A stretch of DNA of 64,000 bases, from contig JBFXEV010000001.1 of assembly GCA_050179755.1 (NCBI GenBank), forward strand, positions 265,994 through 329,993, given 5' to 3'. Below the pieces are notes generated by a model. The model saw only the letters and a program-made list of their open reading frames with translations, was not told where the DNA came from and did not search any database. The DNA is from Candidatus Babeliales bacterium (lineage in GTDB: Bacteria; Babelota; Babeliae; Babelales; JBFXEV01). Both the position numbers and the translations under genes were made by a program. Below, piece after piece: positions 1-64,000 of the stretch. Positions within the stretch are counted from its first letter, which is position 1. The number at the start of each line of letters is the position of its first letter.

Positions 1-58
1 GTCGCATTGCAATTGTGTGTATGAAAGTTGCATACACGTGCACGTAAATTAATTTGAT

Positions 59-112
59 CCGCTCGAGACCCTTTCCTCAACGCCAAAGCTATGCCGGAAG
101 GGTCTCGAGCGG
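59..112. repeat. GC-rich 15-bp perfect inverted repeat (REP-like palindrome or terminator downstream of tamB)
   Basis: ccgctcgagaccctt (59-73) and aagggtctcgagcgg (98-112) with a 24-nt loop, just past the tamB stop. Confidence 0.7.
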
Positions 113-120
113 TTTTTGCG

Positions 121-2886
121 TCAAAAAGTTATTCGCGTTTCAATCTCACCACCAAGATCACCCCGCTCATCTTTAATACCACGAATATTAAAATCATCAG
201 ATACGTTAAATTCAAGCTCCACGCGCGTATCCTCAGTTAAACTAAAGTTCTTCTGAATCGTTGCATGTAATCGATCGCTTACATCAATTTCAATGGCACC
301 CCGGAATCCACCACGCGCTGTTTGATCACTAAAGCTAGGCACAATGCGAATATGCTTAAACGGTGCAAGCACATTATTTACATATGTTTCCACCGTGGAT
401 GACCCATGCTCGGTACCAAAAATATAATTTTGCACATTTTGCATAATGAGTGACGGCATTACAAGGCTCAACGAGCCTGCTTCTGATCCTGCAAGAAGTA
501 ACGTGATAATCTGCTCTTCATCTAGCGCTGGCGATGAATTAAAACTAAACGTTGGATTGCGCACCGTGCCGCCCACTTGCATGGTAACCGCATAGCGTTT
601 AATAGTGCCTTTTGCCGTCAGTTCAATGCGCGGATCATCTGGTTGATGCGATTCAAAATGGAGCATGCCATTAACTATGCTCAGTGGCCGATAGGGAAAC
701 TGCAACGTGCCATGCGTTAAATTAACAGAACCCTCCACGCGCGGTGCTGCAAGTGACCCCTTGCAGTAAAGCTCCACATCAAGATCAGTGTGTAATACAT
801 TCGTTCGTACTTGAATAGGATGCTGGTTAATCAACCGCACATCAAGGGCAACGTCTGATGGTGTGCCAATGAGAGAACTGCTTAAATCTTTCAGTAAACT
901 ACCTTGCACAGGCCCTGATAAGATGTTGTGTTTTACTTGTGCACGCTCAATAGATAACGTACCTTGAATGAGCGGTATTTCACCTTTATGATAGGTTAAT
1001 ACTACATATCCAGAAACTACCACAAACATATCTTTACCAACGTTTAAGAACAATTTATTAAACACAAGCGGTGCGTGGGCAAACGTTATATGCCCATGCT
1101 GATCATATTCAAACGTTGCACGCTGGCAACGCATAGTGCCTTTATGTAATTTTATATGCGCACCCATTACTACACATCGTTTTGCTGCAAGATCAATTTC
1201 TACTGGCACAACAGCTTCTTGTATATAGTTATACGTGGTGCCAAGCCGTATATTACCTTCCGGTAACAATAATTGCCCATATAACTTAGTATCTTTAAGC
1301 GCAGTTTTTACTTGTATGTCACCTTGACCGCGCATATCATATCCGGCACAACTGAGTATCACGGTACGTAAAAAAGGAAACATAACCGTACCTTCAAATA
1401 ACGTGTGCACATTTTTGCCAGCTTTAATGGCAATAAGCTCTTTGCCTGCTTGATCAGTAATAAGCACATTACGCAAAAGTATATGCGGCGTGAGCGCAAT
1501 CTCCACCACATATGGTTTATCATTAACTGCACCTTGTAATGAAAATTGCTCGTGATCAAGGTGTAACGTACCAGTGATTGCAGCTTGTGTTCCTACTTTT
1601 TCATGATGTGCTGTTGCCTTAATGGTGCCCTCAAGAGTTCCTGAAGTATCGCCTTGCACATTAATCTGAATTTCACGCGGCAACACGTGCCAATATTTAA
1701 AGGGGGCGCAGGTCAACCGTGCATCATTTTCAAAAAGCGCTTTGCCACGCTGTTCCTTTTGATACCACGTAAGCTCCCCTTTAATACGCTCAAACAGTGG
1801 GTCAATAAGCTCCAGGTCTGCATGCCAAGTGCCCTCTTGTGCATTAATTTTTGCAGCAATTTGCTCAACCAATGCCGTTTTATAGCGGCATTTGTTAATC
1901 TGAACGTTGCCCTGAATATTTTGTGACGCATTAAAAAGATCTGTAACGCGAGCGCGTACATAACAATCACCCTGAAATTCTCGTTCTTGTGCAACACCAG
2001 CATACAGCGCATTCCAATAAGAAAGTGGAAATTGCGCTTCCACATCAGCATGCACGGTGCCCGAGGGTGTGAGCACAATGTCTGCATGTTTAATAGCACA
2101 CGTTTCTTGCTTATTACTTAATGCAAGCGTGCCCTGTTTATTTTTCCATGCTGCACGCAACGAGCATTGCTGATCACCTACCGGTAATTGTGGTGCAATA
2201 AGATCAATATCCACCATGCCGCCATATCCGGCATTTTCAGGATCGCGTGATATTTCCACTGCAGCGTTACCCGTAATGGCGCTTGCAAGTTGGCGATTTT
2301 TAAGCACTACGCTACCATTGGTCAGATATACCGTAGTTTTAAATTGCGTACCAATGGTGCTTGATTCCGCTTTAAAATCAAGAGAAACTGCCGATTGATG
2401 ATCTGGTGTTGCAAGCGTAAGCGTTGTATGAGTTACTAATAACTTTTTAAGAGCCAGCGGCACATCTTGCTGAAATGAAACTAACTTTTGCAAGTGCTTG
2501 GTAAGCGGTACGTGACCATCATCATATATGCTCTGTGCCACCGCGCCATCTACGTGCACGTTAACTGCTACTTTACGCGTTTTTAAAAGTTCCAAATAAG
2601 AAAAGGTAAACGTACATTGCTTTGAGTGCCATTGCCATTCTGAAGGATCGTGTGCTGAAGCACCTGCATGTTCCACCACCATAGTTGGTGAGAGAAAATT
2701 AACGTGCACTACTTTGCCATACAATTTGCATTCAAGCATTTTCTCAAATGCACGCATCATACGCTGTTCAAGTAGTTGATGCACGCGTGGATTACGCCCT
2801 ATAAGCCACAAGGAAATACCTATACCCACCACAAGTGCGAGCAGTACGCGCAACATAAATTTTAATATCATACACAACGTTTCCAA
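121..2886 (-). CDS. tamB: Translocation/assembly module TamB-domain protein
   Basis: N-terminal TM anchor, long beta-rich body, C-terminal TamB/DUF490-like segment (LYCKGSLAAPRVEGSV...FNSSPALDEEQIITLLLAG). Confidence 0.8.
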   Translation of the reverse strand: METLCMILKFMLRVLLALVVGIGISLWLIGRNPRVHQLLEQRMMRAFEKMLECKLYGKVVHVNFLSPTMVVEHAGASAHDPSEWQWHSKQCTFTFSYLELLKTRKVAVNVHVDGAVAQSIYDDGHVPLTKHLQKLVSFQQDVPLALKKLLVTHTTLTLATPDHQSAVSLDFKAESSTIGTQFKTTVYLTNGSVVLKNRQLASAITGNAAVEISRDPENAGYGGMVDIDLIAPQLPVGDQQCSLRAAWKNKQGTLALSNKQETCAIKHADIVLTPSGTVHADVEAQFPLSYWNALYAGVAQEREFQGDCYVRARVTDLFNASQNIQGNVQINKCRYKTALVEQIAAKINAQEGTWHADLELIDPLFERIKGELTWYQKEQRGKALFENDARLTCAPFKYWHVLPREIQINVQGDTSGTLEGTIKATAHHEKVGTQAAITGTLHLDHEQFSLQGAVNDKPYVVEIALTPHILLRNVLITDQAGKELIAIKAGKNVHTLFEGTVMFPFLRTVILSCAGYDMRGQGDIQVKTALKDTKLYGQLLLPEGNIRLGTTYNYIQEAVVPVEIDLAAKRCVVMGAHIKLHKGTMRCQRATFEYDQHGHITFAHAPLVFNKLFLNVGKDMFVVVSGYVVLTYHKGEIPLIQGTLSIERAQVKHNILSGPVQGSLLKDLSSSLIGTPSDVALDVRLINQHPIQVRTNVLHTDLDVELYCKGSLAAPRVEGSVNLTHGTLQFPYRPLSIVNGMLHFESHQPDDPRIELTAKGTIKRYAVTMQVGGTVRNPTFSFNSSPALDEEQIITLLLAGSEAGSLSLVMPSLIMQNVQNYIFGTEHGSSTVETYVNNVLAPFKHIRIVPSFSDQTARGGFRGAIEIDVSDRLHATIQKNFSLTEDTRVELEFNVSDDFNIRGIKDERGDLGGEIETRITF

Positions 2887-3371
2887 GTGCCATCAAAAAA
2901 ATACGTACGTAAATAACTTACTGGTGAAACGCCAGAGGAGATTGCATATAACCAAGTTGCTTTATCATCGGTAATATACACCGTGCCAGCGTCAACCGTT
3001 CCTTGAGCATAGCATATAATCTGAGAATCTTTAAAAGTAATTGGTTGATCAAGATGAGTGTGTGGTGCTGCTGGTGGCCCTGAAACACCTGGCATGATGC
3101 CAAATTTAACACCCCGCGCCAAATGATACGTGCGCCCGGCACCACGTATGATATTATGCGCACTATCAAATTCAATGGTATGATCTTGACCTGTTGCCAG
3201 AGCTAATCGCTGCACGTATGTTACAAACGAACGAATATTCTCTACTTCCCAGCGCACAACATGGCGTTGCATAAACCCAAGATGGGGAACTGCAAGCATT
3301 ACGATGATGAGCACAAAGGCAAGCACCATGCTTACGTATAAAAGGAGAAAGCCTGACTTATTATAATTCAA
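2868..3371 (-). CDS. Prepilin-like/pseudopilin protein (GspH/FimT-like)
   Basis: KSG|FLLLYVSMVL class III-like signal with hydrophobic helix; likely TTG start at 3371 overlapping the gspE stop; position +5 is Y, not E. Confidence 0.6.
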   Translation of the reverse strand: MNYNKSGFLLLYVSMVLAFVLIIVMLAVPHLGFMQRHVVRWEVENIRSFVTYVQRLALATGQDHTIEFDSAHNIIRGAGRTYHLARGVKFGIMPGVSGPPAAPHTHLDQPITFKDSQIICYAQGTVDAGTVYITDDKATWLYAISSGVSPVSYLRTYFFDGTWKRCV

Positions 3372-5079
3372 CCACGGTATTTTCTTCATCAATGGTGGCA
3401 ACACGCAATACTTCTTCAATGGTGGTGATTCCTTCTTTAATTTTACGTACACCATCTTGCAAGAGCAATGTCATGCCATCATGAATCGCTTGCTTTCTTA
3501 TAAGCGATGAATCAGCACGTTCCACTGTAAGCTTTGCAATGTCGGAAGTCATTTGCATGATCTCAAAAATGGCAATACGTCCTTTATAGCCTGTTTGATT
3601 ACATTCAGCGCAACCCTCTGGCTTATAAAACGTAATACCTTTGGCAGATGCTGGTGCTAAGCCAATTTTTTTCAATGTTTCTGCGTCAGGCGTATAGGCA
3701 ACTTTACAATCATCGCAAAGTCTACGCACAAGCCGTTGCGCCATAACGGCCACAATAGAAGATGCAATTAAAAATGGTTCCACGCCCATATCAATAAGTC
3801 GCGTGATTGCCGATGGGGCATCATTGGTATGCAAGGTACTTAATACAAAGTGGCCAGTAAGTGCTGCTTGAATAGCAATTTGAGCAGTTTGTTGATCACG
3901 TGTTTCCCCAATCATAATAATATCAGGGTCTTGCCGCAAAATTGAGCGCAGTGCTGCAGCAAACGAAAGACCAATAGTATCTTTTACTTGTACTTGCCCA
4001 ATGCCAGACATTTGATATTCCACAGGATCTTCAACGGTCACAATATTAACGCCTGGTTTATTAAGCGTTGATAAAATAGCGTATAAGGTGGTTGTTTTAC
4101 CCGATCCGGTGGGGCCGGTTACATAGAAAATACCGTTTGGCCGTTCAATGGTCTGCATGACCACTTCCAGATCGCGTTTACTAAAACCAAGTTTATCAAG
4201 CGTTGCAAATGAACGCGTTTTATCAAGCAAACGCATAACAATACGTTCACCAAATTGCACCGGAAGCACTGAAACACGAATGTCATACGCTTTATCGGCA
4301 ACTTTAATTTCAATACGGCCATCTTGTGGCAAGCGCTTTTCTGCAATATTAAGATTAGCCATAATCTTTATACGGGATGACAATGCGCCTTGCACACGCT
4401 TGGGTGGCATCATAACATCATACATAATGCCGTCAATGCGATAGCGGACTCTCAGCTCTTTTTCAAAAGGTTCAATGTGAATATCAGAAGCGCCGCGTTT
4501 AACCGCTTGTACCAATATATGATTAACCAATTTAATGATAGGAGCCTCTGCTGCCATTGCCAGAATATCTTTATCTTCAATTTCTGCAAATTCAATAGCT
4601 TCTGGGGCACCTTTTTCTTCTTCAAGCTCCTCGATCATCTCGCGAGCACCTTCAAGGGGATAATAGCGATTTATAGCATCAATAATCACCCGCTTGGTTG
4701 AAATAGCAGTTTTAGCTTGACCTTGCAACAATACGTTCAGCTCATCAATAGGCTGAAAATCTTGGGGATTGGCAGTAACAATAGTAATAACGCCATCAAT
4801 CATTACTGGCACCACTTCATGCGTGCGTAAAAACTTAAGGGGAAACTCGCCGAGTAATTTAGGATCGGCCATTTTTTCCGTGATTTGAGAAAGGTAATTA
4901 ACGTGTACCAAATCAGCATATGCTTGTGCAATTTGCACATCTGTTGCAAGCCCTTGTTGCTCTAAACAATCGGCAAGAGAGAGCGGCGTACCTGCAATAG
5001 ATTGCCTGCAAGATTCTACCTTATCAGCAGTTACTATACCTTTTTTTATTAATATTTGGCCAATATCTCGTATTTCCAT
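3361..5079 (-). CDS. gspE: Type II secretion ATPase GspE (PulE/PilB family)
   Basis: Walker A GPTGSGKTT, TVEDPVEY, LRQDPDIIMIGETRD, LSTLHTND, two CxxC zinc motifs; start moved to MEIRDIG at 5079 to avoid overlap with bamD. Confidence 0.93.
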   Translation of the reverse strand: MEIRDIGQILIKKGIVTADKVESCRQSIAGTPLSLADCLEQQGLATDVQIAQAYADLVHVNYLSQITEKMADPKLLGEFPLKFLRTHEVVPVMIDGVITIVTANPQDFQPIDELNVLLQGQAKTAISTKRVIIDAINRYYPLEGAREMIEELEEEKGAPEAIEFAEIEDKDILAMAAEAPIIKLVNHILVQAVKRGASDIHIEPFEKELRVRYRIDGIMYDVMMPPKRVQGALSSRIKIMANLNIAEKRLPQDGRIEIKVADKAYDIRVSVLPVQFGERIVMRLLDKTRSFATLDKLGFSKRDLEVVMQTIERPNGIFYVTGPTGSGKTTTLYAILSTLNKPGVNIVTVEDPVEYQMSGIGQVQVKDTIGLSFAAALRSILRQDPDIIMIGETRDQQTAQIAIQAALTGHFVLSTLHTNDAPSAITRLIDMGVEPFLIASSIVAVMAQRLVRRLCDDCKVAYTPDAETLKKIGLAPASAKGITFYKPEGCAECNQTGYKGRIAIFEIMQMTSDIAKLTVERADSSLIRKQAIHDGMTLLLQDGVRKIKEGITTIEEVLRVATIDEENTVVEL

Positions 5080-5229
5080 ACCTGCACTCTGCTCCCAAGC
5101 TATCATATAAACAGCGGCTTGAAAGTTATCAACTTGCGCAAGAGCCGCTTCTTTGGTAATATACAAATAGTATACTTTAAAAGAAACAGTTTTGACACCT
5201 CCCCATCATTTGCCTACCACGAGAGAGCT

Positions 5230-6138
5230 ATGCTATCACACCTTTGCAAGCAGCAGTACATTACCGTTTTTTGTATGATTACATTACTTTTGACCGGGTG
5301 CGGTGGCTCAAACAAACGCAAAAAAGCACCACGCCAACGACCAAATAAAACGGGCGTATTCTCATCTTGGACCGATTCTTATTTAAAAAATAAAGAAACC
5401 GTTGCTCAGCAAAAGGCATTACGGCAAAAAATGCGGGACGAGCTGCCAACAACTAAAATTAATGATATGACATTTGATCAACTGGTGATTGCTCGTAAAT
5501 ATTACGATGAACTGGGGCAGCATGATCGCGCTATTAAATGCTATGAACGTTTGCTCACACTTTCAAAAGACTCTCTACAATTAAATAGCCTACGCCTTGA
5601 ACTTGCCGATAGATTCTTTGAAGAAGGCAATTTTGAAAAAGCAGGCAAATTATACACCGGCTTTTTAGAATTCTATCCCGGTAGCGATAAACGAGAGTAT
5701 GTTGAATACAAAGCAATTCTTGCGCACTTTTATTTAACACTTTCAAGTGATCGCGATCAAACAGAAACTAAAAATACGTTAGCGCTCACGCAAGACTTTT
5801 TAGCGCATAAAGATATATACACCACGTATTCACAAGAAGTACAAAATATTCAAAAGCAATGTTATGAAAAATTAACGCAAAGTGAAATGAATATTTGCGC
5901 ATTCCATGTGCGTCATGGTAATAATAAAGGTGCCGAGCAACGGCTTGCGTATATTAATAAGCATTTGCGCCGCCATGCACCGGAACTTGAACATGAACTA
6001 CTCGCGCTTGAAACTAATGTGCACACGGCCGTAGGCTTGCCATTGCCTGATGTGCAAAATGCATTGCAACAAGACAACGTGGTACTTGCTGATAATGATA
6101 CAACAAGTTCTAAAAAACACATGGCGAACCGGTTCTAA
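5230..6138 (+). CDS. bamD: Outer membrane assembly lipoprotein BamD (YfiO/ComL-like, TPR)
   Basis: Lipobox LLTGC, TPR helices, FLEFYPGS, DRDQTETK motif; start re-assigned to ATG 5230. Confidence 0.8.
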   Translation: MLSHLCKQQYITVFCMITLLLTGCGGSNKRKKAPRQRPNKTGVFSSWTDSYLKNKETVAQQKALRQKMRDELPTTKINDMTFDQLVIARKYYDELGQHDRAIKCYERLLTLSKDSLQLNSLRLELADRFFEEGNFEKAGKLYTGFLEFYPGSDKREYVEYKAILAHFYLTLSSDRDQTETKNTLALTQDFLAHKDIYTTYSQEVQNIQKQCYEKLTQSEMNICAFHVRHGNNKGAEQRLAYINKHLRRHAPELEHELLALETNVHTAVGLPLPDVQNALQQDNVVLADNDTTSSKKHMANRF

Positions 6139-6141
6139 TGC

Positions 6142-6507
6142 ATGGCACTCACCCAAGACCTTGGTTCACATGGCGAAGAAAAGGTAGCACTTTGGCTCAC
6201 AAAGCAAGGCTTTACCATACAAGCAATGAACTACCGCCAACGTTGCGGTGAAATTGATATTATAGCATGTAAAAATGAAGTGCTTGCCTTTGTGGAAGTT
6301 AAACTCCGCACACATGCATACTTTAATATTTCAGAAGTTATCACTCCTTCAAAACAAGCAAAAATAATAAGAACGGCGATGATGTATATAATGGAACATA
6401 AGATCTCCAACAAGGTATATAGATTTGATGTTGCATTACTCGAAAAACATACGGATAAATATAAACTCACCTATCTACCCAATGCTTTTACCCAATCGGC
6501 ATATTAA
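6142..6507 (+). CDS. yraN: YraN family (UPF0102) putative endonuclease
   Basis: LGSHGEE...NYR...GEIDIIA...FVEVKLR...RFDV pattern. Confidence 0.92.
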   Translation: MALTQDLGSHGEEKVALWLTKQGFTIQAMNYRQRCGEIDIIACKNEVLAFVEVKLRTHAYFNISEVITPSKQAKIIRTAMMYIMEHKISNKVYRFDVALLEKHTDKYKLTYLPNAFTQSAY

Positions 6508-6509
6508 CT

Positions 6510-7136
6510 ATGAATGAATTTTTAGAACGCACAAAAACTAGTTTGATTATTGGCATATGTGCAGCAGTACTTTTTCTCTATTTCCCGCCAATGGTTATAA
6601 GCGCTTTACTTATTGCCTGCGCAGGATGGATACTGCTTGATGAATGGCCAAAAATTGCACGGCATATGGGCTTTACTGGCTGGCTTCTTGCAATCTTTTA
6701 TATCATTTTACCGTTTGAAGCCCTTATCTATCTTAATAGAACAAATCAACCCGCGCTTATTATGATGTGCATATTGGTGGCAAGTTGCGATATTGGCAGC
6801 TATATATTTGGTTCACTATTTGGCAAACATTTACTTGCACCTGATATTAGTCCCAAAAAAACATGGGAAGGGTTATGGGGTGGCATATTCACCACCATTA
6901 TAACGTTTTATGGCATCTCTTTGTTTATGGGTTCGCAAGAATCGTTAACGTATTCTATATTTGCAGGAATACCTATTGCTTTACTTGCTATTGCCGGTGA
7001 TCTATTTGAATCTTTTTTAAAACGCAATGCAGATATTAAAGATGCTGGCTCTCTTTTGCCTGGCCACGGCGGGTTACTTGACCGCTTTGATAGTCTTATT
7101 TTTGTGGTAACTTTTTATTATTATTTTTTACTTTAA
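6510..7136 (+). CDS. cdsA: Phosphatidate cytidylyltransferase
   Basis: ISPKKTWEG, GDLFESFLKRNADIKDAGSLLPGHGGLLDRFDS signature; multi-TM. Confidence 0.93.
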   Translation: MNEFLERTKTSLIIGICAAVLFLYFPPMVISALLIACAGWILLDEWPKIARHMGFTGWLLAIFYIILPFEALIYLNRTNQPALIMMCILVASCDIGSYIFGSLFGKHLLAPDISPKKTWEGLWGGIFTTIITFYGISLFMGSQESLTYSIFAGIPIALLAIAGDLFESFLKRNADIKDAGSLLPGHGGLLDRFDSLIFVVTFYYYFLL

Positions 7137-7163
7137 CTCAACATAATTGATACGAGAAATATC

Positions 7164-7658
7164 ATGAAACATTATATAGTGTTCTCACTCATCACTGCAT
7201 CTTTAATACCGTTGCCTACATTGGGCATGGACAACCAAAATAGCCTACAAAGGTTTACGGCACCCGCTCCAGCAGAAAAAGATTCGGTGCTTGTTTATCG
7301 CGACAATAGAGTTTATGTGGACATGACCAGCCAAAATGTCCTACAAAAAAAATTAAACGCACTCGCTACCGCAGAAAAAGTTTCTGTGCTTCTTAATGAT
7401 GGCAGCCATGCTATGATAGAAGGTAAATTGGCTCTTGACGTGCGCGATGCTATAATCACAACAATAGGCAGCATATATATAGAAGAAGATGGTTCTGTGC
7501 AAATTACAAAATGCTTGCCTTCTCAGATCACTTTGCCCATGACAACCCCACAATCTAATACTCCATGGCATCATGGAACACTGGGCGCTGCTCTTACGTT
7601 TGGCACGGGAGCTCTTGCCGCTTATTTATTATTGAAATGTAAAGACAGCAGCGAATAA
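7164..7658 (+). CDS. Hypothetical secreted protein with C-terminal TM tail
   Basis: Signal peptide TLG|MD, C-terminal GAALTFGTGALAAYLLLKCK. Confidence 0.75.
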   Translation: MKHYIVFSLITASLIPLPTLGMDNQNSLQRFTAPAPAEKDSVLVYRDNRVYVDMTSQNVLQKKLNALATAEKVSVLLNDGSHAMIEGKLALDVRDAIITTIGSIYIEEDGSVQITKCLPSQITLPMTTPQSNTPWHHGTLGAALTFGTGALAAYLLLKCKDSSE

Positions 7659-7769
7659 CAACATATTTATGGGTGAAACTCCCCGATTCAAGTTTTGCCA
7701 TATATAATCAGTAAGAATCGTGCTATTTTTTAATTTATCACTCTAGAAATTCAGCTTTTCATACGATTG

Positions 7770-8268
7770 ATTCCTCCACGCGCCTTCCGGCCAGGTTGAG
7801 ATCTTTTGTTTGCTCAAAAGACCTCAACCAAAAGAGCCTGCAAGGATAGCCATCCTTGCATATCCTGCGTTTTGGCTTTTCCTCTAGCGAACTTTTTTGA
7901 AAGTTCTAAGAGTTAAATCAAAACGGTCAAAGCCTCACAGTATCAAAGAAATTTAGAATTTGCCAATATGTTTATGATGAATGCAAGAAAAATACATGAT
8001 AAACAAGAAAACATACACCTACTCACGCGCTGAAGAATAATGCAATGCACTTTTTGATAATGAATTCCTTGGCCGTTTAACCCGGACTCTTAGCACTTTT
8101 TTGAGTTCCGAAAAAGTGCGCCGGAGGAGTATTTAAACGCCGGATATATAAACCTGGAAGGTTTATGGGCCCTTTGGAATTGAAAGGGCTTTGGGCAAGC
8201 AAAGCCCGTCACTTGCCCGGGGAGGGCCGAAGCTGTAAAATATGAAATATAACTAACGGCCTTGAATT
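7770..8268. other. Highly structured non-coding element (candidate ncRNA or MITE)
   Basis: Many hairpins in a 690-bp intergenic gap with no ORF of 60 aa or more. Confidence 0.5.
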
Positions 8269-8349
8269 TAACTCTGCCCCTTTATTGCATAATGCATCGC
8301 TCCGGAGTAAACTTACGGCAGTAATTTATTATTCAATAAAGGAACCCCT

Positions 8350-8733
8350 ATGAAACACTTACTCACCGCAATCTTTATGGGAACATCTTTAATAATTGCT
8401 TCTGCTTCAGCAATGGACAAAGATGACTGGGGCCATAAAGGCTATTTACTTGCAACTGTAGCAGACGATAATTTAAACATTGTTAATGCGCCTAAAGCAT
8501 GGGCTCATTTATCAAAAACAGAACAACGCTTAAGGTTGGGTGCCCCTCTTACAAAGCTAACATATGAAGGTGAGCGCGAGCATCCCACATCAGTTACTGT
8601 AGATTGTGCTGAGTTAAACTTAGGCCAACAAGGCGGATCGCGACTTCGTACACTACTCACTCATGGTGCTACCTTTGCAGCCGGAGCAGCTCTCTGCTTG
8701 CTTATTACAAAGAATATGAAAAGTCCTGAATAA
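8350..8733 (+). CDS. Hypothetical secreted protein with C-terminal TM tail
   Basis: AAGGA RBS, signal ASA|MD, tail HGATFAAGAALCLLITK. Confidence 0.78.
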   Translation: MKHLLTAIFMGTSLIIASASAMDKDDWGHKGYLLATVADDNLNIVNAPKAWAHLSKTEQRLRLGAPLTKLTYEGEREHPTSVTVDCAELNLGQQGGSRLRTLLTHGATFAAGAALCLLITKNMKSPE

Positions 8734-8753
8734 TAACAGTAAAAAGGAATATT

Positions 8754-9584
8754 ATGAATCACGTAACAAAATTCGCTGCTCTAAACATTTTAGTATTTAC
8801 TGCACATTCCTATGGCATGCTGGCAGGCGGGGACATAGCAAGTTTTGGCTCAGTATCTCAACGAACCGTTGATCATTCAGATCGCTGTAACCCCAGGTTA
8901 ACAATCGATGCATCAAATCCGTCTGTTTTTCCACCAACTGACACCAAAGAACATAAGTCTTGCGATAAACTAGCGCTGCTAAGATCAACACCACTTGATA
9001 ACATAAAAGTTATAAACCTACCAGATGATTATGAACTTACTGACGGTAATAAACAATTTTTAGTACTACAACTTATGGCAGCCGAAGATGCTGTCACTGT
9101 TGATACTGAAAATCAAAGTATGCTAATTATTGATGCTTCAAAAACCTATGCCCTTTCAGATGTATCTGAAGAGGAAGATGATGAAGACATTGTTTCTTGC
9201 CCATTAGCCACACCTGTTGCAAGATTAGACCGATTACTACAAGCTGAGCCAGAAGAAATTGAATTAGTAAGCAATGGAAAACTTTATTTAGATTCACCCA
9301 AAAATAAAACGTTAGTTAGAAATAGTGCGCTTGCATTCTTTAACAACTTACTAAATACAGTCGTAGAAACCGAAGATGGTAGATTAGCTGTTGATGTTGG
9401 ATCTTTAACTCTCTTGCTACGCTCTTGCCAAGCTGAAGCTTTAACAGGATCTACACCATCTGCACAACCAAGCCCTCGCAGGAAACGTATTCAAGAACTA
9501 TTATTTAATAAAGTAACGCTTGTAGGAGCTACAGCAATTCTCACATGGATTGCGGCAAAAAACTTTGGGGCATCTGGCGAGTAA
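8754..9584 (+). CDS. Hypothetical secreted protein, duplicated domain, C-terminal TM tail
   Basis: AAGGA RBS, signal SYG|ML, acidic linker, tail VTLVGATAILTWIAAK. Confidence 0.78.
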   Translation: MNHVTKFAALNILVFTAHSYGMLAGGDIASFGSVSQRTVDHSDRCNPRLTIDASNPSVFPPTDTKEHKSCDKLALLRSTPLDNIKVINLPDDYELTDGNKQFLVLQLMAAEDAVTVDTENQSMLIIDASKTYALSDVSEEEDDEDIVSCPLATPVARLDRLLQAEPEEIELVSNGKLYLDSPKNKTLVRNSALAFFNNLLNTVVETEDGRLAVDVGSLTLLLRSCQAEALTGSTPSAQPSPRRKRIQELLFNKVTLVGATAILTWIAAKNFGASGE

Positions 9585-9601
9585 ATTGTAATAAAGGTTA
9601 A

Positions 9602-10813
9602 TTGGTGAAGATGCTTTACGTAAGCCTGATATGCCTTGCATTCTATGCACATACATGCAACGCAATGCTTAGTAAGCGTAAAGCATCTGTACCACAACCT
9701 ACTGAAGTTGCGCCCACTGTGCAGCTGCATCCTGCAGATGATCCACTCACCCGGCAATTACGGAAAGTATTGTGCCGCGAGCCTGATTATTTTTCACAAG
9801 AAGATGATGATTATCAAGAAGACGATGCAAATGAACCGGCATTGCAAATGGTAAGTGATACTCCCACCGTGATTGCAAGCCCGCCTCTTAGAGAGACATG
9901 CGATGCGTCACCTTTCTCTGGCCAAACATCGCCCTATAATTTTGGATCACCCACCGCGCAATCGCCAGCGCCAATTGCAGCGCCAATACAACGCGCAAGG
10001 ATACCGCGCAGTTTATCGGCAAGTACATTGCATAGCTCTACAAACTCACTTAGTGATAAAGTGAAAGATCTTGTGCGGCAATCAGGATGCAAAGCATGCA
10101 CCGAGACCTATCACGGCAGAAATGAACTTGGCCTTGCAGTTGAATGGCTTGCAACATTACCAGCAGAACAAATCCAATTTAGGGGCGGCAACTTAGACGC
10201 ACGTCAAGAAGAACAATTACTTGGTTTATTAAGATCTCTTTCAAAATCAGTTACAACAAATAGTAGGACTGATGATGATACTGAAAAAATATTCGTAGAT
10301 CTTAGTATACTCAATTATTTGCCGCAATTAGCTATTGCAGCACCAACACCGCATACACCGGAACCAAAACCAGAAGTATCTCTTGCAGAACTTAATGCGC
10401 GCCATTTGTTTACAATAGAGCCTGCAAATATTCTTTTAAAGAAAGATGGTCAAGTACAATCAACAACTTTGGCGCAAAAAACACTCGCACGAGATTTTAT
10501 ATTGCAAGCTCTCCATGCTATTTCTGTAAAAGAAGATGGCAATTTGATAACTCTCTATATTGATCTTGATCACATGCCAAAAGATACCAAAGTGCCCGGA
10601 ACACCACCCACAAAAAGTATTAGGCGAACAACTAAAAACGGAGACAACCTTCCATTGGTGACAACATCTGAATCAACAAGAACACATATACCCACAAGCG
10701 CGCCAAAAGCTGTGCCGCAAACTAATTTGATTGCGCACTACGCGCCGAGCGTGCTCAAAGGGGCCAGCCTAATTGCGCTTGGTTATTTATTTGCACAGTT
10801 CATGCATAAATAA
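9602..10813 (+). CDS. Hypothetical secreted Ser/Pro-rich protein with C-terminal TM tail
   Basis: Signal CNA|ML, long low-complexity region, tail GASLIALGYLFAQFMHK; start could be 9605 or 9611. Confidence 0.78.
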   Translation: MVKMLYVSLICLAFYAHTCNAMLSKRKASVPQPTEVAPTVQLHPADDPLTRQLRKVLCREPDYFSQEDDDYQEDDANEPALQMVSDTPTVIASPPLRETCDASPFSGQTSPYNFGSPTAQSPAPIAAPIQRARIPRSLSASTLHSSTNSLSDKVKDLVRQSGCKACTETYHGRNELGLAVEWLATLPAEQIQFRGGNLDARQEEQLLGLLRSLSKSVTTNSRTDDDTEKIFVDLSILNYLPQLAIAAPTPHTPEPKPEVSLAELNARHLFTIEPANILLKKDGQVQSTTLAQKTLARDFILQALHAISVKEDGNLITLYIDLDHMPKDTKVPGTPPTKSIRRTTKNGDNLPLVTTSESTRTHIPTSAPKAVPQTNLIAHYAPSVLKGASLIALGYLFAQFMHK

Positions 10814-10900
10814 ACTTTATTATAAAAGCCCAATTATTGCCTTTACCTTTTGCAGTTATTTACACTAAAAGTAACTTGTCTTAGGAAATAAAGGGCTTAT

Positions 10901-11188
10901 ATGAAGAAACTAATTTTTGCTGTATTTTGTGCATGCACAGTCATTAATCACGCAAGTTCAATGGATAAAACTCAGCAAATCATGAGCACAAATTACACTC
11001 CACTAGAAAAAGATACGCCAGTTATTGTTCTGGATGCAAATATACTTGCAGCAGCACGTGACCACAGGCAAGCTCGGTTACTTATTGCCCGGCAAACAGC
11101 AACCAATTTTGCCACAATACTCGGTGGCGTTGAAACACTCATTAAAGAAATGCGTGCAGAAAATCAGCGCCATGAAGTTGCTGAATAA
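10901..11188 (+). CDS. Small hypothetical secreted protein
   Basis: MKK signal peptide ASS|MD; purine-rich RBS. Confidence 0.72.
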   Translation: MKKLIFAVFCACTVINHASSMDKTQQIMSTNYTPLEKDTPVIVLDANILAAARDHRQARLLIARQTATNFATILGGVETLIKEMRAENQRHEVAE

Positions 11189-11252
11189 AAAAATCTAAAT
11201 TATACTCATGCACAGATTGTATTCACGTAACCTTAAATCTACAGGGTCTAAT

Positions 11253-12440
11253 ATGCTCTACAAAAAGGTTGTTTTCTATACTACCATCTCTCTTATTGCA
11301 CAGCATCCATTTGCTGTATCGGCAATGGATAGTCACTCAGAAAAAGAAATTGCGAGCAGAAACGCTGCCACCCTGTTTTCATTATATCTTAACCTCAATC
11401 AGCCCCGCGCTGCATCATCATCTATTACTCGCTCTCAAAGCGATCTTAAGCTTATAAACGCTGCAAAGCTCAATGACCTTGGAGAAGTACTTAGAAGTCT
11501 ACAGTTACATGCTACAATGAACCCTCAAGGCGCAGATACAACGGCACTTATTGAAGCCTGTAAGCATAAGGATAATAATGAAGATTTAGTAGCATTTTTA
11601 CTCTTAAATGGCGCAGACCCCAACCTGGTTGATGCACAGGGGCGCGCTCCGCTGCATTTTGCAGCCCTCTCTAATCATACAACAGTACTTGATAAACTTA
11701 AAAAAGCAGGCGCTAAGCTAGATGCTCAGGATGCCGAAGGCAATACGCCCTGCCACGTGGCGTCACGCAACCAAGTGATCAATGCATACTACTGGCTTTC
11801 TGAGTCAGGAGCAAATTTGAATGTAAGAAATAGAAGAGGATTAACGCCTTTGCATGAAGCTGTGCTCGGCACATGCATCTGCTCATATGCAGGATTGCCC
11901 AAATGCGGCGCAAGCCTTGCTGTAACATCTCATGCGTCTGAATTACCCCAGGCACCATTGCCTGCAGGATCAACAGTTTTCCACGCATCAGTAACTATAC
12001 CTATATTTAATAAAACCATGCAAAGATCTTTTATTGCACAAAGCTTATTCCCTGACGATCTCGCTCAAATTATAACTGGCCTATTGAAGTCACCAAACAA
12101 AGAAATGGCAAAAATTGGGCAAAGCGCTTTACAAGAAAGAGCGGCAAATTTGCAAGAAATACTGCGTAAACAGGATGCAAATGGTCATACAGCATACATG
12201 AAAGAAACAAGCTATAATGCAAATAATGTGCCATCACCTGATACGTTTCTGGACCCTGCAGCGTATGAGTTGCATTTTGAACCATTTGTAGCAGCACTAA
12301 GAACTAATACAATGCATACTTTACCTCAAAACAACGTATTTAAAGTAGCTTATGAACACGCGCTGCCTAAACCGGAAGAGAAGAAAACTTTAGGGGCTGC
12401 AGTAGTTAGCGCTGTAAGCGATAATTGCGTTATTTGCTAA
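11253..12440 (+). CDS. Secreted ankyrin-repeat protein with C-terminal CaaX (CVIC)
   Basis: Ankyrin repeats (GRAPLHFAA, GNTPCHVA, GLTPLHEAV); signal VSA|MD; ends C-V-I-C-stop; start re-assigned to 11253. Confidence 0.85.
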   Translation: MLYKKVVFYTTISLIAQHPFAVSAMDSHSEKEIASRNAATLFSLYLNLNQPRAASSSITRSQSDLKLINAAKLNDLGEVLRSLQLHATMNPQGADTTALIEACKHKDNNEDLVAFLLLNGADPNLVDAQGRAPLHFAALSNHTTVLDKLKKAGAKLDAQDAEGNTPCHVASRNQVINAYYWLSESGANLNVRNRRGLTPLHEAVLGTCICSYAGLPKCGASLAVTSHASELPQAPLPAGSTVFHASVTIPIFNKTMQRSFIAQSLFPDDLAQIITGLLKSPNKEMAKIGQSALQERAANLQEILRKQDANGHTAYMKETSYNANNVPSPDTFLDPAAYELHFEPFVAALRTNTMHTLPQNNVFKVAYEHALPKPEEKKTLGAAVVSAVSDNCVIC

Positions 12441-12450
12441 GAATCATAAG

Positions 12451-12484
12451 AATAAGACGTGCAACAAAGTATGCACGCCTTATT
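12451..12484. terminator. Hairpin after the ankyrin gene
   Basis: aataagacgtgca / tgcacgccttatt. Confidence 0.5.
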
Positions 12485-12505
12485 AGTTCTTATAAGTATT
12501 AGTTT

Positions 12506-12562
12506 GGCGGTATTGAAACGCTCATTAAAAAAATGCGAGAAGAAAATCAAAAAAACCAATAA
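12506..12562 (+). pseudogene. Fragment duplicating the 3' end of the 10901-11188 gene
   Basis: 37/44 nt identical to 11123-11166; reads GGIETLIKKMREENQ versus GGVETLIKEMRAENQ. Confidence 0.7.
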
Positions 12563-12579
12563 GCTCAATAAAAATTGGC

Positions 12580-13059
12580 TTACTTGGTTAATCTTCTGTT
12601 AGTCCGATATTGCATCAGTAGATCACGCATCTCTGGTTTACTCCATACGTGTGTTGCCTCTATCGGCGTATAGCGTTGGCCAGTTGATTGGCCAATAAAA
12701 CTAGTAGCCGCATCGGGTGAGCAACCAGCATTAAGGCATATAAGCGCATCATCAACCGAGTTATTGCGCACTGCCATGAGTAATCTGTCTGGCAATACTG
12801 TTTTGCATTCAACTCTTTCTTGTGCTTCCAAAACGCCTTCAACATTGGTTGAAGTCCTTATCACTTTCTCTAATTGCGCTTGGTCAGATGATAGCAAATA
12901 CTTGCCTAAGGCAACACCTGCTGCCATAGTGCCAACTATAAATACCGGCGGTGATTGCAATACACTGGTGAGACTATGATCATCCATTGCCTTGAGAGAT
13001 TGCAATGGCATGCAGATATTCATTATTACTAAACCAGATAGCGCAAGATGTTTTTTCAT
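12580..13059 (-). CDS. Secreted protein with TM helix and degenerate ankyrin-like repeat
   Basis: MKKHL signal LKA|MD, TM FIVGTMAAGVALG, LLMAVRNNSVDDALICLNAGCSPD; start re-assigned to 13059. Confidence 0.68.
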   Translation of the reverse strand: MKKHLALSGLVIMNICMPLQSLKAMDDHSLTSVLQSPPVFIVGTMAAGVALGKYLLSSDQAQLEKVIRTSTNVEGVLEAQERVECKTVLPDRLLMAVRNNSVDDALICLNAGCSPDAATSFIGQSTGQRYTPIEATHVWSKPEMRDLLMQYRTNRRLTK

Positions 13060-13195
13060 ATAATGCTCATGTAAGTTAAAATGGTGAATCACACGCTCTA
13101 TTACATATCTGTAAGAGTATACCTTTTTATTCACGCAAAACAAATTGGCTTTTTAAAACAGTTTAATTTCAACTTGATAACGCAAAACATAACGG

Positions 13196-14443
13196 CTATT
13201 TCTTTAAATAACTCACTAATGCATCTTGCGCCACACGTTCCTCCGTGCTCTTTTGCATATTCTTAACTGTCACCATGCGGTCTTGCTGCTCCTGCTCACC
13301 AATCAAAATAACATACGCTGCGCCAAGCTTATCCGCTTTACGCAATCTACTTTTAAGTGATCCATCAAATAATACTTCTGTGCATATTTTTGCTGCATAG
13401 AGTTCATCGGCAAGAAGCAATGCAAGCCCTTGCTGCGGTGCATCAAGCGGAATAATCACGTTAAGCGCTGGCAGTTGCGGCAACGGCAAGCGATCAATAA
13501 TTGGTTCCAGTAAGAGCATTAAGCGCTCAATGCCAAATGCTGCACCAAGCGACGGTTGATCTTCTTTGGCACCAAGTTCTTTTGCAAGTGAATCATATCT
13601 CCCGCCCCCACAAAATGCATTCTGCGCGCCCAAATTGCCCGAGACAAATTCAAATACTGTTTTGCCATAATAATCAAGACCTCGCACGAGGGACGGTTTA
13701 ATTGAATAGGCAACAGAAAGTAAATTTAAATTACGTTGTAATTCTTGCCATTCAGTGTTACATGTTGAGCAAAGATGATCAAGAAGTACTGGTGCTTGCG
13801 TATACAGTTCTTGGCATACCGGGTTTTTGCAATCAAATACGCGCAAGATATTTTTTTCTTTGCGTAACGTACAGTTTGCACAGAGCTTATCTTGCACCGT
13901 ATTTAAAAATGTATAGAGCGTTTGTTTAAAACGATCACGGTCACCATGACAGCCCAAAAAGTTAATAATAAGCGCATACGAATCAAGCATAAATGTTTCA
14001 GAAAACAACCTATCAAGCATAGTAAGAAATTGCGCGTCTTGCGCTACTGCGTTGGAACCAATAACTTCTAAGGTTATTTGGTTAAATTGGCGGTAACGCC
14101 CTTTCTGTGGCCGCTCATAGCGGAACATTGGCCCACATGAAAATACCTTCCATGGCGTGGTGCTCACGCCATTCTCAATAAAAGCGCGTACAATAGGCGC
14201 GGTGCCTTCTGGGCGCAAGCAAATGCGATCTTTATCTTCTGCTGCTTCAAGCAAAAACATTTCTTTAGAAACTACATCTGTTTGCTCACCCAGCGAACGT
14301 ACAAATAAATCTAAAGGTTCAATGATAGGGGTTGCAATTTCATGGAAATGATAATACTGTGCATGGGTGCGCACCGTACTGACTATATAGTTAAATAACG
14401 TCATATCCAGGAAATCTTGGGTCCCTTTAACTTTTTGTATCAT
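13196..14443 (-). CDS. hisS: Histidine--tRNA ligase
   Basis: LRPEGTA, FRYERPQKGRYRQF, LVRGLDYY, GGGRYD, AFGIERL. Confidence 0.97.
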   Translation of the reverse strand: MIQKVKGTQDFLDMTLFNYIVSTVRTHAQYYHFHEIATPIIEPLDLFVRSLGEQTDVVSKEMFLLEAAEDKDRICLRPEGTAPIVRAFIENGVSTTPWKVFSCGPMFRYERPQKGRYRQFNQITLEVIGSNAVAQDAQFLTMLDRLFSETFMLDSYALIINFLGCHGDRDRFKQTLYTFLNTVQDKLCANCTLRKEKNILRVFDCKNPVCQELYTQAPVLLDHLCSTCNTEWQELQRNLNLLSVAYSIKPSLVRGLDYYGKTVFEFVSGNLGAQNAFCGGGRYDSLAKELGAKEDQPSLGAAFGIERLMLLLEPIIDRLPLPQLPALNVIIPLDAPQQGLALLLADELYAAKICTEVLFDGSLKSRLRKADKLGAAYVILIGEQEQQDRMVTVKNMQKSTEERVAQDALVSYLKK

Positions 14444-14543
14444 TGTATCCTTTATACTATTTTTTTAGGTTCCAGTTGCCGTAGCAAATAAAGTGTATAA
14501 ATTAAGTATATACAATTCATACATTCTTAAAAAGGAGAAATCG

Positions 14544-16103
14544 GTGAAACCACAACTACGTATCTTGCTTGTATGCCTTACTGCTGCATGCACCCTGCAT
14601 GCACGCAGAGATGCTACTTTGGGCGATGACTCATTTGGTCAAACGTTTTTTACCATTCGCCCAGAATTCCAAACTCCTTTTCCTGAAAAAACTAGCTTAG
14701 TACGTGATAGAACCCTTGCGCGCTGTGAAGGCATTGAAGGAGCGTTCCAAGTAGTGCCGCTTGGTGGCAGATCGGCAAAAGCTGGCGACCTCATGAAATA
14801 TTTTTCACCCTATCCCAAAACAGAATTAATTGTAGATTCGCTACCCCCTGGCACTGATCAGACTGATATTGATCGTGATATTAATCCCGTGCATTTTGGC
14901 ATTCGCTATACGGCAAACGGGCAAGTTACCGGCACGCCAGCGCGCTATCGAACCACGCTTAAAATACGCCCTCAGCGCAGTGTTGGTGGCATAGGCTTTA
15001 CGTATAAACAATATATTGGCAGAAAGTGCAATCCTTGCAAAAAATGGTTTATAGAAGTTTCTGGGCCCGTGCTTTTTGTGCGCAACAAAGTAAATATCAC
15101 GGAGACAAACACGCAAGTCACCGGGTTTCCTGTCCCCGGTAGTGCTACTGACATGACGCAAGCATTTATGGGCAACTTGCCTGTGTTTACCATTCCTGCA
15201 AACACCAATACACCAATGCTCTACGGCAAAATTAATGATAACAGTAGCGATGGCATGAAAGATGTAGGATTTGATGTAGAAATTAAATTTGGTGTTGACA
15301 CTATCATGTCTGAGTGCTTTCATTTTGATGGTTATTTTGGGTTACACGTTCCTGGCAGCACCCGGCCCAAGGGCGAATATCTATTTGAAGCAATCGCGGG
15401 GTTTAACCAACATTTTGGATTTATGATTGGTGGAGCAACTGCAGTGCAAGTTTGGCAGGATTGTGATCGCAGCCTTACTTGGGAGATTGAATCGGTAAGC
15501 CAATATTTTGTGCATAACGTGCAAGTGCGTTCATTTGACTTAATCAACCGCGCATGGAGCAGATACATGCTTGTTCGTGATGCCTCCGGAGTTATTGTGC
15601 CTGGCATCAACGTGTTTACTCGCCAAATGAAAGTAAATCCGCGCTTTAGCTTTGATGTGAACACTGGTATTGTTTATAACATTGAAGGCAAATTCCAAGG
15701 TGAATTCGGGTATAACTTATACGCACGTCAAGGAGAGCGCGTGCGATTAGTTGATAGATTTCCCAGCGGACTTGCAACAGTTGGTTTTAATGACGTAACG
15801 TTATTACCCGATCCTACTACCATCACAAGAAAATCTGATATTGGCGATAATGGTGAAAATTTACCCGCACCAGGTCAACCAGGAGCACTACCAAATGAAA
15901 CAATCTTTGAACATAATTTAAATTTGCTTTCAGCTTCACACCCTGCAGCACTTTCTAATTTGGTATATTTTTCACTTGGCTATCAATGGGATAACTTAAA
16001 CTTTCCTGTGTGTGCAGGGCTTGGCGCTTCATATGAAATTTCGGGGAAAAATACAGCGCTAACTCGTTGGCTTGTTTGGGGTAAATTCTGCGTGTCGGTA
16101 TAA
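14544..16103 (+). CDS. Orphan outer-membrane beta-barrel-like protein, paralog 1
   Basis: AAGGAG RBS before GTG 14544, signal peptide, amphipathic strands, C-terminal WLVWGKFCVSV. Confidence 0.7.
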   Translation: MKPQLRILLVCLTAACTLHARRDATLGDDSFGQTFFTIRPEFQTPFPEKTSLVRDRTLARCEGIEGAFQVVPLGGRSAKAGDLMKYFSPYPKTELIVDSLPPGTDQTDIDRDINPVHFGIRYTANGQVTGTPARYRTTLKIRPQRSVGGIGFTYKQYIGRKCNPCKKWFIEVSGPVLFVRNKVNITETNTQVTGFPVPGSATDMTQAFMGNLPVFTIPANTNTPMLYGKINDNSSDGMKDVGFDVEIKFGVDTIMSECFHFDGYFGLHVPGSTRPKGEYLFEAIAGFNQHFGFMIGGATAVQVWQDCDRSLTWEIESVSQYFVHNVQVRSFDLINRAWSRYMLVRDASGVIVPGINVFTRQMKVNPRFSFDVNTGIVYNIEGKFQGEFGYNLYARQGERVRLVDRFPSGLATVGFNDVTLLPDPTTITRKSDIGDNGENLPAPGQPGALPNETIFEHNLNLLSASHPAALSNLVYFSLGYQWDNLNFPVCAGLGASYEISGKNTALTRWLVWGKFCVSV

Positions 16104-16123
16104 TAAAAATAAAGGCTGAAACA

Positions 16124-17674
16124 GTGAAAAAATATTACCTACTATGTGTTCCACTTCTTTTCACGTATGTGATTACTACTAAAGCTGCATGTGCAAATGA
16201 TGAATTTGGGCATACCTTTTTTTCAGTACGCCCAGAATATCAATCTGAATTTCCCATAAAAAATAGTTTACTGCGCAATCGCGCAAAAGTTCGTTGCGAA
16301 GATGGTGTGGATGCCGCATTTGAAGTAGTGCCCTATTATGGCCAGTCAAATAAAGGCGATAACCTCATGAAGTTTTTTGGACCAAGTGCCAAAACAGAAT
16401 TAGTTGTTGATTCAAATCCACCAATCGCAGGCCAGACCGGTATTGATCGTGATATTAACCCCATTCATTTTGGGATACATTATACGCTTGATGGTACATT
16501 AAATGGTGCTCCCGGGCGCTATAAAAGTACTATTCAATTTTTGCCTGAGCGTACCGTATTTGGCGTTGGCTTAACCTACCGCCAATACTTTGGTAGACCA
16601 GCAAGCACTTGTGATAAACAATGGTATTGGGAATTTTCAGCACCAGTTCTTCACGTGCGCAACAAGGTTAATTTAACCGAAGTGTGTGATTGCGCAGTAC
16701 GCCGAGGATTCCCTGCTCCTGATAGTCCAGTGAACATGATAGAAGCATTTTCGGGAACACATCGATTTCTCACCACAAATGAAACAATGAACTTTGGTTT
16801 GATTAATGATACTAGCAGCGAAGGCATGAAAAAAACTGGTGCAGAAATTGAACTAAAACTTGGTTACGATTTTTATAACACGCAACAATTACTGTTTGAT
16901 ATGTATATTGGCCTTATGGCACCCATTAATAGAATACCGAGTGGCGTACAATTATTTGAAGCAGTTCCTGGATATAACAGGCATTTTGGCCTAATGTTTG
17001 GTATGGGCACTGGCGTATTATTATGGCGTAACGATGATCATATGATTAGTTGGATAATTGAAACTAATTTTCGCTATCTCATTAAAAATACACAAACACG
17101 TTCTTTTGATTTAATTGCACGGCCTTGGAGCAGATACATGATTGTGCGTAATCCAAATGGCACGTTTAGCCCAGGCATAAATCTTTTTACACAACCTATG
17201 AAAGTGCAACCGCGTGGTAGCTTTGATATGAACATTGGCTTTGTGTATGATACGCGTGCGGGCATAGAATTTGAACTTGGTTATAACTTTTATGCACGGC
17301 AAGCAGAGAAAGTGTGCTTAGTTGATGATTTTCCCACTGGTTATCAAACAGTAGGATTTAATCCAGTTACGTTACGCCCTGATACCAACATAATTACCAT
17401 CACGAGCAATATTGCAAGTAACGGTTGCCCGCTACCAGCGCCAGGACAACCAGGTTTTATTCCCGGATCAACAATAACTGAGCAAGATTTAAATTTACTT
17501 TCTGCAAGCCATCCTGCATATACAGCAAATCAAATATATCTTTCTCTTGGATCTATTTGGAATATGTATGAAAATCCGCTTGTTGTAGGTTTTGGTGCAT
17601 CATATGAATTTTCAGGCAAAAATACAGCTCTCAATCGATGGCTTGTATGGGGAAAATTTGTTATCTCTATCTAG
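16124..17674 (+). CDS. Orphan outer-membrane beta-barrel-like protein, paralog 2
   Basis: Shares FFSVRPE, DRDINPIHFGI, RPWSRYM, SGKNTALNRWLVWGKF with its neighbours. Confidence 0.7.
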   Translation: MKKYYLLCVPLLFTYVITTKAACANDEFGHTFFSVRPEYQSEFPIKNSLLRNRAKVRCEDGVDAAFEVVPYYGQSNKGDNLMKFFGPSAKTELVVDSNPPIAGQTGIDRDINPIHFGIHYTLDGTLNGAPGRYKSTIQFLPERTVFGVGLTYRQYFGRPASTCDKQWYWEFSAPVLHVRNKVNLTEVCDCAVRRGFPAPDSPVNMIEAFSGTHRFLTTNETMNFGLINDTSSEGMKKTGAEIELKLGYDFYNTQQLLFDMYIGLMAPINRIPSGVQLFEAVPGYNRHFGLMFGMGTGVLLWRNDDHMISWIIETNFRYLIKNTQTRSFDLIARPWSRYMIVRNPNGTFSPGINLFTQPMKVQPRGSFDMNIGFVYDTRAGIEFELGYNFYARQAEKVCLVDDFPTGYQTVGFNPVTLRPDTNIITITSNIASNGCPLPAPGQPGFIPGSTITEQDLNLLSASHPAYTANQIYLSLGSIWNMYENPLVVGFGASYEFSGKNTALNRWLVWGKFVISI

Positions 17675-18132
17675 AAAGCTTTATACAAAGGCTCTTGATT
17701 CAAATGAGCCAGCAGGGTGTAGCATTTTAAAAAATTTGATAGTATTATACTTATAGAATGCATCACCTTGAAGCGGTGATGTAAAAAAATTGGTGAGGCA
17801 AGTCTAAAAAAACATTAAAAAAAACAACCTCACAAATTGTGCTAATTGCATGGTATAACACTGCTAATTTTAATTGAATTAACAACATTTTTTTAAATTA
17901 CAGGATAGCACGTTCAAAAAAGTTTTGTTATTTTTTTATCAAATAATTGACTTAGAGCTGTTAAATATGATAGAAAAATTATAGATGGAATGATGTAGAA
18001 AATTTAGTGATTAGTAAAGGAGGATACTTTTAAAAATTAAACCAGGTATAGTCACACCTGAATAAACGTGCTAATTAATTTTATGTAGGTTTGTGAAGTG
18101 GTATCTTATAATTACATTAAAAGGAGGAGCTT

Positions 18133-19755
18133 ATGAAAAAGCACCTTATCCTTTCGTTACTAGTGGCAAGCGCGTTAGCGTTTAACGCACAAGCGCTTGA
18201 TACAGACCGAGATCTCTTTAAAGGGGATGACGTCTACGGACAAACATTCTTCTCTGTTCGCCCAGAATTTGAATCAGCTTTCCCAGAAAAAACTGTAGGT
18301 TTTCGTGATCGCGCAAAAGCACGCTGCGACGGCCATGGCGGCGCGTTTCAATTTGTGCCATTTGGTGGTAGATCTACAAAGTCTAAAGACTTAATGAAAT
18401 ACTTCTCACCTGGTGGACAAACAACATTGGTGGTAGACTCAAACCCAGACTTCCCAGTTAACGGTATTGGAAGTCAATCTGATGTTCAACGCGATATTAA
18501 TCCAATACATTTTGGTATTAATTATACACTAAATGGCGAACCGGGTGGACCAGCAGGCAGATTCCGCAGCGTTATTCAATTCCGCCCAGAACGTACCGTT
18601 GGTGGTTTAGGTATTACCTATCGCCAATATGTAGGCAGAAACTGCGATTGCGATGACAGAACATGGTGGTTTGAAATTTCAGCACCAATTCTTCATGTGC
18701 GCAACAAAATGAATCTCACCGAAACATTGATCACCACATCTGGTGAGCCCGTAGATGGTGGTGGCATTTTAAGCCCTGCAAATATGACAGAAGCATTTAC
18801 CGGTGCTGTTGAATTCTTCGGTACAGGCACAAGAATGTCATTTGGTCTCATTAATGATCTAAGAGATAATAACAATCAAACATTTGATGGCATACAATCA
18901 CCAAAAAGTGCAATGCGCGCTTGGGGTTCTGATATTGAACTTAAATTAGGCCGTGATTGGTATACTAGTGATTGCGTATATATGGGTGGCTATGTGGGCC
19001 TTCATATTCCTGCAAGCAGAAAACCTAATGGTCGCTATGTGTTTGAAGCAATTCCTGGATTTAACCAACACTTTGGTTTTATGACTGGTTTACTTGCTGG
19101 TGTGGAAATCTGGAGAGATTGTGACCGTTCATTAAGTTGGGAATTTGAAACTAACCATCGCTTCTGGATACAAAACACACAAGTACGTTCATTTGATTTA
19201 AAGAACCGCCCATGGAGCCGTTACATGATTGTGCGTAGAGAAGATGGTGAGATTGCTCCAGGTATCAACATGTTTACACGCCAAATGAAAGTACACCCTC
19301 GTTATAGCTTTGATATTAACACTGGCCTTGTATATGGCAACGACTGCGGGTTCTCTGCAGAACTTGGTTATAACTTCTGGGCTCGCCAAGGTGAACGTGT
19401 TAAATTGAAAGAACCATTCCCTCCTGCTAATCTTGGTCTTGTTGGTTTTGATGATGAGGGTAACATTGATCCAGACTTCATCAATAGATTAAGCAATATT
19501 GGTGATAATAATACAGGTGCTAACTATCCTTTAATAACACTACCTGATTCTGGAATTCGCCCACAAGATCTTAACTTGCTTTCTGCAGCAGCACCTGCTT
19601 GCTTAAGCAACACTATCTACGGTGCTCTTGGCTATGCTTGGGATGATCGTTGCTATCCATTATTTGTAGGCCTTGGCGGTTCTTATGAATTCTCAGGCAA
19701 AAACACTGCACTTAATAGATGGTTAGTTTGGGGTAAATTTGGCGTTTCTATCTAA
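18133..19755 (+). CDS. Orphan outer-membrane beta-barrel-like protein, paralog 3 (candidate major OMP)
   Basis: AAGGAGG RBS, signal AQA|LD, same conserved blocks, own long upstream region and strong terminator. Confidence 0.72.
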   Translation: MKKHLILSLLVASALAFNAQALDTDRDLFKGDDVYGQTFFSVRPEFESAFPEKTVGFRDRAKARCDGHGGAFQFVPFGGRSTKSKDLMKYFSPGGQTTLVVDSNPDFPVNGIGSQSDVQRDINPIHFGINYTLNGEPGGPAGRFRSVIQFRPERTVGGLGITYRQYVGRNCDCDDRTWWFEISAPILHVRNKMNLTETLITTSGEPVDGGGILSPANMTEAFTGAVEFFGTGTRMSFGLINDLRDNNNQTFDGIQSPKSAMRAWGSDIELKLGRDWYTSDCVYMGGYVGLHIPASRKPNGRYVFEAIPGFNQHFGFMTGLLAGVEIWRDCDRSLSWEFETNHRFWIQNTQVRSFDLKNRPWSRYMIVRREDGEIAPGINMFTRQMKVHPRYSFDINTGLVYGNDCGFSAELGYNFWARQGERVKLKEPFPPANLGLVGFDDEGNIDPDFINRLSNIGDNNTGANYPLITLPDSGIRPQDLNLLSAAAPACLSNTIYGALGYAWDDRCYPLFVGLGGSYEFSGKNTALNRWLVWGKFGVSI

Positions 19756-19794
19756 GCGTTTGCTTAGAAATGTTTAGAAACCTAAACTTTTTTG

Positions 19795-19827
19795 AGAAGT
19801 CCTTGCCCCTCGGCAAGGACTTCTTTT
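19795..19827 (+). terminator. Rho-independent terminator
   Basis: agaagtccttgcc-cctc-ggcaaggacttct followed by T run. Confidence 0.85.
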
Positions 19828-19847
19828 AATTTAAAAGGAGCTTTTCC

Positions 19848-20195
19848 ATGAAAAAAATATTTTTCTCAGTACTAACAATTGCTTTAATTGCAAACGTATC
19901 TGAAATATATGCAATGAAGAAAATAATAGAAAAAAAAGCCCCCGCTGAGACGAAAAAACAAGAACCACCTCCTACAGTAAAACCAACGACTCCAGCAGCA
20001 AAACCGACTACTCCGTCAGCGCCAGCTGCTAAGCCAAGCACACCGGCAACATCAGGACCACTTTCTAACGCGGCTGCAGAAGGAGAGCTGGTAAAAGTAG
20101 AAGACGCAATTGCAGCAGCAGTGGGAGCTGCATCTGGAAATGATAAAGCTGTAATAAAAACGAGAATCGTTAAAGCTGCACAAGCTGCTGCTTAA
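19848..20195 (+). CDS. Small secreted Pro/Ala/Lys/Thr-rich protein
   Basis: AAGGAG RBS, signal IYA|MK, KPTTP repeats. Confidence 0.78.
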   Translation: MKKIFFSVLTIALIANVSEIYAMKKIIEKKAPAETKKQEPPPTVKPTTPAAKPTTPSAPAAKPSTPATSGPLSNAAAEGELVKVEDAIAAAVGAASGNDKAVIKTRIVKAAQAAA

Positions 20196-20222
20196 AAAAT
20201 AGGTATCATGTAGCTTATTTTG

Positions 20223-20252
20223 GAGACTCAGGAAACTGAGTCTCTTTTTTTT
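20223..20252 (+). terminator. Rho-independent terminator
   Basis: gagactcag-gaaa-ctgagtctc followed by T run. Confidence 0.88.
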
Positions 20253-20328
20253 GGTAGAGTGCTATACTTAACGCAGACTACGTCTTTATACACAACTTGA
20301 TAGCTTACTATACAATCATGCTTCTCTA

Positions 20329-20416
20329 TCCATTCATCCTGCCGCGCCCGCCGTCCTTCGACAGGCTCAAGATGAGCGGACTTACGCAAGGTTGGGCTGG
20401 TCGAAGGATATGAGCG
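20329..20416. repeat. REP-like palindromic element
   Basis: tccttcgac (20354-62) / gtcgaagga (20400-08) and tccattcatcctg (20329-41) / caagatgagcgga (20368-80). Confidence 0.6.
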
Positions 20417-20437
20417 TTAAAACTTAAGGAGAATAAT

Positions 20438-21448
20438 ATGTTACCAGCAATCTTAGTTACCGGCGGAGCAGGCTATATAGGCTCACACACTGCACTCTTA
20501 CTTGCGCAACTTGGTTATCAGATTATTATTGTTGATTCTTTTAAACACAAGCAACATTTTAACCCTTCGTGGGCAACCGTTATAGAACAAGATATTGGTG
20601 ATAGAAAAGCACTGGATGCTCTTTTTGCAACACACAACATTAAGGCTGTTATGCATTTTGCAGCAAGCATAGAAGTGGGTGAATCGGTAAAAAATCCTGC
20701 ACTATTTTATGAAAATAATGTGAGTAATACTATTGGCTTATTACAAGTAATGCTCAATCATGGCGTGAATAAAATTATCTTCTCCTCAAGTTGCGCAGTA
20801 TTTGGCAACCCAGAAGGCTTAACATTACATGAAGAACATCCCAAACGGCCTTTAAGCCCGTATGGCAGCACCAAATATATGGTGGAAACTATTTTAGAAG
20901 ATTTTCATAAGGCTTATGGCCTTGAATATGTAATATTGCGTTATTTTAATGCAGCAGGTGCTTGGCCAGAATTTGGCCTTGGTGAACAACATGAACCAGA
21001 AACACATATCATACCGCTTTTATTGCGCGCGGCGTTGCAACGCAAGCCGTTTACCGTATTTGGTACTGATTATCCTACGCCAGATGGCACTGCATTGCGC
21101 GATTATGTGCACGTGCGCGATATTGCACAAGCACACGTACTTGCCTTTAAACATTTAGAAAAAGGCAGGCCTTCTGATTCATTTAATTTGGGGACGGGTA
21201 ATGCAATTTCTGTAAAGCAAATGCTTGAGGCGGTAGAGCGGGTAACGCACACACAAGTGCCCGTTGTGTGGGGAGAGCGCCGAGCAGGAGATCCTGCACG
21301 CTTGCAAGCAGCTCCAGAAAAAGCACATATGATATTGAATTGGCATCCACAATATTCTGAGATTGATTTTATCTTGCAATCAGCGCTTGCTTTCCACACA
21401 AATTTACCTTTAAAGCATGAACCGATGCGTGAAATTCTTAGAAGCTAA
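20438..21448 (+). CDS. galE: UDP-glucose 4-epimerase
   Basis: GGAGYIGSH, HFAA, FSSS, YGSTK, LRYFNAAGA, DGTALRDYVHV. Confidence 0.95.
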   Translation: MLPAILVTGGAGYIGSHTALLLAQLGYQIIIVDSFKHKQHFNPSWATVIEQDIGDRKALDALFATHNIKAVMHFAASIEVGESVKNPALFYENNVSNTIGLLQVMLNHGVNKIIFSSSCAVFGNPEGLTLHEEHPKRPLSPYGSTKYMVETILEDFHKAYGLEYVILRYFNAAGAWPEFGLGEQHEPETHIIPLLLRAALQRKPFTVFGTDYPTPDGTALRDYVHVRDIAQAHVLAFKHLEKGRPSDSFNLGTGNAISVKQMLEAVERVTHTQVPVVWGERRAGDPARLQAAPEKAHMILNWHPQYSEIDFILQSALAFHTNLPLKHEPMREILRS

Positions 21449-21476
21449 AGCGAAGTGTAGAATACTCAAAAGTAAC

Positions 21477-21510
21477 AAAAAATGGCCGTCATTTAAGACG
21501 ACCATTTTTT
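21477..21510. terminator. Bidirectional terminator between convergent genes
   Basis: aaaaaatggccgtc / gacgaccatttttt. Confidence 0.7.
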
Positions 21511-21544
21511 GTTTGTTTTAACTGAGAAGCTTATTTTTTAAAGC

Positions 21545-22336
21545 TTACTTTCTAGCTTGTTTTCTTGCGGCATTATCTGCTGCAATACGTGCCAAACCAG
21601 TAAGTTTTTTAGGTTGAGTTTTAGTAGTAGCTACAGATTCAGTTTCTTTAGTTGCAGTAACTGAATGAATAACTGGTTCTTGAGCTGCTGGTTGTTCAAC
21701 TTGCGCTACTGGAGCTACTGGTTGTTCAACTGGAGCTACAACCGCTGGTTGTTCTGCTACTGGAGCTGGTTTAACTACAGCTTGACCTAAAACTCGTTCA
21801 ACTACTACTAGAGTCTTTGGTTCAGCTGCAGGAGCAACTGTTTTTTCAACAATTGTGTTTACAACTGGAGCTACTGGAGCTACTGGTTGTTCAACTTGAG
21901 TTGCTGGAGCTGGTTGTTCAACTGGAGCTACTGGAGCTGCTGCTGTTCCTGTTGTATCTTGTGGATTTACAGTAATAGCTTTAGGAGCTCTGTACACATC
22001 CCATACAATTTTACCGCCCATTACAACAAAACCTGCAGTAAAACCTGCTTTGATTAATTGCTCAGGCGTAAAATTAGACATGCTCGTTGGAAGAGTTGCT
22101 AATATTGCTGAACCAATGTTCTTCAAACCTTGAAGTGCATACGCACCATTAGCTTTTAAAGAATCAAATCTTCCTGCAACAACTTCTACAACTGGAGCTG
22201 TTTCAGCTGCAGTTGCTACTGTTGTTACAACAACATCCGCTTCAAGAGCTGGCATGTCAGCGAAATCCATTGCAAAACCTGCAAACGGAACTGATAGTAA
22301 TGTAACCAACAAGGTTACTTTAGAGAGAGAGTTCAT
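21545..22336 (-). CDS. Secreted protein with TM helix and Pro/Val/Ala/Glu/Gln repeats
   Basis: GGAGG RBS, signal GFA|MD, TM AGFTAGFVVMGG, VEQPVAP repeats. Confidence 0.78.
   Translation of the reverse strand: MNSLSKVTLLVTLLSVPFAGFAMDFADMPALEADVVVTTVATAAETAPVVEVVAGRFDSLKANGAYALQGLKNIGSAILATLPTSMSNFTPEQLIKAGFTAGFVVMGGKIVWDVYRAPKAITVNPQDTTGTAAAPVAPVEQPAPATQVEQPVAPVAPVVNTIVEKTVAPAAEPKTLVVVERVLGQAVVKPAPVAEQPAVVAPVEQPVAPVAQVEQPAAQEPVIHSVTATKETESVATTKTQPKKLTGLARIAADNAARKQARK
21680..21940 (-). repeat. Coding short-unit repeats (actggagct / ggttgttcaac) encoding VAPV/VEQP
   Basis: Repeated units visible in both DNA and protein. Confidence 0.7.
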
Positions 22337-22441
22337 ATAGGACCTCCATTTGGTAATATGTTAACGACTTCTCACTTGTCTATATCTAGATTACAGGATA
22401 TAAAAATAATGTCAATATGTAATATTTAATTAATTTTACCC

Positions 22442-23020
22442 TTATTTCCTGTCTTCTTTATTACTTTTTTGATCTTCACGAAGTCTATGAACCCCATGCT
22501 TGCTAACAGGCATATTCAATATTTTATACCCTATAAAGAGCACTACAGGGGTAATAGCCGCCGCAATTGATATGTGGGGATGATCAGCGATAAACGCTTT
22601 AACTCCTTCAGGAGTGCGTTTTTCAGCCCAATTTAGGGTATTATAAGCCGCATTAGAGATTGTAGTGCCGGCAGCCACTGCTTTCTCTGAAGCTGCAGCA
22701 TAGGCCTTATGTGTCTGCGCTCCAGCAGCCTTATATGCACAAGCAACACCATCTGAGATTACGCCATACGCGTTGCCAGCTTTTTCTGAAGCTACACCGT
22801 AGGCATTACCTACTTTCTCGGCAACTATACCAGAGAGCTCAGAAGCTTTACCTGAGGTTGCTTTGACTGCTGATTTTAGGCTATCGCGCCCTTTAGTAAG
22901 GTATTCAGTAACTGTTTGGCCTGCTTTCTCAGCCCATGCTGAGTTATCTTGAGCAAAACCAGTAGAAACTGATCCAGCCATAATGAATGCGCATGCTGCG
23001 ACTTTAAGGGAATTGGTCAT
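22442..23020 (-). CDS. Secreted Ala/Lys-rich helical-repeat protein with late TM helix
   Basis: GGAGG RBS, signal GFA|QD, 11-mer EKAGNAYGVAS repeats, FIADHPHISIAAAITPVVLFIGY. Confidence 0.75.
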   Translation of the reverse strand: MTNSLKVAACAFIMAGSVSTGFAQDNSAWAEKAGQTVTEYLTKGRDSLKSAVKATSGKASELSGIVAEKVGNAYGVASEKAGNAYGVISDGVACAYKAAGAQTHKAYAAASEKAVAAGTTISNAAYNTLNWAEKRTPEGVKAFIADHPHISIAAAITPVVLFIGYKILNMPVSKHGVHRLREDQKSNKEDRK

Positions 23021-23204
23021 TTAAGATCCTCCATTGAGATTGATATAACCTACTCCTGAGTATACTTAAATGACCCAAATTGTCAAAAAGGGCCGCACTC
23101 GGCAGCCCTTAATTAACTGTATTAACTCTGTAAATATTCTAATAGAAACATTAGATCATCGCGCGCCCGAGTATTCGTAAGAATACGAAGGGACCCAGCG
23201 CGAT

Positions 23205-25739
23205 TTACTGTCCATGGCATTTCTTATATTTCTTGCCAGAGCCACAATGGCACGGGTCATTGCGCCCCACCTTATCTTCATCACGCACTATAGGGCCAGC
23301 AGGTTCTTGTGGGCCTTCGCTTGCTACCATTTTAAGGTCTTCAAGCTCTTGCTCACGGCGCTGCTCAATAGCATGCGCATCAAAACGAGCAAGATCTATA
23401 TGGAATAAACGGTGCACCACGTCCCAACGAATCTGACGCATCATATCTTGGAACATATAAAAGGCTTCTCGTTTATATTCTATAAGAGGGTTCTTTTGGC
23501 CCCAACTACGCAAATTAATACCTTCTTTAAGATGATCAAGGTTGAGCATATGCTGCTTCCATGCCTGGTCAATGGTTTCTAGCATGAGCCATTTTTCTGC
23601 ATTCTCAATCATATCTTGCGGTTGGCTGCCTCTATGGAGCTCATACTTCATGAGCAAGAAATCAGCAAGCGCATTTTCAAGTTCGTCACTCGTTGCTGCT
23701 TTACCCACTTCAGCTTTAATTTCTTCAAGCGGCAAACCAGTTATCGCTTGCACCATGCCAAGTATTTTATCTACTTGTTCGGTTGTCACTGCACGAGTTG
23801 GGCAACACACTTCTATCATGCCCTGCACAGCACCAATGAGCATGTCACGCACTAAAGCGTACATATTCTCATCGCCCTCAAGCACGCTGCGGCGATAGCT
23901 ATAAATGACAATACGTTGTTGGTTCAAAACATCATCGTATTCTAATAAATGCTTACGAATTTCAAAGTTATGTTTTTCAACTTTTTCTTGAGAACGTTCA
24001 ATAGTTTTTGAAATGAAACGAGATTCTATTGTTTCATCTTCGGTCATACCAACACGCTCCATATTCTTTTTGATAGTGTCACCCGCAAAAATGCGAATAA
24101 GATCATCTTCCAAAGATATATAGAATCGTGATTCACCAGCATCGCCTTGACGGCCAGAACGGCCTCTCAACTGATTATCAATACGGCGTGATTCGTGGCG
24201 CTCTGTGCCAAGCACGTATAAACCGCCTGCCATTTTTGAATCAGGTGTAAGTTTAATATCGGTACCACGGCCTGCCATATTAGTGGCAATTGTTACACGC
24301 CCTGGCTCACCTGCATACTGAATAATTTCAGCTTCACGTTCATGCTGTTTTGCATTGAGCACTTCGTGCGGCACGCCAGCGGCTTTTAATATGTGTGATA
24401 ATAATTCAGACGTTTCAATAGCAATAGTACCAATAAGCACAGGCTGGCGCTTGAGATGCCGCTCTTTAATATCTTGTGCTATTGCTTTATATTTTGCATT
24501 TTTAGTAAGGAAAATTAAATCAGCTTGATCAATACGTGCAAGCTGCTCATGTGTTGGCACTGAAATAACATCAAGTTTATAAATCTTATGGAATTCTTCT
24601 GCTTCTGTTGCTGCAGTACCGGTCATACCAGCAAGCTTTTTATATAATCTAAAGAAGTTTTGTAAGGTGATGCTTGCAAGCGTTTGGCTTTCACGAGCCA
24701 CTTTTACTGCTTCTTTTGCTTCAAGCGCTTGATGCAAACCATCTGAATATCTACGGCCACTTAATATACGGCCCGTAAATTCATCCACAATTAATACTTC
24801 CCCATCGCGCACCACGTAATCAACATCTATTTTAAAGAGCGTATTAGCGCGTAATGCTTGCGTAATGTGATGAAGCAAATTAAGATTCTGCACTGCATAG
24901 AGATTATCAATACCAAGAGCAGCTTCTACTTTATCGTTACCAGATTCAGTCAATTGCACGGAACGTGCTTTTTCATCAATTTCATAGTCTTCAGTTTTCA
25001 CCAAACGGCGCACTACTTTATCTGCTTTTTCATAAAGATCGCTGCTTGCATCGCCCCCACCAGAAATAATAAGTGGCGTACGTGCTTCATCAATCAAAAT
25101 GGAGTCAACTTCATCAACGATCGCATAATTTAGATCACGCTGTACATAATCTGAAAGTTTGTGCTTCATGTTATCGCGCAGATAATCAAAACCCAACTCA
25201 TTGTTGGTAGCATACATAATATCTGCTTGATACACTTCTTTGCGCTCTTCGTCAGACATATCATGCTTGAGCGCAGCACACGTGAGCCCTAACGCAGTAA
25301 AGATTTTACCCATCCACGCAGCATCACGATTGGCCAAATAGTCGTTAGTGGTCACCAAGTGAGCACCTTTGCCAGGAAGCGCATTAAGATAGAGTGGAAG
25401 CGTTGCGGTGAGCGTTTTACCTTCACCAGTTTTCATTTCTGCAATTTTGCCTTGATGGAGCACTATGCCACCCATGAGCTGTACGTCATAATGACGCTCG
25501 CCAAGAACTCTGCGCGCAGCTTCTCGCACCACGGCAAATGCCTCTGGCAGAAGATCATCAAGAGTTTCACCTTGCATTAACCGTTCGCGAAATTCATTTG
25601 TTTTTGCTTTAAGCTGCTCATCAGAAAGCGCTTTAATTGACGGCTCAAACGCATTTATTTTATCTACAATGGGTTGGAGTTTACGTAACTGACGGGCATT
25701 ATTAGTGCCCAGAATTTTGGCCAAAAGAGCTGTTATCAT
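23205..25739 (-). CDS. secA: Preprotein translocase subunit SecA
   Basis: MKTGEGKT, IVDEVDSILIDEARTPLIISG, TNMAGRGTDI, QLRGRSGRQGD, SEC-C zinc motif. Confidence 0.98.
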   Translation of the reverse strand: MITALLAKILGTNNARQLRKLQPIVDKINAFEPSIKALSDEQLKAKTNEFRERLMQGETLDDLLPEAFAVVREAARRVLGERHYDVQLMGGIVLHQGKIAEMKTGEGKTLTATLPLYLNALPGKGAHLVTTNDYLANRDAAWMGKIFTALGLTCAALKHDMSDEERKEVYQADIMYATNNELGFDYLRDNMKHKLSDYVQRDLNYAIVDEVDSILIDEARTPLIISGGGDASSDLYEKADKVVRRLVKTEDYEIDEKARSVQLTESGNDKVEAALGIDNLYAVQNLNLLHHITQALRANTLFKIDVDYVVRDGEVLIVDEFTGRILSGRRYSDGLHQALEAKEAVKVARESQTLASITLQNFFRLYKKLAGMTGTAATEAEEFHKIYKLDVISVPTHEQLARIDQADLIFLTKNAKYKAIAQDIKERHLKRQPVLIGTIAIETSELLSHILKAAGVPHEVLNAKQHEREAEIIQYAGEPGRVTIATNMAGRGTDIKLTPDSKMAGGLYVLGTERHESRRIDNQLRGRSGRQGDAGESRFYISLEDDLIRIFAGDTIKKNMERVGMTEDETIESRFISKTIERSQEKVEKHNFEIRKHLLEYDDVLNQQRIVIYSYRRSVLEGDENMYALVRDMLIGAVQGMIEVCCPTRAVTTEQVDKILGMVQAITGLPLEEIKAEVGKAATSDELENALADFLLMKYELHRGSQPQDMIENAEKWLMLETIDQAWKQHMLNLDHLKEGINLRSWGQKNPLIEYKREAFYMFQDMMRQIRWDVVHRLFHIDLARFDAHAIEQRREQELEDLKMVASEGPQEPAGPIVRDEDKVGRNDPCHCGSGKKYKKCHGQ

Positions 25740-25900
25740 GTATGGTTCCTTATCAAATATATACCCTCCTCCAAAAGGCGTTTATTACCTTTTAAAAGAT
25801 AGTATATCAGATTTAAGGCAAGATAACACAAAAAGGGCCTGATAACAAAATTGCATCAAGCCCTCTTAGTTTAAAACACATAACAAATAGTTAATTATTA

Positions 25901-26830
25901 TTAATTGCCTGTGTCATATTTGGCACGTTCTACAGGATCTGAAAGCACTGCATATGCTTCATTAAGCTCCATAAATCGTTCTTGTGCTTTGTCTTTATCC
26001 GCCTCCGCTGCTTTATCAGGGTGAGTTTGTAACGCTAAATTTCGGTATGCTTTTTTGATATCTGCCGTAGATGCCGTTTTTGCCACACCAAGGACTTCAT
26101 AATATGAGCGTATTGGTTTTCTTGTACCATCAACTCGTGGTGTCATGGCATTCTTTACTTTGGCATATAAATTAACAATCTCTCGTTGCAAATCTGGCAT
26201 ACCACTACCAGCATCGAAATAAAAATGATACAATTTTCTGAGTTCAGCGTTTACGTCTTGCTGTAACCTGTTTAACATCATTGCTTTTTGATTGGCATCA
26301 GTAAGCCCAGTCAATGTTTGCATTCTATCCCGAATGTTATCAATAAAAATGAGAGCTTTTGGTTGCATGACATCTTTAAATTTCTGCCGCTTTTCTGCGC
26401 GCACTTTCAGCACGCCCGGCAAAGTTTCCACATAATAATCAAACAAATCAAGATGTCTTTGCTCTACGCCTTTCACTCTTGCAGCTCGCGCTTTAAGAGC
26501 TAAAATAGTGTCTGCTTCTGGCGCTATATAAGCCAATGCCATTAATTTATCCAATTCTGACATATCACCAAATAACATTTCTTCTTGATATTTAGCTATT
26601 TCTTGTGCAGTTTGCGGCTTTGCCACAACAATTGCAGTTGTTTTAGGAGCTACCGGTGCCGCAACAACGGGCTTTTTAGGCTCCGCAGCGGGCTGTGCAG
26701 CGGTTAATTGAGGGACGCTTGGTGCTTGCGCTGCCGGCGTTGGTTTTGGCTGAAGCCTACGTAACGCTTGAATTTTTGTAATTCCAGATACCGCGAGTAT
26801 CGAAATTGCGATCACCATTATTTTATTCAT
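25901..26830 (-). CDS. Secreted protein with C-terminal DnaJ (J) domain
   Basis: Signal IQA|LRRL, Pro/Ala linker, YYEVLGV...[16 protein letters not shown]...[18 protein letters not shown]. Confidence 0.85.
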
Positions 26831-26868
26831 GTTTCTTCCTTTTTATTATTTTATTAAAATAAGTCAAT

Positions 26869-27249
26869 TTATTTAGCTAGCGGTAATGTATCAGCCTTAT
26901 CTGGCAATGCAGCAAAACGATCATCCCAAACTTTGCCTTTGAAATCAATTGAATTCAACATTTCAGTAGTAAATGCTCGTGCATCTTCTTTATTACCCAG
27001 CGAAACAGCTGCATTACTCAAAAGTTCAAACGCCTTGATGAGAGCTGCTTTAATTTCATTCTTTTGTGCATCTGAAATAGTCACTACAACCGTTTGTCCG
27101 AGGCGAGGTCGCACTATTAGTTCTTGTTGTTGCTGTGCTGCACCACTCACAGTTTTTTGTTCAGATGGGGTAAGTCTTCTTAATGCATGAACATTACCTA
27201 CGCTTATTACAGCTAATATTACTGCTAAAGTTGTTAGTAATTGTTTCAT
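26869..27249 (-). CDS. Small secreted protein (LRRL family)
   Basis: Signal VHA|LRRL; helical domain similar to the C-terminus of 28130-28921. Confidence 0.75.
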   Translation of the reverse strand: MKQLLTTLAVILAVISVGNVHALRRLTPSEQKTVSGAAQQQQELIVRPRLGQTVVVTISDAQKNEIKAALIKAFELLSNAAVSLGNKEDARAFTTEMLNSIDFKGKVWDDRFAALPDKADTLPLAK

Positions 27250-27267
27250 AGTTTTCCTTTATATAAT

Positions 27268-28074
27268 TTATTTTGCTATTCGAATTCTAGGTAAAGTTTT
27301 CCCAGTTGCAGCTTCCACTTGTTTAACAATGTAAACAAACATTTTAGTATCCCAATCAAGATTATGCGCAACTAAATAATTATTAAATTCGTCATAAAAA
27401 TTATCCGCGGTCCATGCTTTTGCACGATTTACAATATCGTCTATATCAGCCTGTGTAAACTCTCTTTTGAGCGCTTCTTTTTTTAATAACTCATTAAATG
27501 CAGGATCAAACGTTACATCAGGGCGTATTGCAATATACATTTGATATACGTCAGCCGTTTTTTTGTGGCGTGCTGCAGCTAATAAAAATGCTTGTTCTTC
27601 AACAGTAAGAGCTCTTTTGGGTGCTTGTGGTAATTGTGCAAGAAATTGCGCCTTAGAAGGTAAAGCTTGTATTTGAGGATCTTGTTCTACGCCAACGATT
27701 GCTTTGCGCAAGACCTCTATTGTGGCCATTGCATCTTCTCTATTTGAACCCAATATTGGATGCTTTAAAAGGCCTTCAATCCATTGCTCTCTTAAACCTT
27801 TTACTTCTTCTTGCATTACTTCTTGCACAATGGCGTCTATATTGGCAAGAGGTGTTGTTTTTGGAGCAGCCGCAGGTTTACTTGGCGTTTTTACGGGTGC
27901 TGCAGGTTTTTGCACAGGCGCTACCGGTTTTTGTGCAGGTGCTGCAACTTTTGGTACAGCTGCCGGTGTAGGTTTTCCAGTTGGTTCAGTTTTTTTCATG
28001 CGACCCAGCGCTTGGATTTGCATAGTTCCTGCTAATGAAAGCAATGCAACTGTTACTAATAAAATTTTCTTCAT
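27268..28074 (-). CDS. Secreted protein (LGRMK family)
   Basis: Signal IQA|LGRMKK, PAK-rich linker, AKAWTADNF module. Confidence 0.78.
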   Translation of the reverse strand: MKKILLVTVALLSLAGTMQIQALGRMKKTEPTGKPTPAAVPKVAAPAQKPVAPVQKPAAPVKTPSKPAAAPKTTPLANIDAIVQEVMQEEVKGLREQWIEGLLKHPILGSNREDAMATIEVLRKAIVGVEQDPQIQALPSKAQFLAQLPQAPKRALTVEEQAFLLAAARHKKTADVYQMYIAIRPDVTFDPAFNELLKKEALKREFTQADIDDIVNRAKAWTADNFYDEFNNYLVAHNLDWDTKMFVYIVKQVEAATGKTLPRIRIAK

Positions 28075-28085
28075 ATTATCCCCTT

Positions 28086-28118
28086 AAAAGAGAGGCGAGT
28101 ACGATATCCCGCCTCTTT
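28086..28118 (-). terminator. Probable terminator
   Basis: aaagagaggcg / cgcctcttt. Confidence 0.55.
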
Positions 28119-28129
28119 ATATACATATA

Positions 28130-28921
28130 CTATTTCATTTTTTCTAAAAGTTCTTCAACTCTTGCAGGATCTTTAGTTGGTTTGTCAGCAAATAATTTGA
28201 AAGCCGCGGCATCTAATGTCTTTTCCTCGTCCTCAATGAATTTATCAACCTCATCATAAAAAGTAAGTGCATCATCTAAATTAGCGCGTTTCAAAGCCAT
28301 TGACACAAATATATCATGCACTTTTTTTACTTCAGCTTTGATTTTAGCTTTTTCAGCATCGGTCATTGCAACTTGTTGCGTTGCAGCTTGACCAGGCTGT
28401 TTACCTGTACCAACTGCAGCTCGCAATTCAGTAGCAAAAAACCTATCATCCCACGCAAGATTATGCTTATTTAAATATTCTTGAAATTTAGCCATATAAT
28501 TTTCTTGCGTCCATGTTTTTGCAATTTGTAAAATTGCTGTTTTATCAGACGCAGTGAGAGCTCTTGGCATGTCAGGCTCAACTGGCTGCTTACCTTTTGC
28601 ACCACCTTGAACTACCGCGCGCACTTCATCTACAAAAGACATATCAGTAATCTTTAGGTAACGCGTAGCTAAATATTCCATTAATTTCTTCTCGTAATTT
28701 TCTTGCGTCCATGTTTTTGCAATTTGTAAAATTGCTGCTTTATCAGACGCATTGATTGTTCTTGGCGGCGTTGCCTCTTTACTTGGAACTGCACCTACTG
28801 GCTTAGCTGCCGATGTAGGTTTTGCAGTCGGTTCAGTTCTTTTCATGCGACCTAACGCTTGAATTTGCATAGTTCCTGCTATTGAAAACAGTGCAACTAT
28901 TACTACTAAAATTTTCTTCAT
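28130..28921 (-). CDS. Secreted protein (LGRMK family) with internal duplicated module
   Basis: Signal IQA|LGRMKR; two ASDKxAILQIAKTWTQENY modules. Confidence 0.78.
   Translation of the reverse strand: MKKILVVIVALFSIAGTMQIQALGRMKRTEPTAKPTSAAKPVGAVPSKEATPPRTINASDKAAILQIAKTWTQENYEKKLMEYLATRYLKITDMSFVDEVRAVVQGGAKGKQPVEPDMPRALTASDKTAILQIAKTWTQENYMAKFQEYLNKHNLAWDDRFFATELRAAVGTGKQPGQAATQQVAMTDAEKAKIKAEVKKVHDIFVSMALKRANLDDALTFYDEVDKFIEDEEKTLDAAAFKLFADKPTKDPARVEELLEKMK
28497..28751. repeat. 57-bp direct repeat (56/57 identical)
   Basis: 28497-28553 versus 28695-28751. Confidence 0.9.
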
Positions 28922-28939
28922 GTTTTCTCCTTTATTTAT

Positions 28940-28972
28940 AAAAAAGGCATGATGTAAATTGCATCATGCCTT
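28940..28972 (-). terminator. Rho-independent terminator
   Basis: aaggcatgatg / catcatgcctt with A run on the left (U tail on the minus strand). Confidence 0.7.
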
Positions 28973-29011
28973 GTATTTAATAATCAAAAATCAAATTTTG
29001 ATATTCTAAAA

Positions 29012-29188
29012 TTACTTACCACGGCAAGATGAACATTTGCCATTCTTACACATTTTATCTTTGCAAGCCTTATCGTTTTCTTCCCATGATTTATCTTCAT
29101 TCAAAGATTTATCATTACGACCTTGCTCATTAACTTTTTCGTTTTCAAGCTCTTCTGTATAATAGTTTTTATTATTTTTGTTTTCCAT
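29012..29188 (-). CDS. Small hydrophilic protein with C-terminal four-Cys cluster
   Basis: MENKNN start after AAGGA; ends CKDKMCKNGKCSSCRGK. Confidence 0.6.
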   Translation of the reverse strand: MENKNNKNYYTEELENEKVNEQGRNDKSLNEDKSWEENDKACKDKMCKNGKCSSCRGK

Positions 29189-29269
29189 GGCAGGCATTTC
29201 CTTTTTATTTCTAAATTTTTTTAAACATAGGGCTTGATACCAAAGCATCAAGCCCCATATAGTCAAAAA

Positions 29270-29473
29270 CTATTTCTTTTTAGAACGCTCATTGTTTTCA
29301 GGGCGATTCTTTTTCAGTTCTTCATGACGGCCTTTTGGCTCTTCTTTGCGCACTGATTCTTCACCGTGTGCAGCTTTTTCATGAGGGCGCTGACCGCGCT
29401 CATTGCCTTTACCAACATGTGAACCGTGAGTTTTTTCCACTTCTGGATTATGTTTGTTATTTTTATTCATCAC
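29270..29473 (-). CDS. Small highly charged hydrophilin-like protein
   Basis: AAGGAG RBS; rich in K/E/N/H/R/G with almost no hydrophobic residues. Confidence 0.65.
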   Translation of the reverse strand: MMNKNNKHNPEVEKTHGSHVGKGNERGQRPHEKAAHGEESVRKEEPKGRHEELKKNRPENNERSKKK

Positions 29474-29622
29474 CTTCTCCTTTGGTTTAAGATTGTAATA
29501 ACAACAATAGGATAAACCTATCTAGCACCATTCTACCAGAATAAAGTGTATTTTTTCAATAGTTTATTAATAAATACTTGCAATTATTTATATAGAGAAC
29601 TGGCTCCAGGAGGGGACTTTGC

Positions 29623-30180
29623 TTATGAACGTTTTATAACAGATTCAATAGTAGATATACCTGTAGGATAAGGGCTTTTTGCCCATATAATGCTCAGCTG
29701 ACCGTTTTGCTCCATAAAAGCATAGTCAACTTCGCCGGTGTATGAAATTCCCTGTAACCGCAAGAGCGCAAGCAGTTCCGCACGCGTAATATTTGCGTTA
29801 TCAAGATTCCCTGCAATAATCTGGCCTTGTTGTATTAACGGCACCGTTTTATCTGCTACCAGCGATTCTACACGTTCACTTTTTTTGCCAAGATATGCCA
29901 CCAATCGCGCCGAAAGAAGTGTAGAGCAGAGTGCCACAAACGATTGCAATAATGGCACCGAATGATAAAAAGCAGTATCACCAATAATAGTACCAAGCAC
30001 CAACATAGCAATAAGTTCTGTAGAGGTAAATTCAACAATATTTTTGCGATAAAAAAAATGAAACACTAACAATGTACACGTAAAAATTAAACCAACACGC
30101 ATTACTGTTTCTAGCACAAAATGCCAGCTTGCAATGTCTCCCAAAAATATACGTGATATATCAATATGCGGTGCTTCCAT
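29623..30180 (-). CDS. DUF421 (YetF/YcaP) membrane protein
   Basis: Three N-terminal TMs, LIQQGQII..NL...ITRAELLALLRLQGI, AFMEQNGQLSII. Confidence 0.85.
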   Translation of the reverse strand: MEAPHIDISRIFLGDIASWHFVLETVMRVGLIFTCTLLVFHFFYRKNIVEFTSTELIAMLVLGTIIGDTAFYHSVPLLQSFVALCSTLLSARLVAYLGKKSERVESLVADKTVPLIQQGQIIAGNLDNANITRAELLALLRLQGISYTGEVDYAFMEQNGQLSIIWAKSPYPTGISTIESVIKRS

Positions 30181-30190
30181 CTTAATTTCC

Positions 30191-30922
30191 TTATTTTAAT
30201 GCCACTATAGTCATCTGCCTAAATGGCGAACCTTTGCTTTTACGATATGAACAAAAACCATCGCTACAGAGCGTACACACATTATAGCTTAAGTGAAATG
30301 CATCCTTTCTAACACCCAGTTCTTCAAGGATTATACGGTTTAAAAGCGGCACATCAAACATAATGCCTTCTTGCTCCTGATGCAAAACTTGTTCATGGCC
30401 TGCAAAACTTTCAAGAGCCTCAAGCACTTCTTGCCCTACCTTATAACAACATGCTTTTGCGGATGGCCCAAAAAAAACCATAAGATCTTCTGGCCGCGTG
30501 CCATATACTGCTTGCATGCGTTTGACTGCTTCTCGAGCAACCCCTTTTACCGTACCGCGCCAACCTGCGTGCACAATGCCAACGGCATGATGCACTTTAT
30601 CAAAAAGTATTATAGAAAGACAATCGGCAGTAGCTATTGCAAGGCCAATACTTATTACGTTACTTACCATATAATCGCTATCAATAGAAAATGGTGCAAG
30701 TTCTTGCGCTTGTTCTTTGCTGTTAATGGCAATGCCATCACTGCCATGCACTTGATGCACAAACAGCAACTGATCTAAATGCATCATTTTTTGCATAGCG
30801 CCAAAAGGCTCGCTAATTAACAATGTTTTATTCATTTTCATGCCATAAAGCTCGCGCGGGTTAAATTGCGTGCGTTCATCACCAAAATAAATCGTAAACA
30901 AGGGACTATGGTGAACTAACAT
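30191..30922 (-). CDS. pgeF: PgeF/YfiH family (laccase-domain purine nucleoside enzyme)
   Basis: HQVHG, TADCL, VHAGWRGT, GPSAKACCYKVG, CTLC..FCSYR. Confidence 0.9.
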   Translation of the reverse strand: MLVHHSPLFTIYFGDERTQFNPRELYGMKMNKTLLISEPFGAMQKMMHLDQLLFVHQVHGSDGIAINSKEQAQELAPFSIDSDYMVSNVISIGLAIATADCLSIILFDKVHHAVGIVHAGWRGTVKGVAREAVKRMQAVYGTRPEDLMVFFGPSAKACCYKVGQEVLEALESFAGHEQVLHQEQEGIMFDVPLLNRIILEELGVRKDAFHLSYNVCTLCSDGFCSYRKSKGSPFRQMTIVALK

Positions 30923-30939
30923 ACATCCTCCAAGGTAGT

Positions 30940-32586
30940 TTATGGTTTTTCTGTATACAGTGTACCCGTATCAAACAAAAATCGATATTCATTCTCAATC
31001 TTGCCACGCCAACGATATCTAAAATGTTCGTTGTGATTTGCGTCTAACTTTTTTGCACATGTTCGAGTAATTTGATACGCACATTTTCCTTCTCGATCTT
31101 TCAAAAGTAATAGCTTTTGTAACCATGCCATATGTTGCTCGGTGTGTTCTTGGATTAATTTTTCTTTATCAAGAATTGCACCAAAAGAACCTGGAGTAAG
31201 TTCAATTCGCTCAGTTAACTTACGCTGCACTTCAAACGGCACAGTACGCACAACATCACTTACTGGCATGCAACCAATCATTTTTCCCCAAGGCATGTGA
31301 TAAAGCATATCACCAAATACGTACGCCATAATATAAATACGTACGTCAATCGGCAAGTTTTTGCAATATCTTTTAAGCGCACACAAACTCACAAATAATG
31401 CTTGCTGTGCCATTGCTACATTCTCTCGGTTTGAGCGCACTACACGAGGATATACAAGCATTGCTTTTAGTAATGTCCTTAATTTATCTTCTCTTGGGGC
31501 GTTATGCGGCAGATCTTTGCTTGCGAGCTCATAAATTACGGTGCGCCCTCTGTTATCTTGTATATCGCACTCAGCACCACCAGCCAGCAGCACATGCATT
31601 TTTTCTGCGCTATCAGCAAACCATAGTGCTGTGCGGCCTAGGTAATCCTGCCAGTTTACATCAACACCTAATGAACAAAGATATTCACTCATAGCAGGTG
31701 GCGCTATTTGCAACCCTAGATGAAAAGGAAAACTCTTATGATAATCAAGCCATATGTCTGCAACAACTTCTCTTTCTTTATCAAGTAAGATTTTAACGGC
31801 TTGACCAAAAGATAAAGCTTTTCTTTGCTCTTGTTGCATCAGTAACCGACGCCGCTCAATAAGCTGAATCAATGCATCTTTATTGCCAAGTTCAATGGCT
31901 TGAAAGAGTGCTTGATTTGTCACAGAAGCCCCTTGCTCTAATAAAAATGCAACTTTTGCTGGTCGTCTTCTTATTGCATATTCAAGCGGCGTTTCCTTTG
32001 TACCGTCAATCCAATCTGCTTCATCAATATCCGCACCGTATTTTAGCGCACATGCAATTTGTTGCTGTGTGCCTTTTTTTAACGTAATGTGAAATACTCG
32101 ATCAAATATCTGGCTGTCATGTGCTGCAATATGCGTTGCAAGTATGAGATCACGTATTTCATCACTATTGTTATAATTAAACGCAATCTCTACATCATCT
32201 GTTTTTGGCACGCAACCACTATTAAGCAGTGCTTTGCATGCATCCGCTTTCCCGTGTTGTAAGGCAGACCCTAATGGTTTATCTATTGGAAGATCATAAG
32301 TCCGTCTCCTTAGGTGCCTCTCCGGATCAACGCCTAAGCCAATAAGGTCTGTTATTTTTTGACCATCATCTTGTTGTATTGCCTGCTCAAGTTCTTTGTA
32401 TAATTGGTTGCTCTTCCACCAAAACCATAGAGGAGTGGTTATGTTGGTGCGCATCCATACCTTCACACCACCATCACAACAATATTTTTTATCTCGTTTT
32501 GTAACAACCTGATTCTTGGTATTCATGGCTAACGTTAATTGCCCGATACAGAGAAACATCATGATTGCTGCATAAAGTGATCGCAT
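30940..32586 (-). CDS. Secreted ankyrin-repeat protein with F-box-like motif
   Basis: Signal TLA|MN, ankyrin repeats (ETPLEYAI, GRTALWFA), KNLPIDVRIYIMAYV after the repeats. Confidence 0.8.
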   Translation of the reverse strand: MRSLYAAIMMFLCIGQLTLAMNTKNQVVTKRDKKYCCDGGVKVWMRTNITTPLWFWWKSNQLYKELEQAIQQDDGQKITDLIGLGVDPERHLRRRTYDLPIDKPLGSALQHGKADACKALLNSGCVPKTDDVEIAFNYNNSDEIRDLILATHIAAHDSQIFDRVFHITLKKGTQQQIACALKYGADIDEADWIDGTKETPLEYAIRRRPAKVAFLLEQGASVTNQALFQAIELGNKDALIQLIERRRLLMQQEQRKALSFGQAVKILLDKEREVVADIWLDYHKSFPFHLGLQIAPPAMSEYLCSLGVDVNWQDYLGRTALWFADSAEKMHVLLAGGAECDIQDNRGRTVIYELASKDLPHNAPREDKLRTLLKAMLVYPRVVRSNRENVAMAQQALFVSLCALKRYCKNLPIDVRIYIMAYVFGDMLYHMPWGKMIGCMPVSDVVRTVPFEVQRKLTERIELTPGSFGAILDKEKLIQEHTEQHMAWLQKLLLLKDREGKCAYQITRTCAKKLDANHNEHFRYRWRGKIENEYRFLFDTGTLYTEKP

Positions 32587-32687
32587 AAAGCCCTTTGTTA
32601 TAACATACTATTGCGCACTCAATCACGCTTTTGATAATCTAAAAGTAACAAACTATGCATAATAAAGATAGCATGCGAAAGAAACCC

Positions 32688-33131
32688 ATGAGAAAATTAA
32701 TTCTTATTTTATTGCTTGTGTCCCCTTTGCATGGTGTACCCATTGCTCAATCGCCATTTATACAAGCAGTATATGAAGGCAATAAGCCTCAAATTGAGTT
32801 TCTACTTAAAACCGGCAGCAAAGCCGATGAGATAGATCCTCGCACGGGCAAAACTGCCTTAATGATCGCCGCCGAAACAGGGCACGTTGATGTGGTTGAG
32901 CTTCTTCTTGCCAATAGAGCCCTCATTAATGCAACTCATCCTATCACAGGTGAATCAGCTTTAACGCTTGCAGTGCGCAAAGGTCATGGTGACGTGGTGG
33001 CAATGCTTCTTGCAAAAGGTGCTAATATAAAATTAACATTAAAAAATAGCCGTGATACAGCTTATGACATTGCCTTTAAAGAAGGGTATCGTGATATTCT
33101 GAATATGCTTGAAAAGCCTGACCGGCAATAG
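32688..33131 (+). CDS. Short secreted ankyrin-repeat protein
   Basis: MRKLILILLLV signal (start re-assigned), GKTALMIAA, GESALTLAV. Confidence 0.88.
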   Translation: MRKLILILLLVSPLHGVPIAQSPFIQAVYEGNKPQIEFLLKTGSKADEIDPRTGKTALMIAAETGHVDVVELLLANRALINATHPITGESALTLAVRKGHGDVVAMLLAKGANIKLTLKNSRDTAYDIAFKEGYRDILNMLEKPDRQ

Positions 33132-33263
33132 GCTCCCCTCTTAATCTTTTCAGCCTGAAATAAAACCATTGTTTTACCTATCTTCCTTTTGGTATCCTAA
33201 AAGTAGGTAATGTACCTATGAATTAAGTAATTTACTGCTTTTAGCAAGAAAGATTAAAAAACC

Positions 33264-33710
33264 ATGAAAAAAGCTTTACTATTCACTCTCGCAGTATTAA
33301 CTCTCTACTCCCCATGGCTTAAAGCAGCAAAAGATGAATTTACTATAATTGATGCTGCGGCTGATGGAAACATGGAGCTTCTGAAAGAGTTAGTACGCAG
33401 TGGTAGCAAAGCCAATCAAATGGATCTAGAAACAGGAGAAACTGCTTTAATGGCAGCAGCACAAGAAGGGCAAACTGCAGCAGTAATCTTTTTGCTTGAA
33501 AAAGGCGCCGATCCTAATAAAATCATGTATGAAAATGGCGAAACTGCACTCATGATAGCAGCACGCGAAGGCCACACCGATATTGTGCGGCATTTACTCA
33601 GAAAAGGCGCCAAACGCCATATAAAAAATAATGAAGGCCAAACAGCGCTTAATATTGCAAACAGCGCTGATCACAAAGACATTGTAAATCTTATAGCAGA
33701 AGATCAATAA
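33264..33710 (+). CDS. Short secreted ankyrin-repeat protein
   Basis: Signal peptide, GETALMAAA, GETALMIAA, GQTALNIA. Confidence 0.9.
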   Translation: MKKALLFTLAVLTLYSPWLKAAKDEFTIIDAAADGNMELLKELVRSGSKANQMDLETGETALMAAAQEGQTAAVIFLLEKGADPNKIMYENGETALMIAAREGHTDIVRHLLRKGAKRHIKNNEGQTALNIANSADHKDIVNLIAEDQ

Positions 33711-33877
33711 TTAAAAATATATTTGTATTTTAATTAGCTCATAAAAAGCTTATAATTGTCGTCTTTACGTGGCATGATACCCTCAAAACAATGATCTAAT
33801 CATACTCATATTAATGTACAAACATGTTTTTCCTTGGTATAACAAGACAGAATATATTTTACACCAAGGAATGTTCT

Positions 33878-34045
33878 ATGCATCAAAAAAATCTATTCTT
33901 ATGTTTACTTTTTCTGTGCTTCTATTATTCATCAATCACGCTTTGCAAGGATCCTTATAAACAATCTTCTCAATATACTTTTGGCAAATTAGATATAGAA
34001 AATGATTATAAAGTTCCATCCAGCTTATACTGGATAAATCAGTAA
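33878..34045 (+). CDS. Small hypothetical signal-peptide ORF, possibly truncated
   Basis: AAGGA RBS, hydrophobic N-terminus, only 55 aa. Confidence 0.35.
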   Translation: MHQKNLFLCLLFLCFYYSSITLCKDPYKQSSQYTFGKLDIENDYKVPSSLYWINQ

Positions 34046-34090
34046 AAGAACAAAAGCCCACTGAGTGAACTTTCGTATCAAAAAATTTAA

Positions 34091-35686
34091 TTAAGCCACA
34101 CCCAATGCAGAAACGCACGGCTGCATACCAAGTAATTCATATACCTCTTGCCCAGACATCGTCTCTTTTTCAAGCAATGCTTGTGCAAGCGTATCAAGCA
34201 TAGTTTTATTTTTCGTTAAGAGTTCAGTAGCGCGTTGTAACCCTTGCTCAAGAATAGATTGAATCTCTTGATCAATCAACATTCTCGTGTGTTCAGAATA
34301 AGCATTTGGATTGTTCTGCGTATTATAAATTACTGGCCCAAGTTTTTCTGACATGCCCCAATTGCATACCATAAGGCGTGCCATAGCAGTAGCTTGCGCA
34401 AAATCACTTTCAGCTCCCGCACCAATCATGCCACATGCAAGCGATTCTGCTGCTCTGCCGCCCATGCACATTGCAATAGAGGCAAGACACATCTCTTTAC
34501 TTTGGGAATACTTTTCACGATCTGGTATATGATAGGTAACACCAAGCGCAGGCCCGTGTGGAGCAATAGTCACTTTATACAGCGGATCAATATGCTCATG
34601 CGGCATTAACATACCCACTAAAGCATGCCCTGCTTCATGATACGCGGTTAATTTAAGTTCTTCTTTTGAAGGGAAAATTGTTTTTGATCGTTGGCCAATA
34701 ATAATACGATCACGCGCAGTATCAAGATCTGCCATAGTAACCGCAAGTTTATCTTCTTTGGTTGCAATCATTGCAGCTTCATTAATTAAACCTGCAAGAT
34801 CTGCACCCGACCAACCAGTAGTTCCGTGTGCAATTTTAGAAAAATCCACATCAATGCTCATTTGAACTTTGGCTGCATGAATTTTTAATATCTGTTCTCT
34901 GCTTTTAACATCTGGATATGGCACGTGCACTACTTTGTCAAACCTACCCGGGCGTAATAATGCCTTATCTAAGATATCTGCTCTATTGGTTGCGCCGATA
35001 ACAATAACGCTATTCTCTTTAGTGGAAAAGCCATCCATTTCAGTAAGCAATTGATTAAGCGTTTGTTCACTCTCGCCAGAACTGAAAGGACTATTTGTGC
35101 GAGCTTGGCCCAAAGCATCAAACTCATCAATAAAAATAATGCAAGGAGCATATTGACGAGCTTTTGCAAAAAGAGCGCGAATACGGGCAGCGCCTAAACC
35201 AATATAAACTTCTTCAAAGGCAGAACCACTTATAGCAAAAAACGGAACGCCTGCCTCACCCGCTATTGCTTTTGCAAGAAGCGTTTTACCGTTTCCTGGA
35301 TTACCTTCAAGTAATATGCCGCGATTCATGTGAGCGCCAAGCCTTTTATATTTTTCAGGTTCTTTTAAGAAATTAACGATATCTTGTAATTCATCTTTTG
35401 CTTCATGTGCCCCTGCAACATCTCTAAAAGTAATATTAGGTGAAATGTGCTCAACAATTTCAGCACCTTTTTTTGTTGCGTTCATCTGCTTATCTATCGA
35501 CAATTTTTGAAAAATAGCAGTCATCAACAGTGTGCTTGCAATTAAACACGTTGCAGGATATTTTTCTATAAAATTACCTACTTTTGCAAGTTGATCAGTA
35601 ACAGAAAATGCCTGTGTAGAAACAGGCAAAGCCGCACTTGCTATCAGCAAAGATAAGCAAAACAACGATTTAATTTTTTGTGTCAT
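34091..35686 (-). CDS. ftsH: ATP-dependent zinc metalloprotease, FtsH family (short, atypical N-terminus)
   Basis: Walker A GNPGNGKT, IIFIDE, SRH ATNRADILDKALLRPGRFD, HEAGH. Confidence 0.92.
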   Translation of the reverse strand: MTQKIKSLFCLSLLIASAALPVSTQAFSVTDQLAKVGNFIEKYPATCLIASTLLMTAIFQKLSIDKQMNATKKGAEIVEHISPNITFRDVAGAHEAKDELQDIVNFLKEPEKYKRLGAHMNRGILLEGNPGNGKTLLAKAIAGEAGVPFFAISGSAFEEVYIGLGAARIRALFAKARQYAPCIIFIDEFDALGQARTNSPFSSGESEQTLNQLLTEMDGFSTKENSVIVIGATNRADILDKALLRPGRFDKVVHVPYPDVKSREQILKIHAAKVQMSIDVDFSKIAHGTTGWSGADLAGLINEAAMIATKEDKLAVTMADLDTARDRIIIGQRSKTIFPSKEELKLTAYHEAGHALVGMLMPHEHIDPLYKVTIAPHGPALGVTYHIPDREKYSQSKEMCLASIAMCMGGRAAESLACGMIGAGAESDFAQATAMARLMVCNWGMSEKLGPVIYNTQNNPNAYSEHTRMLIDQEIQSILEQGLQRATELLTKNKTMLDTLAQALLEKETMSGQEVYELLGMQPCVSALGVA

Positions 35687-35747
35687 TAGGATTACTTCCT
35701 TATATTAATTAATTTATTTACTCGAAAATGGGTACTAAAAATATTTC

Positions 35748-36374
35748 TTACCAAGCGTGAGTAGATAAAACATCCCACTGGTAAACCCGATTAGCTATTT
35801 CGTTTACTGTGTATGCCATACCTTGCCCTCTTTGGCAAAGCGAATCCAATTTTGCTGTTAAAGGCATTAAAAGAACTTTATCTTCTGAAGAATTGCTCAT
35901 CCGTTGTTGAATATCTTCAGCCATAACTTTGAGCATTGCTAATCTATTTGAGATAAGCTCATGCAGTAGTTCCAAGCTCCAAAAATGATCTATAAATATA
36001 GCATGCAATTCTTTTAATGAGAGATCTTTTTTTTGATCCGCTATCATTTTAGTTATTAACTTACCTGATGGGCAATTGCGTATTTTCTCAAAGGAAGTTT
36101 CAACTTCCAATAAATGTAATTCAATATAGTTGCATAACTCTTTTTGCTCTAAAGACTGAGCATGCTTGCTCTCGTATTTAGTTCGATCCGCAATATCGGC
36201 AAGACCAGCTTCTTGCTTAATTTCATAGCTCTCTTCATCAAAACAAATCTCTTCTTCTAAATAGTTATCTTCTTCATTGGTTTGATCTACCGCAGCGAAT
36301 GCGAGAATTGGTGTCTTAAAACAGAAAATGCTGAGAGCTGCTAACACTAATGACTTAAAATTTGACATTAACAT
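35748..36374 (-). CDS. Hypothetical secreted acidic coiled-coil protein
   Basis: Signal-like N-terminus, helical composition. Confidence 0.68.
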   Translation of the reverse strand: MLMSNFKSLVLAALSIFCFKTPILAFAAVDQTNEEDNYLEEEICFDEESYEIKQEAGLADIADRTKYESKHAQSLEQKELCNYIELHLLEVETSFEKIRNCPSGKLITKMIADQKKDLSLKELHAIFIDHFWSLELLHELISNRLAMLKVMAEDIQQRMSNSSEDKVLLMPLTAKLDSLCQRGQGMAYTVNEIANRVYQWDVLSTHAW

Positions 36375-36441
36375 AGGTTCCCCTTGTGTAATCAGCCGCT
36401 TATATAAAAATAAGCGACTGATATTTTGTTATTAAACTATT

Positions 36442-37353
36442 TTAAGACTGTACTGTAATTTGTGCACTGCATGCACAGTTAGCGCATTCGCATGCCATTG
36501 CCTTTAAACAATCATGCCCACACGTATGCACGTGTATTTTAACCTGTCGTGTAGGGTTTTGTGCGCGATATTGAGCAACTTTCTCATTGAATTCAGCAGA
36601 TACTTGGCATTCATATCTTGCAGCATATTCGCTCACTATTGAACGCAAAGCTCTAATTTCTACTATGAAAGTTTTAACTTTTTCTCGCTCAGATGCAAAA
36701 TTTGATCTTATCTCATTTTGAGTAATTTCTAATCGACGATTAATATGTGATAAAGCATTTTGAAGCGCAGCTTCTGCTTTGCTTAAATTATACCAATAGT
36801 TTTGCTGTGCAGCAGCACAGAGAAAAGTTAATTCGTTAATAAGTTCTTCACGCACTTCATCTAAAAGTACGTTATGTGTAAGAATACGATTAATTTGAGC
36901 AATACGAGGACCGTCAACTTCATTGACCAATGTTTGAGCCTCTATAACATCAGCGTTAATAAGCTTAAGTAAATCTTCAAAGCTTAATGCATCAATTTGT
37001 GCTTGTGCTTGCGCACGTTCTTTTTCTAGTGCAGCAAAATGGTTATTCAGTTTACGTTGCTGATAGGCATTATCTAATTTGTCTATAATAGCTACAACAG
37101 CGACTACACCAAGCATACCCCCCACTGCAGTGAAATAGCCTGCCGCGAACTGATCTTTTTTTAATGCAGCAACTGCGTTATTCGCTTTTGAATGCACAAA
37201 CGTTACCGATGCCTGAGCCACCTTTTTTGCAGCATCTGCGTATGCAGTTACCGAAAAAGCGTGTACTGATGATTGAGCCATCAATGCTGCAAATATTACA
37301 GCATGAAATGCTTTAGATGTGAAATGCTTAGATTTAAGCATGTGGACCCCCAT
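36442..37353 (-). CDS. Hypothetical secreted TM plus coiled-coil protein with Cys/His-rich tail
   Basis: Signal VHA|FSV, TM AVGGMLGVVAVVAII, tail HVHTCGHDC...CECANCAC. Confidence 0.72.
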   Translation of the reverse strand: MGVHMLKSKHFTSKAFHAVIFAALMAQSSVHAFSVTAYADAAKKVAQASVTFVHSKANNAVAALKKDQFAAGYFTAVGGMLGVVAVVAIIDKLDNAYQQRKLNNHFAALEKERAQAQAQIDALSFEDLLKLINADVIEAQTLVNEVDGPRIAQINRILTHNVLLDEVREELINELTFLCAAAQQNYWYNLSKAEAALQNALSHINRRLEITQNEIRSNFASEREKVKTFIVEIRALRSIVSEYAARYECQVSAEFNEKVAQYRAQNPTRQVKIHVHTCGHDCLKAMACECANCACSAQITVQS

Positions 37354-37618
37354 AATAATAATTAAAATAGAATATAACCTTGTTCTTACTGTATCTCTTT
37401 TTGTAAAAAAAGCAATTAGATTCTCTCTAAGAAATATGCGTAAAATACAGGTCTATTAGAAACTAGTCAGCCCTATGCTACACCTCTAAAAAACTCTAAG
37501 TATGCCAAATTGTTACAAATAGAAAAAATGCTTGTTTTTAGAGGCTACATTCTGCTACTCTAAGAGTAGAGAGGCGGCGTCAAAAAACTCAATAACTTAA
37601 CCCTTTTAAGGATGTACC

Positions 37619-38143
37619 ATGAAAAAGAATCTGACACTCATTATGATCATGACTTTTGGCTTAATTAACGCAGCGGATATAAATACTGAAGGCACTCAAT
37701 CTAAACCTGTAGAAGTTAATGTCACGGTGAAAGGCGACCCTGCAAAATGGCAGGCTGCTACCAATGACAAGCTCTCTCTATTTGAAGCTGCGCAAATAGG
37801 CGATGTGATCCAGGTTATGAACCTGCTGAATAAAGGTGTAAAAGCTAATGTTATTGATTTTAATTCAGGTAAAAGCCCTTTAATGCTTGCAGCTGAAGGC
37901 GGTTTTTCGGATATAGTGCAACTATTAATTACAAAAGGTGCCGATGTTAATAAAAGAACATTTAGTTCTGGTGCAACTGCTTTAATGCTTGCTGCACATA
38001 ACGGCCATACCGAAGTAGTTAAAATCCTACTCAAAAACAAAGCGGATAAAAACGCACGAACATTCAATGGCAGTCTGACAGCAGCTCAAATAGCAAAAAA
38101 TGCTAACCACTCTGATATTGTTAATTTATTAAACGCTAAGTAA
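37619..38143 (+). CDS. Short secreted ankyrin-repeat protein
   Basis: Signal INA|AD, GKSPLMLAA, GATALMLAAHNGH. Confidence 0.9.
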   Translation: MKKNLTLIMIMTFGLINAADINTEGTQSKPVEVNVTVKGDPAKWQAATNDKLSLFEAAQIGDVIQVMNLLNKGVKANVIDFNSGKSPLMLAAEGGFSDIVQLLITKGADVNKRTFSSGATALMLAAHNGHTEVVKILLKNKADKNARTFNGSLTAAQIAKNANHSDIVNLLNAK

Positions 38144-38257
38144 AAAATGATGCAATCAAATAAATTACTAGAAACCTCTTTTAATGCAATCAGCCGCTTA
38201 CACTGGGTAAACGGCTGATAATTATACGGAGCTAAGAAAGACGCTTGATTACTACTC

Positions 38258-39511
38258 TCAACCCTTTTCCATCGCATCACGCATATACGTAGGCACGTCA
38301 AGATCATTAAGATCAATAATTTCGGGCGCTGCAGATTTAACCGGTTCAACAGCCTTTGGCTGCGCTGCTACCTCTTGATTTACTGGTTCTGCTTCTAAAT
38401 GCATTTGCGGCGAAACTGATTCTTCAAGTTCATCACGCAAAGAAGCCACTACATGCATTTCTTCTACGTGCTTTACGTGCTCTTCTCGTGCCTGCTGCTT
38501 AACAGATTGCTGATAAACAAGCTGATTATATACTGATGATTGTTTGGCTACTTTATCAAAGCCAGTTGCAATCACGGTAACTATCACTTCATCACCAAGC
38601 GAATGGTCAATAACAGAGCCTAATATTATGGTTGCATTTTCATCTGCTTGTTCATAAATAATAGAGGCCGCCTTGCTCATTTCATGCAAGCTTAAACTTG
38701 CACCACCTGAAATATTAAGGAGCACACCACGAGCACCCTCAATAGACATATTTTCAAGAAGCGGTGACGTTATTGCATGAAGCGCAGCTTCTTCTGCTCG
38801 ATCTGGCCCTGATGCTCTACCAGTACCCATTACAGCAAGGCCCATCTCTTTCATGATGGTGCGCACGTCTGCAAAATCAACATTGATGTGACCAGGTTTT
38901 GTAATAATGTCGGCAATACCTTTAACCGACTGACTAAGCACATTATTCATTAATGAAAATGCATCAGTCATAGACATATTTTGGTCAACTTCTTCAAGCA
39001 GCTTTTGATTGGGTAAAATAAGTAACGTATCAACTGCTTGCTTGAGTGTTTCAATGGCTTGTTCTGCAACTGCTGCACGGCGTTTGCCTTCAAATAAAAA
39101 TGGTTTGGTTACCACGGCAATTGTCAAAATGCCCTGCTCGCGCAGAGCGCGCGAAATAACTGGCAATGCGCCAGATCCCGTTCCGCCCCCCATGCCTCCT
39201 GCTAAAAAAACGATATCGGCATCTTGTGTCAGTTCCATTACTTTATCAAGATCTTCCTCGGCAGCTTTTTTGCCCAGTTCAGGATTTGCTCCTGTGCCAA
39301 GACCTTTTGCCGATTTGGCACCTAATTGTATTTTATGATCAGCTTTAGATAAATCGAGTGCTTGCGCATCTGTATTGGCTGCAATAAATTCAATATCTTG
39401 AAATTTTGCTTCTACCATACTATTAATTGTATTACCACCCGCACCACCTATGCCAATCACCTTGATGCAAGCAATCGGTTTTTTGCGCTCATCAAGAGAG
39501 AATTCTAGCAT
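38258..39511 (-). CDS. ftsZ: Cell division protein FtsZ
   Basis: GIGGAGGN, GGMGGGTGSG tubulin motif, INVDFADV, C-terminal LDVPTYMR. Confidence 0.98.
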   Translation of the reverse strand: MLEFSLDERKKPIACIKVIGIGGAGGNTINSMVEAKFQDIEFIAANTDAQALDLSKADHKIQLGAKSAKGLGTGANPELGKKAAEEDLDKVMELTQDADIVFLAGGMGGGTGSGALPVISRALREQGILTIAVVTKPFLFEGKRRAAVAEQAIETLKQAVDTLLILPNQKLLEEVDQNMSMTDAFSLMNNVLSQSVKGIADIITKPGHINVDFADVRTIMKEMGLAVMGTGRASGPDRAEEAALHAITSPLLENMSIEGARGVLLNISGGASLSLHEMSKAASIIYEQADENATIILGSVIDHSLGDEVIVTVIATGFDKVAKQSSVYNQLVYQQSVKQQAREEHVKHVEEMHVVASLRDELEESVSPQMHLEAEPVNQEVAAQPKAVEPVKSAAPEIIDLNDLDVPTYMRDAMEKG

Positions 39512-39534
39512 AACCTACCCCTTTATTTAGAACA

Positions 39535-40770
39535 TTAAAAAAAGTCCGCTACCCAGGATTTCATACGACTCATGATGCGCCCGGAAAATCCGCTACTCAT
39601 TTGTCCGTTGTTAGTATCCATTTTTTTAAGCGCAAAACGCAAGAGTCCATACCCGGTTGCATACATAGGATGATCAATAAGCGTAGAAAGCTCGCGTGAC
39701 GTGCGCGGGCTTGCACACCGCACCGGTAAATTAAATATTTCTTGTGCAAGTTGATCTATACCACGCAACATTGAACCACCACCGGTTATCACCAAACCAG
39801 TAGGCATCATGCCTGCTACTTGGTTTTCAACCAAATTATCATGTACTAATGTTAAAAGCTCACGCACGCGAGGCTCTATAATGCGCATGATATGTGAAAG
39901 TTGCACTTGTTGCGTATTCACTCCTTCAACGCGTTGTATGGTGACGCCGCTATCTTCTACAATTTGCGATACTGCCGCATGACCATATTCTTTTTTAATT
40001 CGCTCAGCATCAGCAAGCGTTGTTTTAAGACAAACTGCCACGTCTGCCGTAATACGATTTCCTGCAACAGGCAATACATACGTGTGTTTAATAGCGCCAT
40101 TATTGTATAATGCAAAATCTGATGTGCCGCCACCAATATCAAGCATGCCAACGCCAAGTTGGCGTTCATCATCACTTAATACGGCTTCAGCTGAAGCCAA
40201 TTGCTCAAGCACTACGTCTGCCACTTTTACACCAGCAAGCTCACAACATTTAATAAGATTTTGTACTGAGGCTACCGACCCCGTGATCACATGCACTTGC
40301 GCTTCCAAACGTATACCATGCATACCACGCGGCGTTTGAATTTTATCGGTGCCATCAATAATAAAAAACTGTGGTAATACGTGCAAAATCTGCTGGCCTT
40401 CTGGAAGAGCAATTGCCTTTGCAGAATCTATCACGTTTGCTATATCAGCATCAGTAATTTCACCGCGTTTAATGGGTACAACGCCATGGGAATTATAGGC
40501 GTGAATATGAGAACCTGCAATACCCACGTAGGCAGATTCTATGCTAATACCGCTCATCAACTCAGCTTCACGTACGGCGGTTTTTATTGATTGCACTGTT
40601 TTTGCAATATCAACCACCACACCTTTTGCAAGGCCTTCTGATGGCGCTTTACCAATTCCTATGATATCAACTAATTCAGACCCCACATATTGTGCTATTA
40701 ATACGCAAATTTTAGTAGTTCCTACATCAATTGCTACAATATGACGATCAGCACCGACTAATGATCTCAT
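39535..40770 (-). CDS. ftsA: Cell division protein FtsA
   Basis: IDVGTTKI, LDIGGGTSD, VITGGGS, YATGYGL. Confidence 0.96.
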   Translation of the reverse strand: MRSLVGADRHIVAIDVGTTKICVLIAQYVGSELVDIIGIGKAPSEGLAKGVVVDIAKTVQSIKTAVREAELMSGISIESAYVGIAGSHIHAYNSHGVVPIKRGEITDADIANVIDSAKAIALPEGQQILHVLPQFFIIDGTDKIQTPRGMHGIRLEAQVHVITGSVASVQNLIKCCELAGVKVADVVLEQLASAEAVLSDDERQLGVGMLDIGGGTSDFALYNNGAIKHTYVLPVAGNRITADVAVCLKTTLADAERIKKEYGHAAVSQIVEDSGVTIQRVEGVNTQQVQLSHIMRIIEPRVRELLTLVHDNLVENQVAGMMPTGLVITGGGSMLRGIDQLAQEIFNLPVRCASPRTSRELSTLIDHPMYATGYGLLRFALKKMDTNNGQMSSGFSGRIMSRMKSWVADFF

Positions 40771-41446
40771 CGCCCCCCCTTTTTTTTACAAGAATAATTT
40801 GCTCATCAAAACGAATATCTGCATTACATTTACTACTTGCAAGTTCCATGCCTTTATCAATTTTTTTACTATTTATAACGGTTTGATTATCAGCAACAAC
40901 CGTATGTCCCGTTACTTTATCTGCAACAATACATTGAGTTGCATCACACCACGAAAAAGCATAATTTTCAAACAAATGGGGTGCCATCATTTGCGCCGAA
41001 TGCACCAGCGCCTTACGTTGTATTCGATCGGTAAACACGCGATCATGCACCTTAAACGCTACCACAGGTTTATCAACATAGTATTCAGCACATACTACCG
41101 AGGCATTGCTCACCAGCACATGATCATTATTCAAAACAGCAAGCGCTTGATGTGGTTCTATACGCACCATCGCATGGCCAATGCGCGAATAGCGAACGGT
41201 GCACGATTTAACCCAAGAAAATTCTTCAACCAATTTTTGAGGCTCAAAGCTCACTTCAGGATGCTGCTTACACCAAGCAGTAAGTTTTTCTACCGCACAA
41301 GGCGCAAGCTGTGAATCACACACCACTTCTAGATGAGGCATGCGTTGCAAGTATCTTTTGATACTTCTGCACACAACAAAAAATCCTAGACAAGAAACAA
41401 GAAGAATGGACCCTACCATGCGCACAGACCATTTTGATGTTTTCAC
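40748..41446 (-). CDS. Divergent FtsQ/DivIB-like protein
   Basis: Position upstream of ftsA, N-terminal TM, POTRA-like WVKSCTVR, C-terminal DIRF. Confidence 0.55.
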   Translation of the reverse strand: MKTSKWSVRMVGSILLVSCLGFFVVCRSIKRYLQRMPHLEVVCDSQLAPCAVEKLTAWCKQHPEVSFEPQKLVEEFSWVKSCTVRYSRIGHAMVRIEPHQALAVLNNDHVLVSNASVVCAEYYVDKPVVAFKVHDRVFTDRIQRKALVHSAQMMAPHLFENYAFSWCDATQCIVADKVTGHTVVADNQTVINSKKIDKGMELASSKCNADIRFDEQIILVKKRGGDEIISRC

Positions 41447-41565
41447 GAGACCCGCCCTTTACTACCAAATTATCAAGCAAACATCTTTTACTTTTTTTAT
41501 ACTATTTTCTCGTTGCAATAGTCAATAATTGGAGAGAAAAGCGGGGAAGAAATATGATAACTAGG

Positions 41566-42309
41566 TTACTTAAGTAACTGAGTTTTAGTCGCTACCATGA
41601 ATAGAAGAATTCCTGCAGCAACTGAAGCATTATAAGAAACCTCAGGTGATACTTGAGGTAAAAATACAGTTTTGCCTTGCCGTGCAATCTCTGGAGCAAT
41701 GCCAGCACCTTCATTACCAATAACCACGCACAACGGCATAGCATAATCCATCATATGTGCTGGCTGAGCGTTTTTATCAACCATCGCCATATACATGGTA
41801 TAACCTGCTTCTCTTAAAAGTTGCACCGCAGCTTTAGTTGAAGGCGCTTGATAGATGGGCATATGCTCGGCAAGACCAGCAGCAGATTTTAAAGCTGTTG
41901 CGGTAAGCGGCGATGCGGCCTTTTCTACAATAATCACACCTTGCACGCCAGTACAATATGCAGAGCGTATGATAGCGCCTGTGTTACGCGGATCTTGAAT
42001 ACTATCAAGCAAAAGAAGGAATGGTTGTTTTATTGGATCAAAAAATTTTTTGCGATAGACAAATGGTGATGCAAAAGCTACTACCCCTTGATGATCAGTA
42101 GTGCCTGCAAGTTTTGCAAGGACATCACGAGTAACGTACTGAATCTGCGTACCTTTTGGCAGTAGACGAACTATTTGATCCCATGATTTCGGTTCAGGTT
42201 TGGTGGTATATACCACGGTCAGCTTACGCTGCTTTGCCTTTAAAAGTTCTACTATCGGGTGAATCCCAAAAATGAGTTCAGTCTGTTTGTCTTGTTTTTC
42301 TCTTGCCAT
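41566..42309 (-). CDS. rlmB: 23S rRNA Gm2251 methyltransferase (TrmH/SpoU family)
   Basis: IFGIHPI, LDSIQDPRNTGAIIRSA, IGNEGAG, SYNASVAAGI. Confidence 0.9.
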   Translation of the reverse strand: MAREKQDKQTELIFGIHPIVELLKAKQRKLTVVYTTKPEPKSWDQIVRLLPKGTQIQYVTRDVLAKLAGTTDHQGVVAFASPFVYRKKFFDPIKQPFLLLLDSIQDPRNTGAIIRSAYCTGVQGVIIVEKAASPLTATALKSAAGLAEHMPIYQAPSTKAAVQLLREAGYTMYMAMVDKNAQPAHMMDYAMPLCVVIGNEGAGIAPEIARQGKTVFLPQVSPEVSYNASVAAGILLFMVATKTQLLK

Positions 42310-42538
42310 CGCTAGTCTTTCACAAATGTTAATCTTATACGTAGTATAGCAGAAAAACCTGGAATTAATGCGTACTAATGCAACTTTTTATCCATTTTTA
42401 AGAAATTCTTAATATATTTTATGCCTCCCCTGCCGGCGGTCAGAACTTCACCCTACTCAGTTTATATGACTCTTGACTTAGTATTATATAGTATAGTATA
42501 TTAAATAGTAGTACTGGTCTCAAAAATCAAGGCTTTTT

Positions 42539-42856
42539 ATGAAATTATGGCAAATAAGATATTGGACTATAGGTGAGACTAGAGGTCCCGTTGCAAAATG
42601 GCTTGATAAATTACCTAAAGACCATCTTAAATCGGTTGCCAAAGAAATAAGCATACTTGAAGAAACTGGAAATAATCTTAAATTGCCGCACAGCAAAGCC
42701 CTGTCTAAAGGTCTTTTTGAATTAAGAGAACGACAATATGGATATCGAATATATTATTGTTTTAAAGGTGAAATGATAATTATATTGCTAGCCGCTGGTG
42801 ATAAAAAGAGCCAAGAAAAAGACATTAAGACAGCTCGTGAACGATTATTAACATAG
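42539..42856 (+). CDS. Type II TA toxin, RelE/ParE (HigB/Gp49-like)
   Basis: PHSKALSKGLFELR...YRIYY...LLAAGDKKSQEKDI..A. Confidence 0.88.
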   Translation: MKLWQIRYWTIGETRGPVAKWLDKLPKDHLKSVAKEISILEETGNNLKLPHSKALSKGLFELRERQYGYRIYYCFKGEMIIILLAAGDKKSQEKDIKTARERLLT

Positions 42857-42873
42857 TAATAAGGAAACAATCT

Positions 42874-43182
42874 ATGAGAACAAAAAGTTTTAATAAGTAT
42901 CTTGAAGAGCGCTTAAACAAAGAAGAGATAGCTGAAATTAAAACACAAGCACATCTTGAAGTAAAAATATTAAGAGCTTTACAAGATAATATCTCAAAGG
43001 CTTTAAATGACTATATGAAAAAAAACAATGTTGGCTTCAATGAGCTTGTTAAACTTTTAAATTCTAGTCCAGCACAGGTCGCAAAGATACAACGAGGTGA
43101 AGCAAACTTAACATTATCTAGCGTAGCACATATATTTGCATTAATGGGTCAAGAACCTGATATACTTAAACTTAAAAAATGA
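42874..43182 (+). CDS. XRE-family HTH antitoxin (HigA-like)
   Basis: Follows the toxin; HTH ELVKLLNSSPAQVAKIQRGEANLTL. Confidence 0.82.
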   Translation: MRTKSFNKYLEERLNKEEIAEIKTQAHLEVKILRALQDNISKALNDYMKKNNVGFNELVKLLNSSPAQVAKIQRGEANLTLSSVAHIFALMGQEPDILKLKK

Positions 43183-43315
43183 AGACCTAGAGTGTATTTA
43201 AATAGTTTTATATGTTTGCCTTATTTCTCTTTGCCCCATCGCAGCCTTTCTTTAAAAAATGATAGTTGTTTAATCTTAGCATAAAATACGCCACAATCAG
43301 CTTATTCAAGACACC

Positions 43316-43345
43316 TTGACAGAGAAAAATATTTTTTGATATTCT
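43316..43345 (+). promoter_or_regulatory. Sigma70-type promoter
   Basis: TTGACA-18-TATTCT with TGn extension upstream of 43399. Confidence 0.5.
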
Positions 43346-43398
43346 AAAAAATGAAAAGGAATTTATCGTAAAACCTCATAACCTTAAAGGAGCACGGT

Positions 43399-43995
43399 AT
43401 GGTTACACATACACGGTTACTCTCTGGCTTACTTGGTCTTATGACAATCACAGGCCAAGCGCGCGCAACTGTTTATTACCTTCAAGATGACGCATGGTTT
43501 AACACTATGCATAAAAACATGCAAGAAATGCATGACCGCATGAGGCAAAGCATGCAAGAAATGCAACAAATGTTTGATGAACGTTGGCAGTCCATGGCAG
43601 AACAATCGAAATCATCTGGCAAAGATGCATTAATGCTAGATGCTACTGATACGCAGGTTATCATTACGCTCAACATCACTGGCGCAGTTTCTGAGAACAT
43701 GAAAGCCGAGCGCAATCTTGATACTATCATAATCGAAATACCCCATGAGGAAGGAACTTCAATTATGAAAGTTTCAAAATACGCTTTAAGCTTACAGCAT
43801 ACTCAAGAAAACAAGAATGCTGATGGGTCTAGTGCAAATCGGCACACGTATTTAGAACGTACACTGCCCCATGAAGTTGATATGAATGATGATATTAACA
43901 TTGAACATGTGGAAGAAAGTAATACTTTGCAGATTACTCTTTCTCGTAAGCATAAAAAGAAATCACCTCAACGGTTGCCTATTACAAAAAAATGA
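43399..43995 (+). CDS. Secreted Hsp20/alpha-crystallin-like protein
   Basis: Signal ARA|TV, Met/Gln-rich helix, ERTLPHEVD...NTLQITL and terminal LPI (IxI-like). Confidence 0.6.
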   Translation: MVTHTRLLSGLLGLMTITGQARATVYYLQDDAWFNTMHKNMQEMHDRMRQSMQEMQQMFDERWQSMAEQSKSSGKDALMLDATDTQVIITLNITGAVSENMKAERNLDTIIIEIPHEEGTSIMKVSKYALSLQHTQENKNADGSSANRHTYLERTLPHEVDMNDDINIEHVEESNTLQITLSRKHKKKSPQRLPITKK

Positions 43996-44135
43996 ATTCT
44001 CAAAGTCGATAAGGACGTATTACGAGGCCTGGCCAACGCGCTTGGCCTCGTTCTCTTTATTAAGCAATAGCCTTCTAAAAATCATGCATTACCGTATACT
44101 AGTATTACCAACAAAAACTTAACCAAGGAATTTGC

Positions 44136-44840
44136 ATGTATATTGTTGAAGGTAACATAGGCGCTGGTAAATCAACGTTTCTCAAACTAATAGCCGAGCA
44201 CATTGCTCATATTAGCGTTGCTTTTGAACCACTCCATAATTGGCAATCGCAGGTCTATGGCCAATCGTTACTTTCTAACTTCTACCAAGATACCACACGC
44301 TGGGCTTTTACCATGGAAACGTTTGCCATGATCTGCCGTGTGCGTGAGCATATGCATGAGCAACAGCAAAATAACCCAAACCGTATCATGGAGCGTTCTA
44401 TTTATTCAGGGCATTACTGCTTTTCGGTCAATGGCTATAAGCAAGGATTCGTTTCTGACTTGGAATGGGGACTTTATATGCAATGGTTCAATTTCCTAAT
44501 CCCTAATAAATGCCAACCGCCACTTGGGTTTATCTATCTAAAAACTAGCCCTGAAATTGCCTATGCCCGACTTAAAAAACGCAATCGCCTTGCAGAAAAG
44601 AAAATTAGCCTAACCTATCTTAAACAGATTCATGAACATCATGAAGCATTCTTAATTCATAAGGAAGGCTTATTGCCTGATCTTAAAACCGTGCCCGTGC
44701 TAGTGCTTGATTGCAATGAAGACTTTGAAGAAAATCCTGTAAAACTTCAGGAATTATTTGAAAAAGTTCAGGATTTTATGCTGCAAACGCAGGTGATTGC
44801 TGCGAAGAATACTCATATCACCCCATTGACATTCAACTAG
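44136..44840 (+). CDS. Deoxynucleoside kinase (dNK family)
   Basis: VEGNIGAGKST, MERSIYS, FIYLKTSPE...RLKKRNR..E. Confidence 0.92.
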   Translation: MYIVEGNIGAGKSTFLKLIAEHIAHISVAFEPLHNWQSQVYGQSLLSNFYQDTTRWAFTMETFAMICRVREHMHEQQQNNPNRIMERSIYSGHYCFSVNGYKQGFVSDLEWGLYMQWFNFLIPNKCQPPLGFIYLKTSPEIAYARLKKRNRLAEKKISLTYLKQIHEHHEAFLIHKEGLLPDLKTVPVLVLDCNEDFEENPVKLQELFEKVQDFMLQTQVIAAKNTHITPLTFN

Positions 44841-44880
44841 TATTATTCTATATTATTTATTATAGTAAATAATTCAATGA

Positions 44881-45336
44881 ATGGGGTTAAAAATGTATTT
44901 TTTCGATATATATTCTTTAGCAAATCAATTAAAAGAAAATACGATGCCAGCCCAAGATGAAACGCTGTATTATGTTGGCGTTTTACTGTGCGGTGCAATT
45001 ATGGGTAAACCGTATTTGTTGACTATAAGTATTGCCATGTATTATTTATATAGAATAAATAAACAAGGGGATGACAAAGATTTCCTTAAACGCTCAATTC
45101 CTCTTATATTTACTACCTCTTTATATTACTTATTGGCTTTTTTCGTACTCCAAATCGCTCTTTTGGCACCCACATTTATAATTGCTGGATTATATGGCGA
45201 AACTAAAGCAGATTTTTTTGTTGTGACAACCTTCCTGCTTTATTTGGGCATATATATTGGCCTGTTTATCTCATATTTATCTTTTATGGGAAAGCAGATG
45301 CGCACAATTTCTCAAAAACCAGTAATTTTAGAATAA
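44881..45336 (+). CDS. Hypothetical membrane protein
   Basis: Three to four hydrophobic segments; start may be 44893. Confidence 0.65.
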   Translation: MGLKMYFFDIYSLANQLKENTMPAQDETLYYVGVLLCGAIMGKPYLLTISIAMYYLYRINKQGDDKDFLKRSIPLIFTTSLYYLLAFFVLQIALLAPTFIIAGLYGETKADFFVVTTFLLYLGIYIGLFISYLSFMGKQMRTISQKPVILE

Positions 45337-45343
45337 GTATTAA

Positions 45344-45370
45344 AACCGCCAGAAAGCTTCTCTGGCGGTT
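45344..45370. terminator. Hairpin between convergent genes
   Basis: aaccgccaga / tctggcggtt. Confidence 0.65.
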
Positions 45371-45387
45371 ACTCTTTTGATATATCA

Positions 45388-46596
45388 CTATTTAATTTTA
45401 TACACTCTGTGCTTGCCTACTTTTACAAGCATGCCTGATTTCCACGTAATTTCTGCTTTAAAATCAGTAACTGGCTCATTATCAATCTTTACTGCGCCAT
45501 CTTCTATGAGTCTTTTGGCTTCTGATGAATTTTTAACAGCACCTAATTGCTTTAAAAAATCTACAATCCATAGGTTTTTTGGCGTATCTTGCTCCAGCGC
45601 AACTTCAGTACCTTGTGAAAGATCATGATTTTGAAACACTGCTTCAAACTTTTCTTGCGCAGCATCAGCATCTGATTTTGACCAAAATTTCTCCACAATA
45701 TCATGCGCCATTTGCTTTTTTAAAGCCATGGGATGCAAGGTGCCTCCTGCAATGCGTTCTTGTAACACAGAGATTTCATGGTCGGTGGTGCCAAGCAATA
45801 ATTTAAAGTAACGCCACATGAGCGTATCCGATATGGACATTAACTTGCCATATGCTTGATCGGCAGGCTCGGTAAGCCCAATAGCGTTACCCAATGATTT
45901 AGACATTTTCTGCACGCCATCAAGGCCTTCAAGAAGTGGCACTGTTAAAATAACTTGCGGCTCTTTGCCATAATGCTCTTGCAAAAATCTACCAAACAGC
46001 AAATTAAAGGTTTGATCAGTACCACCGAGCTCCACGTCGGCATTAAGCGCTACCGAATCATAACCTTGAAATAAAGGATATAAAAGTTCATGAAAACTAA
46101 TTGGTTGGTTATTTTCAATACGTTGCGTAAAGTCCTCACGCTCGGTCAGACGAGCAAGTGTAGTTTTGGCACATAATTTTACAATATCAATTGGCGTAAG
46201 CGCGCCAAGCCATTCTGAATTATACCGAATAATTGTCTTTTGAGGATCCAGAACACGGGAAACTTGTTCACAATACGTTACTGTATTTCTTCTTATCTCC
46301 TCTTGAGTAAGCGGTATACGTGTTTTAGATTTCCCTGTTGGGTCACCAATAGCCGCCGTAAAATCACCAATCAAAAAGATCACGTCATGACCAAGATCCT
46401 GAAACTCTCTTAATTTAGAAAGCACCACTGCGTGGCCCAAATGCAAATCAGGTGCCGTAGGATCTGCTCCAAATTTTATAACAAGCTTTTTACCTGACTT
46501 TATTTTTTCAAGAAGGCCACCTTCTGGTAGTGATTGTGCTGCGCCTCTTAGTAATTTTTCACACAATGCAGAAGAAGTAGATTTTTCATGTACCAT
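45388..46596 (-). CDS. tyrS: Tyrosine--tRNA ligase
   Basis: DPTAPDLHLGH, LGGTDQTFN, KMSKS, C-terminal S4 domain. Confidence 0.97.
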   Translation of the reverse strand: MVHEKSTSSALCEKLLRGAAQSLPEGGLLEKIKSGKKLVIKFGADPTAPDLHLGHAVVLSKLREFQDLGHDVIFLIGDFTAAIGDPTGKSKTRIPLTQEEIRRNTVTYCEQVSRVLDPQKTIIRYNSEWLGALTPIDIVKLCAKTTLARLTEREDFTQRIENNQPISFHELLYPLFQGYDSVALNADVELGGTDQTFNLLFGRFLQEHYGKEPQVILTVPLLEGLDGVQKMSKSLGNAIGLTEPADQAYGKLMSISDTLMWRYFKLLLGTTDHEISVLQERIAGGTLHPMALKKQMAHDIVEKFWSKSDADAAQEKFEAVFQNHDLSQGTEVALEQDTPKNLWIVDFLKQLGAVKNSSEAKRLIEDGAVKIDNEPVTDFKAEITWKSGMLVKVGKHRVYKIK

Positions 46597-46611
46597 ATAT
46601 GTTTACCAAAG

Positions 46612-47286
46612 TTAAATAAATTTTAAAATCGATGCTATCACAAAGCCCGCGTGTTCAATAAGCGTATTGATAACACCCATCAATTGAGAAAGAAATAGTA
46701 TCATTAATAATAAGGGGCCAAAATTAAGAAAATATTGTGCATCGGGATCGTCTTGCTTTTCAGGGAAAAATAACAATACGCCAAGCTTAAAAAAATTACT
46801 AATTCCTGAAAGCGCGGCAAGCCATACGCTTAACCGAATAAGGGTAACCAAGATAAGCATGCTCACAAAAGCAAAAGCCGTGTATTGTGGATAGGCGCTA
46901 CGCAGTTGTTCAAGGCTTACTTGTGATTGTAATATGCCTGGTCCAAACACAGCAACTAATACCACCAAAGCTACAATGCCGGTAAGAATGTTCATAAATG
47001 TGTCGGCCATATAGGCACAGATTAACTTAGGCTTACTCCCAATATTGCGAGAATCTATAGGAATTCTGCGCCCCCACCCAAACTTGAGAATCAAAAAGAA
47101 AAAAAGACCCAATGGGTCAATATGCATTAAAGGGTTAAGGGTAACAAAGCCCTCTTCTTGCGCAGTATCATCACCGCATAGATAGGCTACCCACGCCTTA
47201 AAAGCACCGCTCGTGGTTACTGCAATCATATAGACTAATAAAAATAAGAGTATACTAAGTAGAAATTGTGCTACATCTAATGTCAT
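46612..47286 (-). CDS. Site-2 protease (M50, YwhC-like) homolog lacking HEXXH
   Basis: AWVAYLCGDDTAQEEGFVTLNPLMHIDPLG...FGWGR block; HExxH position reads SGAFK. Confidence 0.7.
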   Translation of the reverse strand: MTLDVAQFLLSILLFLLVYMIAVTTSGAFKAWVAYLCGDDTAQEEGFVTLNPLMHIDPLGLFFFLILKFGWGRRIPIDSRNIGSKPKLICAYMADTFMNILTGIVALVVLVAVFGPGILQSQVSLEQLRSAYPQYTAFAFVSMLILVTLIRLSVWLAALSGISNFFKLGVLLFFPEKQDDPDAQYFLNFGPLLLMILFLSQLMGVINTLIEHAGFVIASILKFI

Positions 47287-47611
47287 GAGAATCCTAGTAG
47301 TTAGGTTGTATACCTAAGACTAAAAGAATTTTGCGTGCCGGTCAATGAAATTAACGTAACCGATATAAATTATTTTCTAATGAAACATACCATGCAGAAC
47401 AAGCTCTAGATCGCATCAAACTTATAAAAGCATTACACCTAGAAATGAGGAAGGATTGACAAGCATAATTCAATTGTAGTATAACTACAGTATGAGCTGT
47501 AACAGGTTTAATAATCTAATAAAGAGAAAGGGGAAGTAGCCTTATCTTTGGAAAAATTGGGCAAAAAGTAAAAAGGTTGTGATAAAAATGTTCAATACAT
47601 AAGGATATCTA

Positions 47612-48157
47612 ATGGAACACTTGAAAAAAAGCCTTGCATTATTAATGATGGTGAGCTTCGTTTTCGCTGGCAATGTAATAAAAGCAGATGATGAAGAATG
47701 TGGAAATGAATTAGTTGGTGGCGTAATAGTTGTTAAAGAATTGGTAGGTGCTTGGGTAGTTAATGCAACTACTCTTGTGGAAACAGGAACTGTTGAAACT
47801 GAAGTGCATGCCCTTGGCAACTTTAACTTTATGGTTGATGGAAACTACGTTTCATTCTTAACACCGGCAGCACCAGAAGCAGCCCCTGCGTTTGCCACAC
47901 TCGTAGAAGGCTTAACAGCTGGTAGCGGCGTATGGCATGATGCTGGTCATCATAAATACAAAGGTACAGATGTTCGTTCTGGCTCAAATGCACGCGTAAA
48001 AAATGAAGTAAGAATTCAAATAAGCAAATGTGGCAATAGATTCACTGGCACAATTAATTCTACTTATTACCCATCTGATGCTTTAGAATTTAAGAATGCA
48101 TTACCTTGGTCTCCTGTAAAATGGAAAATTGAAGGTGCACGCGTTCAATCTAAGTAA
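47612..48157 (+). CDS. Hypothetical secreted beta-rich protein
   Basis: AAGGA RBS, signal peptide, LVGAW motif, own promoter-like region and terminator. Confidence 0.72.
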   Translation: MEHLKKSLALLMMVSFVFAGNVIKADDEECGNELVGGVIVVKELVGAWVVNATTLVETGTVETEVHALGNFNFMVDGNYVSFLTPAAPEAAPAFATLVEGLTAGSGVWHDAGHHKYKGTDVRSGSNARVKNEVRIQISKCGNRFTGTINSTYYPSDALEFKNALPWSPVKWKIEGARVQSK

Positions 48158-48196
48158 CAAATAATAACAAACGTTAAGAATTGTTAAGAAAATATG

Positions 48197-48232
48197 AAAA
48201 TAGGCGCAAGGTTTACTCCGTGCGCCTATTTT
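48197..48232 (+). terminator. Rho-independent terminator
   Basis: aaaataggcgca / tgcgcctatttt. Confidence 0.75.
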
Positions 48233-48268
48233 ATTGACCAGTTGTTCCTGCCTTGCTATCCTTAACAC

Positions 48269-50734
48269 ATGGATAAAAGATACGAACATTTGATTGCCCA
48301 AAAAGCTGCTCAGCAAAAATGGGAATCAGAAAACACTTATAGCTGTGAAAATAACCCAGGGCCACTCTATAGCATAGATACGCCACCACCCACCGTTTCG
48401 GGCTCTCTCCATATTGGTCACATATTCTCCTATACACAAACTGATATGCTTGCCCGTTACCAACGCATGAGCGGTAAATCTGTATTCTATCCGTTTGGTT
48501 TTGATGATAACGGCCTGCCTACCGAAAAATATGTGGAGCAAAAATTAGGAGTGCGTGCTCACGAGTTGGGGCGATCAGCATTTATTAAGCTTTGCCTTAC
48601 CGAAACTAAACTTGCGGGCGAACAATTTAAAAGCTTATGGCAACGAATTGGCCTTTCGTGCGATTGGAATCAGGTTTATTCCACAATTTCTGACGACGTA
48701 CGTAAAATTTCACAAGAATCATTTATTAGACTTTTCAAGCAAGGCTCAATTTACCGCAAGTACGAACCGGCGCTTTACTGCACTACGTGTAGAACGTCAG
48801 TGGCGCAAGCCGAGCTTGACGATCTTGAAATGCCTTCTACTTTTAATACCATTATTTTTAAAGCTCAAGATGGCTCTGATCTTAAAGTAGCTACAACGCG
48901 ACCTGAGTTATTGCCCTCATGCGTTGCACTCTTTTATCATCCTGACGATAAACGCTATCAAAAATTACAAGGCACTAAGGCGATAGTTCCGGTATTTGGA
49001 TTTGAAGTCCCTATTTTGCCTGATACTTCAGTTGCGATTGATAAAGGCACAGGCCTTGTAATGTGTTGCACGTTTGGTGATAAAACTGACATTCATTGGT
49101 TTAAACTCCATAAATTGCCATATAAACAATCCATTGGCCTTGATGGTAAATTAACCGAAAGTTCTGGGATTCTTGCAGGATTAAAAGTTAAAGATGCGCG
49201 TGAACGTATTTTAGAAGAGCTCAAAAGCCAAGGTTTACTTGCTGAACAAAAACAAATTACACATTCGGTTAATGTGCATGAACGTTGCAAAAAAGAAATT
49301 GAATATGTAATGCTTTCTCAGTGGTTCTTGAATATATTAGATCATAAACAAAAATTCCTTGATTTTGGCAATCAAATTGAATGGTATCCTGCCTTTATGC
49401 AAACCCGCTACCGTGATTGGGTTGAAAATTTAAGCTGGGATTGGTGTTTATCACGCCAACGCTTTTTTGGTATACCGTTCCCGGTGTGGCATTGCGCTGA
49501 TTGCAATGAAATTATTGTTGCAGATATCAATCAGTTACCAGTTGATCCGCAAGAAGCTAAAGCGCCAACGGCATGCACAAAATGTAAAAGTACAAAGTTA
49601 ACGCCCGATACAGACGTTATGGATACGTGGAACACTTCATCTATAACTCCCTATATTTGTTATGGATTATTCGATCGTACAGCAAAATCTGTATTTGAAG
49701 CTCCAGGAAGAAAACAATTTTTGCCTATGAGCATGCGCGCACAAGCACATGATATTATACGCACGTGGGCATTCTATACTATTATTAAATCAGCACTCCA
49801 CGATAACGATATACCATGGGAAAGCACCGTAATCTCTGGCCACGTATTAAGCGATGCTCAAGAAAAACTTTCAAAATCAAAAAGTAATGCAAAGCTTTCT
49901 CCTGAAAAGTTACTCGAAGACTATCCTGCTGATGCAATACGCTATTGGACTGCATCAGGAAGCCTTGGCCAAGACGTAGCATTTTCTGAAAGCCAAATAA
50001 AAATTGGCATACGATTGATGACTAAGCTTTGGAATGCGTTCTGGTTTACGCGTGAGCATACGGCTCAGGTTAAAAATTTGCAAGATGCGCCCAAAAATCT
50101 TGGTATGTTAAATGAATGGATCTTACATCAAGCCACTAAAACGTTTACCGATTACACCAAATATCTTGATAAGAATGAAATGAGTATTGCCCTGCAACAC
50201 GCAGAACAGTTCTTTTGGAATGATTTTTGTGATAATTACTTGGAGCTTGTGAAAGATCAGTTATTTAACCCAGATAAATATCCACACGAACAAATCACTG
50301 CAACACGTTGGACACTTGGTATTGTTGGATTACGCATATTACAATTATTTGCGCCCTATTTACCATTTATCACCGAAGCGATTTATGAAATTGTGTATGA
50401 GCCACTATTAAAAACAAAATCGCTCCATCAAACTCGTTTTGCAAACGCACAAACACCCTATACGTTTGAAGCAAGTTCTACTGTAATGGCGGACGTACTC
50501 ACGATTATTGGCGCTGTGCGTAAACTAAAATCTGAGCAGCAGCTATCGCTCAAAACTGAATTACGAGAATTAAAAATTGTGGGTGCTGATACTGCGCGAA
50601 CAAACGCGCTGAAAGAGCACGTGCAACTTATTAAAGGCGTTACACAAGCACAGGATATTGTGTTTAGTGCAGAACCAACTGAAACAAAACTTATTCAACA
50701 TGGTGAAGCTGTGAGTGCGATTGTTGCCTTATGA
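48269..50734 (+). CDS. valS: Valine--tRNA ligase (type 2, short form)
   Basis: DTPPPTVSGSLHIGH, FDDNGLPTE, WCLSRQRFFG, DVMDTW, KLSKS. Confidence 0.95.
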   Translation: MDKRYEHLIAQKAAQQKWESENTYSCENNPGPLYSIDTPPPTVSGSLHIGHIFSYTQTDMLARYQRMSGKSVFYPFGFDDNGLPTEKYVEQKLGVRAHELGRSAFIKLCLTETKLAGEQFKSLWQRIGLSCDWNQVYSTISDDVRKISQESFIRLFKQGSIYRKYEPALYCTTCRTSVAQAELDDLEMPSTFNTIIFKAQDGSDLKVATTRPELLPSCVALFYHPDDKRYQKLQGTKAIVPVFGFEVPILPDTSVAIDKGTGLVMCCTFGDKTDIHWFKLHKLPYKQSIGLDGKLTESSGILAGLKVKDARERILEELKSQGLLAEQKQITHSVNVHERCKKEIEYVMLSQWFLNILDHKQKFLDFGNQIEWYPAFMQTRYRDWVENLSWDWCLSRQRFFGIPFPVWHCADCNEIIVADINQLPVDPQEAKAPTACTKCKSTKLTPDTDVMDTWNTSSITPYICYGLFDRTAKSVFEAPGRKQFLPMSMRAQAHDIIRTWAFYTIIKSALHDNDIPWESTVISGHVLSDAQEKLSKSKSNAKLSPEKLLEDYPADAIRYWTASGSLGQDVAFSESQIKIGIRLMTKLWNAFWFTREHTAQVKNLQDAPKNLGMLNEWILHQATKTFTDYTKYLDKNEMSIALQHAEQFFWNDFCDNYLELVKDQLFNPDKYPHEQITATRWTLGIVGLRILQLFAPYLPFITEAIYEIVYEPLLKTKSLHQTRFANAQTPYTFEASSTVMADVLTIIGAVRKLKSEQQLSLKTELRELKIVGADTARTNALKEHVQLIKGVTQAQDIVFSAEPTETKLIQHGEAVSAIVAL

Positions 50735-51177
50735 TTTTAATCGAAAATAGTCAAACCGCGATTCCTATCAATACGCAAGAAATTGAGCGCATTGCACAAA
50801 TCCTTTTAAATGCACTTAATTATACTGATTATGATCTTGGTATCCTCATCACTACAAATGAAGAAATGCATGACTATAATAAAGATTATCGCGGTCAAGA
50901 TAAACCTACCGATATTCTTTCATTTCCGTATCACCCTGATCTAAGAGCAGGAGAGCGTATTAACACTCAAACTCAAGATGACAAAAACTTAGGTGATATA
51001 ATTCTTGCACCACAGTATATTATGGACGATTTAGAGCGCTGGGAACAATCTTTTGAGACGCGTATGAAGGTGTTGCTCGTTCATGGCATATGCCATTTAC
51101 TTGGCTATGATCACATTGAAGATGCCGACTATGAGATCATGAAACAAAAAGAAGAAGAATTGTTGGCACTCCTATAA
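50731..51177 (+). CDS. ybeY: rRNA maturation endoribonuclease YbeY
   Basis: DKPTDILSF, LGDI, HGICHLLGYDH. Confidence 0.95.
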   Translation: MILIENSQTAIPINTQEIERIAQILLNALNYTDYDLGILITTNEEMHDYNKDYRGQDKPTDILSFPYHPDLRAGERINTQTQDDKNLGDIILAPQYIMDDLERWEQSFETRMKVLLVHGICHLLGYDHIEDADYEIMKQKEEELLALL

Positions 51178-51253
51178 CCCCTTTTGACATATTAAAATTT
51201 TTGGTTCACCCTTTTTATTAATGAAGTTAATTTTTTAAAAAAAAAGGGTTGCA

Positions 51254-53752
51254 ATGCATACAGTACAGAATTATAAAGCACTTATATTTCTTTCCACCTT
51301 TCTATCAATTTCAGCAGCCCCACCGTCTACCACACTTGAAAATACTACCTGCTTGCCATCTTTTGCCTGCAATAACCTTAAGGCTCGTAAAATAATAGGT
51401 GATACCATCACGGCAAACGAGCAATTAACGGTGCAAGGCACCTTAGACTTGCGCAATGTTCATACCGTTACGCAACCACAATCATGCACTGACGAATGCC
51501 ATATACCCCAACAGCCGATCATTCATAAAAGTGCACAAAGAGCTGGTTGCCCAAACCTAGTATGCGCAGATATTATAAAAGCAAACACCATTACGGCAAA
51601 TACAATTATTGCGCGTGATCGGTTGATTGTTCAAAACACATTAGATTTAAGCGGGGTTACCAATATTATTGCACCCGAAACATGCTTTACCTGCAACAGT
51701 ATTCCGTGCATTGACAGCAACGCTTGCTATGTATTCCAACAATTATGCCAACCCATTGATTCAATAACAGGTTGCGCTGCAAGTAGCCAAGCTGTCATTG
51801 ACCTGCGAAATCAATATAGTAATGCAATTCTTGCCATCTCTCCCCAACAGAGTGCGCTCCAATTTTTCACTACCGGCTCCGGCCAATTCATAGTACCACC
51901 ATCTGGTGACATGACGGAAATTGCTCAGTGGCAACAATGGACTCCTGATGCAGTGGCTCAGCAAGTGGCATTAAGTGAAGCGACGCGCCAAGCACTTATC
52001 AATGTAAACATACCTAATATGTTTGAACAAGAGCGCCAAGAACTAATCTCACTTGGTTTTAATTATATTTGGTGGCTTGCAGACCCACGCAGAATGCAAC
52101 ATTCTGCAGCAACGGTGGTAAGCAGCTCGTTTGACAGTATGGGCGGTGCATTTGGAATCTTTTTTAACTTAACAGGCGTCAATCAGTTCTCGCCAGTGTT
52201 TGGTCTTGATTTGACTATTCTATCATGGAATAATTACGCAGAATCTTTGCGTCAGTTCACTGAGTACTTGGAACTTGGACTTGCAAACAATATTGTGTAT
52301 TCAACCGTTGATCTTGAAAATGTGCGGTCTCTTTATGCGCAAAGCACTGAAGAACCAACGCCAATTGTTGATACGATTGCGTTTGAACCATTTTTAATGG
52401 GCACGCCAGAGCAACAAGCTGCTGGTATTGCAGCATTTCAAAACGTGCGTGATGCAACGGCTCCAATTCTTGACCTGCTTGCAGTTGGTGGCGCCTATGA
52501 TACAGCAGTGCAAACTATTCGTAATCCACTTATTGCGCCCGGGCTTTCAGCACCACTTATGCCAGATGAAGTTAAGTTAGTGCAATATCCTTTTGCATTG
52601 AACGTTATAGCAAATACTACGCAAACTCCCGCTCAAATTCAGCAAACTGGCTTTGAACAAGTAGCACTCATTGAGGCGCAAATTGTTGAAGTGGTGCAAA
52701 ATTTTATTGATCCAACGGTAACAGATTGGGATAATTTTATTAATCGCTATCGGTTTGATCCAGCATTTAGAGCGCAGTTTGTCATTGATGTAACGGTGCA
52801 GGAATATTTGGATGAACTTGAAAAAAATGTCTATGATGCGTGGTCAACCGCAATTAAAGCATTTGATCATTTTCCTAGTGCTCCAGTGGAAGTGCAATTG
52901 TTCCCAGGCTTTGGTGCAGCATTCTATACGCCACCCACCATACAGCAAGATGGTACTGCATCAGTAGTACTCACGAACGGTATTTATAATTCACCATCAC
53001 TTTCTGATACCAATCCAATCGACTATAATGAAATTATTACTGTTGATAGATCATTTGACTCTTCTACGGTATTTCATGAAACGATTCCTGGGCATCATTT
53101 ACAAATAGCTATGCTGGTTGAGCTTGCATGCCAACTGGCCACACCATTCAATAATGGTGCATTTGAAGGTTGGGCAGTCTATGCAGAACAAGTTGCAGCC
53201 AACGATATGATGCTGGCACTTCCTGATCAGGAACCATTTAAGCGTCTTGATTTCTTGAGCGCACGATTATTCAGAGCAGCACGCTTGGTTGTTGATACAG
53301 GACTTCATGAATTTGAAATGAGCAGACCAGAAGCAATAGATTATTTCTTCTTTAACTCTCTTGAAGTAGTACCATTTATTGAATCTGAAGTTGATCGTTA
53401 TATAACGTGGCCAGGTCAAGCAGTAGGCTATTTAATAGGCGCTTTAGATCTTGAAAATGAACGTATGCGCGCACAAACTGAACTTGGACCGCTCTTTAAT
53501 TTGCGTGAATGGCATGACGTGTTAATTAGATATTTGGCACCGGTAGAATTACTTATTACACAACTGACAGATTTTTATATCAGCAGAAAAGAAGCTGGCA
53601 CCTTTGCACTCGTATGGCCGCCTATAATTCCACAACCAAGAAGAAGTCCGCTGCTTAATATTACCACGTTACCAGCGTTAAATATAAAAGGTGTGAATAT
53701 AGACAAACTGTTGTCACAACATCCACTTAGATTATTTACGTATCCTGCATAA
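51254..53752 (+). CDS. Secreted DUF885-family protein (putative metallopeptidase) with N-terminal Cys-rich repeats
   Basis: HETIPGHHLQ, EGWAVYAE, RAARLVVDTGLH, EVDRYITWPGQA. Confidence 0.85.
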   Translation: MHTVQNYKALIFLSTFLSISAAPPSTTLENTTCLPSFACNNLKARKIIGDTITANEQLTVQGTLDLRNVHTVTQPQSCTDECHIPQQPIIHKSAQRAGCPNLVCADIIKANTITANTIIARDRLIVQNTLDLSGVTNIIAPETCFTCNSIPCIDSNACYVFQQLCQPIDSITGCAASSQAVIDLRNQYSNAILAISPQQSALQFFTTGSGQFIVPPSGDMTEIAQWQQWTPDAVAQQVALSEATRQALINVNIPNMFEQERQELISLGFNYIWWLADPRRMQHSAATVVSSSFDSMGGAFGIFFNLTGVNQFSPVFGLDLTILSWNNYAESLRQFTEYLELGLANNIVYSTVDLENVRSLYAQSTEEPTPIVDTIAFEPFLMGTPEQQAAGIAAFQNVRDATAPILDLLAVGGAYDTAVQTIRNPLIAPGLSAPLMPDEVKLVQYPFALNVIANTTQTPAQIQQTGFEQVALIEAQIVEVVQNFIDPTVTDWDNFINRYRFDPAFRAQFVIDVTVQEYLDELEKNVYDAWSTAIKAFDHFPSAPVEVQLFPGFGAAFYTPPTIQQDGTASVVLTNGIYNSPSLSDTNPIDYNEIITVDRSFDSSTVFHETIPGHHLQIAMLVELACQLATPFNNGAFEGWAVYAEQVAANDMMLALPDQEPFKRLDFLSARLFRAARLVVDTGLHEFEMSRPEAIDYFFFNSLEVVPFIESEVDRYITWPGQAVGYLIGALDLENERMRAQTELGPLFNLREWHDVLIRYLAPVELLITQLTDFYISRKEAGTFALVWPPIIPQPRRSPLLNITTLPALNIKGVNIDKLLSQHPLRLFTYPA

Positions 53753-53758
53753 ATTTAT

Positions 53759-53794
53759 AAAGCACAGAAGCTGTTGGCTAGCTTCTGTGCTTTT
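53759..53794. terminator. Bidirectional terminator
   Basis: aaagcacagaagct / agcttctgtgcttt. Confidence 0.8.
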
Positions 53795-53872
53795 ACTTGT
53801 TACCGCATAAACAAAATTAAGAACATTTAATTTACCCAACAATTTGTGCTTCCTCCTCCGGCGGACAGGCTA

Positions 53873-54577
53873 CTAAGCATTGTCGCTTGTAAATTGTCCT
53901 TCATAAGCAAATGTTTCCACCGGCTTTCTTGTGGATGGCGTTTCCCGTGCACGCATTTCCTCCGGTAAATTTTCAATAGCGCCAGGTTTTCCTAATGCCA
54001 CCATTGCTTCTACCGTATAACCATCCGGTATATTGAGCACTTCTTTTGCTTTTGCATAATCAAAACCACCCATGCCATGTGCAATCAGCCCCATGCTTGC
54101 AGCTTGGAGTGCCAGATTTTGCCATGCAGCACCCGTATCAAATGAATGCGTGCGATTTGGCCGCTGTGAATCCGTTACATCTTTAGAAAGAATAACCATT
54201 AATACTGCAGCATTATGTGACCATTTCTTGTTAAAATCCACGAGCAAATTAAAAAACGTATCCCACGCAGGCGTGCCTCGCTTGGCATACACAAAACGCC
54301 ATGGCTGATTGTTGCTTGACGATGGCGCCCAACGTGCAGCTTCAAATAACTGCATTAGTTCTTGATCAGAAAGTAATTCGCCTGAAAATGCGCGCGGTGA
54401 CCAACGATGCAACAGTAATGATTCAATGGGGTAAGCACATTGCCGCTCAGTAATGCGCAAGGCACTTGGAGCATTTTCAAGAACTTGTTCTTTGTCTTCT
54501 TGCATCTTACCGCATCCGGTAAGCAAAGATACTGAAACTGCACTTATACAAAGCATGTGTACTATTTTTTTAGACAT
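53873..54577 (-). CDS. Nitroreductase family lipoprotein
   Basis: Lipobox LLTGC; RWSPRAF, AARWAPSSSNNQPWRF, HGMGGFD. Confidence 0.9.
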   Translation of the reverse strand: MSKKIVHMLCISAVSVSLLTGCGKMQEDKEQVLENAPSALRITERQCAYPIESLLLHRWSPRAFSGELLSDQELMQLFEAARWAPSSSNNQPWRFVYAKRGTPAWDTFFNLLVDFNKKWSHNAAVLMVILSKDVTDSQRPNRTHSFDTGAAWQNLALQAASMGLIAHGMGGFDYAKAKEVLNIPDGYTVEAMVALGKPGAIENLPEEMRARETPSTRKPVETFAYEGQFTSDNA

Positions 54578-54655
54578 TCTTTTTTTTCCTTACAGCAAAT
54601 CCATGTTCAAATACTTAGAAAGTGTAACAGTAAGCAAAAAAATATACGAGTATCG

Positions 54656-55228
54656 TTAACTTGAGAACGTTCCTTCAAAAACGAATGACTCAATTGGCTG
54701 TCTATCCGATGGCTCTTCACGCTCTTGCAACTTTTTAGGCAAGTCTTTAACATTACCTGGTTTGCCAATCGCACACATAGCTTCTAAAGAATAGCCCTCA
54801 GGAATATGCAAATCCTTCGTTGCTTTTGCATAATCAAAACCTTCCATGCCATGAGCAACCAACCCCATAGAAAATGCTTGTAATGCCAAATTTTGCCACG
54901 CAGCGCCGGTACAAAATGAATGTGTACGGATGTTATATCCTTCTTTTGTTTTTTCTTGCGAAATCATAATTATAAGTACTGCAGCATTTTTTGCCCATAT
55001 TTTATTTTCATCAACAAGCAAATTATACAAAGTATCCCATGCTTGCGTATCTCGCTTTGCATATATAAATCGCCATGGTTGATTATTATATGATGATGGC
55101 GCCCAACGTGCAGCCTCAAACAATGTCATAAGATCTTGATCAGAAATTGTTTCGCCGGATAGTGCACGCGGCGACCAACGTTTGAGAATTAACGGTAATA
55201 CAGGATATGGTGATGTGCGCTGCTTCAT
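54656..55228 (-). CDS. Nitroreductase family protein (cytoplasmic)
   Basis: RWSPRAL, AARWAPSSYNNQPWRF, HGMEGFD. Confidence 0.92.
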   Translation of the reverse strand: MKQRTSPYPVLPLILKRWSPRALSGETISDQDLMTLFEAARWAPSSYNNQPWRFIYAKRDTQAWDTLYNLLVDENKIWAKNAAVLIIMISQEKTKEGYNIRTHSFCTGAAWQNLALQAFSMGLVAHGMEGFDYAKATKDLHIPEGYSLEAMCAIGKPGNVKDLPKKLQEREEPSDRQPIESFVFEGTFSS

Positions 55229-55328
55229 GAAATACTCCTCTGAAATATTTTCTTTAAAATTAACGCTTGTAACTCTGCTCTAAATGAAGTATAACTAATT
55301 ACAACACAAAATACATCAAAGGATCAGC

Positions 55329-56051
55329 ATGCACTCTCTACTTCTTCTTGCAATCATTCTTCCTCTCTCATGTTTTTGTTCTACTGTACAGCCCCCCACA
55401 CTAACACAAGCACCAACTATTATTATACATACTTCTGCAGACGCGGTCAGTCATCTGGCCAATGTAAATAAATTACACGTAATTCAAGAATCACATTCCA
55501 CCAATATACAACACCTATTTGCTCAGGCACGTGATACATCACAAGAATATGCATACGGTATACTCAGTTGGGTCAATCAGCATAAAATTAAAACTGCTTG
55601 CTATGGCGCACTGCTTGGTTATGGCTATATCTGGTATAAGTTAGCCTCTCTAAATTATGCTTTAATGCAGGCCACTAACTGGTCAAAATGGCGTGAAACG
55701 CTTTCACTTGAAGAATTGCTGGCAAAGCCGCAACAAGAAATTGCAAAAGACTTATTAACTGCTATTCAAAAGCAGTATACTACTCCAGAACAATTTGATG
55801 ATCTTTTAAGCCCGTTGATTGCTTTTGTGCGTGATGTAGATACAGAACTACAAGAATTGCGACAATTAGTACATCTGCATACGTGGATTGATCGGTTGCA
55901 TATTGCGTTTTTGTTTCCCAAACAATCAAGTTTACTTGCGCAGGCACACGACAATATAAACCGCTTAACCTATTTAAAAAATGTATTGCTTAATTGGATG
56001 AGTCAGCACAAGGTTGCTCGTCTGAACTCGGTGACGACCCCCTTGTTATAG
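55329..56051 (+). CDS. Hypothetical protein (signal peptide plus internal TM)
   Basis: Long ORF with AAGGA RBS and hydrophobic N-terminus. Confidence 0.7.
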   Translation: MHSLLLLAIILPLSCFCSTVQPPTLTQAPTIIIHTSADAVSHLANVNKLHVIQESHSTNIQHLFAQARDTSQEYAYGILSWVNQHKIKTACYGALLGYGYIWYKLASLNYALMQATNWSKWRETLSLEELLAKPQQEIAKDLLTAIQKQYTTPEQFDDLLSPLIAFVRDVDTELQELRQLVHLHTWIDRLHIAFLFPKQSSLLAQAHDNINRLTYLKNVLLNWMSQHKVARLNSVTTPLL

Positions 56052-56658
56052 ATTCACCTGAAGAACTATCAACACCTTCAAGAGAAAGTAATCTTGCCAA
56101 ATTAGTTGGCGGTGGCTCGAAGCTCACTAATAATGCAGCAAACTCCTTAGAGCCTGCTTCTTGCGGGCCTACATCCGGAAGACTCTCACGCGTTATTGGA
56201 GCCACTGTGATAACTGAATTATCATGTTTTACTACAAATGTTGTATCTTCTTTAGGATGCGCAAAGCAGTTTTGTGCTAATGTCTGACTATCGTGAACAT
56301 CTTTAATCAGTAACATATGAGTCACTGCTGGAAATTGAGGCGGCAAAACCGCAATAATTCCTTTATTGGTGCACGGAATATACACTTTACGCTCTTGCCC
56401 ACTATGTTCCTGGGCAGTATCTATGTGCGCAAACACCGGTTGCTTCAAAATATTAACTACCGTAATAAGTCTGGAAGTTCCAGCGCCGCTCTTTGCACAA
56501 TCAGCATGCGCTTGCACCAATGCAACTACGCGCTCATGCAACTCTTGAGCTAGTGCCGCTAATTTTTCACCTTCTGAAAGATCACCTTCCATGGCCACAA
56601 GTGAACCAAAAGACAACAAGAAAATGTAGTAAATAGATCTTTGCATTGCATCCCCCAT
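55990..56658 (-). CDS. Hypothetical secreted protein with Ser-rich tail
   Basis: Signal LVA|ME; 3' end overlaps the convergent gene. Confidence 0.68.
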   Translation of the reverse strand: MGDAMQRSIYYIFLLSFGSLVAMEGDLSEGEKLAALAQELHERVVALVQAHADCAKSGAGTSRLITVVNILKQPVFAHIDTAQEHSGQERKVYIPCTNKGIIAVLPPQFPAVTHMLLIKDVHDSQTLAQNCFAHPKEDTTFVVKHDNSVITVAPITRESLPDVGPQEAGSKEFAALLVSFEPPPTNLARLLSLEGVDSSSGESITRGSSPSSDEQPCADSSN

Positions 56659-56751
56659 ATAATTTGCTACTAATTTTATATTAGCAAATATTTAGAGAGA
56701 AACTCAATGTTCTAAGAATATGTGTCTTAAATTTGCTTACATATAGGGTTT

Positions 56752-58344
56752 TTATGTATTAATTGCAATACGTGATGCCAAGTATTTAATATCATCATCA
56801 CCAAATCTAACACCCGCACCAAAGAATGCGTTGGCATTATGACGGCTGATAAAGTCATCAGCACCAAAAGTCATATAGATATTATTGAGAATAAAGAGAC
56901 GGTTGATCCATTTTAAGTGAGGTCTGCTATCCTCTATGCGATCACGGCCACGGAAATCAAACGCTTCAAACGTGGTCACCCAACGGAAGTTATCGGTATC
57001 AAACGGTATTTCCACATCAATACCCACACCCACCGAGCTTTCCATTAAACCAAACCGTAACGCGATATCTTTATAAATACGTGCGAATTGCAAGCCAAAT
57101 TTAAATGTATCAAACTTACGCTTGGTGGTGCGAATATTACCAATCAGTTCTGGAATAAACACACCCTTCTCAATCAACTCACTCGTGAGCAATGGTCGCT
57201 CAAGTTCGTCAAACCATTCTTTTTCTACCCATTTACGTGTTAAGTTACCACGCATGGTGCCTACTAACTGCGCAAGATAAAAGTAATCGTCTGTTGGATG
57301 AATACGAATATCTAAATAACCTTTACTATCTTCAAAAGTGGTATATTCTGCAGGGCGGAACATATATTCACCATGCGTATCAAAGACAACGGTCAAAGCA
57401 TCTACTTTGGCAAAATAATTCTTGAGGCCTCGCACCGCAAATTTAATATCATTATACGTTTCCTCTTCATTAACCAATTTGCCAAGAAGACCTTTACCCT
57501 GATCGATTTTCTCTGCAACTGAATTAATATTACGGAATCCGTCACGCGCTTGGAGCGCGGCATCTTCTAGCGATTTGGCAGTTTGCTCTACGTTACCCGC
57601 AACACGGTTAAAGTCGCGATCAAACACACTTGCAATGCGTTCTATGCTTTCTTTGAGCACCGGCACTTGCTCGCGAATATCTCGCGCAAATTCAGAAAAA
57701 TCAGTTATCATACCACTGATAGATTGCTCATTGCCAGATAAAGTACGATCAATCGCTTCGGAGAATGAGGCAAAACGTTCTGCTGCAAGATGAATATTAT
57801 TAATAGTCTCACGCATTTGATGTTTACCATGTTCACCACCCACGCTTTCGGCAAGCGAACCTGTTATTTCTTCTACGTTATCAGCAATAGATTTTACTTT
57901 ATGCAAAAGATCATCAAACGAAACTTGCGATCTACATGGCTTACCCAAAGAGTCACCACCACCTAAACGAGGCAGCGCAGGATCACCCGGCATTACTTCT
58001 AAATATTTGGTGCCCAAGAGGCCCTCTTGCCGCACCGTAGCACACGCATCTTCACGTAATACATATTCTTTTGAAACGCGAATTAATGCGCTTGCTTGCC
58101 TGCCATCGTCTATTAAACCAAGGTCTTCTATCCAGCCAACAGTAACACCTGCTATTTTTACATCGCCTTTTTTTTCAATGCCTGATAAATCAGAAAAATA
58201 GACGGTATACGTATTGTAGTTTGCACTATCAAGACGGAAGACGCCTAATTTAAAACTCATAAAAAAGAAAATACCGAGCGCTACAAGAATAAAAATACCA
58301 ACGCGCGTTTCTGTTTTAATTTGCAACATTAACCCTTTACTCAA
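56752..58344 (-). CDS. mlaD: MCE/MlaD-domain protein with long helical region and beta-rich C-terminus
   Basis: ETRVGIFILVA TM, GDVKIAGVTVGWI, GLLGTKYLEVMPG, GKGLLGKLVNEE. Confidence 0.85.
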   Translation of the reverse strand: MSKGLMLQIKTETRVGIFILVALGIFFFMSFKLGVFRLDSANYNTYTVYFSDLSGIEKKGDVKIAGVTVGWIEDLGLIDDGRQASALIRVSKEYVLREDACATVRQEGLLGTKYLEVMPGDPALPRLGGGDSLGKPCRSQVSFDDLLHKVKSIADNVEEITGSLAESVGGEHGKHQMRETINNIHLAAERFASFSEAIDRTLSGNEQSISGMITDFSEFARDIREQVPVLKESIERIASVFDRDFNRVAGNVEQTAKSLEDAALQARDGFRNINSVAEKIDQGKGLLGKLVNEEETYNDIKFAVRGLKNYFAKVDALTVVFDTHGEYMFRPAEYTTFEDSKGYLDIRIHPTDDYFYLAQLVGTMRGNLTRKWVEKEWFDELERPLLTSELIEKGVFIPELIGNIRTTKRKFDTFKFGLQFARIYKDIALRFGLMESSVGVGIDVEIPFDTDNFRWVTTFEAFDFRGRDRIEDSRPHLKWINRLFILNNIYMTFGADDFISRHNANAFFGAGVRFGDDDIKYLASRIAINT

Positions 58345-59480
58345 ATCACATAGAGTCGTTTAATAACAAAAGATGTAGAACGATCTCCTTCAGGATCTCG
58401 TCTTTCTATAATAGCAAAAATTTTCTGAGAAATATCGCCTACCGTACCTCTACTAATTACAGAAAAGGTATCCGGCTCAAAAGAAGCGCTTAATAATGGC
58501 TTTAATTCAGTATTAATTGCCGTTAATTCTTTTCCATACAAAAGTTGTGGCCCCTTTGGCCACACAGCATCAAGCGAAGTTATTGATAGCGCTTTCTGCT
58601 CTAATGCTTGCTCGGTCATTTGTTTACGTACTTTAAGATCATCATATGCTACACGATTAAATCCAAACACTGCGCATAGCGCGTCAGAAAGCAACCAAGC
58701 GTTTGCCGTTTCTTGATCAGACCAAATCGTAAATAGATCGGTTAAATACACAACTTGCTTCTTTCCTTTTGGCAAATCTTTTTTAATTTGTAATGGTGGT
58801 TCATAAAATTGGCGCGATGCAAACACGTCTTGAAACTCTTTCACCCGGAGCAATTCTGTGACCTCATGTAACTTAGAGTGCCGTTGTTTTAAAAATTTTT
58901 CAAATACTCCAAACAAATTTTTATCTTTCGTGTAAAGTGATAATTTTGCAAACACTGATTGCATCACCTTACGCATATCACCTTGCGGTTTTCCTTCATT
59001 AATAAATTTTTTTGCTTTAAAGTCGAAAATCTCATTTATATTAATTTTACCCTGCTCTGCACATATACAGATTTCGAGTGTTCCCTTAATGCCATCTACT
59101 GCTTGTGTGAGCGGATATTTTTGCCAATGATTAAGCGTGGGCATAAGCGCTTTAAATAACTTTGTGCGCCTTTGCTCTTCTATACTTGGCCCTTTTTTTT
59201 CTGCCCCTCGATACAAATCGCTAGGCGATTCACTCGGGGTGAGCGGTTGATTAGTTTTCTGATCTTTTTTTTCATCTACATTTGCAGCAAGTTGGCTCAT
59301 GGCAACTTGCACACCACTTAACGCAAGCTGCAGTGCCTTTTCTCGTTTAATAACAATAGCATCAAAAAATATAAACGGCGTTGCACGATTATAAAGCCCT
59401 GTAACAATCACCATAATGAGCGAAAGCATTGAAAGTGCAAGAATAAGTATATAGCCGTGTTTTGAACGTGCATTATTCAT
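58341..59480 (-). CDS. gspK: T2SS minor pseudopilin GspK
   Basis: HG|YILILAL without E5, ALQLALSGV, EQGKININ; start re-assigned to 59480. Confidence 0.75.
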   Translation of the reverse strand: MNNARSKHGYILILALSMLSLIMVIVTGLYNRATPFIFFDAIVIKREKALQLALSGVQVAMSQLAANVDEKKDQKTNQPLTPSESPSDLYRGAEKKGPSIEEQRRTKLFKALMPTLNHWQKYPLTQAVDGIKGTLEICICAEQGKININEIFDFKAKKFINEGKPQGDMRKVMQSVFAKLSLYTKDKNLFGVFEKFLKQRHSKLHEVTELLRVKEFQDVFASRQFYEPPLQIKKDLPKGKKQVVYLTDLFTIWSDQETANAWLLSDALCAVFGFNRVAYDDLKVRKQMTEQALEQKALSITSLDAVWPKGPQLLYGKELTAINTELKPLLSASFEPDTFSVISRGTVGDISQKIFAIIERRDPEGDRSTSFVIKRLYVI

Positions 59481-60648
59481 TATGTTTGCCCTTAACAACC
59501 TTAGTCTCTTTTTTAGAGGTCAAAAATGATTTATTAGTAAGCGCTTTAAAATCAACATCAGGAAGCGTTATTTTAAATACTTGCTCGCCCAATTCTTTTA
59601 ACTTCTGTTCCGTTTTAGGCTTAAACGTAAGTTGCAATTCTGCACGTTTGGTAGTTTGATTTGTTGTTTGGGCATTTGGAAGCATTGGTTTAGGAGGCAA
59701 TTTCTTTTTCTTCTTTTTTTCTTCTAAAGTAAAGCTTGCAATAGGATAATTAAGCGTAAATTCTCTAAAGGATTTACCTGTTGCATCCCACAATTCAAAT
59801 TTTGCAGTAATTATTTGTGGCATTGGTGGTACTCTTTTTTCTTGCGCTTCTTGACTTGTTTTAAATGGCCAGTCTTTACGAGACTCAATTTTTTGAACCT
59901 CCGGCGTTGCTGGCTTAGCTTGATCCGCTGCTGCTGAAGTTTTGGCGGGAGGCAAAGAACCTAGTGCTGGCAAGCCTTCTTTGGGTTGTTCTTTACTTTC
60001 TTCTTTTTTTACTGGATATGAAAAATCAAGCGTCATTTTTTTTATACTAGTTAGGAGCGCATATCCTCTGACAGGTTTTGCAGCTTTTTTCTCTAATGCT
60101 GCCGCATCTAGTTCTTCTGACTCTTGGCGAAACAATGAAAATGAATCTTCTTTATTAGGATCTACAATTAGCCTATACATTACACGCACCATACGTGGCT
60201 TTACCGTAATGTTTGCCGCTTTTTCATACACGCTCACGGGATTAGTAGTAATAAATGTAAACTCTGTTACTTGCCCCGTATCGCCATTTACGCTGTAAAA
60301 TAATTTATCCGGCAGTTTTTGTGCTTTTGCCTGTGCATCGAGCATATTTTTTTCATTCGCTTGCTGAGTGGGAGGCGTTGGCGATGGCTTGGCTTTATCT
60401 AATGCGTTAGGCGCTTGAGGTTTTTCCTGAGTTTGCGTAATTTCAAATTTGTCGGGCATAAAGATGCCAATCGTATCGCGCTCAAATTGATGATGAAAAT
60501 TGGCAACGCGCATATCAAGATCCATAATATCATCGGCAATTTCTGCCGTGATGGTAGTATTGCGTACGCTTTGGAATAATGAAATAGCAAGCAAAGACGC
60601 CAAGAATATGCCAACCATTAGTTCAATAATACTATAACCCTGTTTCAT
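59473..60648 (-). CDS. gspJ: T2SS minor pseudopilin GspJ-like
   Basis: QG|YSIIELMV prepilin motif; operon order F-G-H-I-J-K. Confidence 0.68.
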   Translation of the reverse strand: MKQGYSIIELMVGIFLASLLAISLFQSVRNTTITAEIADDIMDLDMRVANFHHQFERDTIGIFMPDKFEITQTQEKPQAPNALDKAKPSPTPPTQQANEKNMLDAQAKAQKLPDKLFYSVNGDTGQVTEFTFITTNPVSVYEKAANITVKPRMVRVMYRLIVDPNKEDSFSLFRQESEELDAAALEKKAAKPVRGYALLTSIKKMTLDFSYPVKKEESKEQPKEGLPALGSLPPAKTSAAADQAKPATPEVQKIESRKDWPFKTSQEAQEKRVPPMPQIITAKFELWDATGKSFREFTLNYPIASFTLEEKKKKKKLPPKPMLPNAQTTNQTTKRAELQLTFKPKTEQKLKELGEQVFKITLPDVDFKALTNKSFLTSKKETKVVKGKHNE

Positions 60649-61046
60649 TTCTTTTCTCTATCCTCTGGCTTTTCGTGTTTATAAAGAAATGAAATCATAG
60701 TTTCTTGATCTTGGCCCCATACAGCTTTTGCACGCTCAATATGCAAGTCTTCTATCTTTGACAAACTTGATTCTTTTTTAGGACGAAAACTTTCATAAGT
60801 TAAAATTAAGCTTCCCTTCTTTTGCTCTGGCGGATGCGTTTTACCAAGCATACGATCTTGCGCGACATGAATAAATAATTCTCTAAGTGCCAAAGTAGAT
60901 CTGAGCGACCGTGACCAACGCCCTAACTGCTCAAGAATAGTTGATTGTGAAACAAAAGCAGAAGATAAAATCATACCCATCATAAAAATGGTAAGCATAA
61001 TTTCTATAAACGTAACGCCTGCCTTATGGCTTTTGGAATGTTTCAT
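60645..61046 (-). CDS. gspI: T2SS minor pseudopilin GspI-like
   Basis: AG|VTFIEIML prepilin motif; operon position. Confidence 0.65.
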   Translation of the reverse strand: MKHSKSHKAGVTFIEIMLTIFMMGMILSSAFVSQSTILEQLGRWSRSLRSTLALRELFIHVAQDRMLGKTHPPEQKKGSLILTYESFRPKKESSLSKIEDLHIERAKAVWGQDQETMISFLYKHEKPEDREKK

Positions 61047-61587
61047 ACGTCGCCAATTGCGCGGTAAAAGGGTTAATAACCAAGCTTAATGGCAAACTAG
61101 AATCACCTACCGCCTCTTCTATATTTATAATAACTTCTTGCACCATGCCGTCTGGAACAACATAGAACCAAATGGCATTTGTCTTTCGCCCTCCAGTATT
61201 CAGCCCATTAGTGCCTTGAATGTAAAATTCTTTAAATGTAATAGATTTAGGCCACGTAAAAGACGCAGCGTCATATGCTCTTGTTATTGGCGCAAAGACT
61301 TCTTTATCCTCTTGTGGCTCATTTGTTTGCATTTCAGTTGCCATCACGCGCTTTTCTAAATCAAAATACACTCTATGCACTTTGCCAGTGGAAAGGGCGC
61401 GTTGCCACGCAACAGCAAGTAACGTACGCACATTATCTACAAACTGTTCTTGCTTAAATGCTGGGCGTACGTTACGCAATACCCGCAAACCAAAGGTTGT
61501 CATGAATCCTATAATGAACATGACAACCAGTATTTCGAGTAATGAAAATCCGCTATTTCGACCAAACTGAAATACGCTCACTCGCAT
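61024..61587 (-). CDS. gspH: T2SS minor pseudopilin GspH-like
   Basis: SG|FSLLEILVV; IWFYVVPDG; start re-assigned to 61587. Confidence 0.7.
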   Translation of the reverse strand: MRVSVFQFGRNSGFSLLEILVVMFIIGFMTTFGLRVLRNVRPAFKQEQFVDNVRTLLAVAWQRALSTGKVHRVYFDLEKRVMATEMQTNEPQEDKEVFAPITRAYDAASFTWPKSITFKEFYIQGTNGLNTGGRKTNAIWFYVVPDGMVQEVIINIEEAVGDSSLPLSLVINPFTAQLATYETFQKP

Positions 61588-61936
61588 CACCCCCAGGACC
61601 TTCTGAGCCATATGAATCCAATTCATACGGGTGTTTGCCACCTTCGGTTATTTTATATTTTAAAGCATTACCCCAACCATCTTTAGGTATTTCTTTTAAA
61701 TAACGTGGCTTTAAATCATTAAGGCTTGCAGGATATTCGTCATTACGTGCATGGTAACCATCAATAGCCATCTTAACTATCTGCAGTGCCTGCTCGGTGG
61801 TAGACACATTTGCTCTATGCCGGACCGTACGTATTCCTACAAAAGCTGCCACCATAAGTAAGCCTACAAGAAACGTATATGCCATTAACTCCATCATGGA
61901 GAAGCCCGCCTGGGTATGCCTATTTGCTTGAATCAT
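61553..61936 (-). CDS. gspG: T2SS major pseudopilin GspG
   Basis: AG|FSMMELM, YP..L..L, PKDGWGN..Y, SYGSEG. Confidence 0.85.
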   Translation of the reverse strand: MIQANRHTQAGFSMMELMAYTFLVGLLMVAAFVGIRTVRHRANVSTTEQALQIVKMAIDGYHARNDEYPASLNDLKPRYLKEIPKDGWGNALKYKITEGGKHPYELDSYGSEGPGGDASERISVWSK

Positions 61937-62050
61937 AAAATTCCTTTCTACTTTTTCATCAATACCAATTTGTCATCTGTCATGACACCCTATCATAACA
62001 TTGCCGCATACTTGCTACTATATACTTATCAATAATCTAATATTTATTTC

Positions 62051-63274
62051 CTACATGTTAGTCATACTTGATTGTGCTCCCGTCATTACTCCCATAATAG
62101 ACAGAACTACAAATCCTACTACTATTGCTACTACTACCATCATTATCGGTTCTAATAAAGCCGTCAAGTTATCTGAATATTCAGAAAGATCTGTTTCATA
62201 ATTTTGCGCAACGAGCAATAACATTTCATCGAGCTTACCCGTTTCTTCACCCGTTTTAATTAAATAAATAGCAATCGGGGGGAAAATACCAGTCTGCTGC
62301 AAATAATCCGCTATACGGCCTTCTTTAATAATTTTTTCTCGTGCTTGCCGCAAGGTATCTGCCAAAACACGGTTATCTACTATGCTTACTACAATATCAA
62401 GTGCTTGCGTTAAATTAACACCACCTGCCAAAAGCATGCCAAGCGTTCTACAAAACTGCACGATTACATTCATGCGAGAAAAATAACCTATGATAGGTAA
62501 TTTTAACTTTAACCTATCAAGAAAGCGAGCGCCTTGAGCAGTGCGCCGCCAATACATAAATGCAGCAACTAGCATTATCAAAAAAGCTATAATATAAAGA
62601 TAATAAGAAGTCACAAACGTAGAAACACTCATCATTAATGCAGTAGAACCAGGCAATTTGCCACCCATTGACTCTACCATTTCTGCAAGTTGCGGCACCA
62701 CAAATACCAAAAGACCGATTACTACCAAAAAAACTACCCCAAGTTGAATAAGCGGCGTTCGCAATGCACCGCGCACTTTTTTAATGATAGCTTCTCGTTG
62801 CTCCATATAATCAACTAAGCGATCAAGCACTTTTTCCAAATTACCGCTTGCCTCTCCTGCACGCACCAACTGTACATAAATAGTATCAAAATCTTTGGGA
62901 TATCTGCTTAAGTTTTCTGCAAGCGATTGACCTTCTTTAACGCCATCTTTAATAGAGATTAACATAGAGCGTAAGCGGCCTTTAAATTGATCAATAAGAA
63001 GTTCAAGAGCTCTGAGTAACGGCACACCAGATCGCAATAACACTGCAAGTTGTTTGGTAAATAATATTTTATCTTTTAAACTAATTGACCTACTAAATAT
63101 GCCCGTGATTCGTTGCCATAAGCTCTGCGTATATTCTGTTGCACGCTCTATAGTAATGGGATAAGCACCTTGCTTGATAAGTTGCTCTTTTACATGCGTG
63201 GCAGAAGGGGCATCTATTGTGCCCGAAATTTTTTTACCATCTTTGGCAAATGCTTGATACGAATATAATGCCAT
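62051..63274 (-). CDS. gspF: T2SS inner-membrane protein GspF (PilC family)
   Basis: FTKQLAVLLRSGVPL, AGEASGNL, GEETGKLDEML, LLEPIMM. Confidence 0.93.
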   Translation of the reverse strand: MALYSYQAFAKDGKKISGTIDAPSATHVKEQLIKQGAYPITIERATEYTQSLWQRITGIFSRSISLKDKILFTKQLAVLLRSGVPLLRALELLIDQFKGRLRSMLISIKDGVKEGQSLAENLSRYPKDFDTIYVQLVRAGEASGNLEKVLDRLVDYMEQREAIIKKVRGALRTPLIQLGVVFLVVIGLLVFVVPQLAEMVESMGGKLPGSTALMMSVSTFVTSYYLYIIAFLIMLVAAFMYWRRTAQGARFLDRLKLKLPIIGYFSRMNVIVQFCRTLGMLLAGGVNLTQALDIVVSIVDNRVLADTLRQAREKIIKEGRIADYLQQTGIFPPIAIYLIKTGEETGKLDEMLLLVAQNYETDLSEYSDNLTALLEPIMMVVVAIVVGFVVLSIMGVMTGAQSSMTNM

Positions 63275-63457
63275 TCATTTTTTCCTTTAAGACTACTTTT
63301 ATCAAAATTCAAAAACTTCGCCATCAAGCCCATTCATGGGCGCAGTCCGGCGAAACTGGCCGAGTCCGATGACCCGGACCGAGTGTAGACGGGTTGCTTT
63401 GCGCAATTTTCGTGGTACCCTCAAATATATATATTTCATTTTTTAGGAGTTTCTGCC

Positions 63458-64000
63458 ATGAAATACACATCCTTATTTCTTACTCTCTTTATAAGTTTCT
63501 CTTTTTTTATGGAGAGTGCAAATGCACACCCTGATGACGGGCAAGTGTTTAATGCTGAACAATGGAACATTGAAGAACAAGATCCATTAACATTATTTTG
63601 CTCACCGGTAAAATTTACACGCTCAGGAGTGCGTTGCTTTCTAAAACATGTCTTAAATCGTGCAGAATATTGCCAAGATTTTTATCCTCACAGCTTTTCG
63701 CATGTGATTGAATTTCTTGAATATGGCAATAGAACCGAACAAGATCTAGAATATATTATATCAACTCTTCGTCTTTTTAATAATAAGCTTAAAGGTTCAC
63801 GCTTTGTAACCGCAACTGCTTATTCAACATTTTTAGAACAATTACCTGCAACAATTGCAACATACGCAAAACCTAAAGAAGAAAGCGTATGGGAAAATAT
63901 TCAAAAATCTATAAAGTCAATTTTATATAATTCATTCTTAACTCGATTCTCATTCTTTAAAGAAGAACCAGATACGTTCTTTAATGATATTACCGAACAA
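63458..64000 (+). CDS. Hypothetical secreted protein, runs off the window end
   Basis: AGGAG RBS, ATG 63458, MKYTSLFLTLFISFSFFMESANA|HPDD, open to 64000. Confidence 0.7.
   Translation, partial: MKYTSLFLTLFISFSFFMESANAHPDDGQVFNAEQWNIEEQDPLTLFCSPVKFTRSGVRCFLKHVLNRAEYCQDFYPHSFSHVIEFLEYGNRTEQDLEYIISTLRLFNNKLKGSRFVTATAYSTFLEQLPATIATYAKPKEESVWENIQKSIKSILYNSFLTRFSFFKEEPDTFFNDITEQ

Follow-up and report, generated by a model that had tools for sequence, protein, structure and literature searches.

Methionine directly after predicted signal-peptide cleavage sites is a lineage trait of an uncultured Dependentiae bacterium and its closest relative

In published signal-peptide statistics, methionine is normally rare at position +1, the residue directly after the cleavage site. 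Processed N-termini able to begin with Met are known from type IV prepilins, whose leaders are cut after Gly, with Phe or Met at +1, Glu at +5 and a hydrophobic stretch after the site. Host-targeting motifs such as Plasmodium PEXEL and oomycete RxLR lie 15-30 residues past the signal peptide, involve a dedicated protease and are effector-specific, while Legionella ankyrin effectors of the AnkB type carry a C-terminal CaaX box, have no signal peptide and use a type IV system. The anthrax edema factor is Sec-secreted; it has a mature N-terminal Met, and its host-cell activity follows the N-end rule (PMC3755998). For cultured Dependentiae, two reports give Sec plus a type II secretion system (T2SS) as the sole way of secreting proteins and note that most ankyrin proteins bear signal peptides (PMC4378268, PMC6561590).

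We analyzed a window of 64,000 nucleotides (the whole stretch of DNA under study) from an uncultured protist-associated bacterium of the phylum Dependentiae, alongside L001, the syntenic locus of its nearest relative. A preliminary description of the window had reported 11 mostly unrelated proteins with Met directly after the predicted SPase I site. All 11 coordinates and cleavage contexts match: each gene encodes a signal peptide of the classic Sec type, with an ATG exactly at the predicted cleavage point.

7164-7658 (+), orphan, 164 aa; signal peptide 21 aa; +1 Met codon 7227-7229; C-terminal hydrophobic segment; no family in a Pfam search; weak L001 homolog likewise with +1 Met
8350-8733 (+), orphan, 127 aa; signal peptide 21 aa; +1 Met codon 8413-8415; hydrophobic segment at the C-terminus; upstream start preceded by an SD-like motif
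8754-9584 (+), orphan, 276 aa; signal peptide 21 aa; +1 Met codon 8817-8819; C-terminal hydrophobic segment
9602-10813 (+), orphan; signal peptide 18 aa; +1 Met codon 9665-9667; ORF opens at TTG 9602, with ATG 9611 the likely start
10901-11188 (+), orphan, 95 aa; signal peptide 20 aa; +1 Met codon 10961-10963; L001 ortholog with +1 Met
11253-12440 (+), ankyrin-repeat protein (Pfam Ank) with C-terminal CaaX box; signal peptide 24 aa; +1 Met codon 11325-11327
12580-13059 (-), orphan; signal peptide 24 aa; +1 Met codon 12985-12987; hydrophobic segment directly after the cleavage site; L001 ortholog, 62% identical in the mature part, retains the c-region and +1 Met
19848-20195 (+), Pro-, Ala- and Lys-rich orphan, 115 aa; signal peptide 22 aa; +1 Met codon 19914-19916
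21545-22336 (-), orphan, 263 aa; signal peptide 22 aa; +1 Met codon 22268-22270; 5' module with 93% DNA identity to L001 over 139 nt, body divergent
30940-32586 (-), ankyrin-repeat protein, 548 aa; signal peptide 20 aa; +1 Met codon 32524-32526
55990-56658 (-), orphan, 222 aa; signal peptide 22 aa; +1 Met codon 56590-56592

These proteins resemble ordinary Sec/SPase I substrates in their positively charged n-region and hydrophobic h-region, in having small residues at -3 and -1 and no Pro at +1, and in their acidic early mature region; they differ in that about half of the clade's sites have Met at +1, coupled to Asp, Glu or Asn at +2. They share with prepilins a processed N-terminus able to begin with Met, but here the hydrophobic stretch precedes the site, and the window's true pseudopilins are separate genes. 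As with PEXEL and RxLR, a short motif near the cleavage region is common to unrelated, fast-evolving secreted proteins, though this one sits at +1/+2 and outer-membrane barrels have it too. The ankyrin protein 11253-12440 and its two homologs combine ankyrin repeats with a conserved C-terminal CaaX box (putative prenylation) as AnkB does, whereas 11253-12440 carries a Sec signal peptide and its phylum is described as having Sec and T2SS only (PMC4378268). Edema factor, whose natural signal-peptide product starts with Met then Asn (PMC3755998), is a single Gram-positive protein delivered by a dedicated pore-forming partner rather than a pattern across a proteome.

Signal-peptide sites were predicted with a home-made caller, which weighs charge, hydrophobicity and the -3/-1 rule and ignores residue +1, combined with curation by eye. 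Among the 11 genes, the caller placed the site right before Met in eight, favored a site upstream in two (by 2 residues in 8754-9584 and 3 in 9602-10813) and missed 11253-12440. Across the 30 curated signal-peptide proteins of the window, the corrected +1 residues are Met in 11, Leu in 5, Ala in 4, Phe in 3 and Asp, Arg, Gln, Val, Thr, Ser and His in 1 each, against 1.99% Met in the mature parts (binomial P = 7e-12). Tandem paralogy means that the 11 Met-class genes represent fewer than 11 independent events; with the seven-gene island 7164-13143 counted as one event, P = 1e-4. The description of the proteins as mostly unrelated holds at the sensitivity of our search, which found no BLASTP similarity among the 11 mature parts at E <= 0.01.

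The excess over background extends beyond the window. In the window and L001 together, Met occupies +1 in 21 of 44 proteins (22 once two mis-set L001 rows are corrected) and any other position from -12 to +12 in only 0-3 of 44. Roughly every second predicted exported protein of this bacterium and its closest relative has Met right after the site. The +1-blind caller found +1 Met in 20 of 92 proteins from Dependentiae DNA vs 6 of 232 from 74 loci of other phyla. None of those six cases was convincing. Residue +2 is Asp, Glu, Asn or Gln in 19 of 22 Met-class proteins and in 6 of 22 other signal-peptide proteins of the window and L001 (Fisher P = 2e-4). The trait is very unevenly spread: with window and L001 combined, the cdsA-hisS island has it in about 16 of 17 genes, as compared with 0/4, 0/3 and 0/3 in three other groups of signal-peptide genes in the window. 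Met at +1 is a real and unusual lineage trait of this bacterium and its closest relative.

The preliminary description had allowed that the internal Met might be the true start codon, a possibility that fails on translation signals. SD-like motifs precede 13 of 21 upstream starts, none of 21 +1 ATGs and 4 of 71 other in-frame ATGs. Over 60 nt, folding energy averages -5.1 at starts, -10.1 at +1 ATGs and -9.2 at other ATGs; the +1 ATGs fold like other internal ATGs (P = 0.29) and differ from starts (P = 7e-6). The hydrophobic segments are therefore genuine signal peptides of the Sec type that are translated, and +1 Met is not where translation starts; nor, on the reading favored below, was it in the past.

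Five window-L001 ortholog pairs, about 25-62% identical in their mature parts, have +1 Met in every case, at the same aligned residue in four. Over the N-terminal stretches compared, made up of the signal peptide and the first 2-3 mature residues, orthologs differ at 13 of 27 positions and, for 10901-11188 (20-residue signal peptide, +1 and +2), at 16 of 22. Because residues diverge in this way yet hydrophobicity, length and frame are kept, the signal peptide is probably under selection as a peptide. In 11253-12440, alignment with two L001 paralogs shows the new signal peptide closely followed by an older, degenerate one, and the old Met was lost where that older signal peptide became internal. 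We found no 5' modules common to non-orthologous genes, which argues against recent shuffling.

Envelope proteins had been described as lacking +1 Met. This is correct for the short ankyrins of the window and for its three paralogous outer-membrane beta-barrels (within 14493-19755):

14493-16103 (+), outer-membrane beta-barrel without +1 Met
16124-17674 (+), outer-membrane beta-barrel without +1 Met
18133-19755 (+), outer-membrane beta-barrel without +1 Met

The family models as an outer-membrane barrel (AF2, pLDDT 89.3), with Foldseek matches to FapF, FadL and porins. The generalization breaks down in barrel orthologs of sister genomes: +1 Met occurs in 6 of 64 aligned homologs, with 5 among the 15 rows of the clade that includes the window's three paralogs and 1 among the 49 outside it, several cleavage sites being ambiguous by 3-4 residues. 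On the barrel tree this pattern needs at least four changes.

The window also encodes the export machinery, and the earlier claim that a T2SS is present is borne out by its Pfam matches:

23205-25739 (-), SecA (Pfam), which would drive Sec export of these signal-peptide proteins
58341-63274 (-), T2SS or pilus-like gene block (Pfam and N-termini)
62051-63274 (-), GspF-like (Pfam)
61553-61936 (-), GspG-like (Pfam)
61024-61641 (-), pseudopilin-like ORF with N_methyl motif
60645-61046 (-), pseudopilin-like ORF without Pfam match
59473-60648 (-), pseudopilin-like ORF without Pfam match
58341-59498 (-), pseudopilin-like ORF without Pfam match
3361-5166, GspE-like ATPase (Pfam), apart from the block

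The further proposal that +1 Met is a T2SS sorting signal is unlikely, because outer-membrane barrels with +1 Met are not T2SS cargo.

Could the pattern arise from something other than export? That it is an artefact, one ancestral signal peptide and Met module copied many times with sites picked to precede Met, is scarcely credible. Seven of the 11 genes do share one tandem island, homology cannot be tested on sequences as short as signal peptides, and our caller preferred another site in two genes; against this stand the result of the +1-blind caller, the enrichment left when the island counts once, the confinement of the spike to +1 and the recurrence of +1 Met in unrelated proteins of three further loci (L003, L004 and L005) and in the barrel family. 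Initiation at the +1 ATG as well as at the upstream start, giving exported and cytoplasmic isoforms, is highly improbable. Exact placement at +1 would make the two mature sequences identical, and 4 of the 11 upstream starts have no clear SD motif, so SD-independent initiation exists in this genome; but the +1 ATGs lack both SD-like motifs and start-like mRNA structure, and an outer-membrane barrel would be useless in the cytoplasm. It is improbable, too, that +1 Met is the relic start codon of young genes to which a signal peptide was added afterwards, either through 5' extension or because a module lying upstream was captured. Such a history would place the start-codon residue exactly at the junction and suits the excess in orphans, and 11253-12440 did gain a new signal peptide and Met upstream of its older one. 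Yet Met is retained while its neighbors diverge, it arose several times within the old barrel family, which has had a signal peptide throughout, Asp, Glu, Asn or Gln follows it far more often than it follows the start Met of the window's non-exported proteins (3 of 24, by eye), none of three full-length ankyrin/CaaX homologs lacks a signal peptide and begins at Met, and shared 5' modules were not found.

A host-directed N-terminus is unlikely as well, although it stays live as a minority reading: proteins exported by Sec and released by the T2SS or vesicles would present Met-Asp/Glu/Asn termini that evade a host N-degron or mimic NatB-type proteins. The NatB substrate class is Met followed by Asp, Glu, Asn or Gln, and the +2 residues of the Met class fit it. 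By-eye tallies agree with the expected orphan excess (27 of 60 orphan or effector-like vs 2 of 16 housekeeping proteins; Fisher P = 0.02). The CaaX box noted earlier does end 11253-12440 and is kept in its only two full-length homologs (3/3, P0102-P0104), which argues that some signal-peptide proteins meet the host cytosol. The route reported for cultured relatives (PMC4378268, PMC6561590) and the precedent of a cytosol-delivered, Sec-secreted toxin (PMC3755998) also favor it. An effector-specific class, as initially proposed, is contradicted from both sides: sister-genome barrels have +1 Met, and effector-like signal-peptide proteins of the window, namely three short ankyrins and the family of four genes to which a J-domain protein belongs, instead have Leu, Ala or Val at +1. 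N-terminal Leu is destabilising in the host. NatB works mainly on nascent chains, making host acetylation of delivered effectors mechanistically doubtful. Other host-targeting features fared unevenly. The Pfam search gave no F-box or PRANC at E <= 1, a PRANC-bearing cluster being a weak language-model lead (0.90) for 30940-32586. The proposed tail anchors are present as C-terminal hydrophobic segments; because a signal peptide precedes them, they would act as stop-transfer anchors in the bacterium. Finally, Ala, which usually occupies +1, counts among the stabilising residues as well (PMC3755998), so N-degron evasion fails to explain why Met should be used over Ala.

We favor, at somewhat short of an even chance, the reading that AXA↓M-[D/E/N] is a signature of cleavage sites specific to this clade, one that is linked to export or processing and has multiplied within orphan families that evolve quickly. 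Translation begins at the upstream start, with an SD motif at most such starts; SPase I would then cut after the AXA-like c-region, leaving Met as mature residue 1, usually followed by Asp, Glu or Asn; and +1 Met would be a selectively kept part of the cleavage region. Function is placed at export or processing because +1 Met crosses functional classes in the subclade. It may reflect a P1'/P2' preference of the clade's signal peptidase or of a Sec step, or a generally protective new N-terminus; a changed S1' pocket in that peptidase is pure speculation. The high frequency in the island 7164-13143 may stem from inheritance within rapidly diverging tandem families.

Several observations weigh against this processing signature. 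A uniform enzyme preference fits the uneven spread only through paralog inheritance, yet the island genes have no detectable homology. The orphan excess is what a function linked to destination predicts, Met is the sole residue defined by the start codon, which the signature leaves as coincidence, and the cleavage sites come from our own heuristic and by-eye prediction.

On the favored reading, +1 Met would be a trait of a Babeliales subclade spanning outer-membrane barrels, secreted orphans and ankyrin proteins rather than the mark of one functional class. Edema factor illustrates that what stands at +1 in a Sec substrate can make a difference inside the host cytosol (PMC3755998).

The N-termini of all 11 ORFs (genes starting at 7164, 8350, 8754, 9602, 10901, 11253, 13059, 19848, 22336, 32586 and 56658) translate into a charged n-region, a hydrophobic core and a c-region with small residues that ends at a methionine. 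The codon for this first residue after the predicted cleavage site (+1) is ATG in every case. Cleavage sites throughout are predictions, and our own caller scores charge, hydrophobicity and the -3/-1 rule while being blind to +1. Our heuristic, which asks for a positive n-region and then a hydrophobic core free of charges and eight or more residues long, recognized a Sec-type signal peptide in ten of the 11; the eleventh, 11253, has one by eye when read from its second ATG. By eye, 11/11 also combine small residues at -1 and -3 with a site three to eight residues past the core and lack proline from -3 to +1. The caller set the site directly before the methionine in eight of the 11 and two to three residues further upstream in two; one it missed. 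We conclude that the 11 carry Sec-type signal peptides and are predicted substrates of signal peptidase I.

Three other leader types were considered and rejected. A lipoprotein signal peptide (signal peptidase II) would have the lipobox cysteine at +1, where all 11 have methionine; a lipobox-like N-terminus is present in 53873-54577. By eye, none of the 11 n-regions has the adjacent arginine pair of a Tat signal peptide. A type IV prepilin leader is short and charged, with Gly at -1, Glu at +5 and its hydrophobic stretch after the site, whereas in the 11 this stretch lies before the site; N_methyl motifs were found by Pfam in the window only at 61024-61641 and 61553-61936.

By Pfam, the window is a bacterial chromosome segment encoding SecA, FtsZ/FtsA, TamB, a BamD-like lipoprotein, several aminoacyl-tRNA synthetases, type II secretion system (T2SS) or pilus genes, many ankyrin-repeat genes and many ORFs without a known family. 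The organism is known from metagenome assemblies only. The features most often referred to are:

7164-13143, island of orphan genes between cdsA and hisS
13196-14443, hisS, histidyl-tRNA synthetase
14493-19755 (+), three tandem paralogs of an outer-membrane barrel family
25901-28921 (-), four tandem paralogs with a common signal peptide
30940-32586, ankyrin protein of the methionine class

Searching species-representative genomes with the histidyl-tRNA synthetase identified a 'Candidatus Babeliales bacterium' MAG as the nearest relative (L001, OY970310.1; 81% identity to the query), followed by five TM6/Dependentiae-like MAGs (L002-L006; 54-63%). The remaining 74 loci belong to other phyla and served as controls. 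The window is syntenic with L001 over 7164-23020, and both have the orphan island; the cdsA-to-hisS gap is 3.9 kb in L003 and 0.9 kb in L005. At the edge of the L001 locus (L001:20-600), DNA repeated in tandem with a period of about 51 bp gives ORFs that consist of perfect peptide repeats; on one strand the unit has 17 residues. Elsewhere in the window, at 42539-43182 (+), a toxin-family gene of the Gp49/HigB-like type (PF05973) precedes an ORF of 102 aa, and the two are likely a toxin-antitoxin pair.

Methionine occupies +1 in 11 of the 30 signal-peptide proteins that we curated in the window, against a methionine content of 1.99% in the mature parts of the 30 (P = 7e-12; 1e-4 with the seven-gene island taken as a single event). 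No homology was detected among the mature parts of the 11 at E <= 0.01. With L001 included, the count is 22 of 44 (21 in the positional tally, which mis-set two L001 rows), and at each of the remaining positions between -12 and +12 only 0-3 of the 44 have methionine. Alanine is at -1 in 32/44. Compensation for an unfavorable -1 residue was considered, since by eye non-alanine there is somewhat commoner in the methionine class (about 8/22 versus 3/22 of the others), but is not proposed here. The +1-blind caller, whose specificity is limited to judge from the control +1 spectrum, found +1 methionine at 20/92 sites in 181 kb of Dependentiae DNA (window and L001-L006) versus 6/232 in the controls (74 loci, 1.18 Mb; Fisher P = 1e-7), and the six control sites resemble membrane proteins rather than signal peptides. 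Beyond L001, inspection by eye found +1 methionine in unrelated proteins of L003 (three), L005 (two), L004 (one) and L002 (one or two), and in none of about seven in L006.

Among the circumstances that would undo its proposal, the preliminary description had named the case that the internal methionine is the true start and the hydrophobic segment before it is untranslated. A start at the +1 ATG was taken to need a Shine-Dalgarno (SD)-like motif 5-12 nt upstream together with weak local mRNA structure. Such motifs precede 13/21 upstream starts, 4/71 other in-frame ATGs of the same genes and 0/21 +1 ATGs. Mean 60-nt folding energies are -5.1 kcal/mol at upstream starts versus -10.1 at the +1 ATGs, which thus fold like other internal ATGs (-9.2), and we ruled out the internal ATG as either a true or a second start. 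In two window/L001 ortholog comparisons spanning the signal peptide and two to three mature residues, 13/27 and 16/22 residues differ, yet length, frame and hydrophobicity are kept, as expected of a translated, functional signal peptide. The sequences thus indicate that the signal-peptide segment is translated and that the start lies upstream of it.

The methionine itself persists through divergence: five window/L001 ortholog pairs all have it at +1, with mature parts only about 25-62% identical. In the ankyrin/CaaX protein 11253-12440, a new signal peptide and methionine precede an older stretch alignable with the signal peptide and methionine of two L001 paralogs; compared with those paralogs, the older stretch has reduced hydrophobicity and has lost its methionine. 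These stacked signal peptides lie at 11253-11420 (+), the inner one being a degenerate copy whose counterpart is still in use in the two paralogs at L001:15304-17806.

The residue that follows is coupled to the methionine. Over all 44 proteins of the window and L001, position +2 is Asp in 15, Asn in five and Glu in five. Asp, Glu, Asn or Gln stands there in 19/22 of the methionine class versus 6/22 of the other signal-peptide proteins (Fisher P = 2e-4), and at position 2 of only 3/24 non-exported window proteins (by eye). The unit is therefore a Met-acidic/amide pair, unlike the native N-termini of this genome. At the 5' end of 21545-22336, the upstream region and signal peptide (22200-22400 (-)) are 93% identical in DNA to L001:1480-1620 over 139 nt, with four differences in the 72 nt spanning the signal peptide and the +1/+2 codons. 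Protein divergence begins directly past residue +2, and the adjoining hisS protein is only 81% identical. Shuffling of a promoter and signal-peptide cassette from gene to gene was considered and rejected, as BLASTN of -120 to +90 across 44 genes returned ortholog and paralog pairs only.

The preliminary description had seen in +1 methionine the mark of a class of host-directed effectors, and had proposed comparing orphan with housekeeping proteins. This comparison came out in the expected direction: by eye, across the window and L001-L006, 27/60 orphan or effector-like signal-peptide proteins have +1 methionine versus 2/16 housekeeping ones (P = 0.02, from non-independent counts). A second housekeeping control was sought in the DUF885 protein 51254-53752, but only P0223 among the best 12 matches is close (68% identity), and its N-terminus is apparently truncated. 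A class restricted to effectors was not supported, as barrel proteins of sister genomes have +1 methionine and several effector-like signal-peptide proteins of the window lack it (the short ankyrins 32655, 33264 and 37619 and the four-gene family 25901-28921). The trait is thus not strictly effector-specific.

The members of the 25901-28921 (-) family begin their mature parts with Leu-Arg/Gly-Arg-Leu/Met and have Pro/Ala-rich bodies; this Leu-Arg/Gly-Arg start could be a second motif adjoining a signal peptide. One member, 25901-26830, ends in a DnaJ J-domain and is predicted to be an exported J-domain protein, and a homolog search with another, 26869-27249, returned the query alone. The gene 34091-35686 (-) encodes a short FtsH-like AAA/M41 protease (531 aa) with an N-terminus that resembles a cleavable signal peptide rather than the usual two-helix anchor. 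Phenylalanine is at +1 in this protease and in the two downstream orphans 35748-36374 and 36442-37353. An N-terminal module common to the protease and 36442-37353 was considered and rejected, BLASTP giving nothing significant (best E = 1.7). In more distant Dependentiae, L002:18042-18719 (+) and L006:18711-19289 (-) encode GNAT-family acetyltransferases with signal-peptide-like N-termini, which is odd because acetyl-CoA is not expected outside the cytoplasm.

The barrel family of the three paralogs at 14493-19755 has no Pfam match, has a conserved N-terminal motif and matches Dependentiae-type sequences only (101 matches). An AlphaFold model from 64 of the 101 family members is a large beta-barrel (pLDDT 89.3, pTM 0.85), with FapF, FadL, a COG4313 channel and porins as best PDB matches. 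The window's own three barrels lack +1 methionine; by eye, eight close homologs from the protein search have it (P0002, P0003, P0004, P0005, P0007, P0016, P0023 and P0074), although the caller put three of the eight sites four residues upstream (five for P0074) and two more rows are ambiguous. The alignment left out P0005 and P0016, and 37 of the 101 matches were excluded as fragments or distant rows. In a FastTree phylogeny of the resulting 64 rows with N-terminal columns omitted, five of the six +1-methionine rows fall with the window's paralogs in a 15-row clade (support 100), versus one of the 49 rows outside it, and the tree requires four or more changes. Each of the six related loci has one or two copies of the family close to hisS. 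The L001 ortholog of 18133-19755 (L001:5090-6226) is split into three ORFs and is either a pseudogene or an assembly error.

Barrels with +1 methionine argue against another earlier suggestion, that +1 methionine is a sorting tag for the T2SS, though T2SS genes themselves are in the window. By Pfam, the T2SS or pilus set comprises GspE-, GspF- and GspG-like proteins and pseudopilins, and no secretin gene (GspD) was seen within the window. The ATPase gene (3361-5166 (-)) lies ~53 kb from the GspF/GspG/pseudopilin block (58341-63274 (-)). T2SS substrates have no known linear signal and are not recognizable from sequence.

The features cited as support for host targeting fared unevenly. An N-terminus that is a NatB substrate has methionine followed by Asp, Glu, Asn or Gln, and at the sequence level the claimed NatB-like pattern stands, in 8/11 window proteins and 19/22 with L001. 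A C-terminal CaaX box (Cys-aliphatic-aliphatic-X) is kept in 11253-12440 and both of its full-length homologs, though the preceding residues differ (the other 118 matches listed, of 389 over threshold, are generic ankyrin), and is absent from the other ten proteins of the class. The F-box-like feature was not recovered: at E <= 1, Pfam matched neither an F-box nor a PRANC profile to any of the 11. Against solved structures, 30940-32586 has ankyrin matches only; its C-terminal part resembles a cluster of PRANC-bearing viral ankyrins (language-model score 0.90, with few shared features, 120/256), a link that we treat as a lead only. With a hydrophobicity window of 19 residues, C-terminal hydrophobic segments are present in 7164, 8350 and 8754; one was seen by eye in 9602-10813. 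These four consecutive orphans (7164-10813 (+)) each have a signal peptide and, at the extreme C-terminus, a Gly/Ala-rich hydrophobic segment followed by a few charged residues, a layout reminiscent of tail anchors and equally of C-terminal sorting signals; no shared C-terminal motif or sorting enzyme was identified for them.

Any reading has to explain the exact +1 position, the pairing with an acidic or amide residue at +2, the conservation despite divergence, loss of the methionine once a signal peptide has become internal, restriction to a Babeliales subclade, outer-membrane barrels with +1 methionine and the near-saturation of one orphan island. We tentatively favor a clade-specific cleavage-site signature. 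A role in processing, or a general role of the new N-terminus, would cover all of these except the island, whose near-saturation under a processing role would need paralog inheritance, of which the mature parts gave no sign at E <= 0.01. A host-directed N-terminus accounts for the island as well as for the CaaX box and the NatB-like pair, but seems unlikely to us, as it leaves unexplained the barrels, the effector-like proteins without the methionine and the choice of methionine over equally stabilizing alanine.

A more specific version, of which we are more doubtful, is that AXA before Met-Asp/Glu/Asn is a dedicated neo-N-terminal tag in a phylum whose secretion relies on Sec and a T2SS alone, cleavage yielding a eukaryote-looking Met-acidic N-terminus that serves effectors in the host. 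Such a tag could shield effectors from N-degron turnover, or admit host N-terminal acetylation or recognition machinery; the barrels that carry it would then insert into membranes of the host or of mitochondria, or would simply follow the same preference. Slightly less probable again is that the ATGs are relics of start codons, which several results contradict. Dual initiation, from both ATGs of one gene, is likewise contradicted by several results and very improbable, and we give least credence to the pattern being an artefact. Part of the probability we assign to none of these readings.

In Chromulinavorax, signal peptides are reported as predicted on 44% of all coding sequences and, among the ankyrin proteins, on 78% (PMC6561590). 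In Babela they are reported on 79/126 ankyrin proteins, and the T2SS was the only secretion system detected (PMC4378268), so that Sec with the T2SS is the sole secretion route reported from cultured members; T2SS components are described as core to TM6 (PMC4776705). The passages cited from these three genome papers do not mention the +1 residue. A Sec-secreted toxin with a methionine mature N-terminus, whose host-cell activity is reported to follow the N-end rule, offers a precedent for +1 methionine on a Sec-secreted protein, and the same account lists methionine and alanine both as stabilizing (PMC3755998).

Literature searches gave no paper on +1 methionine in the signal peptides of Dependentiae. 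Few sequence signals in biology have been charted as well as the cleavage sites of signal peptides, whose +1 residue counts as almost unconstrained. At junctions of the kind described here, starts or cleavage sites may be misplaced by gene callers and signal-peptide predictors whose training used other phyla. That about half of a clade's predicted sites have +1 methionine and an acidic or amide +2, kept through rapid divergence, would matter: the trait points either to an altered preference of signal peptidase or Sec, or to a role for the N-terminus of the mature protein, and either would be new for Dependentiae.
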